In this document: positions 1 through 58,134 of the stretch, one piece after another
How the letters are laid out: each line of letters begins with the position of its first letter
How positions within the stretch are numbered: position 1 is the stretch's first letter
Assembly: GCA_937871625.1 (NCBI GenBank)
Contig: CALMRD010000276.1
Coordinates: forward strand, 1-58,134
Reading direction: 5' to 3'
DNA length: 58,134 bases
Origin: an uncultured Bacteroidales bacterium
GTDB taxonomy: Bacteria; Bacteroidota; Bacteroidia; Bacteroidales; VadinHA17
The notes under the pieces: model-generated
The model's input: only the letters and a program-made list of their open reading frames with translations
Databases searched by the model: none
Told to the model about the DNA's origin: nothing
Program-made: the position numbers and the translations under genes

Positions 1-263
1 CCCTTCCTGGTGGAGGCGTGAAGCGTAAACTGGCTGACAATCATTATCTCACTGCCGGCATCAACGGCCGAGAGGTTCATCACCCCGTTGCTGTCATCGA
101 AAACCCTCAGGTTAACCACCTTTGCTGCCATCCACACAACATCATCAGAAGTGTCGCCCTCTTCAATGCCGGTAAGCACCAGCAGCCCCTTCCCTATGGA
201 AGAGTGGGTCTTCCCCTCAATAGTTACGGAGGCCCTCTTCACTCTCTGTATTACTATTCTCAT
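1..263 (-). CDS. dtd: D-aminoacyl-tRNA deacylase, N-terminal ~87 codons (3' end lies beyond window start)
   Basis: Absent from the ORF track because it runs off the window edge. Reverse-strand translation from ATG 263 gives MRIVIQRVKRASVTIEGKTHSSIGKGLLVLTGIEEGDTSDDVVWMAAKVVNLRVFDDSNGVMNLSAVDAGSEIMIVSQFTLHASTRKG. It carries the conserved Dtd blocks (IQRV, GLLVL-G, MN-S, VSQFTL). An in-frame ATG at 314 would add 17 aa and cover the mntP promoter box, so 263 is preferred. Confidence 0.8.
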   Translation of the reverse strand, partial: MRIVIQRVKRASVTIEGKTHSSIGKGLLVLTGIEEGDTSDDVVWMAAKVVNLRVFDDSNGVMNLSAVDAGSEIMIVSQFTLHASTRK

Positions 264-299
264 ACCGCCAAACAGGGTGGTAAAAATAGCAATTATTAC

Positions 300-307
300 T
301 ATTTTTG
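300..307 (+). promoter_or_regulatory. candidate Bacteroidota -7 promoter box (TATTTTTG) for mntP
   Basis: Matches the TAnnTTTG consensus 17 nt upstream of the mntP ATG. Motif match only. Confidence 0.35.
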
Positions 308-323
308 CGGCCATCATGCAGTT

Positions 324-890
324 ATGGACCTGATCACAATAACAGCAATAGCCCTGGGACTGTCATTCGACAGCTTTGCCGTGTCTCTGTCATGCGGAGT
401 CATCGAGTCCAGGATACGTTTCAGAAATGCCATGAGGATAGCATTTATCCTTGCCCTGTTCCAGGGCGGACTGACGGTGCTCGGCTTCTTCCTGGGATCA
501 ACGGTAAGCGTATACATTGAAAAATATGATCACTGGGTTGCATTTCTCCTTCTGATGTTTCTCGGAATGAGAATGATCATCGGGGGACTTAAAGACGGTT
601 CAGAACGTCAGCCGGTTGACATCAACCGCTGGCCGGTGGTTCTCACCATGGCCATCGGCACAAGCATCGATGCCTTTGCCGTTGGGATCAGCTTCGCTTT
701 TCTGAAGGTGCAGATATGGACCGCCGGCCTGATAATAGGGGCTGTCACCTTCCTGGCATCCATGACTGCAATACGTATCGGCAAGGCAGCCGGTGACCGC
801 CTGGGGTCAAGGGTTGAAATCATCGGAGGAATAATTCTGGCGACAATTGGAATCCGGATCCTGGTTGAACACCTGACTACCGCCTCCTGA
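324..890 (+). CDS. mntP: manganese efflux pump MntP
   Basis: ORF 18..890 trimmed to the internal ATG at 324 (MDLITITAIALGLSFDSFAVSLSCG...). Multi-TM protein with the duplicated SFDSFAV / SIDAFAV motifs typical of MntP/YebN. The first 102 codons of the ORF-track entry are antisense to dtd. Confidence 0.85.
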   Translation: MDLITITAIALGLSFDSFAVSLSCGVIESRIRFRNAMRIAFILALFQGGLTVLGFFLGSTVSVYIEKYDHWVAFLLLMFLGMRMIIGGLKDGSERQPVDINRWPVVLTMAIGTSIDAFAVGISFAFLKVQIWTAGLIIGAVTFLASMTAIRIGKAAGDRLGSRVEIIGGIILATIGIRILVEHLTTAS

Positions 891-982
891 TGTAAGTCGC
901 ACTATCGCAAGGCTGCTGCAAATCCTCCTTATTGCAACTCTGCAGATACCCCTGACAGGCCTGGCACCGTTGTAGCTGCTCT

Positions 983-1016
983 CTCTTCCGGTAATGGCTC
1001 TGCCTTACCGGAGGAG
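983..1016. terminator. candidate bidirectional terminator hairpin between convergent mntP and PHP phosphatase genes
   Basis: 12-bp stem (CTCTTCCGGTAA / TTACCGGAGGAG, one G-U pair) with a 10-nt loop. There is no clear U-tract on either strand, so it is only a candidate. Confidence 0.35.
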
Positions 1017-1065
1017 TAATCCATAATATCCAATTCCCGGGAATATGAAAGTCAGTCAATACTCT

Positions 1066-1854
1066 TCAGAACGGGATCATATATCGTTCCCTGTTCCTGA
1101 AGACAGCCATCTCCCGGTATCCGGCCTGTCTCAGCAGCTCATACGCCTCGTCAAAATATTGTCCTACACGTTCAGGAAAATGAGCATCGGAGTTGACGCA
1201 TACTGGCACTCCCTGTTCAGCAAAGAAAGTGAGGTATCGTCGGTCAGGGTAAAAATCCTGCAGGGGTCTGTTCCGGCCGTTGGTATTCAGCTCGAAGGCA
1301 ACGTCATGAATACGGAAGGCAGCCGCCATAAGCCGGTATAGGTGGCTGATGTCGCCTTCGGGCCGGTAACGGTGGATCCTGACAAGGTCCGGATGACCTA
1401 TGATGTCAAACAGCCCGGTGGCTGCCGCCTCACAGACCAGGTTGAAGTAATTCTCGTATATCAGGTCGATATCCTTTCCGATGTAAAACTCAGGACCCAA
1501 ATCAACTGTCTCATCACCGAGGTAATGTACTGATCCGATGACATAGTCAAAAGGAAAGGACTCTGTTATCTGCATGGCCTCACTGGTTGTACCCGGAATA
1601 TAATCGAGCTCTATGCCCATTCTTATCTCTGTCTCAGGGTATTGTCTCCTCAGTGCCATAATCCGTTCGGCATATTCAGGGAGCCTATCGTGATCCATGC
1701 ACCATTTTGAGTGGATCCCGGAAGGATGTATATGATCTGAGAATCCGATCTCACGGAATCCTTTTGTGATGGCAGAGATCACGCTGGCCTCCGGCTCCTC
1801 CCTTCCGTCACTGAATGTTGTATGTATGTGATAATCGGTTTTGTATAGGGTCAT
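1066..1854 (-). CDS. PHP-domain histidinol-phosphatase family protein (HisJ-like)
   Basis: 262 aa. Has N-terminal DYHIHTTFSDG and further metal-ligand blocks (GFSDHIH, GSVHYL, IIGHPD, NSDAH) typical of the PHP/HisJ family. Confidence 0.8.
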   Translation of the reverse strand: MTLYKTDYHIHTTFSDGREEPEASVISAITKGFREIGFSDHIHPSGIHSKWCMDHDRLPEYAERIMALRRQYPETEIRMGIELDYIPGTTSEAMQITESFPFDYVIGSVHYLGDETVDLGPEFYIGKDIDLIYENYFNLVCEAAATGLFDIIGHPDLVRIHRYRPEGDISHLYRLMAAAFRIHDVAFELNTNGRNRPLQDFYPDRRYLTFFAEQGVPVCVNSDAHFPERVGQYFDEAYELLRQAGYREMAVFRNRERYMIPF

Positions 1855-1880
1855 AAGACAGGCGGTTGAAAGCTAATCCT

Positions 1881-1888
1881 CAAATTTA
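1881..1888 (-). promoter_or_regulatory. candidate -7 promoter box (TAAATTTG on minus strand) for PHP phosphatase gene
   Basis: The reverse complement of CAAATTTA matches TAnnTTTG, 27 nt upstream of ATG 1854. Confidence 0.4.
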
Positions 1889-1921
1889 GAAAAGGTGAAC
1901 GAATTTGTTGACAGATTGTTC

Positions 1922-1929
1922 TAAATTTG
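1922..1929 (+). promoter_or_regulatory. candidate -7 promoter box (TAAATTTG) for Crp/Fnr regulator gene
   Basis: Matches TAnnTTTG 9 nt before ATG 1938. This implies a very short or absent leader, or use of ATG 1947. Confidence 0.4.
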
Positions 1930-1937
1930 CATTATTG

Positions 1938-2645
1938 ATGGCCACGATGACAGAAACACCCAAAAACAAGTGCAATTGTATCTCCTGCGAACTCAGGAAC
2001 GTGGCATTCACAAATCTCAACGAAAAGGATATAAGCCGTATCTGTGAGGCCAGGGAGGAGAGACATTACGCCAGGGGAGAGATAATACACAGGGAGGGAG
2101 ATGCCATTCACGATTTCAAATACCTGAAACACGGTCTGGTAAAGCTATACCGGGTTAACAGCGACGGTGACGAGCAGATCATTACCATTACCCGTCCGCT
2201 TGAGTTCGTCAGCAACACCAATGTTTTCCACGAGACTCATTACCGATACTCCCTGTCCGCCCTTGAAGATTCTGATGTATGCTGCATCCGGCTTGATCTG
2301 ATCAGGGAGTTGATTGAAGAGAACGGCAAGTTTGCTCTCAACCTCATCTCTGTTCTGTCACGTACATCACAGAATATCATTGCCATCGGCCTTGAGATCA
2401 GGCAGCGTAATCTGGCCGGCAGGATAGCATATGTGCTACTCTATTTTGCCAATGAGATATTTCGTTCCATGATATTTGACCTTCCGGTTTCACGCAAGGA
2501 GATAGCCGACTTCATCAGCATGAGTCCTGCCAATGTCATTCGCACCTTCAGCGATTTCCGCCGTGATGGCATAATCAGATCAAACGGCCGCACCATCGAG
2601 ATTACCGACATGAAAAAGCTTGAGGTGATCTCGCGCCGCGGCTGA
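1938..2645 (+). CDS. Crp/Fnr family transcriptional regulator with N-terminal Cys cluster
   Basis: cNMP-binding-type beta-roll plus a C-terminal HTH (RKEIADFISMSPANVIRTFSDFRRDG). The ORF-track start at 1905 is TTG and lies upstream of the predicted -7 box at 1922-1929, so ATG 1938 or 1947 is preferred. Confidence 0.8.
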   Translation: MATMTETPKNKCNCISCELRNVAFTNLNEKDISRICEAREERHYARGEIIHREGDAIHDFKYLKHGLVKLYRVNSDGDEQIITITRPLEFVSNTNVFHETHYRYSLSALEDSDVCCIRLDLIRELIEENGKFALNLISVLSRTSQNIIAIGLEIRQRNLAGRIAYVLLYFANEIFRSMIFDLPVSRKEIADFISMSPANVIRTFSDFRRDGIIRSNGRTIEITDMKKLEVISRRG

Positions 2646-2731
2646 CCACCAGGGCCGGCCTGCTTCCGGGAAAGGAATTTGTAATCAGATATTTTTTAAA
2701 TTACGGACTCAATTTAGTTGGAGGATCCATT

Positions 2732-4264
2732 ATGAAATTACAGCAGTTTTCCGTTCGCGACATACCGCGCAGACGATTTCTTGAACTTACCATGAAGGGA
2801 GGCGTGGCTGTGGCCGTAACGCCGGCACTCCTTTCACAGCTCACCTCATGCGGCCCCGGCACCGCGTCCGTTACCGCCCTTGATGCTGACAGGGATATGA
2901 TCTCCCGGGTATTGAAAAAGGCACTTGAAAAAGGAGGCGACTTTTCGGAGGTTTACATCGAAAACCGCATCTCCAGGCAGATAGTGATGGAGGAATCGAA
3001 ATTCAGGAGCGGACTCTGCGGCATCAGCCAGGGTGCCGGCGTCAGGGTCATCTGCGGAAACAAAACAGGATATGCCTATACCGATGTGGTTGATGAGGAG
3101 AAGCTCATGCGGGCTGCCGAAGTGGCTTCCTATGTTGCATCGGGAGAAACACCAGGCAATGTGGTCAGCCTTACGGATGCCGACTATAGATCGTTTGTGA
3201 CCGTGGAGATGCCTCTTGTGGAGATAGCTGACGAGCAACGCATCGAGATGATCCGCAGGGCCGATACGGCTGCCCTTGAATATGACCCGCGGATAAGGAT
3301 GGCTCTTGTCGATTACTATGACGAGGTCAGGGGCAGGGTCATTGCCAACAGCGAGGGACTTTACCTCCGCGATGAGCTGCCGCTTCTCTTCTTCATCGTC
3401 CAGGCGATGTCGTCTGACGGCCAGGCCAGGCATATGGCAAGAGAGCGTCTCAGCATGCACAGCGGATTCGAGATGTTCTCACATGTGACACCTGAAGAGG
3501 TGGCACGGAATGCTGCACGTGAGGCCATTGCCATGCTCGCCGCAGAAGAGGCCCCGGCAGGCATCATGGACGTGGTGATGCAGAACGGATGGGGCGGCGT
3601 GCTGGTACATGAGGCTGTGGGACACCCCCTCGAAGCTGACAATATAGCAAAAGGAATAGGTGCCTTTACAGGTAAAATGGGACAGAAGGTAGCCAGCGAT
3701 TGCTTTACCATGATTGATGACGGTACCCTGCCAAACTTCAGGGGAACCGTCAACCATGACGACGAAGGGACGCCGGCACAGCGCAACGTGCTGATAGAGA
3801 ACGGGGTGCTGAAAGGTTACATGACGGACATTCTCAGTGCCAGACAGCTAGACATGAAACGGACAGGCAACGGACGCCGGGAGAGCTTCAGGTATATACC
3901 CATACCCAGGATGACCAACACATTCATTGCACAGGGCAAGGACGACCCGACAGAGATACTGGCTTCGACCCGAAAGGGCATTTATGTGCAGAGTCTCAGC
4001 GGCGGGAGTGTCAACCCCGTAACGGGTATGTTCAACTTCACCTGCCGCGAGGCATACCTCATTGAGAACGGTAAAAAGACAGTGCCGGTCAGGGGAGCAA
4101 CACTCATCGGATCTTGCATGGATGTTATTTCAAACATCGATGCGGTGGGCAACGACCTGGCATTCGGACCGGGCATCTGTGGCAAGGGACAGAGCGCCGA
4201 GGTGACAGCCGGACAGCCAACAGTACGTATCAGGGGAATAAATGTAGGCGGCAGTAAAGCTTAG
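2732..4264 (+). CDS. tldD: TldD family metalloprotease (peptidase U62) with twin-arginine signal
   Basis: 510 aa. Contains the HEAVGHPLEAD (HExxxH) motif and overall TldD-like sequence. The N-terminus reads PRRRFLEL followed by a hydrophobic stretch and LTSC. Confidence 0.9.
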   Translation: MKLQQFSVRDIPRRRFLELTMKGGVAVAVTPALLSQLTSCGPGTASVTALDADRDMISRVLKKALEKGGDFSEVYIENRISRQIVMEESKFRSGLCGISQGAGVRVICGNKTGYAYTDVVDEEKLMRAAEVASYVASGETPGNVVSLTDADYRSFVTVEMPLVEIADEQRIEMIRRADTAALEYDPRIRMALVDYYDEVRGRVIANSEGLYLRDELPLLFFIVQAMSSDGQARHMARERLSMHSGFEMFSHVTPEEVARNAAREAIAMLAAEEAPAGIMDVVMQNGWGGVLVHEAVGHPLEADNIAKGIGAFTGKMGQKVASDCFTMIDDGTLPNFRGTVNHDDEGTPAQRNVLIENGVLKGYMTDILSARQLDMKRTGNGRRESFRYIPIPRMTNTFIAQGKDDPTEILASTRKGIYVQSLSGGSVNPVTGMFNFTCREAYLIENGKKTVPVRGATLIGSCMDVISNIDAVGNDLAFGPGICGKGQSAEVTAGQPTVRIRGINVGGSKA

Positions 4265-4288
4265 TGTGAACAATTAACGATCAAAAGA

Positions 4289-5623
4289 ATGAACTATTTA
4301 TCACTTGCAGAGAAACTTGTGTCGAAAGCCCTCAAAGCAGGGGCCGACGCAGCTGAAGTATATATTTCTGCCGGCCGCAACCTGTCGGTGAATATCCTTA
4401 ACGGCGAGATCGAAACCATTGAGGAGGCTGATGCCGCCGGTACAGGCATCAGGGTAATAGCAGGAGGATCACTGGGCTTCAGCTATTGCAACAGCCTTGA
4501 TATGAAATCGCTGGAGCAGACGATAGAGATGGCGGTTAAGTTCGCAAAGCTGACCACCCCGGACGAGAACAATATCCTTCCCGCACTTGACGGCGAGACG
4601 GAAGTCGACGGGTTGTTTGACCCTGAGATAGAAGGTATACCCCTCGACAAAAAGATCGCCATGGCCCTGGAGATAGAGAAGATGGCTATGAGTGACTCCC
4701 GGATCACCAAGAGCTCGGGATCATTCTACGGAGAGGAGGTCACCGAAATATTCATAGCCAGCTCCGGGGGATCGTCCAGGAGCTATAAGGCTTCGGGATG
4801 CTCCTTTGGCGTGAGTGTGGTGGCAGAGAAGGGTAACCAGAAGAAGACAGGGGGAGAATACAGCTCCCGCCGCTTCTTCAGTGATCTTCCGCCTTCCGGT
4901 GAGATTGCGGCAATAGCCGCCCGCAAAGCATTCGAGATGCTTGACCCGCAAATGGTCAGGACACAGAAGGCTGCGGTCATCTTTGATCCTGATGTGGCAG
5001 GTTCGCTGCTGCGCGGTGTCATAGCAGCCCTCAATGGCGAGCGGGTATTGCAGGGCGCCAGCTTCCTGGCCCATTCGCTGGATAAACAGTTTGCCTCACC
5101 ACTTCTGACCATCATTGACGACGGAACAAGATCCCGCTCTTTGGGATCGGCACCCTTCGACGGTGAGGGAGTCCCGACACAACGACGGGTGCTTGTTGAA
5201 AAGGGTGTTGTGAAAGGATTCCTCTACAATTCCATTGCCGCCCGCAGGGCGGGCACCGTCAGCACGGGCAATGCCTCCAGAAACGGCTACAGCTCACTCC
5301 CCGGAATAGGAACACATCATCTCTCGCTTGAGACTGGCAAACAGAGCCGAAGCGAGATAATTGCCGCCACTGACAGGGGACTACTCCTCAACGGCGTCAC
5401 CGGGTACGGGATAGATACTGTAACCGGTAACTTCAGCGGCGGCGCATCAGGCTTCTGGGTTGAGAAGGGTGAGATACTATATCCGGTTGAGGGACTGACC
5501 ATTGCCGGCAGCGGCGATGCCATTCTCAACGGTATAGACATGATGGGTAACGACATCGACATGAACCGGTCTTTTGCCGCTCCCACCTTCCGGGTGAGAG
5601 AGATGCAGATAGGAGGCATCTGA
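4289..5623 (+). CDS. pmbA: PmbA/TldE family protein (peptidase U62, non-catalytic partner)
   Basis: 444 aa with PmbA-like sequence. It has no HExxxH motif and no signal peptide, and starts 24 nt downstream of tldD. Confidence 0.9.
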   Translation: MNYLSLAEKLVSKALKAGADAAEVYISAGRNLSVNILNGEIETIEEADAAGTGIRVIAGGSLGFSYCNSLDMKSLEQTIEMAVKFAKLTTPDENNILPALDGETEVDGLFDPEIEGIPLDKKIAMALEIEKMAMSDSRITKSSGSFYGEEVTEIFIASSGGSSRSYKASGCSFGVSVVAEKGNQKKTGGEYSSRRFFSDLPPSGEIAAIAARKAFEMLDPQMVRTQKAAVIFDPDVAGSLLRGVIAALNGERVLQGASFLAHSLDKQFASPLLTIIDDGTRSRSLGSAPFDGEGVPTQRRVLVEKGVVKGFLYNSIAARRAGTVSTGNASRNGYSSLPGIGTHHLSLETGKQSRSEIIAATDRGLLLNGVTGYGIDTVTGNFSGGASGFWVEKGEILYPVEGLTIAGSGDAILNGIDMMGNDIDMNRSFAAPTFRVREMQIGGI

Positions 5624-5625
5624 TT

Positions 5626-6525
5626 TCAGCAGGCCCTCAGGGCAGATGATATATCGGGATACCTGAATTGAAATCCCGCTGCTGAAAGACGCTCCGCAGA
5701 GACACGGCTTCCTGTTGTCAGCAGCTGGGACATATCTCCCAGGAAGGCACGCAGCAGCCATGCCGGCACATGGGGCAGGAAGAGCGGCAGCCCTTTCTGA
5801 CGGGCCACCTCCCTCATCAGCATATCATGCGTCACATGCTGCGGCGCCACAGCATTGTATGGGCCAGACATGGCACTGTCTTCCAGAGACATATGATACA
5901 CACTGCAGAGATCGTCAATGTGGATCCAGGGGAAATACTGATTCCCCGGCCCCAGCCTCACCACCAGTCCTGCCCTGGTCGGCGCTGTAATCCTGTTCAG
6001 CGCCGAGCCTGATGATGCCAGCACCACTGCGGTCCTCAGCTTCACCGTGCGCACACCTGCCCCGGCGAAACGATCCGCGGCAGCCTCCCACAACCGGCAG
6101 GTCTCGCCGAGAAAATCGCCCGACGGCGGATCAGATTCGGTAAAAATGCTTTCCGAGATCTCCGAGCCGTAATAATTTATACCCGAGGCAGTAATAAAAA
6201 CAGAAGGTATGATGCCCGAGCCGACAGTGATCCTGTGGAGCAGCTCTCCCGTCACTGTACGGCTGCTGATGATCTCTCTCCTCCGGGCTTTGGTCCACCT
6301 CCCCTCACCGATATTGGATCCCGCAAGATGGATTATTGCATCTCCCTCCCGGATCGCATCCTGATCACAGTAGCCGTTCGAAGGGTCCCACCTGAACGAC
6401 TGGTATTTGCCACCCCTGTTCTCTCCGCGTGTGAGATGCACCACATGCCAACCCGCCATTGCAAGCTGATTGCTCAGGTGTGAGCCTATCACTCCTGTTC
6501 CGCCGGTAATTACCACCCTCTGCAT
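5626..6525 (-). CDS. TIGR01777-type (YfcH/SDR39U1-like) NAD-dependent epimerase family protein
   Basis: 299 aa. Has an N-terminal Rossmann motif (ITGGTGVIGSHL) and a DUF1731-like C-terminal tail. Confidence 0.8.
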   Translation of the reverse strand: MQRVVITGGTGVIGSHLSNQLAMAGWHVVHLTRGENRGGKYQSFRWDPSNGYCDQDAIREGDAIIHLAGSNIGEGRWTKARRREIISSRTVTGELLHRITVGSGIIPSVFITASGINYYGSEISESIFTESDPPSGDFLGETCRLWEAAADRFAGAGVRTVKLRTAVVLASSGSALNRITAPTRAGLVVRLGPGNQYFPWIHIDDLCSVYHMSLEDSAMSGPYNAVAPQHVTHDMLMREVARQKGLPLFLPHVPAWLLRAFLGDMSQLLTTGSRVSAERLSAAGFQFRYPDISSALRAC

Positions 6526-6528
6526 CTC

Positions 6529-6951
6529 TCACTCAAATGATTCGATTATCTCAATGGCGTCGCGGATGCATTTCTCGCACACCTTTTCCGTAAGCCCCCT
6601 GGCGGCAATGCGTGATTTTCCCTCACGGCTGTTGAGATCTTCACCCAGCAGGTCAGAGCACTGATCGGATCCGTTTCTCTCATTGAAGATCCTGTTGAAC
6701 TCCCTCACCCTGTCATAAACCCTTCTCTTGTCGCTCTCAGCCGGCAACCCTGCGGCTCCGTATTTCATTCCCAACCATATATATGCGCCTGTCACTGCTC
6801 CGCAGGTCTTCTGAAGCCTTCCCATGCCGCCCCCGAAAGCTGCTGCCGCCCTGGCTGCCGGTTCACTCTCACCGGAGCAGGCCATGAGTACCGACTGCGA
6901 ACAGCTGTAACCCTCCCTGAAGTAGCTGATAGCCTTATCTGTTAAGTTCAT
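6529..6951 (-). CDS. C_GCAxxG_C_C family protein
   Basis: Diagnostic Cys pattern: YSCSQSV, KTCGAVTGA, CSDLL, CIRDA. The ORF-track start at 6966 is TTG inside a TATTTTTG box, so ATG 6951 (MNLTDKAISYF) is preferred. Confidence 0.75.
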   Translation of the reverse strand: MNLTDKAISYFREGYSCSQSVLMACSGESEPAARAAAAFGGGMGRLQKTCGAVTGAYIWLGMKYGAAGLPAESDKRRVYDRVREFNRIFNERNGSDQCSDLLGEDLNSREGKSRIAARGLTEKVCEKCIRDAIEIIESFE

Positions 6952-6963
6952 TCGCTTTTTTTC

Positions 6964-6971
6964 CAAAAATA
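6964..6971 (-). promoter_or_regulatory. candidate -7 promoter box (TATTTTTG on minus strand)
   Basis: The reverse complement of CAAAAATA matches TAnnTTTG, 13 nt upstream of ATG 6951. Confidence 0.35.
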
Positions 6972-7215
6972 ATCAAATGATATGAACCCCCGAGCCCTGA
7001 AATCACAGAACGGAGCAAACTCCGAAAACCTGTACCTGTCCTTTGCGTCCGGCGACTTCGTCGGACGTAGCCGTCAATGTTAGCCGAAGTCCGAAGCTTT
7101 ACGCTAAGGCTGGTTAAAAAAAATAAGGTGGCAGCTGATTCCCTTTTTGATATGACTTTGAAATGTCATAATTTTATCACCTTCAATCAACAGGGATAAA
7201 TCAAAAATTTTCACA

Positions 7216-8421
7216 ATGGCAAATCAGAAAAAAATAAAGGGAGTGATCGGTATTCTTACCGGAGGCGGAGATGTTCCAGGGCTCAACCCTGCCATCAGGG
7301 CAGTGACCATCAGGGCCAACAGGGAAGGTTACAAGGTTATAGGGCTCCGCAGGGGCTGGGCTGGCATCCTGGAGATAGTAAGGGATCCGAAGGTCGACAA
7401 CAGTCAATGTTTTCAGGTGCTCACGGATGATATTGTCAACAAGGCGGGAAGGACAGGCGGCACATACCTGCATACATCACGTACCAGGCCCAGCCATGTT
7501 GCCAGGGCTTATGTCCCCGATCATCTGAAGGATACCTACAAGGATGATATGAATGACCTTACGCCTGAGGTTCTGAAGAACCTTGAGTGGCTGGGTATCG
7601 ATTTCCTGATACCGATCGGTGGTGATGACACTCTCAGTTACGGGGTGCATCTCTACAAGCAGGGGGTGAAGGTAGTTGCCATACCCAAGACGATGGACAA
7701 TGACGTTCCGGGTACGGACTACTGCATTGGATTCAGCACCTGTGTCACCCGTACCATACAGATGACCAACACACTGCGCACCTCGGCGGGGTCACATGAA
7801 CGCATTATGGTGCTTGAGGTGTTCGGCAGGTATGCCGGTTTCACCGCCATGCTGCCAACCATGGCCGGAGCAGCCAACAGGTGCGCCATCCCGGAATACA
7901 AATTTGATATTGAGCTTCTCACCCAGCTGCTGGTAGAAGACCGTAACTCCAACCCGAGCCGGTACTCTATAGTCCTGGTCTCGGAAGGAGCACTCTACAA
8001 AGGCGGAGAGATGATATTCCAGGACAGTGAGCTTGATGCCTACGGCCATGCCAAGCTTGGAGGTATTGGCGATCTTGTCTCTGCCGAAATCAAGGAGCAC
8101 ACCGCAAAATACAACGGCGGCAAAACCATAAATATCATTACACAGAAGCTGGGTTACATGGTCAGGGGCGGTGACCCTGACGCTGTCGACTCAATAGTAC
8201 CGATGGCATTCGGAAACCTGGCCCTCGACCTTATCATGAAGGGCCTGCACGGCAGGGTGGTGGTGCTCAAGAACGGACGCTATGACAATGTGCCCATTGA
8301 CGTGGTCACCTCCTCAAAAAAGGTTGTTAAGGTATCCGAATACTACAACACTGAAAGGCTCAGGCCATACTATTCAAACTTCGAGATGAAGCCGTTCTTC
8401 CTAATGGCGGCAGAATATTGA
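7216..8421 (+). CDS. pfp: 6-phosphofructokinase, probably pyrophosphate-dependent
   Basis: 401 aa of the PFK-A family (GILTGGGDVPGLN, PIGGDDTLSYG, IPKTMDNDV). Asp follows GGD and Lys sits in PKTxDND, the two positions that separate PPi- from ATP-dependent enzymes. Confidence 0.85.
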   Translation: MANQKKIKGVIGILTGGGDVPGLNPAIRAVTIRANREGYKVIGLRRGWAGILEIVRDPKVDNSQCFQVLTDDIVNKAGRTGGTYLHTSRTRPSHVARAYVPDHLKDTYKDDMNDLTPEVLKNLEWLGIDFLIPIGGDDTLSYGVHLYKQGVKVVAIPKTMDNDVPGTDYCIGFSTCVTRTIQMTNTLRTSAGSHERIMVLEVFGRYAGFTAMLPTMAGAANRCAIPEYKFDIELLTQLLVEDRNSNPSRYSIVLVSEGALYKGGEMIFQDSELDAYGHAKLGGIGDLVSAEIKEHTAKYNGGKTINIITQKLGYMVRGGDPDAVDSIVPMAFGNLALDLIMKGLHGRVVVLKNGRYDNVPIDVVTSSKKVVKVSEYYNTERLRPYYSNFEMKPFFLMAAEY

Positions 8422-8448
8422 AAATAATCTCTTCAGATATAAAGGAAG

Positions 8449-8486
8449 GTGATGCCGGATCAAACAGGGCATCACTTTCTTTGTTT
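8449..8486 (+). terminator. rho-independent terminator after pfp
   Basis: 8-bp GC-rich stem GTGATGCC / GGCATCAC with an 11-nt loop, followed by TTTCTTTGTTT. It begins 28 nt after the pfp stop codon. Confidence 0.8.
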
Positions 8487-8506
8487 CAGCGGGAAAAACA
8501 ACGGGG

Positions 8507-9421
8507 GTGAAGGATGGGCTTGTAATAAAATCGACCGGCAGCCGCTACAGGGTGCTTGCCGATGACGGCATGATCCATGAATGTGTCCTCAAGGGAAGGT
8601 TCAGGGTCAGCGGTCTCCGCACTACCAATCCGGTGGCGGTGGGTGACAGGGTGACTCTTGACGGGAAAGAGAACGTGATCACATCCCTTCACCCGAGACG
8701 TAACTATATCATCCGCAGAGCATCAAACCTCTCCAGGGAATCGCAGGTCATCGCAGCCAATATTGACCAGGCATTCCTGATGATTGCCGTCACCATGCCA
8801 TCTACACCGATAGAATTTATCGACAGGTTTCTTGCCACCGCCGAGGCCTACCGTATACCTGCATCCATATTGATAAACAAGAGAGACCTATACAACGCTG
8901 AAGATAGGGCTGTTGCCGATAAGATACAGAGTGTATATGAAAAAATCGGGTACCCTGTATATACTATCTCCGTTACAACGGACAGCAGCATAAGCCAGAT
9001 CACGGCTGCACTGATGGGGAAGATCACCCTGCTCTCCGGCAACAGCGGCGTAGGGAAGAGCACCCTGCTCAACAGGCTCAATCCGGCACTATCACTCAGA
9101 ACAGGAGAGATATCTGAGTATCATGAACAGGGCCGCCATGTGACCACTTTCCCGGAGATGCATCCTCTTCCGGAAGGAGGATATGTCATTGACACACCCG
9201 GCATCAGGGGATTCGGCGTTATCGACTTCGACCGCAGTGAGATATATCATTTCTTTCCGGAGATTTTCCGGAGATCATCTGAATGCAGATTTTACAACTG
9301 TCTCCACCTGGCAGAACCTGACTGTGCCGTGCGTAAAGCCGTTGCCTCCAACGAAATTGAACCCTGGAGATATAAAAGCTACATCAGCATGATGCTGGAA
9401 GACAATGATAAGTACAGATAA
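8507..9421 (+). CDS. rsgA: ribosome small-subunit biogenesis GTPase RsgA
   Basis: 304 aa with a GTG start. Circularly permuted GTPase motifs (NKRDL, GNSGVGKSTL, DTPG) and C-terminal zinc-finger cysteines (CRFYNCLHLAEPDC). Confidence 0.9.
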   Translation: MKDGLVIKSTGSRYRVLADDGMIHECVLKGRFRVSGLRTTNPVAVGDRVTLDGKENVITSLHPRRNYIIRRASNLSRESQVIAANIDQAFLMIAVTMPSTPIEFIDRFLATAEAYRIPASILINKRDLYNAEDRAVADKIQSVYEKIGYPVYTISVTTDSSISQITAALMGKITLLSGNSGVGKSTLLNRLNPALSLRTGEISEYHEQGRHVTTFPEMHPLPEGGYVIDTPGIRGFGVIDFDRSEIYHFFPEIFRRSSECRFYNCLHLAEPDCAVRKAVASNEIEPWRYKSYISMMLEDNDKYR

Positions 9422-9452
9422 TCGTTATGCTATAGGTAAGAACTGCTCCTGA

Positions 9453-12257
9453 ATGAAAAAAATACCTCTTGTTGCCTGGTCTTCTTTCTTCCTGATCATG
9501 CTGGTCACGGTTATATTCTACCTGAGCCTCTACAGGAACCAGATAGAATATTCCAATAAACTGCTTGACAGACAGGTAATGATAGCCGGCTCCGATATTG
9601 ACAATACCAGCATGTATATTGTCAGTGACCTTGCGGAACTGGATTTTTCAGACGATTTCTCAGGCTTTTTCACCGATGAACTTACCAATGAGAGGGTCAC
9701 CGAGAGGATGAAGCTCTACTACTCCAAGTATGAGGATATCGTTGTCGGACTCATGCTATACAACACCTCAGGCGATGTTTATACCCTCTTCAAGGATGAG
9801 GAGAGGAATGCATGGCTCGACGGATCGTACAAAGCCCAGTCTGTGCCTGAGATATTTGAGACAGAGCATCTGGAGTCAGAACGTGACCGCTACAGGTATT
9901 ACCTGCCGGTATTTAATGATGGCAGGGTACTCGGTAACCTTGTGATAACAGTTGATTTCAAGAAGTATTTCTCCAGAATCTTTACCAAATACAATCTTGA
10001 GCAATACCAGTGGCAGTGGGTTGTCAATGACACCGGCGGAATAATCTTCGACAATCACGGTGGCGAGGTAAGCTACAGCCAGCTGAAAAAAATTGCCGAA
10101 GGCATCACTCTCGGAAGTTCGGGAAGGATAACTCACGCCATGGAGCATGAAGGCCTCAGCAACGAGGTGATCTCTGCCTACTATCCGGTGACGCTACTGG
10201 GCCTCGATTTCGGGATGGTCTTTTCTGCCCCGACAGATTTTTTCCGGAAGTATATTGTCAGGAACTCATTCATTCTGGGTCTGCTGACTATGCTGACACT
10301 TCTTTTCATTATCGTACTGTTCCGGTATTCCTCAGGGCGACAGGCTCGTCAGCTTAAAAAGACTACCCGGTCGGAGAAGACACTTCTCTCACTGATGGAG
10401 GAGATGCCTGCCGGCATCATCGTCTGTAATGCCGGCCGCGAGATCCTCACTGCGAACCGGGAGGCGGCACAGCTCTTTGGCTATGAGACTGATGGTGAGA
10501 TGATCGGCAAGCTGGTGCCTGACCTCTCAGCCGGAGACTTCGAAGGTGAAGGCGGTGACGGCAATATCATCAGGCTGGGTGGCCCCGGAGGCGAGAAGGT
10601 GATCTTCCACAACAGCACTCCGGTGCAATATCACGGCGAGAGCTCCACACTGGAGGTTCTGGTTGATGTAACATCACTGGAGCTGGCACGCCGTCAGGAG
10701 GCAGATGCAAATATTGCCAAGTCAGAGCTTCTTGCACGCATGAGCTTTGAGATACGCACTCCCCTCAGCGGCATACTGGGCATGACCGATATGCTTAACA
10801 GGGCCGAGCTGTCGGAGGAGACCAAGGAGGTGGCCATGCTGCTCAGACGGTCGGCCGACCTGCTTCTCAATATCATCAATGATATCTTCGATGTCTCCAA
10901 GGTAGAGACCGGCAAGATGATACTCGACGAGATCCCGTTCCGGCTCAGGGAGCAGGTCGACTATTGTATCAACCTCGTCAGGAGAGAGAACCCCGACACT
11001 GCCGTAAGGATATCCTCATCGGTTGAGCAGTCGGTACCGGAGAGCCTCATCGGTGATCCCTACAGGCTGCGTCAGATCATCACCAACCTGCTGAACAACT
11101 CCCTTGCCGGGACAAAAACGGGAGAGATAAAGGTAGGATGCAGGGTCAGAAAGTCGGAGGGAAACCGGTTCATCCTTGAATTTACCGTAGCTGACACAGG
11201 CACTAACTATACCAAGGCAGAGATCAAGAAGCTGTTTGGCGACTACATCACCAAACTGAGCGATCGTTCCGACTGGTCAGAAGAGCTTAAGCTGGGTCCT
11301 GTGCTTGCGCGTCAGCTCACTGAGCTTATGGGCGGCGAGCTGCATGCCGAGAGTCCTGCCGGCAAAGACTCATCCGGAAAGGAGAGGGGACTGAAGGTGA
11401 CATTTACCGTCAGCGTACACCTGAATGAAAAGATTACCAAGGAGATAGATCTCAGTCGTTACAACGAGACGGCGATGATACGCACTCTTGCCATTACAGG
11501 ATCACACGGCCGTGATGATGACTTCCTGGGCATCATGCACCGCATCGGTCTCCCGGTAGCGGTGACCAGCTTCCAGAAGCATACGGTGTCACAGATAAAA
11601 ACGAGCCTGGGAGACGAACAGAACAGGTATATTCTACTGGTTATCTTTGATGAACCTGAGGTTGACGGTTTTGAGGCTGCACGAGAACTGATGGAGGCAG
11701 GAATGACCGGCAGGCATATCGTGCTTATGTTTACCTCCAGGGATCCCAAGGGCCACTATGCCAAATGCGTTGACATGGGCATTGACCATCTTCTTGTCAA
11801 GCCTTTTGCCGGCGAAGATCTTATCAATGTCCTCAAGGATCACTTCCCCGGCCTCAGGGACCACAGGGGCACCGTATCGTCTGACAAATCAGACCTGCCC
11901 GAAATCCTTGTCGTTGACGATAACTATCTCAACAGGAAGGTGGCAGGCTCACTGCTGAAGGTGCTGGGCGTCAATGCCGCATTCGCCTCCGGTGCCGACG
12001 AATCCATTGCTATGGCTGCCGCCAGGAGCTATGATCTTATCCTTATGGATCTTATCATGCCGGAGAAGGATGGTTTCGAGGCTGCAAAGAGCATCCTGGA
12101 GATGGACAGTTCAGCAATTATAGTGGCACTCTCGGCAGATACCATGCCCGAGACACGGACACGTGTGGAGCAGGCCGGAATGAAGGAGCTGCTCTCCAAA
12201 CCGGTGACGGTGGAGGAGCTGAGAAGAGTGATAACCAGGTATCAGAGGCACGACTGA
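9453..12257 (+). CDS. hybrid sensor histidine kinase-like protein / response regulator (H-box His replaced by Phe)
   Basis: 934 aa. Domain order: TM, periplasmic sensor, TM, PAS, HisKA-like (MSFEIRTPLSG), HATPase_c-like (NLLNNSLAGT, DTGTN, KLGPV), a degenerate receiver-like region, and an intact C-terminal receiver (VVDDN, ILMDLIMP, LSAD, LSKP). Confidence 0.85.
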   Translation: MKKIPLVAWSSFFLIMLVTVIFYLSLYRNQIEYSNKLLDRQVMIAGSDIDNTSMYIVSDLAELDFSDDFSGFFTDELTNERVTERMKLYYSKYEDIVVGLMLYNTSGDVYTLFKDEERNAWLDGSYKAQSVPEIFETEHLESERDRYRYYLPVFNDGRVLGNLVITVDFKKYFSRIFTKYNLEQYQWQWVVNDTGGIIFDNHGGEVSYSQLKKIAEGITLGSSGRITHAMEHEGLSNEVISAYYPVTLLGLDFGMVFSAPTDFFRKYIVRNSFILGLLTMLTLLFIIVLFRYSSGRQARQLKKTTRSEKTLLSLMEEMPAGIIVCNAGREILTANREAAQLFGYETDGEMIGKLVPDLSAGDFEGEGGDGNIIRLGGPGGEKVIFHNSTPVQYHGESSTLEVLVDVTSLELARRQEADANIAKSELLARMSFEIRTPLSGILGMTDMLNRAELSEETKEVAMLLRRSADLLLNIINDIFDVSKVETGKMILDEIPFRLREQVDYCINLVRRENPDTAVRISSSVEQSVPESLIGDPYRLRQIITNLLNNSLAGTKTGEIKVGCRVRKSEGNRFILEFTVADTGTNYTKAEIKKLFGDYITKLSDRSDWSEELKLGPVLARQLTELMGGELHAESPAGKDSSGKERGLKVTFTVSVHLNEKITKEIDLSRYNETAMIRTLAITGSHGRDDDFLGIMHRIGLPVAVTSFQKHTVSQIKTSLGDEQNRYILLVIFDEPEVDGFEAARELMEAGMTGRHIVLMFTSRDPKGHYAKCVDMGIDHLLVKPFAGEDLINVLKDHFPGLRDHRGTVSSDKSDLPEILVVDDNYLNRKVAGSLLKVLGVNAAFASGADESIAMAAARSYDLILMDLIMPEKDGFEAAKSILEMDSSAIIVALSADTMPETRTRVEQAGMKELLSKPVTVEELRRVITRYQRHD

Positions 12258-12260
12258 CAC

Positions 12261-13379
12261 ATGGCACTGAACATCACCGGTCTTGATCCTGAAGAATTCC
12301 TTGCCCGAAGGGCGGAGATGCCGCTGGTGGATGTCAGGTCTCCTTCTGAATATGCATACGGGCATATCCCCGGGGCGGTGAACATACCTCTTTTTGATGA
12401 CAGCCAGCGGGCTGAGGTGGGTACTCTCTTTAAGAAGGAGGGCAGCACCCCCGCCGTTATTCGCGGTATTGAGCTGTCAGCACCTTATATGCCGGCAAAA
12501 CTGAGGCAGGCACTGTCGCTGGCCCCGGAGCGAGAGCTGCTGCTCTACTGCTGGCGGGGAGGGATGCGCTCCGAGGCCATGGCATGGCTCTTTCACACAG
12601 GAGGGATAAAACCCATGCTCCTCACCGGTGGATACAAGGCCTACAGGAATCATATTCTGACCAGCCTTGCTGCCAGGAGAGATTATGTCATACTGGGGGG
12701 GCTTACAGGAAGCGGCAAGACCGGAATACTGAATCATCTGGGCAACGCCGGGGCACAGGTGACCGACCTGGAAAGGCTGGCATCACACCGGGGGTCGGCA
12801 TTCGGAGCCCTGGGACAGCCACCGCAGCCCTCCTCGGAACACTTTGCCAACATGTTGTATGAAGATCTCTCCGGCAAGAGAGATGTTGAAGCTATATGGC
12901 TGGAGGATGAAAGCCGCAACATAGGAACCGTTTTTATGCCCGACAGCTTCTTCGAACAGATGCAGAAAGCACCGGTGGTGGCCCTGATGATGAGCATAGA
13001 GACACGCATGCCTCGACTGCTCGAGGAATATGCCTCCTTTCCCCTGGAACAGATCGTCGCTTCGGTGATGAGGATATCGAAAAGGCTGGGGGGTGACAGA
13101 ACCAGGGAGGCGATCGAAGCGCTGCAGAAGGGAGACTTCAGCACTGCCATAAGGATCACCCTTGAGTATTATGACAAATCATACCGCTACGGTCTGTCAA
13201 GGCGACCTGAGGGTCAGGTGGTTTATGTGGAGACCGATACCGATGACGTGGCAGTGAATGCCTCAAAGGTGGCAGCGGCAGCAGCTGAGATGGTCTCAGG
13301 AGGTCACTCTTTCCTGAGTGATGAGGCATCAACCCGCCTGAAGACCCTGTCAGACCGCCTCACCTGTGCGGGCAGGTGA
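12261..13379 (+). CDS. selU: tRNA 2-selenouridine synthase
   Basis: 372 aa. Has an N-terminal rhodanese domain with the CWRGGMRS active-site loop and a P-loop (GGLTGSGKTG), the SelU/MnmH signature. Confidence 0.85.
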   Translation: MALNITGLDPEEFLARRAEMPLVDVRSPSEYAYGHIPGAVNIPLFDDSQRAEVGTLFKKEGSTPAVIRGIELSAPYMPAKLRQALSLAPERELLLYCWRGGMRSEAMAWLFHTGGIKPMLLTGGYKAYRNHILTSLAARRDYVILGGLTGSGKTGILNHLGNAGAQVTDLERLASHRGSAFGALGQPPQPSSEHFANMLYEDLSGKRDVEAIWLEDESRNIGTVFMPDSFFEQMQKAPVVALMMSIETRMPRLLEEYASFPLEQIVASVMRISKRLGGDRTREAIEALQKGDFSTAIRITLEYYDKSYRYGLSRRPEGQVVYVETDTDDVAVNASKVAAAAAEMVSGGHSFLSDEASTRLKTLSDRLTCAGR

Positions 13380-14566
13380 ACGGAGCATAACTCACCCTTA
13401 TTTACGGTATCAGCATCCTTTTCAGCAGAGTCCCTCAGGCCGGTGACTGTATACTCAACAATACCCGTTGTGGGTCCTGTTATTATCAGCTCGTCGCCAA
13501 CACTCAGACTGCCGGTCTCAAGCCTTATCTCGGCAACACTGAGCCTGCTGAAGAAGTTGGTGATCTTTCCAAGATAGATCTTTCTTCTTGTGGCTGCGGA
13601 TCCGTAGGTTGTGCTCCACTCTCCCAGCCTCTGGCCAAGGTAATAGCCATCCCAGAAACCCCTGTTGAAAACGGTCTCCAGACGGCTCATCCAGCCGGTG
13701 ACCCTCTCCGCCCCGAAGGTACCCTCTGCCACCGCTGCTGCAGCCTCACTGTAGCACTCAGTGACGGTCTTCACATACTCTGCCGGCCTGGCCCTGCCCT
13801 CTATCTTCAGCACCCTGGCACCGGAATCTATGATCTGGTCGAGGAACGCTATGGTGCAGAGATCTTTGGGTGACATAATGAACTCATTGTCAATATCCAG
13901 TTCATACCCGGTCTCACGGTCGGTCACGGTATAGCCTCTGCGGCAGGTCTGGTAGCAGTTACCCCTGTTTGCGGATGCATTGTACTCATGAAGACTAAGA
14001 TAGCATTTGCCAGAGACAGCCATGCAGAGAGCACCGTGGACAAACATCTCCAGCCTGATAAGCTCACCGCCGGGACCGCGGATATCATCACCGACGACGG
14101 TGTCATGTATCTTCCGCACCTGCTGCAGGTTAAGCTCACGCGACAGGACAGCCACATCAGCCCACCGGGAATAGAACTTCAGTGACTCACTGTTGGAGAT
14201 GTTGAGCTGTGTTGAGAGATGTACCTCCAGGCCTCTCTCCCTGGCTGCCGTGATGGCCGCCTGGTCAGTGGCTATGACGGCTGATACGCCGGCATTAGCG
14301 GCAGCGTCAAGTATCACCCTTAGCTCATCCATCTCATCGTCATACATGACGATATTCAGTGTGAGGTAGCTCTTCATACCGTTGTCCCTGCAGAGCGCCG
14401 CCAGCTCCTGCAGATCATCCACCGTGAAGTTATCCGAGGAACGGGCCCTCATGTTCAGCTTGCCCACGCCAAAATATACCGAGTCAGCCCCTCCGGCGAT
14501 GGCTGCCCTGAGCGTCTCGCGTGAGCCTGCCGGAGCCATGATCTCTATGTCGCTTCTCTTCATCAC
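13304..14566 (-). CDS. peptidase U32 family protein (PrtC/YhbU-like)
   Basis: 420 aa. Carries the U32 signature EMFVHGALCMAVSGKCYLS and an N-terminal EIMAPAGS...AGADSVYFG block. Confidence 0.85.
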   Translation of the reverse strand: MMKRSDIEIMAPAGSRETLRAAIAGGADSVYFGVGKLNMRARSSDNFTVDDLQELAALCRDNGMKSYLTLNIVMYDDEMDELRVILDAAANAGVSAVIATDQAAITAARERGLEVHLSTQLNISNSESLKFYSRWADVAVLSRELNLQQVRKIHDTVVGDDIRGPGGELIRLEMFVHGALCMAVSGKCYLSLHEYNASANRGNCYQTCRRGYTVTDRETGYELDIDNEFIMSPKDLCTIAFLDQIIDSGARVLKIEGRARPAEYVKTVTECYSEAAAAVAEGTFGAERVTGWMSRLETVFNRGFWDGYYLGQRLGEWSTTYGSAATRRKIYLGKITNFFSRLSVAEIRLETGSLSVGDELIITGPTTGIVEYTVTGLRDSAEKDADTVNKGELCSVHLPAQVRRSDRVFRRVDASSLRKE

Positions 14567-14585
14567 GGTACCCTTCCTTCGCCTC

Positions 14586-15725
14586 TCATTTGTTAAGTAT
14601 GACCCTCATTGAGCATCCGTTGCCGGGCTCGGAACGGAGAACGAATATCTTACCCCCGTGATACTCTTCCACAATCCTCTTTGAGAGAGAGAGGCCCAGT
14701 CCCCATCCCCGTTCACGGGTCGAATAGCCGGGCTTGAAGATGGTTTTGAAGTCCTTCCTCGGAATACCCTTGCCGGTGTCTTCCACATCAATGAAAGCTT
14801 CCCTGTCGTTCTCGCTCATGGTGATAGTAATGGTTCCGCTGCCTTTCATGGCATCTGCCGAGTTCTTGACGAGGTTCTCGATCACCCAGCCAAGAAGCAC
14901 GGCATTGAGAGGCACGGCACTGCATGATGAGGTGTTGTTGACGACCCTCAGCCCGATTGTTGAGGCTAGTCTCTTTCTCAGGTACCCTGCTGTTGCCTCT
15001 GCCAGCGCGGGAAGGTCGGCAGGCTGAAGCTTTGGTTTTGACCCTATCAGGGAAAACCTCTCCGCAACACGCACCAGCCTCTCCACATCGGCAGGTAACT
15101 CCTCGGCTATATCAGTGCCCGGATACCTGCTGCTGATGATCTCACTCCATGCCGACAGCGATGATGTGGGTGTCCCGAGCTGATGCGCCGTCTCACGTGA
15201 GAGTCCGACCCACACCTGGTTCTGTTCAGCCATGCGCGAGGAGCTGAAGGCAACATATGCCACTGCAATGAACAGCAGTATCACGCCGAGCTGTACATAT
15301 GGATATATCCTGAGCTGACGCAGGAGGGTGCTCTCTCGGTAATAGAGGTAGTTGCTGATGCCGTCACCGAGCACCAGGGTGATCGGTTCATTACGCTTCT
15401 CCATGCGGCTCAGCTCACGCTGAAGGGAGAGCGTGTCGGACGCAATACCTGTCGGGATATTACGATGTGATATGATGTTTTTGTTACCGTCAGTAAGAAT
15501 CACAGGTACGGTGGTGTTATCCTCGATGATCCGGAAGAGGAATTCGAAGTCATCAGACGTGACCAGCCGTCTTGTTGCCTCGGCCCACTGCTCAGCCTTC
15601 TTTTTCTCTTCCTGCTTGAGCTTCGCCACAAGCTGCTGTGTGTAAAAGAGTGACCCGAGGCCAATGACAACCGCAAATACCAGGAGCAATAGCTTCCATA
15701 CCAGCTTCTTACGGTAGATGTTCAT
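14586..15725 (-). CDS. sensor histidine kinase (orphan)
   Basis: 379 aa. Two TM segments, an H-box (ETAHQLGTPTSSL) and an HATPase_c domain (NLVKNSADAM, DTGKGI, GWGLGLS). No response regulator gene is adjacent. Confidence 0.8.
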   Translation of the reverse strand: MNIYRKKLVWKLLLLVFAVVIGLGSLFYTQQLVAKLKQEEKKKAEQWAEATRRLVTSDDFEFLFRIIEDNTTVPVILTDGNKNIISHRNIPTGIASDTLSLQRELSRMEKRNEPITLVLGDGISNYLYYRESTLLRQLRIYPYVQLGVILLFIAVAYVAFSSSRMAEQNQVWVGLSRETAHQLGTPTSSLSAWSEIISSRYPGTDIAEELPADVERLVRVAERFSLIGSKPKLQPADLPALAEATAGYLRKRLASTIGLRVVNNTSSCSAVPLNAVLLGWVIENLVKNSADAMKGSGTITITMSENDREAFIDVEDTGKGIPRKDFKTIFKPGYSTRERGWGLGLSLSKRIVEEYHGGKIFVLRSEPGNGCSMRVILNK

Positions 15726-15728
15726 TGC

Positions 15729-18335
15729 TCACCTCTTCTTTCTGAGTATGATTTTCAGGGGACTTTCCTTTACCTCTTCCTGTTGCTGGGCGGCGGGAGT
15801 GGCACCCTCCTTTCCCTCTTCCCAGGTGATGGTGAACCTGGGCTTGCCCTCAGATGGTTTGGTGATGAGTGTGTCTGACCTGTACCAGCCGTACTCCTCG
15901 TTGAGTATCCCCTTCAGCTCCTGCTTCTCCAGGGCTATGTCGGTCTTAATGTTATCCTGTGCCTGGCCGAAGTCATATTTAACTTCCGTCTTGCCTCCGA
16001 CACACACTATCTTCAGGGGGATGGTTGCCTTGCCGCTGCCGTCAACCGTCACCTGTCCGAAGGAGCTCACGCCGCGGTTGCGGTCCCTGGCTTTACGGCT
16101 CATCACCTCCGACAGCAGGAGGCGCAGGTGATAGGAATAATCGCCATCGAATTTGTGACTGCCGTAGAGGGTAAAGTTCACGGCTGAGGAGTTGATGAGC
16201 ATCCTCGGGATGGAGACCGTCTCATTTTTTATGAAGAGGTCATTCTCCATCATTGAGAAGGAGATATCCTTCAGCTCATCCAGGTCAAGATATGACGAGA
16301 GACTCTCTGCCGGCCCGAAATCCGTCAGCCTTCCTTCCTTGATTAAAAGATGTGCCTCGGCAATAAGTGCCGGCCTTATGATCCTGTAAAGCGAATCGAG
16401 GGGAGCCAGTAAGTTGACGGTTCCCGTAAGATTGCCCCGCAGATTGTCACTCACAATGAAGCTCTGGCCGAAGTTATTGAAGGCGGTAAATGCCCTGTTG
16501 ATATCAGTACCCTCAACATCAAGTTTGACCCTGGCAATGTAATCGCCCTCTTTCTGCTTGCCGAGCATTAGTTCTCCTTCAAGGAGTCCCCCAAGACCCT
16601 CTGAGCTTATATCTTTGAAGGTGAACACATAAGGCCTGTAATCAATTGAGGTTTTCAGATGTGACGCCCTGAAGCCTTTAAAGATCAGGCTGTCAGCAGC
16701 AAATCTCACATCAGCGGTTACGGATGCCGGGAAGATATCCCTCCTCTGTCCTTCACTACGTTCAATGACAGTGTCTCTGACGGCGAACTTTTCCGGCATG
16801 AACATATCTGTCCTGACATCTCCGCTGACATAAAGCATTACCGGTCGTCCCGAGAGCCACGCTGTGAAGTCGCGCATGGAGGCATCGATGATGAAGTGCT
16901 GATCTGCATAGGTAAGTACAAGGCTGTCTGCAACCAGGTCATTCATGACTTTGACCGAACCGTTCATTCCTGTGAGTGACAGTCCCTTGTCTCCGAACGA
17001 AGCTCCGAAGTCACTGAAGACAAGCGATATCTCCGGGTTGAGAAGAGGCAGCGCCGCCGCTTTTAGTTTCATGGTGTCAGGGAGGGTGCCCGAAAGACGA
17101 ATGCTTCCCGACAGCAACCCGGTCTGATCATGAATATAACCAGGGTTGATTATTTTGCCCAGGTCGTCAAAGTCGAGATCACCATCAAGACTCAGTATTA
17201 TGTGGGGAGAGGTGAGGTTGTTCAGCATGAATGAGCCTTTCAGGTTTGCCGAGCCGTAGGATGCGTCAAGCTTGTCAACGGTAAACCGGAAAGTCTCCGG
17301 TCCGTTGCGGTCACCGTTAGTCAGGCTACCGCGGAAATCAAGACTGTTGACCCTGAACCCTGATGCCGTGTGGCTCATCCTGCCGCCCGATAACCCGAAG
17401 TTCATTTCGATGTGAGGTCTGCCTGCCTCACCATATGGGCCGCTGATCATGCATTCAAGATCGAGGATCCCTGATGGAGTGAAGCTGCCCGCGAGTTTTC
17501 CCCATCTCTCAGGAAGGAGTTTGGAGAGTGAGGAGATATCTATCTTCTGTCCTGTGAGGGCAAGATTCAGCTTCTTCGCAGTGAAGTTTACATTGCCATC
17601 TATGTTAAAACCCAGTCCAGCCAGCTCCAGTACCCCTTTTGCTATCGAGAAGGAGTTGGCCGACTTGCGCATCCGGAGGCTGGCGGAGGCCGGCAAGTCA
17701 TGGAAATAGAGACCACCGATGGTGGCGGAATCGACTGCGGCACTGAGGGCAGCATTAAGGAAGATACCCGTTCTGAATATCTCTCCTCCAAGGGTAGCCT
17801 GGCTGATGTTGCCCGCAATCCTCATTTCGCTGCTTCTGTCATGCCACATCACGGTTATATTCTTTGCACTTATATTCTTCAGACGGACATTTTTTCCTCC
17901 TCCCTCCCTGCCGGTAAGCACCTCGAAGTTGATGTTGCCCCTCTTGTCGGTAAGCATGGTTATCTCTCCGTCACTGACAGTGATGGATTTCACTGCCACG
18001 GTGCCGGTAAGCAGCGATGGGAGAGAGATCTTAAGTGAGAGAGAGGAGGCGTAGAGGAGCGTGTCTCTGTTGTCACCGGCAAACTGTGTCCTGTCATAAT
18101 ATGGTGATGGGGCAACAAGCAGGTCGTCAAACTTCGCACCTATGTTAGGGAATGACGACAAAACCGTCAACCTGAAACTGCCGTAGGATATCCTGGTGTT
18201 GACTGACTCATTGACTTTCCTGGTCAGTGCTGCCGTAATCTTCTCATGGCGCAGTGTGGTATAAAGGAGCAGCAGGACAAGGCTCAGCAGGAGCAGTCCG
18301 CCAGTAAGGAGAGCTATTTTTTTCAGCCAGCTCAT
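15729..18335 (-). CDS. AsmA-like / TamB-like envelope protein
   Basis: About 868 aa. It has an N-terminal TM anchor (MSWLKKIALLTGGLLLLSLVLLLL) followed by a long beta-rich repetitive body typical of the AsmA family. ATG 18335 is preferred over the GTG at 18356, which abuts the pepE stop. Confidence 0.65.
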   Translation of the reverse strand: MSWLKKIALLTGGLLLLSLVLLLLYTTLRHEKITAALTRKVNESVNTRISYGSFRLTVLSSFPNIGAKFDDLLVAPSPYYDRTQFAGDNRDTLLYASSLSLKISLPSLLTGTVAVKSITVSDGEITMLTDKRGNINFEVLTGREGGGKNVRLKNISAKNITVMWHDRSSEMRIAGNISQATLGGEIFRTGIFLNAALSAAVDSATIGGLYFHDLPASASLRMRKSANSFSIAKGVLELAGLGFNIDGNVNFTAKKLNLALTGQKIDISSLSKLLPERWGKLAGSFTPSGILDLECMISGPYGEAGRPHIEMNFGLSGGRMSHTASGFRVNSLDFRGSLTNGDRNGPETFRFTVDKLDASYGSANLKGSFMLNNLTSPHIILSLDGDLDFDDLGKIINPGYIHDQTGLLSGSIRLSGTLPDTMKLKAAALPLLNPEISLVFSDFGASFGDKGLSLTGMNGSVKVMNDLVADSLVLTYADQHFIIDASMRDFTAWLSGRPVMLYVSGDVRTDMFMPEKFAVRDTVIERSEGQRRDIFPASVTADVRFAADSLIFKGFRASHLKTSIDYRPYVFTFKDISSEGLGGLLEGELMLGKQKEGDYIARVKLDVEGTDINRAFTAFNNFGQSFIVSDNLRGNLTGTVNLLAPLDSLYRIIRPALIAEAHLLIKEGRLTDFGPAESLSSYLDLDELKDISFSMMENDLFIKNETVSIPRMLINSSAVNFTLYGSHKFDGDYSYHLRLLLSEVMSRKARDRNRGVSSFGQVTVDGSGKATIPLKIVCVGGKTEVKYDFGQAQDNIKTDIALEKQELKGILNEEYGWYRSDTLITKPSEGKPRFTITWEEGKEGATPAAQQQEEVKESPLKIILRKKR

Positions 18336-18356
18336 TGTCACAGTCGATGCCGGCAC

Positions 18357-19076
18357 TTACTTTGGCTTCCTGGCAAGCAGAAAGGAGAGATCGGTTCCGG
18401 GGATCACCTCCACAGGCTCCCTGCCGTACCTGAAGATGCGGCAGTTACGCGGACCGATGAGTGAGAGCTTCTTATCTTCCAGGAGAAACATTGTTCCCTC
18501 GCGCAGTCCGGCGACGAAGATATTCCTGTTGACCTCTATAAACTCCTGTATCCTCTGCTCACGTGTCTCTCCGGCATGGCCTGCAGGATTGGCATCAAGA
18601 TAATGAGGATTTATCTGGAAGGGTATCAGCCCGAAAGCCCTGAAAGAGGAGGGGGCCGTTACCGGCATGTCATTGGTGGTCATGATAGTCGGACATACCA
18701 CATTGGAACCTGCACTCCATCCTATATAGGGTGTGCCGCCAAGCACCATTTTTCTCACAGCTGCTATAAGCCCGTTTTCCCTGAGGCATTTGAGAAGCAT
18801 CCAGGTGTTGCCGCCGCCGACCACTATTGCCGGGGCATCCATGACAGCCTGAACCGGATCACTGAAGTGGTGAATGGATACGATATCGTGCCCCACCTCC
18901 CTGAACCGCGATCTTACCTTCTCCTCATAGGCATCGTATGAGAAGGTGACGGCTGCATATGGGATAAATAGTGCCTTCACTTTTCTGTTGCCAAGAAAAT
19001 TCCGGATATTGTTTCTGGGATACTCGAGATATGCCTCTCCGGCATTGGTCGAATTGCTGATAAGTAAAAGTCTCAT
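18357..19076 (-). CDS. pepE: dipeptidase E (peptidase S51)
   Basis: 239 aa, collinear with E. coli PepE (LLLISNST, FIPYA, VGGGNT, YIGWSAGSN, TTNDMP). Confidence 0.9.
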   Translation of the reverse strand: MRLLLISNSTNAGEAYLEYPRNNIRNFLGNRKVKALFIPYAAVTFSYDAYEEKVRSRFREVGHDIVSIHHFSDPVQAVMDAPAIVVGGGNTWMLLKCLRENGLIAAVRKMVLGGTPYIGWSAGSNVVCPTIMTTNDMPVTAPSSFRAFGLIPFQINPHYLDANPAGHAGETREQRIQEFIEVNRNIFVAGLREGTMFLLEDKKLSLIGPRNCRIFRYGREPVEVIPGTDLSFLLARKPK

Positions 19077-19117
19077 ATCTGTCGGGTTTCCGTTTTATGT
19101 TTGCAATTTCAAGGTTT

Positions 19118-19261
19118 CAACGCTCTGCTGTCCGCGCTGTTGTGTCAAATGTACAACGCACTTCTGCCCTCACTGTTGTACCAAATGTGCAACGCTCTGC
19201 TGTCTTGGCTGTTGAATCAAAGATACAACACCCTGCTGTCCGCACTGTTGCGCCAAAGATA
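19118..19261 (-). repeat. four tandem 36-bp repeats, each carrying a -7 promoter-like box facing pepE
   Basis: Units at 19118-19153, 19154-19189, 19190-19225 and 19226-19261 are roughly 70-80 percent identical (CAACGCTCTGCTGTC....CTGTTG..TCAAAGATA). The minus strand of each unit starts with TACATTTG, CACATTTG, TATCTTTG or TATCTTTG. Three of these match TAnnTTTG exactly. Confidence 0.9.
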
Positions 19262-19264
19262 CAT

Positions 19265-19299
19265 AAAAAAAAGAGAGGGTATTTCCGTGAAACACCCTC
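19265..19299 (-). terminator. rho-independent terminator of the OM beta-barrel gene
   Basis: On the minus strand: GAGGGTGTTTC-ACG-GAAATACCCTC (an 11-bp stem), then TC and T8. The single non-Watson-Crick position is a G-U pair on the minus strand but an A-C mismatch on the plus strand. It lies 38 nt after the stop at 19337. Confidence 0.85.
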
Positions 19300-19336
19300 C
19301 CGTTATCATGCCGGTGCGGCAACCCCGACGCTGCCG

Positions 19337-20389
19337 TCAGTCGTTGAATGTCATAGCTAATCCGACCTCAAAGGGATAGAGCTCCGGCCCTTTTCCCTTT
19401 TCGAACATCTGTGACAGGTAACAGGTGCCGTAAACATGAACCATTTCGTACCCTGCCCGTGCCGTGACACCGTATCTCAGGACATTGAGGCTGAAGTCGT
19501 CATGGTTTTTCTCCTTCTGTTTTCCGTCATCGTAATATACCACCTTGGTGTGGGAGCCCAGCTTTACTGCCCCGATGACCCCTGCCCCTATGTTTATGGT
19601 GCTTCTGTGCGTTACAGGTATCTGTAGTTCCAGTATCACTGGCAGGACTCCGTATACTGTTGCCAGCTTACTCTTTTCATAATTAATACCCTCAGCAGGA
19701 TAATATGGCGCCAGGATACCACCGTCAGCCGAATAGACCGAGTTGTTGCCGTCAAAACGGTAGTTGTTGAAGTTGACACCCAGTGCTGACACAATTCCGA
19801 AGTGGCGCGACAGACCCAGGCTTACCGACGGGGAGATGATATTGAAATTCGTGGATTTGGCCGTGTTGAGGTCGAGGTAGCTTTCGGCCATTACGGGGTT
19901 ACGACCCCACTGTCCGGTGGAGTAGCTGTTGAAGCCCAGTTCAATGCCTCCAAGGTGACCGTCAAAGTATCTTCTTGCCGGGATACAATCCTTATCCTCA
20001 TACTCATCTTCATCTTCAACACTCATCTCCGTGATCTCCCCGTCAGTCACTATCCTGACAGCCTTTTTCCCGATCCGAATCACCGTCTCGTCTCCCGTCT
20101 CCTCCACAGTCATGATACCGCCAATGTTGATGCGGGTGGTGTCCTCTGTCTCCACGGAAAGATCCATGGTTTCTTCAACCTCAATAAACACCTCTTCTGA
20201 CTCATCTGCAATGAGAGTGTCTGCCTCCGCTGCGATGCCCGCTTTGGCTTTAAGGGAATCCGGAGGAGTGACTTTTCCTGCCTCCGCTTCAAGTTTCTCA
20301 AGCTCCTTCAGTTTTTCTTCCTTCTCCTGTGCCTGCACCGGAAGGATCAGCGCAGTGATTACAGCAATTGCAAAAAATTTTCTCTTCAT
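19337..20389 (-). CDS. outer-membrane beta-barrel protein (porin-family-like), function unknown
   Basis: 350 aa. Signal peptide MKRKFFAIAVITALILPVQA, then an acidic low-complexity linker, then a C-terminal region of alternating-hydrophobic strands. It is the last gene of the ECF sigma operon. Confidence 0.7.
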   Translation of the reverse strand: MKRKFFAIAVITALILPVQAQEKEEKLKELEKLEAEAGKVTPPDSLKAKAGIAAEADTLIADESEEVFIEVEETMDLSVETEDTTRINIGGIMTVEETGDETVIRIGKKAVRIVTDGEITEMSVEDEDEYEDKDCIPARRYFDGHLGGIELGFNSYSTGQWGRNPVMAESYLDLNTAKSTNFNIISPSVSLGLSRHFGIVSALGVNFNNYRFDGNNSVYSADGGILAPYYPAEGINYEKSKLATVYGVLPVILELQIPVTHRSTINIGAGVIGAVKLGSHTKVVYYDDGKQKEKNHDDFSLNVLRYGVTARAGYEMVHVYGTCYLSQMFEKGKGPELYPFEVGLAMTFND

Positions 20390-20414
20390 GGCGTTTACTT
20401 AATTATTATTTCAC

Positions 20415-20482
20415 GGGTCGAATGAAACCTGCATGAATACAGTAGTCATTTACTGCTGTGAGTTGCTGCTCATGCAAGTTTC
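20415..20482 (-). repeat. palindromic intergenic element, locus A (1 unit plus a vestige to 20509)
   Basis: Arms GGGTCGAATGAAACCTGCATGAA (20415-20437) and TCATGCAAGTTTC (20470-20482) flank a 32-nt loop. It is homologous to the units at 27774, 27861, 28746, 36438 and 36508, and ends 25 nt before ATG 20389. Confidence 0.85.
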
Positions 20483-20526
20483 TGTTCTTTATTGGTGGGA
20501 CGATCGGGGCACCCGGAAAGTTACAG

Positions 20527-21522
20527 TCAGGGGTAAGTTTTTTTTACCGGGGCAGAGAAGGTGAGCAGCGAGGAGCTGAAATTCGTTGTAAGCGGTTCCC
20601 CTTCATTATTTTTTTCCTGTTCCAGTTCCATCTCCCATCCCAGTACTCTGTTCACTCCCCTGATGCACGCATTGGCAATCAGGTATCCGTCAACACTTTC
20701 CGGTTCTTTTGTTATCGCTCGCGCCAACATGGAGACACCCCGGACTATCCAGTTACGATCTCTCTCCGCTGCCTCCACAGGGTTGACAGCCTTCAGTTCC
20801 ACCGGGGCGAGGCGGGAGGCTTCCGGTGCGGCCGCCAGGATGGGGAGTTCCCCGGCAAAATCATGCATCGTAACAATAACGGCATCTGATGTATGCGATT
20901 CCGGGGTTCTGCTGCCTGCCCACTCTTCACTTATTGCATCGGGGGATGAGCTGGTCACTGAGGCATCAATGTTATTCTGTTGCTTTACAAGAGTTATACC
21001 CTCTGCCGGCAGGGTTCTGATGACCGGTGATGCCTCGGCAATGAGTGCTTCACTCATTGTCTGTGCCTCAGCTATTGTTATTGCCTCATCCACTTTTTCT
21101 GTCTCAGCAACTGCCGGCGCTGCTGATCGGGTGCCGGACTTCGTCACTAACGGGCCCAGGATTACCATGGCTGCCAGTGTCGCGGCGACAGTAAGGGTGA
21201 CAATCAATGTGCGTCTCATGGCGTAGGCAGCCGGAGCAGCTTTCAACATTCTGTTTCTGCCTTCCCACCTGTCGTTCAGCGGTGAGAGCCTGATTTTCCT
21301 GAAGCTCTCTGCGCGGATTCTTCTTTCAGGACTGGCGGCCAGAGCCTCCTCTGTCTCGGCAAGACTGTCACCACGGAGAGAATCATCGGCCCATGCCGCC
21401 GCAAGGAGGTCAAACTGATCATCTGTCAGTTCTTCCGGCCTGCGAAACAGCCTGCGGCCCGACGGCAGACTGTCACCAGACGGTGTCAGTCGCGGGAATT
21501 CCATATCTTCCGTTATTGCCAT
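20527..21522 (-). CDS. putative anti-sigma factor (single-pass membrane protein)
   Basis: 331 aa. Its start overlaps the ECF sigma gene by 10 nt. It has a cytoplasmic N-domain, one TM segment (LIVTLTVAATLAAMVILGPL) and an extracytoplasmic C-domain. The call rests on architecture and position only. Confidence 0.5.
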   Translation of the reverse strand: MAITEDMEFPRLTPSGDSLPSGRRLFRRPEELTDDQFDLLAAAWADDSLRGDSLAETEEALAASPERRIRAESFRKIRLSPLNDRWEGRNRMLKAAPAAYAMRRTLIVTLTVAATLAAMVILGPLVTKSGTRSAAPAVAETEKVDEAITIAEAQTMSEALIAEASPVIRTLPAEGITLVKQQNNIDASVTSSSPDAISEEWAGSRTPESHTSDAVIVTMHDFAGELPILAAAPEASRLAPVELKAVNPVEAAERDRNWIVRGVSMLARAITKEPESVDGYLIANACIRGVNRVLGWEMELEQEKNNEGEPLTTNFSSSLLTFSAPVKKTYP

Positions 21523-21998
21523 ACTGATGTCTTTACCAGATAGTTCCTGAGAGCCACACGCCCCCTGAAGATATAGGTTTTGACCTGTGCCTCGGAGAGT
21601 CCGGTGATTTCAGCTATCTCCCTGTAACTGTACCCTTCATAGTCCCGCAACAGAATGACCGAGCGCTGTGCTTGCGGAAGGGTCTCCAGGGCCCTGTGCA
21701 GCACCTCGTTAAGGTCGCTGCCGTTATCCTCCGCATATAGTGAGCTGTCATCATAGTATTCCACATCCACCAGCCTGGAGTCTTTCCTGATAACATCAAT
21801 CATCCTGTTGTATGCCGTTGAAAAGAGCCATGATTTCACGGCGCCGTACTCTATTTCAGTGACACACCGCCACAGCTTCTCGTAGGTATCCTGTACGATA
21901 TCGTCAGCCCTGTGGCTGTCCTTGATGCTGCGGAGGATAAACCGGTAAACATGGTCACCGAACTCCCTGACGGCGTTATTGTACTCTTTTATGGTCAT
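21513..21998 (-). CDS. ECF-type RNA polymerase sigma-70 factor
   Basis: 161 aa. Sigma region 2 (DIVQDTYEKLW) and a region 4 HTH (YSYREIAEITGLSEAQVKTYIFRGRVALR). Confidence 0.85.
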   Translation of the reverse strand: MTIKEYNNAVREFGDHVYRFILRSIKDSHRADDIVQDTYEKLWRCVTEIEYGAVKSWLFSTAYNRMIDVIRKDSRLVDVEYYDDSSLYAEDNGSDLNEVLHRALETLPQAQRSVILLRDYEGYSYREIAEITGLSEAQVKTYIFRGRVALRNYLVKTSVWQ

Positions 21999-22060
21999 TC
22001 AGGTCAATGCACTGACATCATAAAGACGGCTGTAAGATGGCAAATGTTACAGCTCTCAGG

Positions 22061-22107
22061 AAAAAAAAGCCGCCGGTGTGCAGTTTTCAACTGCTTCACC
22101 GGACGGC
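22061..22107 (-). terminator. rho-independent terminator of the GH16-like gene
   Basis: On the minus strand: GCCGTCCGGTGAAGCAGTT-GAAA-AACTGCACACCGGCGGC followed by T8. It begins 24 nt after the stop at 22131. Confidence 0.8.
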
Positions 22108-22130
22108 CTATTCAGTGATATAGGTTTTTC

Positions 22131-23717
22131 TTATTTCTCCTGGTAAACCCTGATCCAGTCGATCTCCATTGATGAGATCCCTCCTATGGGCTTGTCTACG
22201 CCGCCGGCAAGGTTTATATACATCTCCTCCTGGGGCACGCCGGTTGTCTGGCGCATCACCTCCACGCCATTGATCTTCCAGATTAGGCTCTGGGGCGTCC
22301 ACTCGAGGGTGTATATGTAGAAATCAGAGAGATACCTTGATCCGATGCTCTTTTTGTAATGGTTGCCAGGGGAGGAGAAGAGGTCAAACCAGACCTTTCC
22401 GTTTCCCGACCTGCAAACGTCAACATGAGGTGTAATTCTGTTACCGATCAGCCAGAAGGCGTTGCGGACATTGTGGTCGGCAAGCTTGATCTTGGCAGAG
22501 AAGATCCCGTATTTCTGCCTGAATGAGGCGCCGGTGTTAACTATACCGGAGGTAAAGTTGAAATCCTTGTTATAGAAACCCTTTGACGAATCCCATACCT
22601 TACCGGTTATCTTCTGTGGTTTGGTGATGATGCGAAGCACGCTGTGACGCACCTCTAAATTGTCCGAAGGTGTGTAATAGTGAAGATCAGTGGCAATACT
22701 GTAGCTGTCGTGAAGCAGTTTATCTCCCCAGTAGTATTTGTTGATCCATTTGCTGCTGTCAGGGGCAGGTCCGTCGAACTCATCGCTGAAAGTGAGTTTG
22801 CGGTTTTTGATGATATCAAACTTGTTGGAATCCTTAACGCTGAAGTACCATTTGATGTCAGGTGAACTCTTCAGGGTCTCATACTCCTTAAGCTCCTTGA
22901 ACATCTCACTCTTTTCGAACCGGCGCTTATCGAGCAGGTACTCTTTCCTCTCCGTAAACTCCTTAGTCTTGAGATACTCCTGGAGTTCATGGTACCTCTT
23001 CAGGCGTGCGGAATCCTTTACACCGGTGTAGTTGTGATATTCCTTTGAATTGCGGAACCTGTAATAGGAAACAATATCCGAAGCACTCTTTTTGGTTTTG
23101 AGTTCCTGCAGCTTCTGATATTCGGGAGTATCCCTGAATGTGACGGGCTTCATGTTTTTCTTCAGCAGGAAGGCCGATGAGGTCACCAGGGACTGCAACT
23201 CGGAGAACCTCTTCACCTTTTCGGGATTAAGATTCTTCTTAACCTCCTTGTCTTTCTTCAGTTTTTTGAATTCCAGCCACTTGCCATACTCCTCCGTATC
23301 CTTGAATGTCACCGGTTTCATCTTCTCCTTCTGCCTGAATTCAGGCGACTGCACGAAGAGCTGAAGATCTTCGATATCCTTTATTCTGGCTGATCCGTCA
23401 AGCGACTGGAAATTCTTCAGGAGGGCGCTGCCCTCTGTCCTGAAATATGATACAATGTCTTTTGCCTTCTGCAGGCCCATGAATTCAGTCTCCCTGGCGT
23501 GCTCCTCCGAGCCTTTGTAGGCAAGCGATTCTATCTCCTTCTTTTTCTGCATGAAGCCGGCCGAGTTGACACTCTCGTGCAATACGTTGTATCGTGCCAG
23601 TGCTTCAGAGCCGGCAAAGGCGATCATCTTTTCATACTCGGCAATCAGAGCCTTCTCTTCCTGTTCGATCTTGGAGGTTGAGGGGATCATCCCCAGCATC
23701 AGCTTTAAGGTTGACAT
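22131..23717 (-). CDS. GH16-fold (concanavalin-like glucanase) domain protein with repetitive charged N-terminal region; catalytic Glu residues absent
   Basis: 528 aa. The C-terminal ~215 aa has GH16 landmarks (FSDEFDG, SGIVNT, NAFWLIG, YTLEWTP, IDWIRVY). The ExDxxE motif reads HVDVCR instead. The N-terminal ~300 aa is Lys/Glu-rich with internal duplications. No signal peptide. Confidence 0.7.
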   Translation of the reverse strand: MSTLKLMLGMIPSTSKIEQEEKALIAEYEKMIAFAGSEALARYNVLHESVNSAGFMQKKKEIESLAYKGSEEHARETEFMGLQKAKDIVSYFRTEGSALLKNFQSLDGSARIKDIEDLQLFVQSPEFRQKEKMKPVTFKDTEEYGKWLEFKKLKKDKEVKKNLNPEKVKRFSELQSLVTSSAFLLKKNMKPVTFRDTPEYQKLQELKTKKSASDIVSYYRFRNSKEYHNYTGVKDSARLKRYHELQEYLKTKEFTERKEYLLDKRRFEKSEMFKELKEYETLKSSPDIKWYFSVKDSNKFDIIKNRKLTFSDEFDGPAPDSSKWINKYYWGDKLLHDSYSIATDLHYYTPSDNLEVRHSVLRIITKPQKITGKVWDSSKGFYNKDFNFTSGIVNTGASFRQKYGIFSAKIKLADHNVRNAFWLIGNRITPHVDVCRSGNGKVWFDLFSSPGNHYKKSIGSRYLSDFYIYTLEWTPQSLIWKINGVEVMRQTTGVPQEEMYINLAGGVDKPIGGISSMEIDWIRVYQEK

Positions 23718-23865
23718 TGCAGGTTGCTTTTTGGTATAGTTCGGATAAAGTTAAATATCTTTCAAACATTATAGTCGCATCAGCCAATTATTTGTTAATT
23801 AGGCAATAACAAACAAAATCGGATCAGTTGCGACAAATAGTTTATTTTCAACAGAATAAAAACGG

Positions 23866-24651
23866 ATGAAAAAGCTCATTATTGTTACCCTTCTGATAAT
23901 GGTGGCCTCCTGTGCCACTGTGAAACAAACAACCCAGTCCGCGGAGGAGGACCAGGACCATCTGATTCTTGCCACGCTATGGTACCAGAAATCAGCCGAG
24001 ATGCGCGCACTTTTCTACCAGTGCTTCCGGAATGCGGAGATCGCTCTTGCGGAAAACCTCGCATGGGCTGGCCGGGTGAAGCCCGCAGCCGTAGTTCTTG
24101 ATATTGACGAGACCCTGCTCGACAACTCCCCCTTCCAGGGATGGCAGGTATTTGAGAAGAAATCCTTCAACAATGACGACTGGTTCCGGTGGGTGGAGCT
24201 GGCACGCGCCAGGCCTCTCCCGGGTGCGGTGGAGTTCACCAGGTACGCCGATTCACTGGGAGTGGAGGTCTTCTATGTCTCCAACAGAACCGTGCAGGAG
24301 ATGGGACCCACAATTGAAAACATGGCAACCCGGGGATTTGTCAACGCCGACAGCACCCACATGCTGCTTAAGGAGACAACCTCCTCAAAGGTGGAGAGAC
24401 GGGCACTCATTGAAAAGGACTATGAAATTCTGTTGTTGGTAGGAGACAACCTCGCGGATCACAGCGGGCTTTACGAGAAACGGGGCTCTGACTACGGTTT
24501 TGAGGCTGTTGATGCTGACCGCCACCTGTTTGGCACGAAATACATTGTGCTTCCCAACCCCATGTACGGCAACTGGCTCAATGAGATTGTCCGGTCAGCC
24601 CCGGTCAGCACTGAGCATGAGAAACTTCTGAACATGCTTGAGGGGTTCTGA
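23866..24651 (+). CDS. 5'-nucleotidase / class C acid phosphatase, lipoprotein e(P4) family
   Basis: 261 aa. Lipoprotein signal MKKLIIVTLLIMVASC and the DDDD-superfamily motifs VVLDIDETLLDNS and VGDNLADH. Confidence 0.85.
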   Translation: MKKLIIVTLLIMVASCATVKQTTQSAEEDQDHLILATLWYQKSAEMRALFYQCFRNAEIALAENLAWAGRVKPAAVVLDIDETLLDNSPFQGWQVFEKKSFNNDDWFRWVELARARPLPGAVEFTRYADSLGVEVFYVSNRTVQEMGPTIENMATRGFVNADSTHMLLKETTSSKVERRALIEKDYEILLLVGDNLADHSGLYEKRGSDYGFEAVDADRHLFGTKYIVLPNPMYGNWLNEIVRSAPVSTEHEKLLNMLEGF

Positions 24652-24754
24652 CACCACCCCTGCAATTCTAAATATTTACAAATCCCCCCGAAATATTGTT
24701 GTATCAAAACATCAGTAATGATGTTATAATGTTGTTTTATAACAACAAATAATA

Positions 24755-24762
24755 TATATTTG
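24755..24762 (+). promoter_or_regulatory. candidate -7 promoter box (TATATTTG) for the DUF4143 ATPase gene
   Basis: Matches TAnnTTTG 22 nt upstream of ATG 24784. A GTTG lies 20 nt further upstream. Confidence 0.4.
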
Positions 24763-24783
24763 TGTTTTATTATCAAAACAATT

Positions 24784-25977
24784 ATGGAATCAATTCTTGA
24801 GCTCTCTGAGTCCAGAGTGACAAACATTTCCGCAAATCAGTCCCGGTATCTTATGAACCAAATACCCGGGGACCAGAGACTTGTATTGATCCGTGGCTCA
24901 AGAGGCACCGGCAAAACCACACTGTTGCTTCAATTTCTGAGGTCTCTTGAACTTCCCTCTTCCAGGGCTGTGTTTATAAGCCTAGATGACATTATTTTCA
25001 GTCGTCACCCAGCCGAGGATTTTACTGATTGGTTTGTCAAAAGAGGGGGAGAATACCTTTTTATTGACGAAGTGCACAGAAATCCTAATTGGTCTGTAAT
25101 TGTCAAATCACTGTACGACCGTTATCCGAATCTGAAAATGCTTATTTCCGGGTCTTCCGCATTACAGATGGAGAAGGGAGAAGCAGATCTCAGCAGGCGG
25201 ATGCTTACCTTAAATCTGAATGAACTTTCCCTGAGGGAATTTATTTCGATGAAATATGATATTGATTTCCCGGCAATATCTATAGAAGAGTTGTTGATTG
25301 GGCACGAAAGAATAGCCAGGGAAGTATCATCTCAGGCAAAGCCACTGATGTTTCTTGATGAGTACCTTAAATACGGGGCATACCCCTATTTCCTGGAAGG
25401 GATCCAATATTACCATGAACGTGTTGCAAATTCGGTCAAAGCCGTTCTCGACACTGATCTCCCGGCAGTTTCTGGTATTACTTATGGAACGATTCTTAAG
25501 ATCAGAAAACTGCTGTCGGTTCTTGCAGAAGCAGTTCCGTTCACTCCAAATATCAATGAACTCAGTGGCAGGGTAGGAATATCGCGTGATCTTTTGTACC
25601 GGTATCTTCACCTCCTCGAACAGGCTGGGCTGATATACCAGTTGAGGAGAGATTCAAGGGGTATCAGCATGATGTCGAAGCCAGAGAAAATATATCTTCA
25701 TAATACAAATCTTTCACAAGCGCTTACACTTCATCACCCTGACAAAGGATCGGAGCGCGAAACCTTTTTCTTAAACCAGGTCTCTGCCAGGTATAAAGTT
25801 AATTACCCTGACAAAGGGGATTTTGTTGTAGGTGGCAGGTACACAATAGAAGTAGGTGGCAGGAAGAAAACCGGCAGGCAAATAGCAGAAGTTGATAACG
25901 CTTTCGTCGTGAGGGATGATATTGAATATGGTTCGGGAAAAACAATTCCGTTATGGCTCTTTGGGTTTTTGTATTAA
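24784..25977 (+). CDS. AAA-family ATPase with DUF4143-like C-terminal domain
   Basis: About 397 aa. Walker A GSRGTGKTT and Walker B LFIDEVH. The sequence is visibly AT-rich compared with its flanks. The ORF-track start at 24760 is a TTG inside the promoter box. Confidence 0.8.
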   Translation: MESILELSESRVTNISANQSRYLMNQIPGDQRLVLIRGSRGTGKTTLLLQFLRSLELPSSRAVFISLDDIIFSRHPAEDFTDWFVKRGGEYLFIDEVHRNPNWSVIVKSLYDRYPNLKMLISGSSALQMEKGEADLSRRMLTLNLNELSLREFISMKYDIDFPAISIEELLIGHERIAREVSSQAKPLMFLDEYLKYGAYPYFLEGIQYYHERVANSVKAVLDTDLPAVSGITYGTILKIRKLLSVLAEAVPFTPNINELSGRVGISRDLLYRYLHLLEQAGLIYQLRRDSRGISMMSKPEKIYLHNTNLSQALTLHHPDKGSERETFFLNQVSARYKVNYPDKGDFVVGGRYTIEVGGRKKTGRQIAEVDNAFVVRDDIEYGSGKTIPLWLFGFLY

Positions 25978-25984
25978 TTTGCCG

Positions 25985-26032
25985 ATCGTAATCGCAAAAT
26001 TCACATTAAAATTGCGAATATAATCTTACGAT
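25985..26032 (+). other. nested hairpin just after the ATPase stop codon
   Basis: An outer stem ATCGTAA / TTACGAT and an inner stem TCGCAA / TTGCGA enclose a 14-nt loop. There is no U-tract, so a terminator role is uncertain. Confidence 0.3.
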
Positions 26033-26291
26033 TAAACTGATTAACATCCGGAAGCCCGGCAAGAATTCAAGGATGCCGGTTGTTTTTACTGAATCATATC
26101 CCGGATCCCACGGAACTGTAATCACCCTGGACAATTTTGAAGACTTTCTGCTCTGATTATTCTGGTATAATCACCATCAACTGAGCAAATTCTATTTTCC
26201 TGATCGATTAGGATTGTATTCATTCAAGACATTATAAATAAATCCTTTACGTCGACGACTATATAAATAGACGAAAAAACATTAATGTCCA

Positions 26292-27051
26292 CTAAAAATT
26301 AAAACACAATTGAGCTTGACCATTATCAGTCATATCCTCTACTGTATCAGTTCTTTCAAAGAGTTCTCTGATCGGAGTTTTATCGAAAAGCGACATGCTC
26401 AGGATACGGAGAACATTAAAAGTACTGCGATTAAGGTGAAGGTCATGTTCTATAATGGCAACAAGACAATATGCCGTGATTTCCGAAAATATTTGTATTC
26501 TGACGGCATATTCGGTAATTCCCCGGAAAGACTTTACATGCAGATGTTGTTTTATCCACCAAAAACCACTCTACCTGCCATCGATTTTTATAAAGCAAGG
26601 CAATATACTCCGCTTTAACTTCAAATCTGTCAGTAAGATATGTAAAGCTCCTGTTGTGTTCCGTAGAATAATAAACAATATGCCGGAGAAGACACGGATA
26701 TTTTTTCCCTGTTTGTTGTCCGGTAAGACGTATCGTTTGGTCAAAGAGAATATTATCAGGACCTTCGAGAAGATCTTCACCCTCAACAATTTCATGTTGA
26801 AGATGACCTCTTTGTCTTATTACGAAGTAGGATCCGATGAGATTAACTGTAAAAAGTCGTTCTAGGTCAAAGTAACCTCTGTCAAAGATATAGTATGCAT
26901 TGGGCTCATAAGGAATATCATCCATGGCATTCATATCATGGACTCTGGCCTGGGTTATATGAAGAAAAGACATTTTCATTTTCATCATCTTGTACAATGC
27001 CTGATCAGCGGGTGATTTTTTCTGAAAAAAATTTGCTTTTTCAAAAATCAC
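26292..27051 (-). pseudogene. IS4-family transposase remnant (5'-truncated and frameshifted)
   Basis: ORF 26443..27051 contains the DDE blocks YIFDRGY and LYKNRWQVE. After the A/T run near 26557-26570 the homology continues in another frame (FWWIKQHLHVKSFRGITEYAVRIQIFSEITAYCLVAII...LFDKTPIRELF) to a TAG at 26292-26294. The N-terminal DNA-binding region and the first catalytic Asp are missing. Confidence 0.8.
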
Positions 27052-27140
27052 ACCTTATCTTTGACCGACCGTTCAGTCATAAAGACGGTTTTTTATAGGG
27101 GGAATTATTGGTTAACCGGTCATTCAAAAAGAGATAAGGG

Positions 27141-27773
27141 ATGTCACCAAGAACTCCGGATCAGTTTGAGATGATGAGGGAGGAGAAGAGAAACCTCATC
27201 ATGAACGTGGCACTGGAACATTTTTCCAACCAGGGATTCCAGGCTACAACAATAACCCATATAGCAAAGCATGCAGGCATATCAAAGGGCCTCATGTACA
27301 ACTATTTCAATAGCAAGGAAGACCTGCTTACGGCTATTATGGACAGGTCAGTGACGGAGATATACGGATATTTCAATCCCGATCACGACAGCCAGCTGAC
27401 CCCCGAAGAATTTGAACTCTTCATACGGAAAGTATTCAGAATTCTTCGTGAAAAGAGACAATTCTGGAAACTGCTCTTCAGGATAATGATGCAGCCGGGA
27501 GTATATGAAAAGCTTTTCGGGGATGAATCAGGATCATTGAAAATTACCGGGTTACCCTTCCGGAACTACACCGAAAACATGATGAACCTCCTGGTTGAGT
27601 ATTTCAAAAAGAAGGGTGACAATGCCGGTCCGGGCTATGACCCGATGACTGATTTGCTAATGTTCATAAACGCAATCAAGGGGTTTGCCATCACCTCAAT
27701 TTTTTCCGAGGAACAATACCAGGGTGAATATTTTGAAAAAGTAACGGATGCACTGATAAAAAGATATAAATGA
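27141..27773 (+). CDS. TetR/AcrR family transcriptional regulator
   Basis: 210 aa with an N-terminal HTH (FQATTITHIAKHAGISKGLMYNYFNSKEDLL). Confidence 0.85.
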   Translation: MSPRTPDQFEMMREEKRNLIMNVALEHFSNQGFQATTITHIAKHAGISKGLMYNYFNSKEDLLTAIMDRSVTEIYGYFNPDHDSQLTPEEFELFIRKVFRILREKRQFWKLLFRIMMQPGVYEKLFGDESGSLKITGLPFRNYTENMMNLLVEYFKKKGDNAGPGYDPMTDLLMFINAIKGFAITSIFSEEQYQGEYFEKVTDALIKRYK

Positions 27774-27936
27774 GAATTGCATGAGCCGGAGCTTCGCCGG
27801 GAATGTAATTGTGACCTTCATGCAAGCCAGACGCAATAAATGACATAAATAATTTACAAGCGAATGTAACTTGCATAAGTAGCAAATCACAAAAGGAAAT
27901 GATTATTTTTCTTCATGCAGGTTCCATCAGACCAAT
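27774..27936 (+). repeat. palindromic intergenic element, locus B (2 tandem units)
   Basis: Unit B1 (27774-27837): GAATTGCATGA, 32-nt loop, TTCATGCAAGCCAGACGCAAT. Unit B2 (27861-27936): CGAATGTAACTTGCATAA, 33-nt loop, TTCATGCAGGTTCCATCAGACCAAT. The locus starts right after the tetR stop and ends 22 nt before ATG 27959. Confidence 0.85.
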
Positions 27937-27958
27937 AAAGTAATAAACAAATAATCCA

Positions 27959-28729
27959 ATGAAAATAACAGGTCAGATAATTGCAGGCATCATTTTGCTG
28001 CTTCTGCTGCCAGGCGGCAGGCAGGCCACGGCACAACAGCTGAGTGCCAGGGAGATCATCAGGAAAACCGATGAGAAATTCAACGGTGAGCTCTCGGGCT
28101 ACAGCGTCATGAGCATGACCATAGTGCGCCCCACATGGCAGCGTACCCTTGAGTTTAAATCGTGGGCACTGGAAGATGACTTTGCCCTCACCCTGATCAC
28201 CGCACCGGCGCGCGAAAAGGGACAGACATTCCTCAAGCGGGGCACGGAGATGTGGAGCTGGAATCCCGCCATCAACAGGCTTATCAAGCTGCCGCCCTCA
28301 ATGATGTCGCAGGGCTGGATGGGTTCGGACTACACCAATGATGATATCCTCAGAGAGTCCTCTGTGGTGGAAGACTATACCCACTCCTTCGAGGGAGAGG
28401 AGGAGATTGACGGCCGCATGTGCCACAGGATAAGGCTGGAGGCAAAGGATGATGCCGATGTCCTCTGGAGCCACCAGTTGTGGTGGGTTGATAAAAATGA
28501 ATTTATCGTCCTGAAAGCCGAACTCTACGATGAGGACGGCTACCTGGTCAGGACGGAGCGTGGCACGGAGCTGAAGACAATGGACGGAAGGTTCATCCCC
28601 ACAGTTATAGAGCTGATCCCCGCCGAGGAGCCGGGCCGCAGGACCATCCTGAAAATAACAGAGGTAAAATTCAATGTGAAAATTGAAGAGAGCTTCTTCT
28701 CGCAGCAGAATATGAAGACAATCAGATAG
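27959..28729 (+). CDS. LolA-like outer-membrane lipoprotein-sorting family protein
   Basis: 256 aa with a signal peptide. Sequence resembles the LolA_like family (WSWNP, MGSDYTNDD). Confidence 0.75.
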   Translation: MKITGQIIAGIILLLLLPGGRQATAQQLSAREIIRKTDEKFNGELSGYSVMSMTIVRPTWQRTLEFKSWALEDDFALTLITAPAREKGQTFLKRGTEMWSWNPAINRLIKLPPSMMSQGWMGSDYTNDDILRESSVVEDYTHSFEGEEEIDGRMCHRIRLEAKDDADVLWSHQLWWVDKNEFIVLKAELYDEDGYLVRTERGTELKTMDGRFIPTVIELIPAEEPGRRTILKITEVKFNVKIEESFFSQQNMKTIR

Positions 28730-28745
28730 AGTCCGTCAAATATCC

Positions 28746-28820
28746 ATTGGGATGTAACTTACATGAGCAGCAACACGCAAAGGGATATGATTTTTTTCAT
28801 GTAAGTTCCATTCGACCATT
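28746..28820 (+). repeat. palindromic intergenic element, locus C (1 unit, best preserved arms)
   Basis: ATTGGGATGTAACTTACATGA, 29-nt loop, TTCATGTAAGTTCCATTCGACCATT. It ends 19 nt before ATG 28840. Confidence 0.9.
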
Positions 28821-28839
28821 GAAATAAATAATTAATCGA

Positions 28840-30255
28840 ATGAAAAACCATCAGCTTGCCTGGAGAAATCTATGGCGAAACAAAAGGAGGACCCTCATCA
28901 CTGCGGCATCAGTATTCTTTGCAGTCTTCTTCGCACTTGTGATGAGGTCGTTTCAGCTGGGTACATACGAAAAGATGTACAGGGATGTCATCGAATCCTA
29001 CTCCGGATACCTGCAGCTACAGCACACTGACTACATAGACGAATCGAATCTTGACAATGGGTTTGTGCTTGAACACTCCCTGTCGGACATCATAGGGGCT
29101 GACCCAAATGTAACAGGGGTTATTCCGAAGCTGGAATCGTTCGCACTGGCCGCTGCCGGAAGCCGCACCCAGGGTGTGATGGTGATAGGTATGGATCCCG
29201 ACAATGAGCAGAAGACTCTGAACATAAAAAACCGTCTCATAAAGTACCGGCTGACTCCTGAGGCAACTGAAGCTCTTATAGAGGAAAACCTGCCTGCCCG
29301 CACTGCAAAACTGGTCGATGTTTTTTCAGGTGAGGCCTGGACTGATGAGAAGAGCCTCATCTCTGACCTCGGCATAAGCGATGAAGATTCGGCAGCAGTG
29401 ATGCCTCTTTTCAGGAAGCATGCATCACTCGACAACCGATATATCAATTCAGCAGATTCGGGCCGTGCTATCATAGGATACGGACTGTCGCGTTATCTCA
29501 GTGCTGACGTGGGAGACACCCTGGTGATTATGGGACAGGGCTATCACGGCGTATCCGCAGCCGGACTATTTGTGATCAAAGGGATAGTGAGCATGCCAAA
29601 CCCCGATATAGACAACGCTTTCGTATATATTACACTTGATGATGCCCGCTGGCTCTATGCTGCACCGGGGATGGTCACCTCGGCCATCATAAGTATAAGC
29701 GATACAGATGATAAGGAGCTTCTTCAGACGCAACAGAGGCTGAACGAATTATGCAATAACGGGCTGGTAATACGCAACTGGAAGGAGATGAACGCACTGC
29801 TGCTTAACCAGATGGAGGCTGATAACAAGAGCGGGGCAATCATGATAGGCATCCTTTACCTGGTGATAGCCTTCGGAGTTTTCGGCACCGTTCTTATGAT
29901 GATGGCTGAACGGAGAAGGGAGTTTGGAATGCTGGTCTCAATAGGTATGCAGAAGCGCAAGCTGGCCGGCATAGTAGGTATGGAGATGCTCTTTATCGGG
30001 TTGCTGGGTGTGTTGGCAGGCGTGGCGGCATCGCTGCCGATAGTCTTTTACGGCTATGCCCGGCCGCTGCGCTTCACCGGGGAGCTGGCAAGAATGTACG
30101 AAGAGTACGGATTTGAACCTGTGATGCCCATGCTTCTTCCGGATACCTACTACCTGTGGCAGGCAGTGATAGTGCTGCTGATACTGCTGATAGCCATCAC
30201 CTTCAGCGTGCGGAGGATTTTCAAATTGAACATAATAAATGCTCTCAGAGCTTAA
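28840..30255 (+). CDS. ABC transporter permease, FtsX/MacB-type
   Basis: 471 aa. One N-terminal TM segment, a large periplasmic domain and three C-terminal TM segments (FtsX domain). Confidence 0.85.
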   Translation: MKNHQLAWRNLWRNKRRTLITAASVFFAVFFALVMRSFQLGTYEKMYRDVIESYSGYLQLQHTDYIDESNLDNGFVLEHSLSDIIGADPNVTGVIPKLESFALAAAGSRTQGVMVIGMDPDNEQKTLNIKNRLIKYRLTPEATEALIEENLPARTAKLVDVFSGEAWTDEKSLISDLGISDEDSAAVMPLFRKHASLDNRYINSADSGRAIIGYGLSRYLSADVGDTLVIMGQGYHGVSAAGLFVIKGIVSMPNPDIDNAFVYITLDDARWLYAAPGMVTSAIISISDTDDKELLQTQQRLNELCNNGLVIRNWKEMNALLLNQMEADNKSGAIMIGILYLVIAFGVFGTVLMMMAERRREFGMLVSIGMQKRKLAGIVGMEMLFIGLLGVLAGVAASLPIVFYGYARPLRFTGELARMYEEYGFEPVMPMLLPDTYYLWQAVIVLLILLIAITFSVRRIFKLNIINALRA

Positions 30256-30267
30256 CAGAAGACTAAG

Positions 30268-31695
30268 ATGATAACATCCATTGCATGGAAGAATGTCTGG
30301 AGAAACAAAACCAGGAGCCTGACCGTGATTGCCGCCGTGACCGTGGGCGTCTTTGCCGGCGTATTCGCCATGGCTGCCATCAACAGCTCTATTGTACAGC
30401 GGATTGATGCCGCTGTCAACGAGGAGCTGTCGCATATCCAGATAGACAACCCCGGGTTCAGGGGCAGCAGTGACATAGCCAATGTGATAGCTGAACCGGA
30501 GAAGGTTGTCTCAGTACTCGAAGAGACACCGGGAGTGACCCATATTACCGGACGGATCATAGTGCGGGGAATAGCCTCAACATCTGCCGGCAGCGCAGGC
30601 GTGGAGATCAACGGCATTGACGTTGAAAAAGAGCAGCAGATCTTTACTCTTAAGGAGCGTCTCATACCCGGGACCGGTAGCTACTTCGGCAGTGACACCA
30701 GGCTCAACAGCGCCTTCATCGGCGAAAAGCTGGCGAAGGAGCTCTATATTATCAGGTATATCCTCACGGAGGAATCTTTTGCCACACTTGATGCTGAGGG
30801 TGTCCCGGCAGCCGTAACCGGTAAACTCAAACCCCTCGAAAACCAGAGGTTCACCACGGAAAAGAAGCTGTCAGAGGCTCTTTCCGGGTTGCTCTCCGCG
30901 AAGGAGGTGAAGCTGTACGCCATGAAGATAAAAGAGGCAGCATGGTCATACCGTGAGGGATCAAAGGTCATCCTTACCTTCCTCGATGCCAATGGCACAC
31001 AGACAGGCGCCGCGTTCCGCATCAGCGGCATATTCCGGACGAACAACGACTTTTTCGAGGCCTTTTCTGTATTTGTGCCTCGTGATGAGCTGCTCAGGCT
31101 CACAGGGATGGAAGAGGGGCAATATCACCGCATCATTGCAAGGCTGGAAGAGAATGACCTGACTGAGAGGGCTAGTGCCGCAGTTAAGGCATCTCTGCCG
31201 GGACTGGAGGTGATGAACTGGAAGCAGATACAGACTGACCTGGCAATGATAGCCGATTATGTAAACCAGATCTACGGCATCTTCATGGTGCTGATACTGG
31301 CAGCCCTGGCATTCGGTATAGTAAATACCATGCTTATGGCCGTGCTCGAGCGAACCCGTGAGCTGGGCATGCTTTCGGCAATAGGGATGAACCGCAGGCG
31401 TGTCTTTGCAATGATTATGCTTGAATCGATATTCCTTTCAATAGTAGGCGGCTTTGCGGGAATGGCTGTAAGCGCCATTGTAATAGCAATCACCAATCAT
31501 ACCGGCATCAACCTGGTGAAGTATGCAGAGGGTCTCGAAGCCTTCGGATACTCAGCCCATCTCTATCCGACAATCGGAGCAGATTTCTTTATCATGCTGA
31601 CTGTAATGATCGTTATCACCGGAATCATTTCAGCCATTTATCCTGCCAGGAAAGCGTTGCAGCTCAACCCGGTTGAAGCATTAAGAGGAGAATAA
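30268..31695 (+). CDS. ABC transporter permease, FtsX/MacB-type (second copy)
   Basis: 475 aa with the same topology as the preceding gene. It starts 12 nt downstream of it. Confidence 0.85.
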   Translation: MITSIAWKNVWRNKTRSLTVIAAVTVGVFAGVFAMAAINSSIVQRIDAAVNEELSHIQIDNPGFRGSSDIANVIAEPEKVVSVLEETPGVTHITGRIIVRGIASTSAGSAGVEINGIDVEKEQQIFTLKERLIPGTGSYFGSDTRLNSAFIGEKLAKELYIIRYILTEESFATLDAEGVPAAVTGKLKPLENQRFTTEKKLSEALSGLLSAKEVKLYAMKIKEAAWSYREGSKVILTFLDANGTQTGAAFRISGIFRTNNDFFEAFSVFVPRDELLRLTGMEEGQYHRIIARLEENDLTERASAAVKASLPGLEVMNWKQIQTDLAMIADYVNQIYGIFMVLILAALAFGIVNTMLMAVLERTRELGMLSAIGMNRRRVFAMIMLESIFLSIVGGFAGMAVSAIVIAITNHTGINLVKYAEGLEAFGYSAHLYPTIGADFFIMLTVMIVITGIISAIYPARKALQLNPVEALRGE

Positions 31696-31713
31696 CCAGA
31701 AAAACACAATACG

Positions 31714-32409
31714 ATGAAAGTAGTTGAAATCAATGATGTCTTCAAGACCTATCATGATACCGCGGTAGAGGTGAAAGCCGTCAACGGCGTCACTCTCAGT
31801 TTTGACAAGGGCGATTTTGCAGTGATTGTGGGACCGTCCGGCTCAGGCAAGACCACCCTTCTGAACCTCATTGGGGGACTTGACCAGCCCACCGCCGGTG
31901 AGATAATTGTTGCCGGGCACAGGCTTTCGGAACTGAAGCCTTCCGAGCTGATTGACTTCCGCATGGAGCATGTGGGGTTCGTCTTCCAGTCGTACAACCT
32001 CATACCCGTTCTCACGGCTTCAGAGAATGTGGGATTCATCATGAGCCTTCAGAAATGGCCGAAGGAGAAGCGTATGGCCCGCACAGGAGAGCTGCTGGAA
32101 GCCGTAGGCCTCTCTGAGCGTCACAACAGCCGTCCGTCACAGCTCTCCGGCGGCCAGCAGCAGAGAGTTGCCGTAGCCCGCGCCCTGGCACCGCGACCGC
32201 AGTTCATACTGGCTGATGAACCCACCGCCAACCTTGACACAAAATCGGCCGAGACCCTTCTTGATATCATGGAAAAACTGAACCGTGAGGAGGAGATGAC
32301 CTTTATATTCTCCACCCATGATGTGAGAGTGATGAAGCGGGCACGAAGGGTCATCACCCTCGAGGATGGCAAGGTGGTTTCTGACGAAAGGACAAACCAC
32401 AATTCATGA
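31714..32409 (+). CDS. ABC transporter ATP-binding protein (MacB/LolD-like)
   Basis: 231 aa. Walker A GPSGSGKTT, signature LSGGQQQRV, Walker B FILADEPT. Confidence 0.9.
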   Translation: MKVVEINDVFKTYHDTAVEVKAVNGVTLSFDKGDFAVIVGPSGSGKTTLLNLIGGLDQPTAGEIIVAGHRLSELKPSELIDFRMEHVGFVFQSYNLIPVLTASENVGFIMSLQKWPKEKRMARTGELLEAVGLSERHNSRPSQLSGGQQQRVAVARALAPRPQFILADEPTANLDTKSAETLLDIMEKLNREEEMTFIFSTHDVRVMKRARRVITLEDGKVVSDERTNHNS

Positions 32410-33635
32410 AGCTGACACACTTTCCGGCAGCCCTTCTGCTCTGCGCAATGCTCCCGTCAGCAGGCCTCGCCGGCATGAACGCTGAGGTCTCCGGAAGTGA
32501 CACGTCGCAAAGAGCGGCCGGTATCATCTATGGACCCGAAGAACAGGAGAAGCAGATCAGCCTCACTGCAGGGGGATATGCCTCATGGCTCCATACAGCC
32601 ATGTTCGAAAAGCCTGCAGAGACCTGGATCAACAGCAGCATGCTTCATAACAGGCTTAACTTCAAGGCATATGCCGGTAGTAAAGTAACCTTTGCCCTTG
32701 AACTGCGCAACAGGTTCGTCACCGGCGACATGGTTGCCCTGGACCCTGGTTACGTAACAGGACTTGCGGCAGACAACGGATGGATCGACCTGTCATGGAA
32801 CATATCCGACGGCAACTCCTATGTCCTGAACACCATGATTGACAGGGCCTATCTTGACATAGCGCTGGGCAGGCTGCAGGTCACCGCCGGCCGCCAGCGC
32901 ATCAACTGGAGCCAGTCGCTGGTATGGAACCCCAATGATATCTTCAACACCTATTCCTTCTTTGATTTCGATTATGTTGAGCGTCCGGGCAGTGACGCCC
33001 TCCGGCTGGTATATTCCACCGGTGCCTCATCTGCTGCGGAGGCCGCCGTCAAGGTCAACAGCCATGGCCGGCTTACGGCCGCTGGGCTCTTCCGCTTCAG
33101 CCTGCTGAACACCGACCTGCAGTTTTTTGCCGGGGAGACCGATGAGGAGTTCTTCACCGCCGGTACAGGATGGTCAGGAGCCCTCGGGCCGTTCTCCGTC
33201 AGGGGTGAGGCAACACTCTTTGCACCTTTTGAAGGGTCAGAGCATGAAGGGAGCACCGTAATTGCCACCGCCGGCATTGACAGAGCCTTCTCAGACAGGC
33301 TGACAGCCATGGTGCAGGTGATGTACTCAAACAGGCCGCTTTTACTTGACAGCTTCACCGCCCTTTATGAGGGGGGGCTGACGGCCAGAGACCTTGCCTT
33401 CTCGGAGTTCAGCGCCGTGGGACAGGTGACCTGGATGCCGATGCCCCTTCTCAGCATCTCCATGTCGGCCATGTGGTACCCTGACCTTGATGGATGGTAT
33501 GCCGGCCCCTCAGTGGATCTCTCACTGGCTGAGAATGTCGATTTCTCATTTCTCTGGCAGCATTTTGACATGCGTCTTGCCAATGCGGAGACGAAGCTCA
33601 ACCTTGGCTTCCTGAGGATCAGGTATAGTTTCTGA
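32406..33635 (+). CDS. putative outer-membrane beta-barrel protein, function unknown
   Basis: 409 aa. Its ATGA start overlaps the ABC ATPase stop. It has a signal peptide, a beta-strand-like alternation throughout, and a C-terminal ...LRIRYSF with a terminal Phe. Confidence 0.55.
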   Translation: MKLTHFPAALLLCAMLPSAGLAGMNAEVSGSDTSQRAAGIIYGPEEQEKQISLTAGGYASWLHTAMFEKPAETWINSSMLHNRLNFKAYAGSKVTFALELRNRFVTGDMVALDPGYVTGLAADNGWIDLSWNISDGNSYVLNTMIDRAYLDIALGRLQVTAGRQRINWSQSLVWNPNDIFNTYSFFDFDYVERPGSDALRLVYSTGASSAAEAAVKVNSHGRLTAAGLFRFSLLNTDLQFFAGETDEEFFTAGTGWSGALGPFSVRGEATLFAPFEGSEHEGSTVIATAGIDRAFSDRLTAMVQVMYSNRPLLLDSFTALYEGGLTARDLAFSEFSAVGQVTWMPMPLLSISMSAMWYPDLDGWYAGPSVDLSLAENVDFSFLWQHFDMRLANAETKLNLGFLRIRYSF

Positions 33636-33746
33636 AACCCCCGTGTGTCAGCACGCACAAATACAAGTAAATAATAATCTGATACATGGAAGTTCTCCCG
33701 ATAAACCGGGAGAGGCGGCTATCATACAAACTAAATCAATTATTGT

Positions 33747-34523
33747 ATGATGAAATTTTCATACTTTTACGGAGTTAACTCCGAAAGTATGTCACTGGTC
33801 CATGAACTTGAGAAATCCGGGAACTGGTTATTCAGACGCAGAAGCTGGCTGCCTGTCATGGTTCTTGTTCCGGCAGTAATATATCTCTTCATCGCAAACC
33901 GCAGTGTCATCTATTTCAACTACACCTGGGAGATAGCATGCATCCTGGTATCGGTGTCAGGTGAACTGCTAAGGTCTTATACAGTTGGGTATGTGCCCCG
34001 CAACACTTCCGGGCGCAACGTCATCGATCAGCTGGCCGATGAGCTGAATACAACAGGCATCTATTCCATAGTACGCAATCCTCTCTACCTTGGCAACTTC
34101 CTGATGTGGCTGGGACCTGTCATATTCCTGAGGTCTGTTTGGTGCCTCATCATTTTCATCCTGGCCTTCTGGCTCTACTATGAACGGATAATATTTGCCG
34201 AGGAGCAGTACCTCCGTCGCAAGTTCGGGGAGACATATGATATATGGGCCTTCAGGGTGAAAGCGGTTATACCCTCTTTCAGGCATTACAAAAAGCCGGC
34301 CCTGCCCTTCTCCTTCAGAAATGTTCTCAAGCGCGAGTACAACAGCATAGCCAATCTGTTCATCGTCTTTGCCATCCTCGATATGGTCCGGAATATTGCA
34401 GTTACCGGACGGGTTTATATGGAGCCGATGTACGTTACCCTGCTGGTTGCAACCGGCATCTTCTGGGCGATAGCGAGGTACCTGGTCAAGCGCACCAGGT
34501 TCCTGAACGTTGACGGGAGATAG
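33747..34523 (+). CDS. isoprenylcysteine carboxyl methyltransferase (ICMT/PEMT-like) family membrane protein
   Basis: 258 aa, multi-TM, with the family block GIYSIVRNPLYLGNFLMWLG and EEQYLRRKFG. The exact start is uncertain (33747, 33750 or 33789). Confidence 0.7.
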   Translation: MMKFSYFYGVNSESMSLVHELEKSGNWLFRRRSWLPVMVLVPAVIYLFIANRSVIYFNYTWEIACILVSVSGELLRSYTVGYVPRNTSGRNVIDQLADELNTTGIYSIVRNPLYLGNFLMWLGPVIFLRSVWCLIIFILAFWLYYERIIFAEEQYLRRKFGETYDIWAFRVKAVIPSFRHYKKPALPFSFRNVLKREYNSIANLFIVFAILDMVRNIAVTGRVYMEPMYVTLLVATGIFWAIARYLVKRTRFLNVDGR

Positions 34524-34535
34524 GTGGCGATGATT

Positions 34536-35243
34536 CTACCTGTCGCGTACCCCCATGAATATCATTATATAGTAAATAAGCGTGGCCAGTGATCCCAGGG
34601 CTGCGATCACATAGGTATATGCTGCCCATCTCAGGGCATCCTCAGCCTTGTCGTGTGTCTCACGGTTGGTGATACCTGCGTTTGAGAGCCATGCCAGTGC
34701 ACGCTTTGAGGCGTTGATCTCCACAGGCAGGGTGATGACGCTGAAGATGGTGGTAAGGGCGAACAAACCGATGCCTACCAGGAGTATCTCGGGCCGCGAG
34801 TTGATTAGCACCAGTCCGGCAATAAGTACCCATTGTATCCAGTTCGAGGCAAAACTAACCGCCGGGGCAAGTTTCGATCTCATATTCAGCCATGCATATG
34901 ACTGAGCATGCTGCAGGGCATGACCCGTCTCATGGGCGGCCACTGCGGCGGCGGCGATGCTGGCATTGGAATAGACCTCACGACTGAGGTTTATGGTCTT
35001 CTTCAGCGGATTGTAATGGTCAGAGAGCTCCCCCTGTACGCTTTTTATGGTGACGTCGGTAACACCGTTATCGCGCAGCATCCTTTCAGCCACATCGCGT
35101 CCGGTCATGCCGCTGCCTATCGGCATCTTCGAATATTTCCGGAACTTGGACTTCAGCCTGTGGCTGACTACCCAGCTCAGAAGCATGAAGACTATAAAAA
35201 TGATCCAGTAGGTGCCATTGTGCAAAAACATTGTCTCGCTCAT
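34536..35243 (-). CDS. membrane zinc metallopeptidase (YugP-like)
   Basis: 235 aa. HExxH motif in AAHETGHALQH, flanked by TM segments. Confidence 0.8.
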   Translation of the reverse strand: MSETMFLHNGTYWIIFIVFMLLSWVVSHRLKSKFRKYSKMPIGSGMTGRDVAERMLRDNGVTDVTIKSVQGELSDHYNPLKKTINLSREVYSNASIAAAAVAAHETGHALQHAQSYAWLNMRSKLAPAVSFASNWIQWVLIAGLVLINSRPEILLVGIGLFALTTIFSVITLPVEINASKRALAWLSNAGITNRETHDKAEDALRWAAYTYVIAALGSLATLIYYIMIFMGVRDR

Positions 35244-35337
35244 ATATCCTTAAGTTTATTATGTCACTCTATTATCAAAACATCTGCCATTCCCTTCAGG
35301 TTCTGAAAAGAGGCCATTTTGTCATGACAATTCAGAT

Positions 35338-35345
35338 TATCTTTG
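35338..35345 (+). promoter_or_regulatory. candidate -7 promoter box (TATCTTTG) for yidD
   Basis: Matches TAnnTTTG only 7 nt before ATG 35352, which implies a near-leaderless transcript. A TTTG lies 16 nt upstream. Confidence 0.3.
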
Positions 35346-35351
35346 AGGGCG

Positions 35352-35666
35352 ATGTTAAAGACAGCTGCAAAGATATTCTCTTTTTTACTGCTGATACCGG
35401 TCTGGATATACAGGTGGTTTATTTCGCCATGGACTCCCTCCTCGTGCCGTCATGTGCCTACATGCTCGCAGTATGCCATTGATGCCCTCACGACTCACGG
35501 CCCGCTGGCAGGAACCCTGCTTGCTGCTGACCGCATCCTCCGGTGCAGGCCCGGGGGCACACACGGATACGATCCTGTGCCCCGTTTCATCTTCAGGCGT
35601 TATCGTTCCGGGGTTGGTCTCATGAGGAGGGCTCCCCGCTGCAACAGGCTGAAGGAGAGAGATTAG
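35352..35666 (+). CDS. yidD: membrane protein insertion efficiency factor YidD
   Basis: Conserved YidD core: IYRWFISPW...[21 protein letters not shown] 35352 is preferred over the TTG at 35343. It has a basic C-terminal tail of about 25 aa. Confidence 0.85.
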
Positions 35667-36415
35667 AAACTGAGTTTTTCCCTGAGCATCTTATATCCGG
35701 CACGGCTAACCGGGATCTTTTCACCGGATTTGAGCACGGCCACGTAGTTGTCCTTGCTGTAGGGTTCGAGCCTGGTGATATATTCCACATTGACCATGAA
35801 CGAACGGTGCACCCTTATGAACAGAGCCGGCGGAAGATGCTCCTCATAATACTTCATGGTCTTGGGCTTCAAGGCCTTGCCTTCGGTATGATATATCATC
35901 ACGTAATCATCCTCCGCTGCAAGGTGAGAGACATTGTTCAGAGGGATAATCTTTATTCCTGCACCCTTTCTGAATACTATTCGTGTCAGGTAACCCTCGC
36001 TCTCCGAGACGGCGGTAACGAGCCTGTCAATCTTCTCCGGCTCCCTCTCCTGCTTGTTTATACGGCTTACAGCCTTTTCGAGGGCATCATCAAAGCGCTC
36101 CTTTGTGAATGGTTTAAGCAGGTAATCGACAGCATTAAGCTCAAAGGCCCTGATGGCATACTGGTCGAAGGCGGTGGTAAAGATCACCTCTGGCTTTTCA
36201 TCTATCACTTCCAGCAGCTCGAAGCCTGTAAGCTTGGGCATCTGTATGTCGAGGAAAATAAGGTCGGGGTGTTTCTCCTTTATCTCCCTGGCACCGCAGA
36301 AACCGTCACCACACTCACCCGCAATCTCTATGGCTGGATGATCTTTGAGCATATACTTAATCAGCTCTCGTGCAGGTGCTTCATCTTCGATGATAAGTGC
36401 TCTTATCTTTTTCAT
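35663..36415 (-). CDS. LytTR-family two-component response regulator
   Basis: 250 aa. Receiver motifs ([22 protein letters not shown]) plus a C-terminal LytTR DNA-binding domain. Confidence 0.9.
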
Positions 36416-36437
36416 TCGGTTAATTAATTATTATCTT

Positions 36438-36579
36438 ATTGGTCGAATGGAACTTACATGCAGTAAATGATCTTTGCTTTATGCGAGTTATTGCTTATGT
36501 AAGTTTCATTGGTCGAATAGAACTTGCATGAATTTTCTGATCAAAACCTGTTGCGGGTTCCTGCTCATGCAAGTTTCAT
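36438..36579 (-). repeat. palindromic intergenic element, locus D (2 tandem units, 70-bp period)
   Basis: Plus-strand reading of unit 1 (36438-36507): ATTGGTCGAATGGAACTTACATGCA, 32 nt, TTATGTAAGTTTC. Unit 2 (36508-36579): ATTGGTCGAATAGAACTTGCATGAA, 32 nt, TCATGCAAGTTTCAT. The locus fills the kinase-regulator gap and ends 22 nt before ATG 36415. Confidence 0.9.
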
Positions 36580-36594
36580 CCCGAAATGATATTT

Positions 36595-37653
36595 TCACGT
36601 TTTCCGGCAGGGAAACCTCAACTCCGCAGTAAACCTGTCGTCAGAGCGGTTTACTGTCAGTCCGGCCTTATCCCCGAAGAAGAGTTGCAGCCTGCTGCTG
36701 ACATTCTTCAGTCCTATGCCTGCCCCCCTCCGTGTCACGACGGATTCCTTGTCGATATTGTTTGTAATTGAGATTCCAACAAGATCATCCTTCATTCTTG
36801 CCTCTGTCTTAATGATGATCTCTTCGGTAGATTCATACACTCCGTGCTTGATGGCGTTTTCATAGAGAGGCTGAAGCAGCATCCCCGGAAGTAGTGCCGG
36901 CAGGCATTCGGGGCTTATATCCTCCTCTATGACCAGTCTGTCACCAAACCTCACCTTCTCGATCTGCAGGTAGAGCCTCAGGCTCTCCAGCTCATTCTGA
37001 AGGGTCACCGGCTGATCATTTTTGGAGGAGAGGGAGTATCGCATGAAATCAGAGAGCTTGACAATCATCTCCCTGGCCTTGAGAGGGTCGGTAACGGTGA
37101 GAGAACTGACGGAATTGAGGCTGTTGAAAAGGAAATGCGGATTAATCTGTGAGCGGAGCATCATGAGCTCCCCGTTGCGTACCTGTGCCTCCAGCTGTGC
37201 CTGCCGGGCCGCCTTCTCCGCAAGCCGGCCGGCGCTGAGAAAGAGGTAGTAGACAAGAATGATCACAAAATAGATGAGTATGCCCGCCGTAATCCTGAAA
37301 ACCAGTACCGAATGCCAGAAGATCATATAGTCCATCTTCTCGGTCACCAGAGCCCTTACCAGGAACCTTGTGATGAATAGCCAGGCAAAGATGGTGACTG
37401 ATCCTGTCAGCACAATATTGAAGATCGCAGTATAGGCTTCAGTGTCATTCCTCAGTATGTATCTCACCGGGAACCATATCGCCAGACCCAGGATACCGTA
37501 GAGCAGCATCGATATGGCGCCGTCAAGAAGAGCCACATTCAGGGTGCTGCCATAGACAAAATGAATGAGAAGTGACTGGCAGGCTGAAAGTATCAGCCAT
37601 ACCAGCCACCAGGTCAGTAACCATGTCCTGTTCTGCAGTACCGGGTGCTTCAT
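36595..37653 (-). CDS. LytS/YehU-like sensor histidine kinase
   Basis: 352 aa. Polytopic N-terminal membrane domain, the His_kinase motif QINPHFLFNSLN, and a C-terminal ATPase domain. Confidence 0.85.
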   Translation of the reverse strand: MKHPVLQNRTWLLTWWLVWLILSACQSLLIHFVYGSTLNVALLDGAISMLLYGILGLAIWFPVRYILRNDTEAYTAIFNIVLTGSVTIFAWLFITRFLVRALVTEKMDYMIFWHSVLVFRITAGILIYFVIILVYYLFLSAGRLAEKAARQAQLEAQVRNGELMMLRSQINPHFLFNSLNSVSSLTVTDPLKAREMIVKLSDFMRYSLSSKNDQPVTLQNELESLRLYLQIEKVRFGDRLVIEEDISPECLPALLPGMLLQPLYENAIKHGVYESTEEIIIKTEARMKDDLVGISITNNIDKESVVTRRGAGIGLKNVSSRLQLFFGDKAGLTVNRSDDRFTAELRFPCRKT

Positions 37654-37656
37654 ATA

Positions 37657-38400
37657 TTATTTGTAGCTTTTGATCTCGCCTCCTCCGAAGATCACGGTGC
37701 CTCTCAGAGTAAGGCTTCTCGTGTTGTCTCTCATCTCATCGCCCCGCAGTTTCCTGCTGTCTGAAAAGCCGCCCAGTATGGGAGTCACATCTATTATTAC
37801 GTTCCAGTTGTCAGGTACAATTACGGTTGTACCCCCAAAGATACAGGTAATTTCTATCACATTGTTACCCGGGGCCAGCGACGATCTTGTAAGGTCAACC
37901 TCTCCGCCACCGAAGACCGAAGTTATTTTTCCACCCTGGAAATTATCAGAGATAAGCTGCCGTTCCGCGCCGCTGAAGATGTTGACAATGTCTATTACAT
38001 CTGCCTTGTTCGCGCTCCTGTTGTAGCTTACGGCTTTTGCGAGCCTTTTGGAATTCATGAGTATCACTATGCCAATCACAATGAAGAGGGCAGGCCAGAA
38101 GAAATTAAATGACCTGAAGAAATCGGTGAACAGCTCCGGTATCAGAAAGAAACCTCCGACGGATATCAGTACTATACCCGGAGTCTTGTTGTCAGATCCC
38201 ACGAGTGTTATGACGCCGATGACTATCAGCAGCATCTGCCAGCTGAAAATGACATCATCAATAAAGTTGTCGAGAGGTCCGGGGAGGACTGTCGTCTTTT
38301 TGAGGATAAGCACCAGTCCTGCGACGATGAGTAGTATCCCGATGATAAGCCTGCTTGAGTTTTCGGGATTTTTCAGTGGTTTGTTTGTTTCGTTTTCCAT
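37657..38400 (-). CDS. LiaF-like membrane protein (TM region plus C-terminal beta-rich DUF2154-like domain)
   Basis: 247 aa. About 4 TM segments followed by a repetitive GG-containing C-terminal domain (FGGGEVDL, FGGTTVIV, FGGGEIKS). It lies 3 nt upstream of the kinase gene. Confidence 0.65.
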   Translation of the reverse strand: MENETNKPLKNPENSSRLIIGILLIVAGLVLILKKTTVLPGPLDNFIDDVIFSWQMLLIVIGVITLVGSDNKTPGIVLISVGGFFLIPELFTDFFRSFNFFWPALFIVIGIVILMNSKRLAKAVSYNRSANKADVIDIVNIFSGAERQLISDNFQGGKITSVFGGGEVDLTRSSLAPGNNVIEITCIFGGTTVIVPDNWNVIIDVTPILGGFSDSRKLRGDEMRDNTRSLTLRGTVIFGGGEIKSYK

Positions 38401-38426
38401 CAGTAGAAGATTATTTGGTTTGGATG

Positions 38427-38762
38427 TTATTTTTTTCTTTTTGTAATCGGCCTGATCATGAATGCCACTCCGGCAAGCACCAGTATTGCTGGCCAGAATA
38501 TCTGCCTGTAAAGAGGGGATAGCTGTACAGTCATGTCAGGCATGAGGAACCAGAATCCCAGAGCGAACAGGACTACGGCTGATACCAGCTCAAGGCTCAG
38601 GAGGGACCACACCCCGAAGAATATCAGGAGCATCTCCCATCTGAAGTACTCTGAGATCTCTCCCAGGCTGAGCAGGTCTGTTTTCGCTGCTATCATCACC
38701 AGCCCAAGTGCTATCAGGAAACGCGCGATGCCTGTAAACGGATTGTGATCTCTCTCTTTCAT
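38427..38762 (-). CDS. small integral membrane protein (LiaI/LiaF-TM-like)
   Basis: ORF 38427..39011 trimmed to ATG 38762 (MKERDHNPFTGIARFLIALGLVMIAA...), giving 111 aa with 3-4 TM segments. The longer version would run through the divergent promoter region and into yceD. Confidence 0.5.
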   Translation of the reverse strand: MKERDHNPFTGIARFLIALGLVMIAAKTDLLSLGEISEYFRWEMLLIFFGVWSLLSLELVSAVVLFALGFWFLMPDMTVQLSPLYRQIFWPAILVLAGVAFMIRPITKRKK

Positions 38763-38785
38763 GTCGGTCGATTTGGTTTTCAGAT

Positions 38786-38793
38786 CAAAAATA
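38786..38793 (-). promoter_or_regulatory. candidate -7 promoter box (TATTTTTG on minus strand) for the Lia-like/LytS/LytTR operon
   Basis: The reverse complement of CAAAAATA matches TAnnTTTG, 24 nt upstream of ATG 38762. Confidence 0.4.
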
Positions 38794-38839
38794 CCATCAC
38801 TTACCACCCCGTTACCAGAGATTTCCGGCAGGATGCGGA

Positions 38840-38859
38840 TAAACGGCGGTAAACGGCGA
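38840..38859 (-). promoter_or_regulatory. tandem 10-bp direct repeat (minus strand TCGCCGTTTA CCGCCGTTTA), possible LytTR-regulator site
   Basis: Two adjacent 9/10-identical repeats lie 47-66 nt upstream of the -7 box at 38786-38793. LytTR regulators typically bind paired direct repeats. The link to this regulator is inference only. Confidence 0.3.
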
Positions 38860-38916
38860 AAAGGAGGGGGATTGTTACTTTTTTGTTCATAATTTTTTTT
38901 ATTGGAGCAGTATTTA

Positions 38917-38924
38917 TAATTTTG
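38917..38924 (+). promoter_or_regulatory. candidate -7 promoter box (TAATTTTG) for yceD-rpmF-plsX-fabH
   Basis: Matches TAnnTTTG 21 nt upstream of ATG 38945. Confidence 0.45.
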
Positions 38925-38944
38925 CAGACCGAAAAAAAGGGAAG

Positions 38945-39466
38945 ATGCCCGGATTGTATTCCATACCGCTGGCCGGACTGAAGGAAGCCAGGTACACCTA
39001 CGACTTTTCACTGGGTGCCGATTTCTTTGAGTCTTTTGAGGGGTCGGAGATAAAGAGGGGAGAGCTCAAAGCGGAGGTAGTGCTTCAGAAATGTTCCGCT
39101 CATTTTGAGCTTGATATTATCATTAACGGTCAGGTCGGTGTGATATGTGACAGATGTCTTGACGAGTTTTTCATGCCGGTATCCTCTGTCAACAGACTGT
39201 ATGTCAGGCAGGGCAGGGAATGGGGTGACAGTGATCCTGACATGGTCACAATATCTCCGGATGAGTACGAGCTGGATCTGAGTCAGTTTTTCTATGAATA
39301 CATAAACCTGGCGTTGCCCATAAAACGAATACATCCTGATGACAGTGAAGGTCGTACCACCTGCGATCCGGAAATGATCAGGAAGCTTGAAGAACATCTC
39401 GCGAAAGGGGAGAAAGAGCATGATCCACGGTGGGATGAGCTTGAGAGACTGACTACGAACAACTAA
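38945..39466 (+). CDS. yceD: YceD family protein (DUF177, 23S rRNA accumulation protein)
   Basis: 173 aa. DUF177-like sequence (CDRCLDEF, acidic C-terminus) in the conserved position directly upstream of rpmF. Confidence 0.85.
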   Translation: MPGLYSIPLAGLKEARYTYDFSLGADFFESFEGSEIKRGELKAEVVLQKCSAHFELDIIINGQVGVICDRCLDEFFMPVSSVNRLYVRQGREWGDSDPDMVTISPDEYELDLSQFFYEYINLALPIKRIHPDDSEGRTTCDPEMIRKLEEHLAKGEKEHDPRWDELERLTTNN

Positions 39467-39481
39467 AAAAACATTACTGCG

Positions 39482-39667
39482 ATGCCAAATCCAAAACACA
39501 GACACTCCAGCACCAGGAGAGACAAGAGGAGAACCCACTACAAGGCTGTTGCCCCGACTGTGGCTGCATGCGCCAACTGCGGTTCCGCACATCTGTATCA
39601 CAGGGTATGCCCTGAATGCGGATACTACAGGGGAAAGCTGGCCGTCGAGAAGAAGACGACCGCCTGA
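39482..39667 (+). CDS. rpmF: 50S ribosomal protein L32
   Basis: 61 aa: MPNPKHRHSSTRRDKRRTHYK... with a CANCG...CPECG zinc ribbon. Confidence 0.95.
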   Translation: MPNPKHRHSSTRRDKRRTHYKAVAPTVAACANCGSAHLYHRVCPECGYYRGKLAVEKKTTA

Positions 39668-39695
39668 CCCTTCAACCGTTCAAAAAAGCTGAACG

Positions 39696-40640
39696 ATGAA
39701 AATAGGTCTTGATGTCATGGGGGGCGACTTTGCTCCCGATGCCGTTCTTGAAGGGGCTGTGGATGCCCTGGGACAGCTGCGCTCAGGAGACCGTATAGTG
39801 CTCCTTGGTTACGGTCCCGTGATCAGGGAGAAGCTTGCGCTCCTGGATACAGATCCCGACCGCTTCGATATTGTGCCTACCACGGAGGTTATTGAGATGT
39901 CAGACCATCCTGCCAAGGCATTCTCACAGAAGAGGGATTCATCCATCGCAGTAGGATACAACATGCTCAAGAGCGGGCTCATAGACGGTTTTGCCAGTGC
40001 AGGCAACACCGGTGCGATGCTCGTCGGAGCAAGCTATACCGTCAACGTCATCCCCGGTGTCTTCAGGCCCGCCCTTGCCGCCCTCATCCCCAATATAAAC
40101 GGCAGCTCATCCGTGATACTTGACGTGGGAATTAACCCTGACAGCAAACCGGATGTACTTCTTCAGTACGGGCTGCTGGGGACGGTCTATGCAAAGTTTG
40201 TTCTTGGCATTGATAATCCATCCGTCGGGCTGCTGAACATAGGCGCCGAGGATACAAAGGGCTCGGCAGCAGTGAAAAGCGCCTTCGAGCTGCTGCGGGA
40301 AAGCAGCGAAATAAGTTTCAGGGGCAATATTGAAGGCCACAACCTCTTCACCGACGAGATGACTGATGTCATCGTGTGCGACGGTTTCGTGGGCAACGTG
40401 GTCCTGAAGATGGCGGAGAAATTCTATGGGCTGCTGAAATCAAAGGGGATCAGTGATGCCTTTTTTGACAGGCTTAATTTTGAAGTTGTCGGAGGCACAC
40501 CCGTGCTTGGCATCAATGAGAATGTCGTGGTAGGACACGGTATCTCAAACCGCAAGGCTATCATGAACATGCTTCTTAAAACAGGCGATGTTATTCATGC
40601 CGACCTTGCCGGAAAGATCAAGGAGGCGCTTGGAGCATGA
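39696..40640 (+). CDS. plsX: phosphate acyltransferase PlsX
   Basis: 314 aa. Has [14 protein letters not shown] and is collinear with PlsX throughout. Confidence 0.95.
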
Positions 40641-41647
40641 CAAGGATCAGAGCTGCAGTTACCGGAATAAATGCATGGGTGCCGGAATACCGGCTTAACA
40701 ACCAGGAGCTCTCGACGATGGTGGAGACCAGCGACGAGTGGATCATGCAACGTGTCGGCATCAGGGAGAGAAGGATACTTAAGGGTGAAGGGCTCGGCAC
40801 ATCCGACCTGGGTGCTCCTGCTGTCAGAGGCCTTCTTGAGAAGACAGGTACCTCCCCCGATGAGGTGGACCTGCTCATCTGCGCAACCATAACACCCGAC
40901 ATGATGTTTCCGGCAACTGCCAACATCATCAGCGATAAGGCAGGAATAAAAAATGCCTTCAGCTTTGACGTCGGGGCCGCCTGCTCAGGGTTCCTCTTTG
41001 CACTGCAGACAGCAACATCATACGTTGAGTCTGGAAGATACAAAAAGGTGATAGTGGTTGGCGCCGACAAGATGTCATCCATAACTGACTACACTGACCG
41101 TACCACCTGTACACTGTTTGGTGATGCCGCCGGAGCTGTCCTCCTCGAACCCACCACGGAGGAATTTGGAGTGATGGATCATATCTTTAAAAGTGACGGG
41201 TCTGGAAGGAAATACCTTCACATGAAAGCCGGGGGGTCACTCAGGCCTGCATCACATGAGACGGTGGGCGGACGCGAACACTATGTATACCAGGAAGGAC
41301 AGGCTGTCTTCAAGTTTGCCGTCTCCAACATGGCTGACATCGCGGTGGAGGTGATGGCCCGCAATAACCTCCGTCCCGAAGATATAGCCTGGCTGGTGCC
41401 GCACCAGGCAAACCTCCGTATCATCGATGCCACTGGCCGCAGAATGGGACTGCCACCGGAAAAGGTGATGATCAACATACAGAATTACGGCAACACCACC
41501 GCCGCCACAATACCTCTTGTCCTCTGGGAATTTGAGAACAGGCTCAGAAAGGGAGATAACCTTGTTCTTGCCGCTTTCGGAGGAGGATTTACATGGGGCA
41601 GTATATGGCTGAAATGGGCGTATGATCCACCTCCTGCGGAACATTAA
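40637..41647 (+). CDS. fabH: 3-oxoacyl-ACP synthase III
   Basis: 336 aa. Cys-His-Asn triad contexts [15 protein letters not shown] and YGNTTAAT. There is a 4-nt overlap with plsX. Confidence 0.95.
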
Positions 41648-41701
41648 TCTTCCTGGTAACGTTGATTCAGCCCTTTTTTTTTCTCAGGCCACAATACTTT
41701 T

Positions 41702-41709
41702 TATATTTG
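41702..41709 (+). promoter_or_regulatory. candidate -7 promoter box (TATATTTG) for the bactofilin-atp cluster
   Basis: Matches TAnnTTTG 47 nt upstream of ATG 41756. Confidence 0.45.
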
Positions 41710-41755
41710 TGGGTTAAAATAACTCAGGGGTAAGTGATTCAACACAAATTTCATT

Positions 41756-42145
41756 ATGGCAAAAATAATAGAGACAGACAACGGAGCGGCAGTTAACCTG
41801 ATAAGCCAGGGTACAGAGATAACCGGCGACATCAAGTCAACGGGAGATGTACGCATTGACGGAGTGCTGAACGGTAACATGGTAACCCGGGGCAAGGTTG
41901 TGATCGGCCCTACCGGTCGTATCAAGGGCGAGGTGGAGTGCAAGAACTCCGAAGTGTCAGGCCTCATCGAAGGCAAGATAACTGTCACACAGTTGCTGAT
42001 ACTCAAGGCTTCATCAAAGATCAACGGCACCATTGTGACTGACAAGCTCTCCATTGAGCCCGGAGCCATCTTTACAGGAAACTGCTCCATGAAAGACGGT
42101 GAGAATGGAGGAACAGCAGCCAAATCCAAAGAGGGAGAAAAATAA
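41756..42145 (+). CDS. bactofilin (polymer-forming cytoskeletal protein, DUF583)
   Basis: 129 aa. Repetitive beta-helix pattern (ITGDIKSTGDVRIDGVLNGNM, GKVVIGPTGRIKGEV, EVSGLIEGKI, INGTIVTDKLSIEPGAIFTG). Confidence 0.85.
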   Translation: MAKIIETDNGAAVNLISQGTEITGDIKSTGDVRIDGVLNGNMVTRGKVVIGPTGRIKGEVECKNSEVSGLIEGKITVTQLLILKASSKINGTIVTDKLSIEPGAIFTGNCSMKDGENGGTAAKSKEGEK

Positions 42146-42347
42146 GGGGGAGGGCGGCCTTCAGGCCTACTCCCGGTACAGCGCCATCGCCATCGAAATG
42201 GCGGTAATAATTATCCTTACATCCATAGGCGGAGTCAAACTCGACAAAGCTATAGGCACTGAACCCATATTCACCGTAATACTATCACTGCTGGGGGTGG
42301 CAGCAGCCATCTGGCTTGTGATAAGAGAAGCTGTCAGAAACAAATAG
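42099..42347 (+). CDS. atpZ: AtpZ/AtpI-family small membrane protein
   Basis: 82 aa. Basic N-terminus, then YSRYSAIAIEMAVIIILTSIGGVKLD and a second TM segment. The only in-frame starts (42099, 42105) overlap the bactofilin 3' end by 41-47 nt. Confidence 0.65.
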   Translation: MRMEEQQPNPKREKNKGEGGLQAYSRYSAIAIEMAVIIILTSIGGVKLDKAIGTEPIFTVILSLLGVAAAIWLVIREAVRNK

Positions 42348-42357
42348 CATCCCTCCA

Positions 42358-42750
42358 ATGACTTCGCCGGTTCCAGTTAAGAATTTATTGTCATGGCTGC
42401 TGCTCACAGCCATCTCTGTCATCCTTATCTTAATAGTCAGTACCACCCGGCCGTCACTGCTGCCAGGTAGAGGTGAACTGTTGCTGACCGGGGGATTTTC
42501 ACTGGCAGCCCTGGCTTCCGTAATCATTTTTTTTCGTGGTGCAGGGAAAAATCCCGAAACAAGTGTCTTTGCTACACTAATTGCACTGGGAATCAAGCTG
42601 CTTCTTTCTTTAGTGCTTGCCCTGTTGTTTTTCGTTGTGCTTAAAAACAGGGACAGCGGTTCACTGTTATTGTTTTTTATCCTATATTTGGCATTCACTG
42701 TTTACGTTATTCTTACATTTCTCAGTGTCCTGAAGAAGAGGTCAGTTTAA
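42358..42750 (+). CDS. hypothetical 4-TM membrane protein in the AtpI position
   Basis: 130 aa and hydrophobic, lying between atpZ and atpB. No diagnostic motif. Confidence 0.5.
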   Translation: MTSPVPVKNLLSWLLLTAISVILILIVSTTRPSLLPGRGELLLTGGFSLAALASVIIFFRGAGKNPETSVFATLIALGIKLLLSLVLALLFFVVLKNRDSGSLLLFFILYLAFTVYVILTFLSVLKKRSV

Positions 42751-42752
42751 TT

Positions 42753-44094
<1,342 letters not shown>

Positions 44095-44106
44095 GCAGGA
44101 AAGCAT

Positions 44107-44131
44107 AGCCTGCAACGGTTGGTTGCAGGCT
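44107..44131 (+). other. intra-operon hairpin immediately after atpE
   Basis: Perfect 10-bp stem AGCCTGCAAC / GTTGCAGGCT with a 5-nt loop and no U-tract. It may be an mRNA-stability or attenuation element. Confidence 0.5.
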
Positions 44132-44160
44132 TTCACCGGAATCAACAAAAAAGAGACAAT

Positions 44161-44673
44161 ATGTTACTACAAAGCAGTCTTGCCAGTCCCGCCATCGGGA
44201 CCGTTTTCTGGACGACACTGATCTTTCTCATGCTGCTCTTCCTGCTCTGGAAGTTTGCATGGGGACCGATCATGAAGGCTGTCAGTTCGCGCGAGGATAT
44301 GATCCGCAATGCGCTTGATGCTGCCGAAAAGGCACGCGAGGAGATGAAGGTCCTGCAGGCTGACAATGAGATCATCCTGCGCAAGGCCCGAGAAGAGAGA
44401 GACAAGATACTCCGTGATGCACGTGTGGCATACGAACGTATGATGTCCGAGGCGAAGGAGAAGAGCCAGTCAGAGTCAGATGCAATGGTCAGAAGAGCCA
44501 GGGAGCTCATTGAACGCGAAAAGGTCAGCGCCATTGCCGAGGTGAAACGCGAGGTGGCCCAGCTGGCAATAGAGGTGGCCTCCAGGGTTGTGGGGGAGAC
44601 ACTGAAGAGCGATGCCGAACAGCAGAAGCTGATAGAGAGATATCTCAGGGAGATAGAGGCGAACCGTAACTGA
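44161..44673 (+). CDS. atpF: F0F1 ATP synthase subunit b
   Basis: 170 aa from ATG 44161. One N-terminal TM segment, then a long charged helix. Confidence 0.85.
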   Translation: MLLQSSLASPAIGTVFWTTLIFLMLLFLLWKFAWGPIMKAVSSREDMIRNALDAAEKAREEMKVLQADNEIILRKAREERDKILRDARVAYERMMSEAKEKSQSESDAMVRRARELIEREKVSAIAEVKREVAQLAIEVASRVVGETLKSDAEQQKLIERYLREIEANRN

Positions 44674-44678
44674 ACCTC

Positions 44679-45230
44679 ATGAACGCAAGCAAGATATCAG
44701 TAAGGTATGCCACCGCCCTCTTCAGCCTCGCACTCGAAAAGAATGCGCTTGAGAGGGTGTACCGCGACATGAAGGTCATCAGCCAAATATCCTCCATGGA
44801 GGAGGTCATGGAGATGACAGGCAATCCGGTCATACCGCTGCAGAAGAGAAAGGAGATAATGATTGTCCTTGCAGGTGATGGTGCAGATGCCCTTACCGTC
44901 AGGTTCATCGGGCTGATGTTTGACCAGGGCAGGGGAGAATTCCTCGGGGCGGCAGCACGTAATGTCATTGACCTGACACGCCGCCACAGGGGCATACGTG
45001 AAGTCACCCTCACCACCGCGGTGCCTGTCGGCGAAAGCCTCAGGAAGGAGATGGCCCTCCTGATGGAGGAGAAGGAGGCCGGAGAGATCGAATTCATTGA
45101 GAAGATTGACGAATCGGTCATCGGAGGCTTTATTCTCAGGGTTGATGATGCATATATCGATGCGAGCGTAAAGAACAGGCTCAACAGATTCAGAAAGGAA
45201 TTTTCACTGGCAGGGTATGCCGAAGAATAG
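44679..45230 (+). CDS. atpH: F0F1 ATP synthase subunit delta (OSCP)
   Basis: 183 aa. Begins RYATALFSLALE, has a GGFILRVDD block, and sits between atpF and atpA. Confidence 0.85.
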   Translation: MNASKISVRYATALFSLALEKNALERVYRDMKVISQISSMEEVMEMTGNPVIPLQKRKEIMIVLAGDGADALTVRFIGLMFDQGRGEFLGAAARNVIDLTRRHRGIREVTLTTAVPVGESLRKEMALLMEEKEAGEIEFIEKIDESVIGGFILRVDDAYIDASVKNRLNRFRKEFSLAGYAEE

Positions 45231-45248
45231 ATTATAAGATAAAGAGAG

Positions 45249-46835
45249 ATGACTAATATCAAACCTTCAGAGGTATCACAGATCCTGAGGCAGCAGCTTG
45301 AAGGAGTAAAGACGGCCATTGATATTGAGGAAGTAGGGACCGTACTGCAGGTCGGCGACGGCATTGCGCGCATATACGGTCTGAGGAATGTCGGTTCCAA
45401 TGAGCTCATCGAGTTCGTGGAGTCCGGCATCAAGGGCATTGTCCTCAACCTCGAGGAAGACAACGTCGGTGCCGTGATCCTGGGAGCCTCCGAGAAGATA
45501 AAGGAGGGCGACATTGCACGCCGCACGGGAAGGATATCATCGATAATGGTGGGTGAGGGACTTCTTGGCAGGGTTATCACCACCACCGGTGCTCCCATTG
45601 ACGGCAGGGGCCCTGTCACCGGAGAGCTTTTCGAGATGCCTTTCGAGAGGAAGGCTCCGGGTGTCATCTTCAGGCAGCCGGTGAAGCAGCCGGTACAGAC
45701 AGGACTCAAGGCCATTGATGCCATGGTACCCATCGGCAGGGGACAGCGTGAGCTTATCATCGGCGACCGCCAGACCGGTAAGACAGCCATTGCCATTGAC
45801 ACTATCATCAACCAGAAGGGCGAATATGAGAAGGGGAAACCTGTCTATTGCATCTATGTTGCTGTAGGTCAGAAGGGATCGACGGTGGCCAACATAGCAT
45901 CCACGCTTGAGAGTTACGGTGCCATGGACTACACGGTCATTGTCTGTGCCACCGCTGCCGACTCCGCCGCCGCACAGTTCTATGCACCCTTTGCCGGCGC
46001 CGCCATCGGCGAGTTCTTTCGGGATACCGGCCGCGATGCCCTGATCATCTATGACGACCTCTCGAAACAGGCAGTCTCATACCGTGAGGTATCACTCCTT
46101 CTCCGTCGTCCGCCCGGCCGCGAAGCCTATCCGGGCGATGTCTTCTATCTCCACTCGAGGCTGCTGGAGCGTGCTGCCAAGATCATCGAATCAGACGAGG
46201 TGGCACAGCGCATGAATGACGTCCCCGATTCCATCAAACATATGATAAGGGGCGGAGGGTCGCTTACAGCACTGCCCATCATCGAGACACAGGCAGGAGA
46301 CGTGTCGGCATATATTCCCACAAACGTGATCTCCATTACTGACGGACAGATTTTTCTTGAGACCAGCCTCTTCAACGCCGGTATAAGGCCTGCCATCAAC
46401 GTGGGTATCTCCGTCTCCAGGGTAGGGGGTAATGCCCAGATAAAATCGATGAAGAAGATCGCAGGTACACTGAAGGTCGACCAGGCACAGTACCGTGAGC
46501 TGGAGGCTTTTTCCAAGTTCGGTTCAGACCTGGATCCCGCCACCCTGGCAGTACTTAACAAGGGGGCAAAGAACGTCGAGATACTGAAGCAGAACCAGTT
46601 CTCACCAATGAAGGTTGAGGAGCAGGTAGCCATCATCTATTGCGGCACAAAGGGACTGCTTAAAGATATTCCGGTGCACAAGGTTAAGCTCTTCGAAAAC
46701 GATTTTCTGGCCTTCATGCGCGATCATCACGGCGATGTGCTTGAGACCATCGCCAAAGGCGTCATCAATGATGAGGTTACACGAGTGATTGAAAAAGCCG
46801 CGGCGGATGTCGCCCAGCGATACTCGCAGCGTTAA
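45249..46835 (+). CDS. atpA: F0F1 ATP synthase subunit alpha
   Basis: 528 aa. Walker A GDRQTGKT, collinear with AtpA. Confidence 0.97.
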
Positions 46836-46855
46836 AACCATACGGCAGAACAAAA

Positions 46856-47743
46856 ATGGCTAACCTCAAGGCAATAAGGGTCAGACTGAGCTCGGTAAAA
46901 TCAACGCGCCAGATCACTTCAGCTATGAAGATGGTTGCGGCGGCCAAGCTGCGCAAGTCACAGGATGCAATCGTGCAGCTGAGACCCTTCGCTGCCAAGC
47001 TTGACGAGATACTGACAGGACTGAACAGTGCCCTGCGCGATGCCGAGACGGAAAACATCTACGCCGCCAGGAAGCAAACCTCCGGTAAGGTGCTGATAGT
47101 GGTGGTTACCTCCAACAAGGGACTCTGCGGCGCCTTCAATGCCAACGTTGTGAGGGAGGCAAGGCGACTCATGGCTGAGAAATACCCTGAACAGGTCAGG
47201 AGGGGAGACCTCTCATTCATCACTGTGGGCAAAAAGGGGAATGACCTTCTCAAAAGGATGAAGTGCAACATTCTTGAAGAACACAGCGAGCTGTGGTCAG
47301 CCCTGACCTTCGAGAAGAGCGCCCTGCTTGCTGACAGGCTTATCGGTCTCTATCTGTCGAAGGAGTATGATACCGTTGAGATAGTCTATAACCAGTTCAA
47401 GAATGCGGCAGTGCAGAGGCTCACCACCGAACAGTACCTTCCCGTCACCGTTGCCGAAGAGGGAACGGTTGATGCCGTAGTAACCGACTATATCTACGAG
47501 CCAGACCAGGTAAGCATCGTAGGAGAGCTTATACCCAAGAGTCTGCGGATACAGTTATACAAGGCACTGCTCGACTCGTTCGCTGCAGAGCACGGTGCAC
47601 GCATGACCGCCATGCACCAGGCCACAGACAACGCCACGGAGCTTATCAGGGAACTCACGCTGCAATATAACAAGGCACGCCAGGCCTCCATCACAAACCA
47701 GCTGCTTGAGGTGGTCAGCGGGGCGGAAGCACTTAACGGATAA
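46856..47743 (+). CDS. atpG: F0F1 ATP synthase subunit gamma
   Basis: 295 aa. Begins MANLKAIRVRLSSVKSTRQITSAMKMVAAAKLRK and has the C-terminal ITNQLLEVVSGAEAL. Confidence 0.95.
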   Translation: MANLKAIRVRLSSVKSTRQITSAMKMVAAAKLRKSQDAIVQLRPFAAKLDEILTGLNSALRDAETENIYAARKQTSGKVLIVVVTSNKGLCGAFNANVVREARRLMAEKYPEQVRRGDLSFITVGKKGNDLLKRMKCNILEEHSELWSALTFEKSALLADRLIGLYLSKEYDTVEIVYNQFKNAAVQRLTTEQYLPVTVAEEGTVDAVVTDYIYEPDQVSIVGELIPKSLRIQLYKALLDSFAAEHGARMTAMHQATDNATELIRELTLQYNKARQASITNQLLEVVSGAEALNG

Positions 47744-47754
47744 GGGAGAGAGAT

Positions 47755-48729
47755 ATGTTCACGGGAGAATACCTGAGAGAACTGACAGACAAGGCCATCA
47801 CCGGCCTGGGGGCTTCATCCGAAGCTGACAGGCTCTTCGTGCCGGTGCGGTATATACTCTCCATTGGCGGTAAGAGACTCAGGCCGGTGATGTGTCTCAT
47901 GGCATGCAACCTTTTCCGTGACAAGATTGATGACGCCGTGATGCCGGCAGCTGGTTTGGAGGTGTTCCATAACTTCACCCTGGTCCATGATGACATCATG
48001 GACAGGGCTGATATCCGGAGAGGCTCCCCCACCGTTCATACAAAATGGGGTTCTGACCAGGCAATACTCTCCGGTGACGTGATGGCCTTCCTGGCCACCG
48101 AGTGTATAGGGCATGCACCGGATAAGGTGCTGCCGAAGGCACTGAAGCTATTTAACCGTACTGCCATTGAGGTGTGCGTCGGACAGCAACTCGATATGGA
48201 TTACGAGAAGAAGGGTGTCGTCACTACCGGTGAGTACCTCCGTATGATAGAACTCAAGACGGCAGTGCTGGTGGCAGCTTCGCTCAGGATGGGTGCCATT
48301 ATCGGTGAGGCTTCCGAAAAAGACCAGGATCTTCTCTATGAGTTCGGACGGTCACTGGGAATGGCATTCCAGATACAGGATGACGTTCTCGATACCTACG
48401 GCGATACAAAGAAATTCGGCAAGAAGACCGGCAATGACATCGTCACAAACAAAAAGACTTACCTGCTGGTGCGGGCACTTGAGACGGCTGGAGGAGAGAA
48501 GCTGCGCCAGCTCAGGAAGCTGATCGAAACCACCGATGGCAACGCTGAAGAGAAGATCACAACCGTAAGGAGTATCTTCGATGAGCTGGAGATAAGGCTG
48601 GAGGCAGAGAACCTGGCCTATGACTATTTCAACAGGGCCTTTCGGGCACTGGACCAGGTGTCTGTAAATGATGAGCGCAAGAATGAGCTTAAACAGCTGG
48701 CGGTGAACCTCATCGGAAGGGTCAAGTGA
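47755..48729 (+). CDS. polyprenyl diphosphate synthase family protein (GGPP/FPP synthase-like)
   Basis: 324 aa. First Asp-rich motif LVHDDIMD and second FQIQDDVLD. Confidence 0.9.
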   Translation: MFTGEYLRELTDKAITGLGASSEADRLFVPVRYILSIGGKRLRPVMCLMACNLFRDKIDDAVMPAAGLEVFHNFTLVHDDIMDRADIRRGSPTVHTKWGSDQAILSGDVMAFLATECIGHAPDKVLPKALKLFNRTAIEVCVGQQLDMDYEKKGVVTTGEYLRMIELKTAVLVAASLRMGAIIGEASEKDQDLLYEFGRSLGMAFQIQDDVLDTYGDTKKFGKKTGNDIVTNKKTYLLVRALETAGGEKLRQLRKLIETTDGNAEEKITTVRSIFDELEIRLEAENLAYDYFNRAFRALDQVSVNDERKNELKQLAVNLIGRVK

Positions 48730-48789
48730 GAGTGTGCCGTGAAGGCGGCGAATAAATTAGGAATAGAGTAAAGTAGAATATATTTTTAA

Positions 48790-50310
<1,521 letters not shown>

Positions 50311-50325
50311 CAAACTTACAGGGAA

Positions 50326-50577
50326 GTGAAGATCGAAATCATAACACCCGACAGCAATGTATGGTCAGGAGAGATCCGGTCAGTAACTGTACCCGGACGG
50401 AAGGGATCTTTCCAGGTACTGAAAGACCATGCACCCATCATCTCTACTCTTGACGCCGGCACTGTGACTGTGGCCGACGAACAGGGGAGCGTGCAGCACT
50501 TTGAGATCACCGGCGGCCTCATTGAGGTGAAGAGGAACAGGATCATCCTCCTCGCCGACGGTGTCAGGCAAAGCTGA
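50326..50577 (+). CDS. atpC: F0F1 ATP synthase subunit epsilon (short form, beta-sandwich domain only)
   Basis: 83 aa with a GTG start. Reads EIITPDSNVWSGEIRSVTVPGRKGSFQVLKDHAPIIS. The C-terminal helical hairpin is not encoded. Confidence 0.85.
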   Translation: MKIEIITPDSNVWSGEIRSVTVPGRKGSFQVLKDHAPIISTLDAGTVTVADEQGSVQHFEITGGLIEVKRNRIILLADGVRQS

Positions 50578-50582
50578 GACTG

Positions 50583-52025
50583 ATGGACAGTGATGAGTTT
50601 CGCCGGTACGGCCATCAGATTGTTGAATGGATAGCCCGTTACTACGAGACGGTAGAACAGTATCCCGTTAAGTCAGGACTCAAGCCCGGTGCCGTCAAAG
50701 CCTCCCTGCCTGAGATACCTCCCACCGGAAGTGAATCGTTTGACCTCTTCCTGAAGGATTTTGATGATATAATCATGCCGGGCATAACGCACTGGCAGAG
50801 TCCCAATTTCTTTGCCTATTTCCCCGCAAACAGCAGCCCACCATCCGTGCTGGCAGAGATGCTCACCGCCGCCCTTGGTGCACAGTGTATGATATGGGAG
50901 ACCTCCCCGGCAGCTGCGGAGCTGGAGGAGAGGATGATGGAGTGGCTTCGCCTGATGACGGGGCTGCCTGAACAGTTTGAGGGAGTGATACACGACAGTG
51001 CCTCATCGGCCACGCTGGCAGCACTGATAACGGCACGCGAACGGGTGACGGGCTACAGTTCAAATCGTGAGGGGATGCCAACAGCGGGTCGATTGCGTGT
51101 TTATGCCTCGACACAGGCACACTCGTCAGTGGAGAAGGGAGCCGGAGTGGCTGGCTTCGGACGTGAAAATCTTGTGAGGATACCCGTCAGGAGAGACTAC
51201 TCCATGGACCCCGATGCACTCAGGGATGCGATAGACATGGATATCAGGGAGGGACACGTACCATGCTGTGTTGTGGCAGCCATGGGAACGACAGGCTCCA
51301 CGGCCATCGATCCGCTGCGTGCCGTGGGCCAGATATGCCGTGAGAAGAGCATCTGGCTTCACGTTGACGCTGCCCTGGGAGGCACCGCCCTGCTGCTGCC
51401 GGAGATGAGATGGATGGCTGACGGCATGGAGTATGCCGACTCCTTCGTCTTCAACCCGCACAAATGGATGTTCACCAACTTCGACTGCTCGGCATACTTT
51501 GTCCGCGATGCCGCGGCACTGATACGCACCTTCGAGATATTGCCGGAGTACCTTAAGACACGGACACGTGGAGCGGTGAACGACTACCGCGACTGGGGAA
51601 TACCGCTGGGAAGACGTTTCAGGGCTCTGAAGCTGTGGGCCGTTATACGAACATACGGGGTAGAGAAAATGCAGTCGATGATCCGTGAGCACATCCGCCT
51701 GGCGAATATGCTCGCCGGACTCATGGAGGCAGAAGAGAATTTCAGGATCATGGCACCGGTACCGCTCAATACTGTCTGTTTCAGGTATGAACCTTCCGGT
51801 GTGGACCCGGAGATGGCCGACAGGCTCAATGAGAAGCTCAATCATGCACTGAATGACAGCGGAAGGATATACCTCACCCATACTACCCTTGACGGAAGAT
51901 ACGTGCTTCGCATGGTGACAGCCCAGACTTTCGTGACGGAGAAGCATGTGACAGAGGCCTGGGAGCTGATAAAGGAGATGGCCTCAGCGCTCTCTGCCCA
52001 GGACGGTGCCGTAGATATTCACTGA
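50583..52025 (+). CDS. group II pyridoxal-phosphate-dependent decarboxylase (aromatic-L-amino-acid decarboxylase-like)
   Basis: 480 aa. PLP-lysine block FVFNPHKWMFTNFDCS and the N-terminal HWQSPNFFAYFPAN typical of the DDC/TyrDC family. Substrate cannot be determined from the sequence. Confidence 0.85.
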   Translation: MDSDEFRRYGHQIVEWIARYYETVEQYPVKSGLKPGAVKASLPEIPPTGSESFDLFLKDFDDIIMPGITHWQSPNFFAYFPANSSPPSVLAEMLTAALGAQCMIWETSPAAAELEERMMEWLRLMTGLPEQFEGVIHDSASSATLAALITARERVTGYSSNREGMPTAGRLRVYASTQAHSSVEKGAGVAGFGRENLVRIPVRRDYSMDPDALRDAIDMDIREGHVPCCVVAAMGTTGSTAIDPLRAVGQICREKSIWLHVDAALGGTALLLPEMRWMADGMEYADSFVFNPHKWMFTNFDCSAYFVRDAAALIRTFEILPEYLKTRTRGAVNDYRDWGIPLGRRFRALKLWAVIRTYGVEKMQSMIREHIRLANMLAGLMEAEENFRIMAPVPLNTVCFRYEPSGVDPEMADRLNEKLNHALNDSGRIYLTHTTLDGRYVLRMVTAQTFVTEKHVTEAWELIKEMASALSAQDGAVDIH

Positions 52026-54854
52026 GACAGTACCGTTGATGAAAAACCGCTCCTGGGCGGGGATATAACCGGCAGTAGCACCTGCGCTGATCTCGAATGG
52101 AAACCTCAGAACGTAAAAGTCGGCAAGAAGCTCCGCCCCGAAAGAGCCAAAATCGGCTGAACCTTCATTAAGCCTCCTCGTATTGTAATTATAAATATTC
52201 CAGCCGGTGGAGCCGTCAAAAAAAGCTGATCCCCTGATCCTCTTGAGGTACAACAGGCTGCCGGCAGCAAGGTCAGGGTAGAAGAGAGGCATGGTATAGT
52301 CTGCTGAGAGGGAGAACAGCTTCTCGGAGACAATCGTCTCATTATATCCCCTCGGATATGAAAGGGCGTTATTGTAGAGCATCATGCCGAAAGGCGACTG
52401 GTCCTCATACCCTGCCCTGAGCACCAGGCTGTGGTTCCTGAAAAGGCCAGGGAGATAGAGTGTTCCCCTGGCATATTTCCTGCTGCCATAGAGATCCCTG
52501 TCCCACGGTGCCGCCGTCAGCCTGATATCAGCCACCTGCCCCCACCTGGGGTTGATGTCGCGGTATGCCACGCGGAAGGTGTTTGAAAAGTAAAGCCTGC
52601 CGGTGACGAAGACAAACCCCCTGTCATAACCCTGCTCTTCACCGATGTAGGTATAGGCGTTGCGATAACTGACATAAAGTGCCGGCATCAGAAGCTGTCT
52701 GAACTTACCGTAGGCAAACCAGAGCTGGTCATAGATGCTGGCATTGACGATCAGGTCGCCCCGGATGGCAGAGGGATCAGGACGGGAGGCAGTGTCCTTT
52801 CTTATTATCCTGTCACCCCCGTAGGCTATGTCAGCCTCCATCACGGGGTGCCACCCGCTCCATTTGATGCCTGTATGAAGACGGTGGGTCTCGTCGCTGT
52901 ATTCATACCCCACCGTGGTTATCAGGGTGCTAAGATGGTTCTGTGACATCAGTGTAACACCAGGCCTGATGGTTGTCGGGTCTGTCCTGATAAGGTCAAT
53001 GTCTCCGTAAAAGGGAAACCAGCTGTGGAAGTTAAAGAGATGGGCAAGCTTGCTGTAAGGCTCTGAATCCGGTATTGAAAGCTCAGACCTCTCCGGCTGC
53101 TCACCGGATGCAGCAGGGACAGGCGCCGGATCAGGGAGTACACTGTACATGCTGCCTGACGGCTCTCCTGCTTCGGCAGAGCTCTTTTCCGAGGCAATCA
53201 CAAAGCCGTCCGCAGTGTAATCCGAGAAGAGAATCTCACCGCCGGATATTGAAAAGCCGGATATTCCGTAGCGCGACCGTGTGACACGGGTAACAACGGT
53301 GTCGTCGGTGATGCGGTATATATTGTCAGAGCCGTCACCCTGTGCCAGGAAATAGAGGGTGTCATTACAGATCTCAGCCTGGATGATATCAGTGTTACCC
53401 TCTTCCATGTTCACCTTCCATCGCTTGCCTGTTGGCCGGTATGTACGGATCCCTTCTCCCCTGTCACTGAGCGTCACCACCGTCACAGCACTGCCGTCGG
53501 AAGACCATGCAGGTCTCTGCAGGAAGAGGTCTTCAGGGGGTACCAGGTCCATCAGCACCTCGCCCGTGAGAGCATCGAGAAAGACCAGGGAGCATCGCAG
53601 CTCAGGAGTTGTTGAGACCGCCACGATGGTTCTGCCGTCGGGCGAGAGATCGGGCGCAGTGTAACGGGAGCGCCGGGTGAGCTGCTCTACCCCGCCGCCA
53701 CCAAGACTCATCTTCTTGATGACTGAATAGTCGCGGTTGTCCCACCGTATATCACGGTGCAGTTCTGACCATACTATAGTACTGTCAGAATATGAGAAGA
53801 TATAGGGATATATGTAACCGGTGGTGGTCAGGACATGTTCTCTCCCACCACTTTTATCAGTGATCACAAACTGAGAAGGAGCGGACATGGAGCTCTTGAG
53901 TGAGATGATAGTGGCGTTACCGGTACGGTGGGGGGTATAGTGGTTCACATGATCTCTCCTGGCGGCCGCGTTCAGTGCAGGGTAGTCGGTGTAGCCGTGG
54001 CTCTCTGCCTCCAGCCACCGTTTCTCCAGGGCCGCGAAAGCGGTATCGTACAGTCTCTTCTTGGTCAGTCCCGTCTCCTGCCTGAGGCTCCTGTTGACGG
54101 GATTGAAGGGATAGCCTGACGACACCTTCCTGACGGCGCTGATCCATGCGCTGCTGTCGGTGTTGCGGAGGTGATTCATCATGAGATAGCCGAATACATA
54201 ATGGTCGGGGGTGAAGTGCCTGTAAGATCCTGCCAGCATCTTGTCATACCCGTAAATGCCTCCGGGGCGTGTTGCCAGGGCCCGGGCCTCCTGTATGAAG
54301 GCGTTGCTGCGCCCCCTGCCTGACGCTCCTGTGACTGTCTCGGCATAAACGGCGTCACCCTCAAAGGCCCACATGGGTATCTCCACGGCACTCAGACCCA
54401 CAGCCTGTTCTCCCAGCAGGTACCATACGGCCCTCCCCAGCCCTCTCCTGTTGAGCGAAGCCAGCTGAAGAACGTGGGCAGTCTCATGTACAGCCAGCTG
54501 CCGGGCAGGAGACATCGGCAGGTTATCCTGACCCGGAAGAGGATAGAGCTCCATCCTGCGGGGAGCCCAACTCACATAGCCGTTGGAGAGCATGGAGTGG
54601 CTGTGTATGATGACCGGAACAGAGACGTTGACATCAGGGTAAAGATTGGAGAGCCTGCTGTAGGAATCCTCCAGCAGCCGTGAATATTCAGCGGCGCCGG
54701 CGGCGAAATCCTCCGGAAAGATGACTCGGAAATGAGGCGTGCGTATCTGACGCCATCGCAGCGAGGCCGGATCCTGCCCGGTATCATAATACTGCGCTAT
54801 CGCAACCGTGACACTCATGGTGCTGACTAAGAGCAGTATAATGAATTTTCTCAT
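51984..54854 (-). CDS. large secreted protein: HExxH N-domain, TolB-like beta-propeller repeats, C-terminal beta-barrel-like region
   Basis: 956 aa from ATG 54854 (MRKFIILLLVSTMSVTVAIAQ signal peptide). HETAH motif at LAVHETAHVLQ, PD40-like repeats (DLSPDGRTIVAVS, WSSDGSAVTVV), and a C-terminal ~350 aa with an amphipathic strand pattern. Function unknown. Confidence 0.6.
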   Translation of the reverse strand: MRKFIILLLVSTMSVTVAIAQYYDTGQDPASLRWRQIRTPHFRVIFPEDFAAGAAEYSRLLEDSYSRLSNLYPDVNVSVPVIIHSHSMLSNGYVSWAPRRMELYPLPGQDNLPMSPARQLAVHETAHVLQLASLNRRGLGRAVWYLLGEQAVGLSAVEIPMWAFEGDAVYAETVTGASGRGRSNAFIQEARALATRPGGIYGYDKMLAGSYRHFTPDHYVFGYLMMNHLRNTDSSAWISAVRKVSSGYPFNPVNRSLRQETGLTKKRLYDTAFAALEKRWLEAESHGYTDYPALNAAARRDHVNHYTPHRTGNATIISLKSSMSAPSQFVITDKSGGREHVLTTTGYIYPYIFSYSDSTIVWSELHRDIRWDNRDYSVIKKMSLGGGGVEQLTRRSRYTAPDLSPDGRTIVAVSTTPELRCSLVFLDALTGEVLMDLVPPEDLFLQRPAWSSDGSAVTVVTLSDRGEGIRTYRPTGKRWKVNMEEGNTDIIQAEICNDTLYFLAQGDGSDNIYRITDDTVVTRVTRSRYGISGFSISGGEILFSDYTADGFVIASEKSSAEAGEPSGSMYSVLPDPAPVPAASGEQPERSELSIPDSEPYSKLAHLFNFHSWFPFYGDIDLIRTDPTTIRPGVTLMSQNHLSTLITTVGYEYSDETHRLHTGIKWSGWHPVMEADIAYGGDRIIRKDTASRPDPSAIRGDLIVNASIYDQLWFAYGKFRQLLMPALYVSYRNAYTYIGEEQGYDRGFVFVTGRLYFSNTFRVAYRDINPRWGQVADIRLTAAPWDRDLYGSRKYARGTLYLPGLFRNHSLVLRAGYEDQSPFGMMLYNNALSYPRGYNETIVSEKLFSLSADYTMPLFYPDLAAGSLLYLKRIRGSAFFDGSTGWNIYNYNTRRLNEGSADFGSFGAELLADFYVLRFPFEISAGATAGYIPAQERFFINGTVSVNIYGTVLGRER

Positions 54855-54869
54855 GCAGGGCGGTTTCTT

Positions 54870-54877
54870 CAAAAATA
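54870..54877 (-). promoter_or_regulatory. candidate -7 promoter box (TATTTTTG on minus strand) for the 956-aa protein gene
   Basis: The reverse complement of CAAAAATA matches TAnnTTTG, 16 nt upstream of ATG 54854. This supports the shorter start over 54944. Confidence 0.35.
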
Positions 54878-54961
54878 CCAAAAATGGCTGATATCCACCG
54901 CGACACTCCAAAATCTTATTATTTTCGTGCGGTATTATCAGCAAATGGAAAAGAGAGCGTT

Positions 54962-57900
54962 ATGATAAAAAAATTCAGGCTTTGGGATAATATACTCGGC
55001 TGGACAGTTTTTGCCCTTGCAGCGGTCACATACCTGATGACACTGGAGCCGACAACCAGTCTGTGGGACTGCGGAGAGTTCATCGCTTCTGCCTTTAAGC
55101 TTGAGGTCGGACACCCGCCCGGAGCTCCCTTCTTCATGATCCTCGGACGGTTCTTTGCCAGCTTCGCCGGCGGTGATGTCTCAAAGGTGGCGATGATGAT
55201 CAATGCAATGTCAGGACTGGCCAGTGCACTGACAATACTGTTTCTCTTCTGGACTGTCACCCATCTTGCACGCAGGATCTTTCTGAAGCAGGAGGCCGAT
55301 TATACACCCGGTAAAATCATTGCTGTCCTGGGCGCCGGGCTGACAGGTGCCTTGGCGTATGCCTTCTCTGATACTTTCTGGTTCTCGGCCGTTGAGGGAG
55401 AGGTCTATGCAACCTCCTCGCTCTTTACAGCACTGGTATTCTGGGCCATACTCAAATGGGAGGATGCAGCCGACGAACCACACGCCGACAGGTGGATTAT
55501 CCTCATTGCATTTATGATGGGGCTCTCGATAGGGGTTCACCTGCTCAACCTGCTTGCAATACCTGCGATAGTGTTCGTATGGTATTTCCGCAAGTATCAA
55601 TTCTCCTGGAAGGGACTGGCAGCATCTGCCGGCGTATCTGTGCTGCTGCTGGTACTGATAATGTACGGCATAATACCGGGTATATTCAGGGTTACCTCAC
55701 AGTTTGAACTCTTCTTTGTCAACAGCCTGGGCATGCCCTTCAACAGCGGCATGGTCATTCACCTGCTACTCTTTATCACTGCACTGCTTCTCTCGGTATG
55801 GTATTCATTTACCCACAGTGACGGCAGAAGGGGGTTCCTGCTGGCATCGGCGACGCTTCTTCTGTCGGGCATGTGGCTGCTGACAGACTCACTTGCGGCC
55901 AACCTCCTCTTCCTCGTTCTCCTGGTATACGGCGCGTGGTACCTCTCAACGCGTCAGAGGGTGGCGCTGAACACCATACTGACGGCAATGACCGTGATCG
56001 TGATAGGGTATTCGTCGTTTGCCACCATCGTCATCAGGTCTACAGCCAATACCCCTATGAATGAGAACAATCCGTCCAACCCGTTCGCACTTCTCTATTA
56101 CCTCAACCGGGAGCAGTACGGCCAGAGACCTCTGTTCACCGGCCCCTATTACAATGCTCCTGTAACCGATTATTCAAAGGGGAAGCCTACCTACAATCCC
56201 GTTGACGGCAAATATGTGATCACCAACCGTGCCACCGAGCGTGAGTATGATGAGAGGTTCGTGACCTTTCTGCCCAGGATGTGGAGCGACTCCCCTGATC
56301 ACAGAAGGATTTACGAGGAGTACTCAGGCACCAGGGGCAAGGCGGTAAGTGTCACCGACCCGCAGACGGGAGAGCCGACCACCCTGCGGGTGCCCACCTT
56401 CGGACAGAACCTGAAATTCATGTTCCGGTACCAGTTCGGGGTTATGTACTTCAGGTACTTCATGTGGAACTTCAGCGGCCGTCAGAATGACATTCAGCAT
56501 TTCGGCGGGCCGGTGAACGGCAACTGGATCACCGGAATAAACTTTATTGATGCCCCCAGGACCGGTTCCCTGAAGGATATGCCAGATGACATGAAGAACC
56601 ATCCCTCCAGAAACACATATTTCCTGCTGCCGCTGCTGCTGGGCCTGGCCGGGTTTCTGTGGCACTTCAACCGTGATGTGCGTAACTGGTGGATAGTGCT
56701 GTTGCTCTTCGTCATGACCGGAATAGCCATTGTGGTATACCTCAACCAGTATCCCAACCAGCCACGCGAACGTGATTATGCCTACGCCGCCTCGTTCTAT
56801 GCCTTCACCATCTGGATAGGCATGGGCGTGCTGGCACTCTATGAGCTGATGCGAAAGGCGGTGGCAGAGAGGCCCGCAGCTATCGCCGCCACGGTGATTG
56901 CCTTTGCCGCTGTCCCGGCACTGATGGCCGCGGAGAACTGGGATGACCATGACAGGTCGGGGAGATATCTTGCCCGTGATGTGGCCTTTAATTACCTGAA
57001 TTCATGCGCTCCGCAGGCAGTGATATTCACCGGCGGCGATAATGACACCTTTCCGCTGTGGTATGCCCAGGAGGTGGAGGGCGTGCGTACCGACGTGCGG
57101 GTATGTAACCTGATGCTGCTGAATACCGACTGGTATATAGACCAGATGAAGATGAAGGCATACAGCTCCGAACCTCTGCCCATCAGCCTGCCTAAAAAAC
57201 TGTACTATGACGGTGTGAATAACCAGGTGGCGGTGTTTGAACGCGTAAGGGAGCCGGCCACGGCAAAGGAGGTGTTGAAGTTCATAAACAGCGGCAGCGA
57301 AGTATCAAAGCTCACCATGTACGGAGAGGAGATATATTATATCCCGACCCGTACCATACGCATCCCGGTTGATTCTGCCAAAGTGGTGGCCAATGGCACC
57401 GTCAGGCCCGAGGATGCAGACAGAATAGTGCCCTATATAGATATCAACCTCAAGGGCCAGTGGCTGCTGAAGAGCCAGCTGATTGTTCTTGACATCCTTG
57501 CCCATAACGATTGGGACAGACCGATATATTTTGTGGCCGGACATCATGACGATGCCATGGGACTGGAGGAGTATTTCCAGCTGGAAGGGATTGCCTACAG
57601 GCTGGTACCCGTTAAGGGAGTCAACAGGGGATGGCTCGATTATGGCCGCATAAACACTGATATCCTGTACGATAACATGATGAACAAGTTTGCCTGGGGC
57701 GGTACTGCAGACCCGGATGTCAACATAGATTTCTATCACTCGCGCACTCTTACGGTGGTAAGAGCGCGGCTCAACCATGCCAGGCTGGCCAGGGCCCTGG
57801 TCGAGGAGGGTGACACTGCCAGGGCTACGGCTGTCATTGAGAGATGCCTTGAGCTCTTCCCGACGGAGAAGCTGGGATATGATTTCTATTTCCCTGAGAT

Positions 57901-58134
57901 AATATCTGTCTGTTTTTCTGCCGGGATGAGAGAGAAGGCAACTGAGCTTGCCCGTGGCCTGGCAGACTATTATTTCAGTCGTTCCGGATACCTGATGAAC
58001 CAGGTGCCATCCGTTGCCCTCTATGCGGATCAGGAGATAGCCAGCGCACTTCAGATAGTATCACCACTGATACAGACCTGCTATGACTACGGTGAGACTG
58101 ATCTCGCCGAGGAGCTTAACGCAGGGTTCAATGA
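54962..58134 (+). CDS. DUF2723 domain membrane protein (glycosyltransferase-like), 3' end beyond window
   Basis: Absent from the ORF track because there is no stop before the window end. My translation from ATG 54962 gives MIKKFRLWDNILGWTVFALAAVTYLMTLEPTTSLWDCGEFIASAFKLEVGHPPGAPFFMILGRFF...SAVEGEVYATSSLFTALVFWAILKWE...NQYPNQPRERDYAYAASFYAFTIW. These are the conserved DUF2723 blocks. The frame is open for all 1057 codons. Confidence 0.8.
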   Translation, partial: MIKKFRLWDNILGWTVFALAAVTYLMTLEPTTSLWDCGEFIASAFKLEVGHPPGAPFFMILGRFFASFAGGDVSKVAMMINAMSGLASALTILFLFWTVTHLARRIFLKQEADYTPGKIIAVLGAGLTGALAYAFSDTFWFSAVEGEVYATSSLFTALVFWAILKWEDAADEPHADRWIILIAFMMGLSIGVHLLNLLAIPAIVFVWYFRKYQFSWKGLAASAGVSVLLLVLIMYGIIPGIFRVTSQFELFFVNSLGMPFNSGMVIHLLLFITALLLSVWYSFTHSDGRRGFLLASATLLLSGMWLLTDSLAANLLFLVLLVYGAWYLSTRQRVALNTILTAMTVIVIGYSSFATIVIRSTANTPMNENNPSNPFALLYYLNREQYGQRPLFTGPYYNAPVTDYSKGKPTYNPVDGKYVITNRATEREYDERFVTFLPRMWSDSPDHRRIYEEYSGTRGKAVSVTDPQTGEPTTLRVPTFGQNLKFMFRYQFGVMYFRYFMWNFSGRQNDIQHFGGPVNGNWITGINFIDAPRTGSLKDMPDDMKNHPSRNTYFLLPLLLGLAGFLWHFNRDVRNWWIVLLLFVMTGIAIVVYLNQYPNQPRERDYAYAASFYAFTIWIGMGVLALYELMRKAVAERPAAIAATVIAFAAVPALMAAENWDDHDRSGRYLARDVAFNYLNSCAPQAVIFTGGDNDTFPLWYAQEVEGVRTDVRVCNLMLLNTDWYIDQMKMKAYSSEPLPISLPKKLYYDGVNNQVAVFERVREPATAKEVLKFINSGSEVSKLTMYGEEIYYIPTRTIRIPVDSAKVVANGTVRPEDADRIVPYIDINLKGQWLLKSQLIVLDILAHNDWDRPIYFVAGHHDDAMGLEEYFQLEGIAYRLVPVKGVNRGWLDYGRINTDILYDNMMNKFAWGGTADPDVNIDFYHSRTLTVVRARLNHARLARALVEEGDTARATAVIERCLELFPTEKLGYDFYFPEIISVCFSAGMREKATELARGLADYYFSRSGYLMNQVPSVALYADQEIASALQIVSPLIQTCYDYGETDLAEELNAGFN

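Follow-up and report, generated by a model that had tools for sequence, protein, structure and literature searches.

Within a 58,134-nucleotide (nt) stretch of DNA from an uncultured Bacteroidales bacterium (the window), a hairpin-forming repeat recurs upstream of genes, pointing the same way as the downstream gene and standing at a fixed distance from its ATG. What this repeat is, and how it came to keep such strict polarity, is the question addressed here. A sequence-only reading had listed six units, described each as a single hairpin and taken the polarity to favour an RNA-level role over a mobile element. Here we report that the units belong to a previously undescribed repeat family whose two helices covary, whose copies precede unrelated genes and show a lineage-restricted presence, whose junctions with start codons are exact, and which includes a nested insertion. 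The repeat is probably a non-autonomous, orientation-specific mobile element that targets the pentamer ATGAA and restores the start codon.

Units and anatomy of the element

In gene orientation, a unit spans about 95–100 nt, start codon included, and reads ATGAA–P1–P2–ATGAA, where P1 and P2 are helices. P1 comprises 11–15 base pairs (bp) closed by a loop of ~30 nt with the conserved motif CTCACAAAAGGAAATGA, and its arms are (ATGA)AACTTRCATGA and TCATGYAAGTT(CCAT). P2 pairs CATNNGA with TCNNATG (CAUUCGA/UCGAAUG), closes a 23-nt A/T-rich loop and holds the start codon in its paired region. One CAU triplet is common to P2 and an extension of P1, and P1 (AACTTGCATGA) and P2 (CATTCGA) have no sequence in common. 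The element ends are direct (ATGAA…ATGAA) rather than inverted; the inverted repeat is internal and is followed by a conserved 35-nt tail. P1 and P2 occupy opposite ends, giving the element subterminal, imperfect hairpins on the same strand, without terminal inverted repeats. The single-hairpin description captured P1, which is real, and overlooked P2. It also ended the unit 19–25 nt before the start codon, which is wrong, as the unit extends through the terminal ATGAA.

A scan of the window with a covariance model built from 59 units, with filters off, recovered exactly the six listed units on their strands, and the further matches were reverse-strand echoes of the palindrome. The arm patterns agree: the 22-nt right-arm pattern matched five times (0.00 expected) and the left-arm pattern six times (0.65 expected). 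The units are not equals, however: five are intact, the one given as 27774–27837 is decayed, and the one given as 36508–36579 lacks its tail.

Unit 1, 20385..20484, minus strand: upstream of the OMP_b-brl_2 gene (ATG at 20389–20387); P1 arms 20470–20482 and 20424–20436; model match 20381–20488, 83 bits.
Unit 2, 27770..27863, plus strand, decayed: arms GAATTGCATGA (27774–27784) and TTCATGCAAGCC (27817–27828); model match 27766–27856, 25 bits, E = 0.014.
Unit 3, 27864..27963, plus strand, intact: from 5′ ATGTA (27864–27868) to ATGAA (27959–27963), the start of the LolA-like gene; P1 27866–27878 with 27912–27925; P2 27925–27931 with 27955–27961; model match 27860–27967, 100 bits.
Unit 4, 28752..28844, plus strand, intact: between the LolA-like and FtsX genes (FtsX ATG at 28840–28842); P1 28754–28766 with 28796–28809; P2 CATTCGA (28809–28815) with TCGAATG (28836–28842); model match 28748–28848, 99 bits.
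Unit 5, 36510..36579, minus strand, upstream member of a tandem pair: 5′ ATGAA at 36579–36575, P1 complete, tail ending early after CTATTCGACCA; model match 36514–36583, 48 bits.
Unit 6, 36411..36509, minus strand, intact: from 5′ ATGAA (36509–36505) to ATGAA (36415–36411), the start of the LytTR response-regulator gene (product with LytTR and Response_reg domains); P2 CATTCGA (36449–36443) with CCGAATG (36419–36413); model match 36407–36513, 98 bits.
Possible seventh copy, 33633..33710, plus strand, heavily decayed: recognized by eye (15.8 bits, E = 0.78, not significant); directly 3′ of the stop codon of ORF 32406–33635; reads TGAAAC...CACAAATAC...AATAATAATCTGATACATGGAAGTTCTCCCGA.

Unit 1 begins with the pentamer CAGAA, has a deletion in its tail and retains only a degenerate P2 (AACGCC ahead of the ATG); counterparts are also present at the orthologous loci L001 and L054. 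Unit 6, which has a counterpart at the orthologous locus L030, starts where the ATGAA of the unit 5 tail would be, giving a period of 70 nt, and the same 70–71-nt tandem arrangement occurs at locus L040.

Both helices carry compensatory changes, as assessed with RNAalifold and shuffled alignments. RNAalifold independently predicts P1 and P2, and 93.8% of cells are paired, versus 14–33% when the register is slid. Covariation scores 0.152, compared with 0.080 in shuffles, and none of 500 shuffles reaches this value. P2 exists in at least five fully complementary versions (TTCG/CGAA, TTAG/CTAA, TCAG/CTGA, TCTG/CAGA and TACA/TGTA), and a short-loop variant at an orthologous site shows compensatory changes in both helices. 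Whole units fold as P1 plus P2 with a z-score of about −3, and in unit 4 P2 is present in the minimum-free-energy fold. Two other candidate features were rejected: a small ORF in the P1 loop, as by eye the loop indels do not keep frame, and an intrinsic terminator, as the sequence after P1 has no U-run.

Distribution and insertion sites

The two-arm pattern occurs at no fewer than 113 loci in the genome collection, almost all in uncultured Bacteroidales, with 9–13 or more copies per genome on different contigs among the matches listed. More than 100 further copies lie beyond the window, ahead of unrelated genes. The observations made in the window on co-orientation, on a constant distance to the ATG and on homology among the loops are all correct, and polarity and position relative to start codons hold for ~100 further copies too. 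Among the matches listed, 77 have a co-oriented downstream neighbour versus 12 that do not; of 103 scored instances, 49 show the first ATG of a long ORF 34–35 nt past the right arm, and of 93 strong model matches, 58 have a terminal ATG that begins a long ORF. All gene calls behind this census are crude ORF calls. Elements at gene starts are always in the sense orientation. The downstream proteins (n = 56, among the matches listed) contain 82 Pfam families, none in more than two members. Elsewhere the host genes include those for formate–tetrahydrofolate ligase, acetate kinase, CysRS, GcvP, Ddl, pyruvate kinase, Rnf, sulfatases and more besides; these are chromosomal genes of ordinary kinds, spread across numerous contigs and not arranged as a cassette array.

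The description of the repeat as a dispersed hairpin family of MITE- or REP-like form outside Rfam is supported. Rfam gave no match to any family at gathering thresholds over the whole window, and none at E ≤ 1 over 27700–28900. Phage, plasmid and IMG/VR collections contained no match to the element, literature searches on the arm sequences returned unrelated primers only, and the literature on Bacteroidetes MITEs and REPs yielded nothing equivalent.

Comparison of filled and empty sites shows where the element sits. Among 80 orthologous LolA-like loci, the element is present in one, the closest (89% identity), and absent from 79. At the LolA-to-FtsX junction, occupied by unit 4 in the window, relatives have a spacer of merely 27–30 nt, and the spacer is shorter than 60 nt in 49 of 72 scorable cases. 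In filled/empty pairs (L068 versus L111; LolA-to-FtsX), homology resumes exactly at the ATG. In element-free relatives, the TetR stop codon and the LolA start codon overlap as ATGA. In the window, unit 2 starts with this ATGA, which contains the TetR stop codon (27771–27773); the original overlap is retained as the TetR stop, and a new ATG lies at the 3′ end of the element.

ATGAA (TTCAT on the other strand) is found at both boundaries of filled sites and once in empty sites, a pattern that fits a target motif joined to an end that the element brings along, and fits a duplication of 5 bp as well. The variability of the 5′ pentamers did not differ from that of the 3′ pentamers in a discriminating way. 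Locus L054 consists of the counterpart of unit 1 with a whole unit inserted at the GTGAA of the older tail, which hints that the right-hand ATGAA copy may be element-borne. Nested and tandem insertions alike sit at the element's own ATGAA motifs.

Copies at orthologous genes can differ greatly: between L044 and L110, the element is 64% identical versus 86% at 4-fold sites. Some other orthologous copies show the reverse, with the element at 91–95% versus 64–70% at 4-fold synonymous sites; such conservation could reflect a selected function rather than a passive passenger, although identity in the 60-nt flanks is high too (83–87%).

Mobile element or RNA module

Our favoured explanation is a mobile element aimed at start codons. 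It would insert in one orientation into ATGAA at gene starts and, because each of its ends reads ATGAA, the target gene would regain its reading frame and start codon. The upstream ATGAA copy would be closed after four codons, or would overlap an upstream stop codon and leave it intact. Such insertions would be tolerated and accumulate, and with insertion at ATGAA in one orientation, strict polarity and a fixed start-codon distance would follow. Further targets would be the ATGAA motifs that the element itself contains, terminally and within the tail, giving rise to head-to-tail arrays and nested copies. The hairpins may be features recognized by a transposase, perhaps with the DNA single-stranded, as for IS200/IS605 elements and the gene-less PATEs (palindrome-associated transposable elements) derived from them, and P2 in the sense-strand RNA may damp or fine-tune how the host gene is translated. 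Polarity, which would be explained by orientation-specific insertion, thus gives no preference for an RNA role over mobility, and the absence of the element from nearly all orthologous LolA-like loci and the exact filled/empty junctions speak further against that earlier argument. Of the functions suggested earlier, a portable translation-initiation cassette comes closest, in that the element supplies an A/T-rich leader and its terminal ATGAA acts as the gene start.

Occupancy data support a target preference. ATGAA is occupied in 57 of 189 cases at gene starts versus 32 of 346 ATGAA/TTCAT sites elsewhere in intergenic space (odds ratio 4.2, p = 2e-9), and about a quarter of genes in carrier genomes begin with ATGAA (Met-Lys/Asn/Glu). 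The pentamer alone does not account for this roughly fourfold gene-start excess, which counts against the mobile-element explanation. Searches with phmmer, using E. coli RayT and IS608 TnpA as probes (the latter validated beforehand), found no RayT-like or IS608-TnpA-like ORF in ~1.2 Mb of retrieved loci, which also counts against this explanation. In the same loci there was no autonomous parent with the same arms, only palindrome echoes and one copy with a longer P1 loop (L002:219).

An unlikely alternative is that the element is primarily a cis-acting module of the sense mRNA, with transposition as a mere route of spreading. The P1 hairpin would serve mRNA stability or processing, and P2 would weakly hold the start codon across its A/U-rich loop, as a translational switch or thermosensor in which the CAU triplet pairs with either the AUG of a 5′ mini-ORF (extended P1) or the AUG of the gene (P2). 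The covariation of both helices, the triplet that they share, the P1-plus-P2 fold of whole units, the invariable sense orientation at gene starts and the orthologous copies far more conserved than synonymous sites all fit this proposal, as does the general mode of initiation in Bacteroidetes, which proceeds without Shine–Dalgarno pairing and depends on unstructured A-rich leaders. However, the host genes have no common function, and with 79 of 80 orthologous loci lacking the element, these genes evidently work without it. Moreover, of 32 copies without an abutting gene (among the matches listed), 27 keep P2 and the terminal ATGAA equally well, the sense fold is weakened by conserved A·C mismatches (A8·C70 in the stem), and folding of the antisense strand is at least its equal. 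The mini-ORF (ATG AAA CTT RCA TGA) is not conserved as a peptide, as ATGTAA start–stop variants show, and Rfam contains no counterpart. An RNA-level effect on translation is nevertheless plausible from the predicted position of the start codon within P2. A narrower version appears doubtful: an exapted, transposon-distributed switch in which the CAU triplet would pair with the mini-ORF AUG or the gene AUG, and mini-ORF ribosome traffic, temperature or a trans-acting factor would set access to the start.

We consider it quite improbable that the element belongs to the REP/BIME repeats, with a REP-associated tyrosine transposase as the mobilizing enzyme, or resembles an integron attC recombination site in its folded single-stranded form. 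It is an intergenic hairpin repeat with many copies per genome, its conserved stem mismatch is comparable to the extrahelical bases of attC and IS608 hairpins, and its stem base reads AAC…GTT. Yet the GTAG/CGTC tag is absent, the copies are head-to-tail rather than alternating, and a 30-nt loop and 95-nt unit contrast with REPs, defined in PMC3733652 as 20–40-nt palindromes with a GTAG or CGTC tag at one end. No RayT-like ORF accompanies the element in the retrieved loci, and its position follows the start codon downstream rather than the 3′ end of the upstream gene. As for attC, the arms ATGAAAC…GTTCCAT fit the consensus RYYYAAC…GTTRRRY only at AAC/GTT, and the scattered host genes do not form a cassette array.

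Hardly credible is an operator or promoter of a local regulator, either the LytTR protein (35663–36415) or an ECF sigma factor (21513–21998), with an envelope-stress regulon and the left arm GAAAC-N17-CGCA as an ECF-type promoter: prompted by the gene context of the window, where all copies lie within 16 kb beside the ECF sigma, LiaF-like/His_kinase/LytTR and LolA/FtsX/ABC operons and the inverted arms could be a dimer site, it is effectively refuted, together with the earlier suggestion of a regulator binding site, because the downstream genes are unrelated (elsewhere housekeeping and other chromosomal genes, forming no functionally coherent set), and orthologous operons lack the element, which forms head-to-tail arrays and shows compensatory helix changes that a protein-binding site does not need.

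If the mobile-element explanation holds, the start codon itself is the safe harbour: the element leaves a harmless four-codon stub and supplies a new start codon with an A/U-rich leader. We know of no description of such an insertion strategy. One internal triplet able to pair with both element ends could represent a new layout for hairpin-guided transposition. The family also provides a natural experiment, as more than 100 unrelated genes share a ~95-nt structured leader in bacteria without Shine–Dalgarno pairing, which is useful for studying start-codon selection in Bacteroidetes. If the translational switch were true, it would set start-codon access simultaneously for unrelated genes numbering from dozens to hundreds. 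For annotation, start codons beside these repeats and the mini-ORFs created there can mislead gene callers.

Comparison with known systems

In typical IS200/IS605 members, the two end hairpins resemble each other; here P1 and P2 are dissimilar and match no autonomous IS in the retrieved loci, and cleavage would presumably fall within helices, not in single-stranded flanks, which argues against a PATE-like mechanism. Such a single-stranded-DNA mechanism is only a candidate. Like PATEs, the gene-less IS200/IS605 derivatives of, for example, ISGst5, the element is short and gene-less, is presumably mobilized in trans, has same-strand hairpins near both ends without terminal inverted repeats, and would insert strand- and orientation-specifically beside a fixed pentamer, which the element end repeats, as would explain the head-to-tail arrays. 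Unlike PATEs, it has a unit of only ~95 nt, no TnpA was found in the retrieved loci, and its target is a start codon that insertion rebuilds. To our knowledge, no such target has been reported for the IS200/IS605 family. The bottom strand of the target reads TTCAT, as in ISGst5, where this pentamer, the complement of ATGAA, is an experimentally established transposon-adjacent motif that lies beside the left end and defines the target, and gene-less PATEs are known (bioRxiv 10.1101/2023.03.14.532601).

Classical MITEs, such as the Neisseria Correia elements and those of Porphyromonas gingivalis (PMC4596501), are likewise non-autonomous, multi-copy, foldable sequences of ~100–150 nt that share transcripts with adjacent genes, are present or absent according to lineage and, in 5′ regions, alter expression. 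In contrast to them, the element described here has an internal inverted repeat, a strict orientation, insertion at the start codon itself and one fixed ATGAA-like flanking repeat instead of a site-variable target duplication. REP/BIME sequences with RAYT share the dispersed and clustered intergenic hairpins and a structure kept by compensatory change; the present element is much longer, has a large conserved loop without the tag, and forms direct arrays at gene 5′ ends, whereas REP/BIME copies alternate at 3′ ends. Rickettsia palindromic elements are also mobile palindromes that survive by preserving the host reading frame, but they lie inside coding sequences and are translated, whereas this element lies outside and restores the gene's first five bases.

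Copies of the element and their gene context

All six hairpin units that the sequence-only reading had proposed are present in the window sequence, in position and strand. The right-arm pattern (TTCATGYARGTTYYATTCGACC, up to three mismatches) matched five times in the window against 0.00 expected, the left-arm pattern matched six times against 0.65 expected, and repeat finding recovered the same copies. An unfiltered scan of the entire window with a covariance model built from 59 units returned exactly these six, together with the reverse-strand echoes of the palindrome, confirming the hairpin family. Four of the six are intact or nearly so (83–100 bits), and the other two are listed here with their model scores.

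36514–36583: tail-less unit (48 bits)
27766–27856: decayed unit (25 bits, E = 0.014)

A candidate seventh copy, which by eye looks heavily decayed, lies at 33633–33710 on the plus strand (weak model hit at 33628–33708, 15.8 bits, E = 0.78); it begins on the stop codon of the ORF at 32406–33635, as TGAAAC...CACAAATAC...ACATGGAAGTTCTCCCGA.

Pfam annotation of the window revealed the following same-strand gene sets.

ECF sigma factor (21513–21998), 331-aa protein without a Pfam match, element, outer-membrane beta-barrel gene
TetR, two units, LolA-like gene, one unit, FtsX, FtsX, ABC ATPase, 409-aa protein without a Pfam match
Two LiaF-like proteins, histidine kinase (PF06580), two units, LytTR response regulator

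The neighbourhood has an envelope-stress-sensing look, both at 35663–39601 (the two LiaF-like membrane proteins, the PF06580 kinase and the LytTR regulator) and at 19337–21998 (the ECF sigma factor, the 331-aa protein, possibly an anti-sigma factor, and the outer-membrane protein (OMP) gene). A 36-nt tandem repeat unrelated to the element (19118–19257, 3.9 copies, 73% matches, CAACGCTCTGCTGTCCGCACTGTTGTACCAAATGTA) sits between a Peptidase_S51 gene and the OMP gene.

When the two-arm pattern was sought beyond the window, with each species represented by one genome, it was found at no fewer than 113 loci (L numbers below denote such loci and others compared with the window). Among the matches listed, the carriers are nearly all uncultured Bacteroidales or Rikenellaceae-like MAGs, one genome can hold 9–13 or more copies on separate contigs, and a few matches, such as L012, L021, L031 and L047, are unrelated chance hits. 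Typical copies with Bacteroidales-like flanks also occur on short contigs in MAGs of distant phyla (L027, Candidatus Nealsonbacteria; L032, Balneolales; L079, Synergistaceae); a binning error has probably placed these contigs there, since L027 and L032 are near-identical and come from a common sediment study.

Side-by-side comparison of copies revealed a conserved unit of about 95–100 nt, ATGA-AACTTRCATGAG-[loop with CTCACAAAAGGAAATGA]-TTCATGYAAGTT-CCATTCGACCAAT-GAAATAATAATTAAATAA-TCGA-ATGAAA; the repeat unit proposed earlier is thus real but longer than claimed, and includes the terminal ATGAA. Head-to-tail units also occur, spaced at about 95 nt or, alternatively, at 70–71 nt, the next unit then beginning at the ATGAA within the preceding tail, as in the window pair at 36411–36579. 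Loop and tail distinguish two subfamilies, A and B, and in some copies the first helix has a longer loop or is separated from the second by additional G+C-rich palindromes. In subfamily B, perfect palindromes of this kind (such as CCTGCCTGCCGGCAGGCAGG and CCCCGCATTAGGCGGGG) occur in L073:593–683, L076:2513–2640, L057:1330–1459, L072:1361–1445, L003 and L006, and L006, L024 and L025 carry a second insert, CCGAGCTTGAAAAGCGAGCTCAGCGAAGCTAA, after CCAA; these inserts may represent small palindromic elements nested in the unit, or else variable stems.

Position and orientation were scored with a crude ORF-based gene caller. Of 103 instances scored among the matches listed, 49 have the first long-ORF ATG 34–35 nt past the right arm, and about 63 have it 29–37 nt past the arm. 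In 58 of the 93 strong model hits among these matches, a long ORF starts at the terminal ATG; a few of the remainder precede another unit, and about nine have a gene start 7–25 nt further on. The downstream neighbour of these hits is co-oriented with the element in 77 cases against 12, so the polarity described earlier is real. Among the matches listed, the upstream neighbour shares the element's strand in 57 cases, often with its stop within 40 nt, and is divergent in 28; gene-start copies make up 48 of 69 in subfamily A and 9 of 23 in subfamily B. In three genomes (L059:654–761, L040:5153–5259, L082:6311–6417) the terminal ATG opens a conserved ORF of 26–39 codons (MKSKQKV...), followed by an opposite-strand gene; this ORF may encode a small protein that annotation has missed.

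The gene context in the window suggested that, instead of an RNA hairpin, the element might be a LytTR operator or an ECF-type promoter, the latter on the strength of the left arm, which reads GAAAC-N17-CGCA. Both are removed by the diversity of the downstream products: among the matches listed, 56 proteins span 82 Pfam families, each in at most two members, and include formate–tetrahydrofolate ligase, acetate kinase, CysRS, glycine dehydrogenase, D-Ala-D-Ala ligase, pyruvate kinase, Rnf, an outer-membrane efflux protein, sulfatases and glycoside hydrolases. The earlier suggestion of a regulator binding site is rejected on the same count.

Filled and empty sites

Comparison of filled and empty sites indicates that the element is mobile and sits on the start codon. 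We scanned 80 orthologous LolA-like loci from metagenomes (64–89% identity) with the covariance model, and a match was found in one, L114, the closest. At the LolA-to-FtsX junction, the spacer is shorter than 60 nt in 49 of 72 scorable cases, and the element's arms are present in L114 only. Empty relatives read stop, a 27–30-nt spacer and ATGAAAGAT..., whereas the window reads stop, a 22-nt spacer, ATGTAAC...unit...TCGA and ATGAAAAAC.... At the TetR-to-LolA junction, stop and start overlap in empty relatives (cagATGAaagg); in the window, the overlapping ATGA is retained as the TetR stop, with the decayed unit beginning directly on it, and LolA regains its ATG from the 3′ end of the second unit. 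Filled L068 and empty L111, whose downstream proteins are 86% identical, are homologous on both flanks, and homology restarts exactly at ATGAAAAAATGG.

L054 has the arrangement of the window's OMP locus plus one complete unit inside the older tail, at GTGAA. To the left of the inserted unit the pentamer reads GTGAA, just as it does in the window, where the copy is uninterrupted; to the right it reads ATGAA. This is a hint that the element brings the right-hand ATGAA with it; across copies in general, the 5′ and 3′ pentamers do not discriminate which one is element-borne. Copies in front of orthologous genes can differ strongly from each other (L044/L110: 64% identity in the element, 86% at fourfold sites); in other orthologous pairs the element is 91–95% identical, fourfold sites 64–70% and the flanking 60 nt 83–87%.

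Unrelated hairpin repeats occupy the LolA-to-FtsX junction in other lineages (L135, L144, L146, L148, L154; L143, L167), one type being an inverted heptamer array, (GTTACTG)n ... (CAGCAAC)n, and another G/C-rich palindromes, CCCCCTTTGAAGGGGG.... Small palindromic elements thus seem to have gathered at this junction time and again.

Two helices and the strand that folds

RNAalifold, run on alignment A2 (59 canonical units), independently predicted two helices: P1, the hairpin first described, and P2, in which CAUUCG directly past P1 pairs with CGAAUG, whose AUG is the start codon. In the 18-pair structure, 93.8% of cells are standard pairs, against 14–33% when the 3′ partners are slid by 1–3 columns. 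Covariation bears the fold out, with a score of 0.152 against 0.080 in shuffles, matched by none of 500, and with compensatory changes in both helices, as at pairs 14–64 (GC 27, AU 21, GU 7), 74–106 (UA 41, CG 8) and 75–105 (CG 34, AU 15, UA 4). At least five fully complementary versions of P2 exist. One orthologous site, with downstream proteins 91–94% identical across genomes, holds a canonical unit in L055:2117–2222 and a short-loop variant (9-nt P1 loop) in L059:6021–6100 and L082:874–953, in which both helices are changed compensatorily (AACAGCATGA/TCATGCTGTT and CATCTG/CAGATG); this comparison indicates that the copies were replaced or evolved rapidly in place by compensatory change.

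P1 can be extended to 15 bp, ATGAAACTTGCATGA/TCATGCAAGTTCCAT, with a conserved A·C mismatch; extended P1 and P2 are mutually exclusive, because the last three pairs of P1 need the CAT of P2. For whole units, the predicted fold combines P1 with P2 (z about −3). The antisense strand is predicted to fold at least equally well, and three conserved sense-strand A·C oppositions (53/59, 40/59 and 49/59) would be G·T wobbles on the bottom strand; either strand may therefore be the one that folds in vivo, as RNA or as single-stranded DNA.

An effect of the sense RNA on translation is plausible, as P2 is predicted to hold the AUG across an A/U-rich loop and the carrier organisms initiate translation without Shine–Dalgarno pairing. 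Against it, the terminal ATGAA is kept in 27 of 32 copies not abutting a gene, P2 pairing is visible by eye in the non-start copies inspected, and the host genes function in relatives without the element. The "portable translation-initiation cassette" of the sequence-only reading comes closest among its options, and its interpretation as a whole is partly supported.

Target choice and comparison with known systems

The element is a structured, multi-copy, lineage-restricted and orientation-specific insertion at ATGAA. The host reading frame and start codon stay intact after insertion, and translation from the upstream ATGAA copy ends after four codons (ATG AAA CTT RCA TGA). About 23% of element-free genes at the studied loci start with ATGAA. 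Of the ATGAA sites at start codons, 57/189 are occupied; for ATGAA/TTCAT sites elsewhere between genes the figure is 32/346 (odds ratio 4.2, p = 2e-9). Besides the pentamer, therefore, either a wider target context or selection against insertion at other intergenic positions contributes.

Mechanistically, a transposase may recognise the hairpins, the single CAT between the helices would pair with ATG at either end, and an element terminating in its own target motif could yield the head-to-tail arrays and the nested copy. Such CAT–ATG pairing would resemble the guide-to-cleavage-site pairing of IS200/IS605 elements. In that group the target is defined by the pentamer adjoining the left end, TTCAT has been established by experiment as the motif of ISGst5, and palindrome-associated transposable elements (PATEs), the gene-less derivatives, are mobilised in trans (bioRxiv 10.1101/2023.03.14.532601); the element's ATGAA is the complement of TTCAT. 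Against IS200/IS605 membership, P1 and P2 are dissimilar, the boundaries lie inside helices, and no Y1 transposase was found in the 1.2 Mb of locus DNA searched.

The sequence-only reading had not recognised the element as a named RNA or repeat family, and Rfam gives no match. The phage, plasmid and IMG/VR collections gave no match either, the arm sequences were not found in the published literature, and nothing equivalent was found in the Bacteroidetes MITE/REP literature. Several defining features of each named family are failed or left undecided by the element, which in its working is closest to a PATE or another hairpin-bearing non-autonomous element. What sets this bacterial non-autonomous mobile repeat apart is that it inserts at a start codon and regenerates it.
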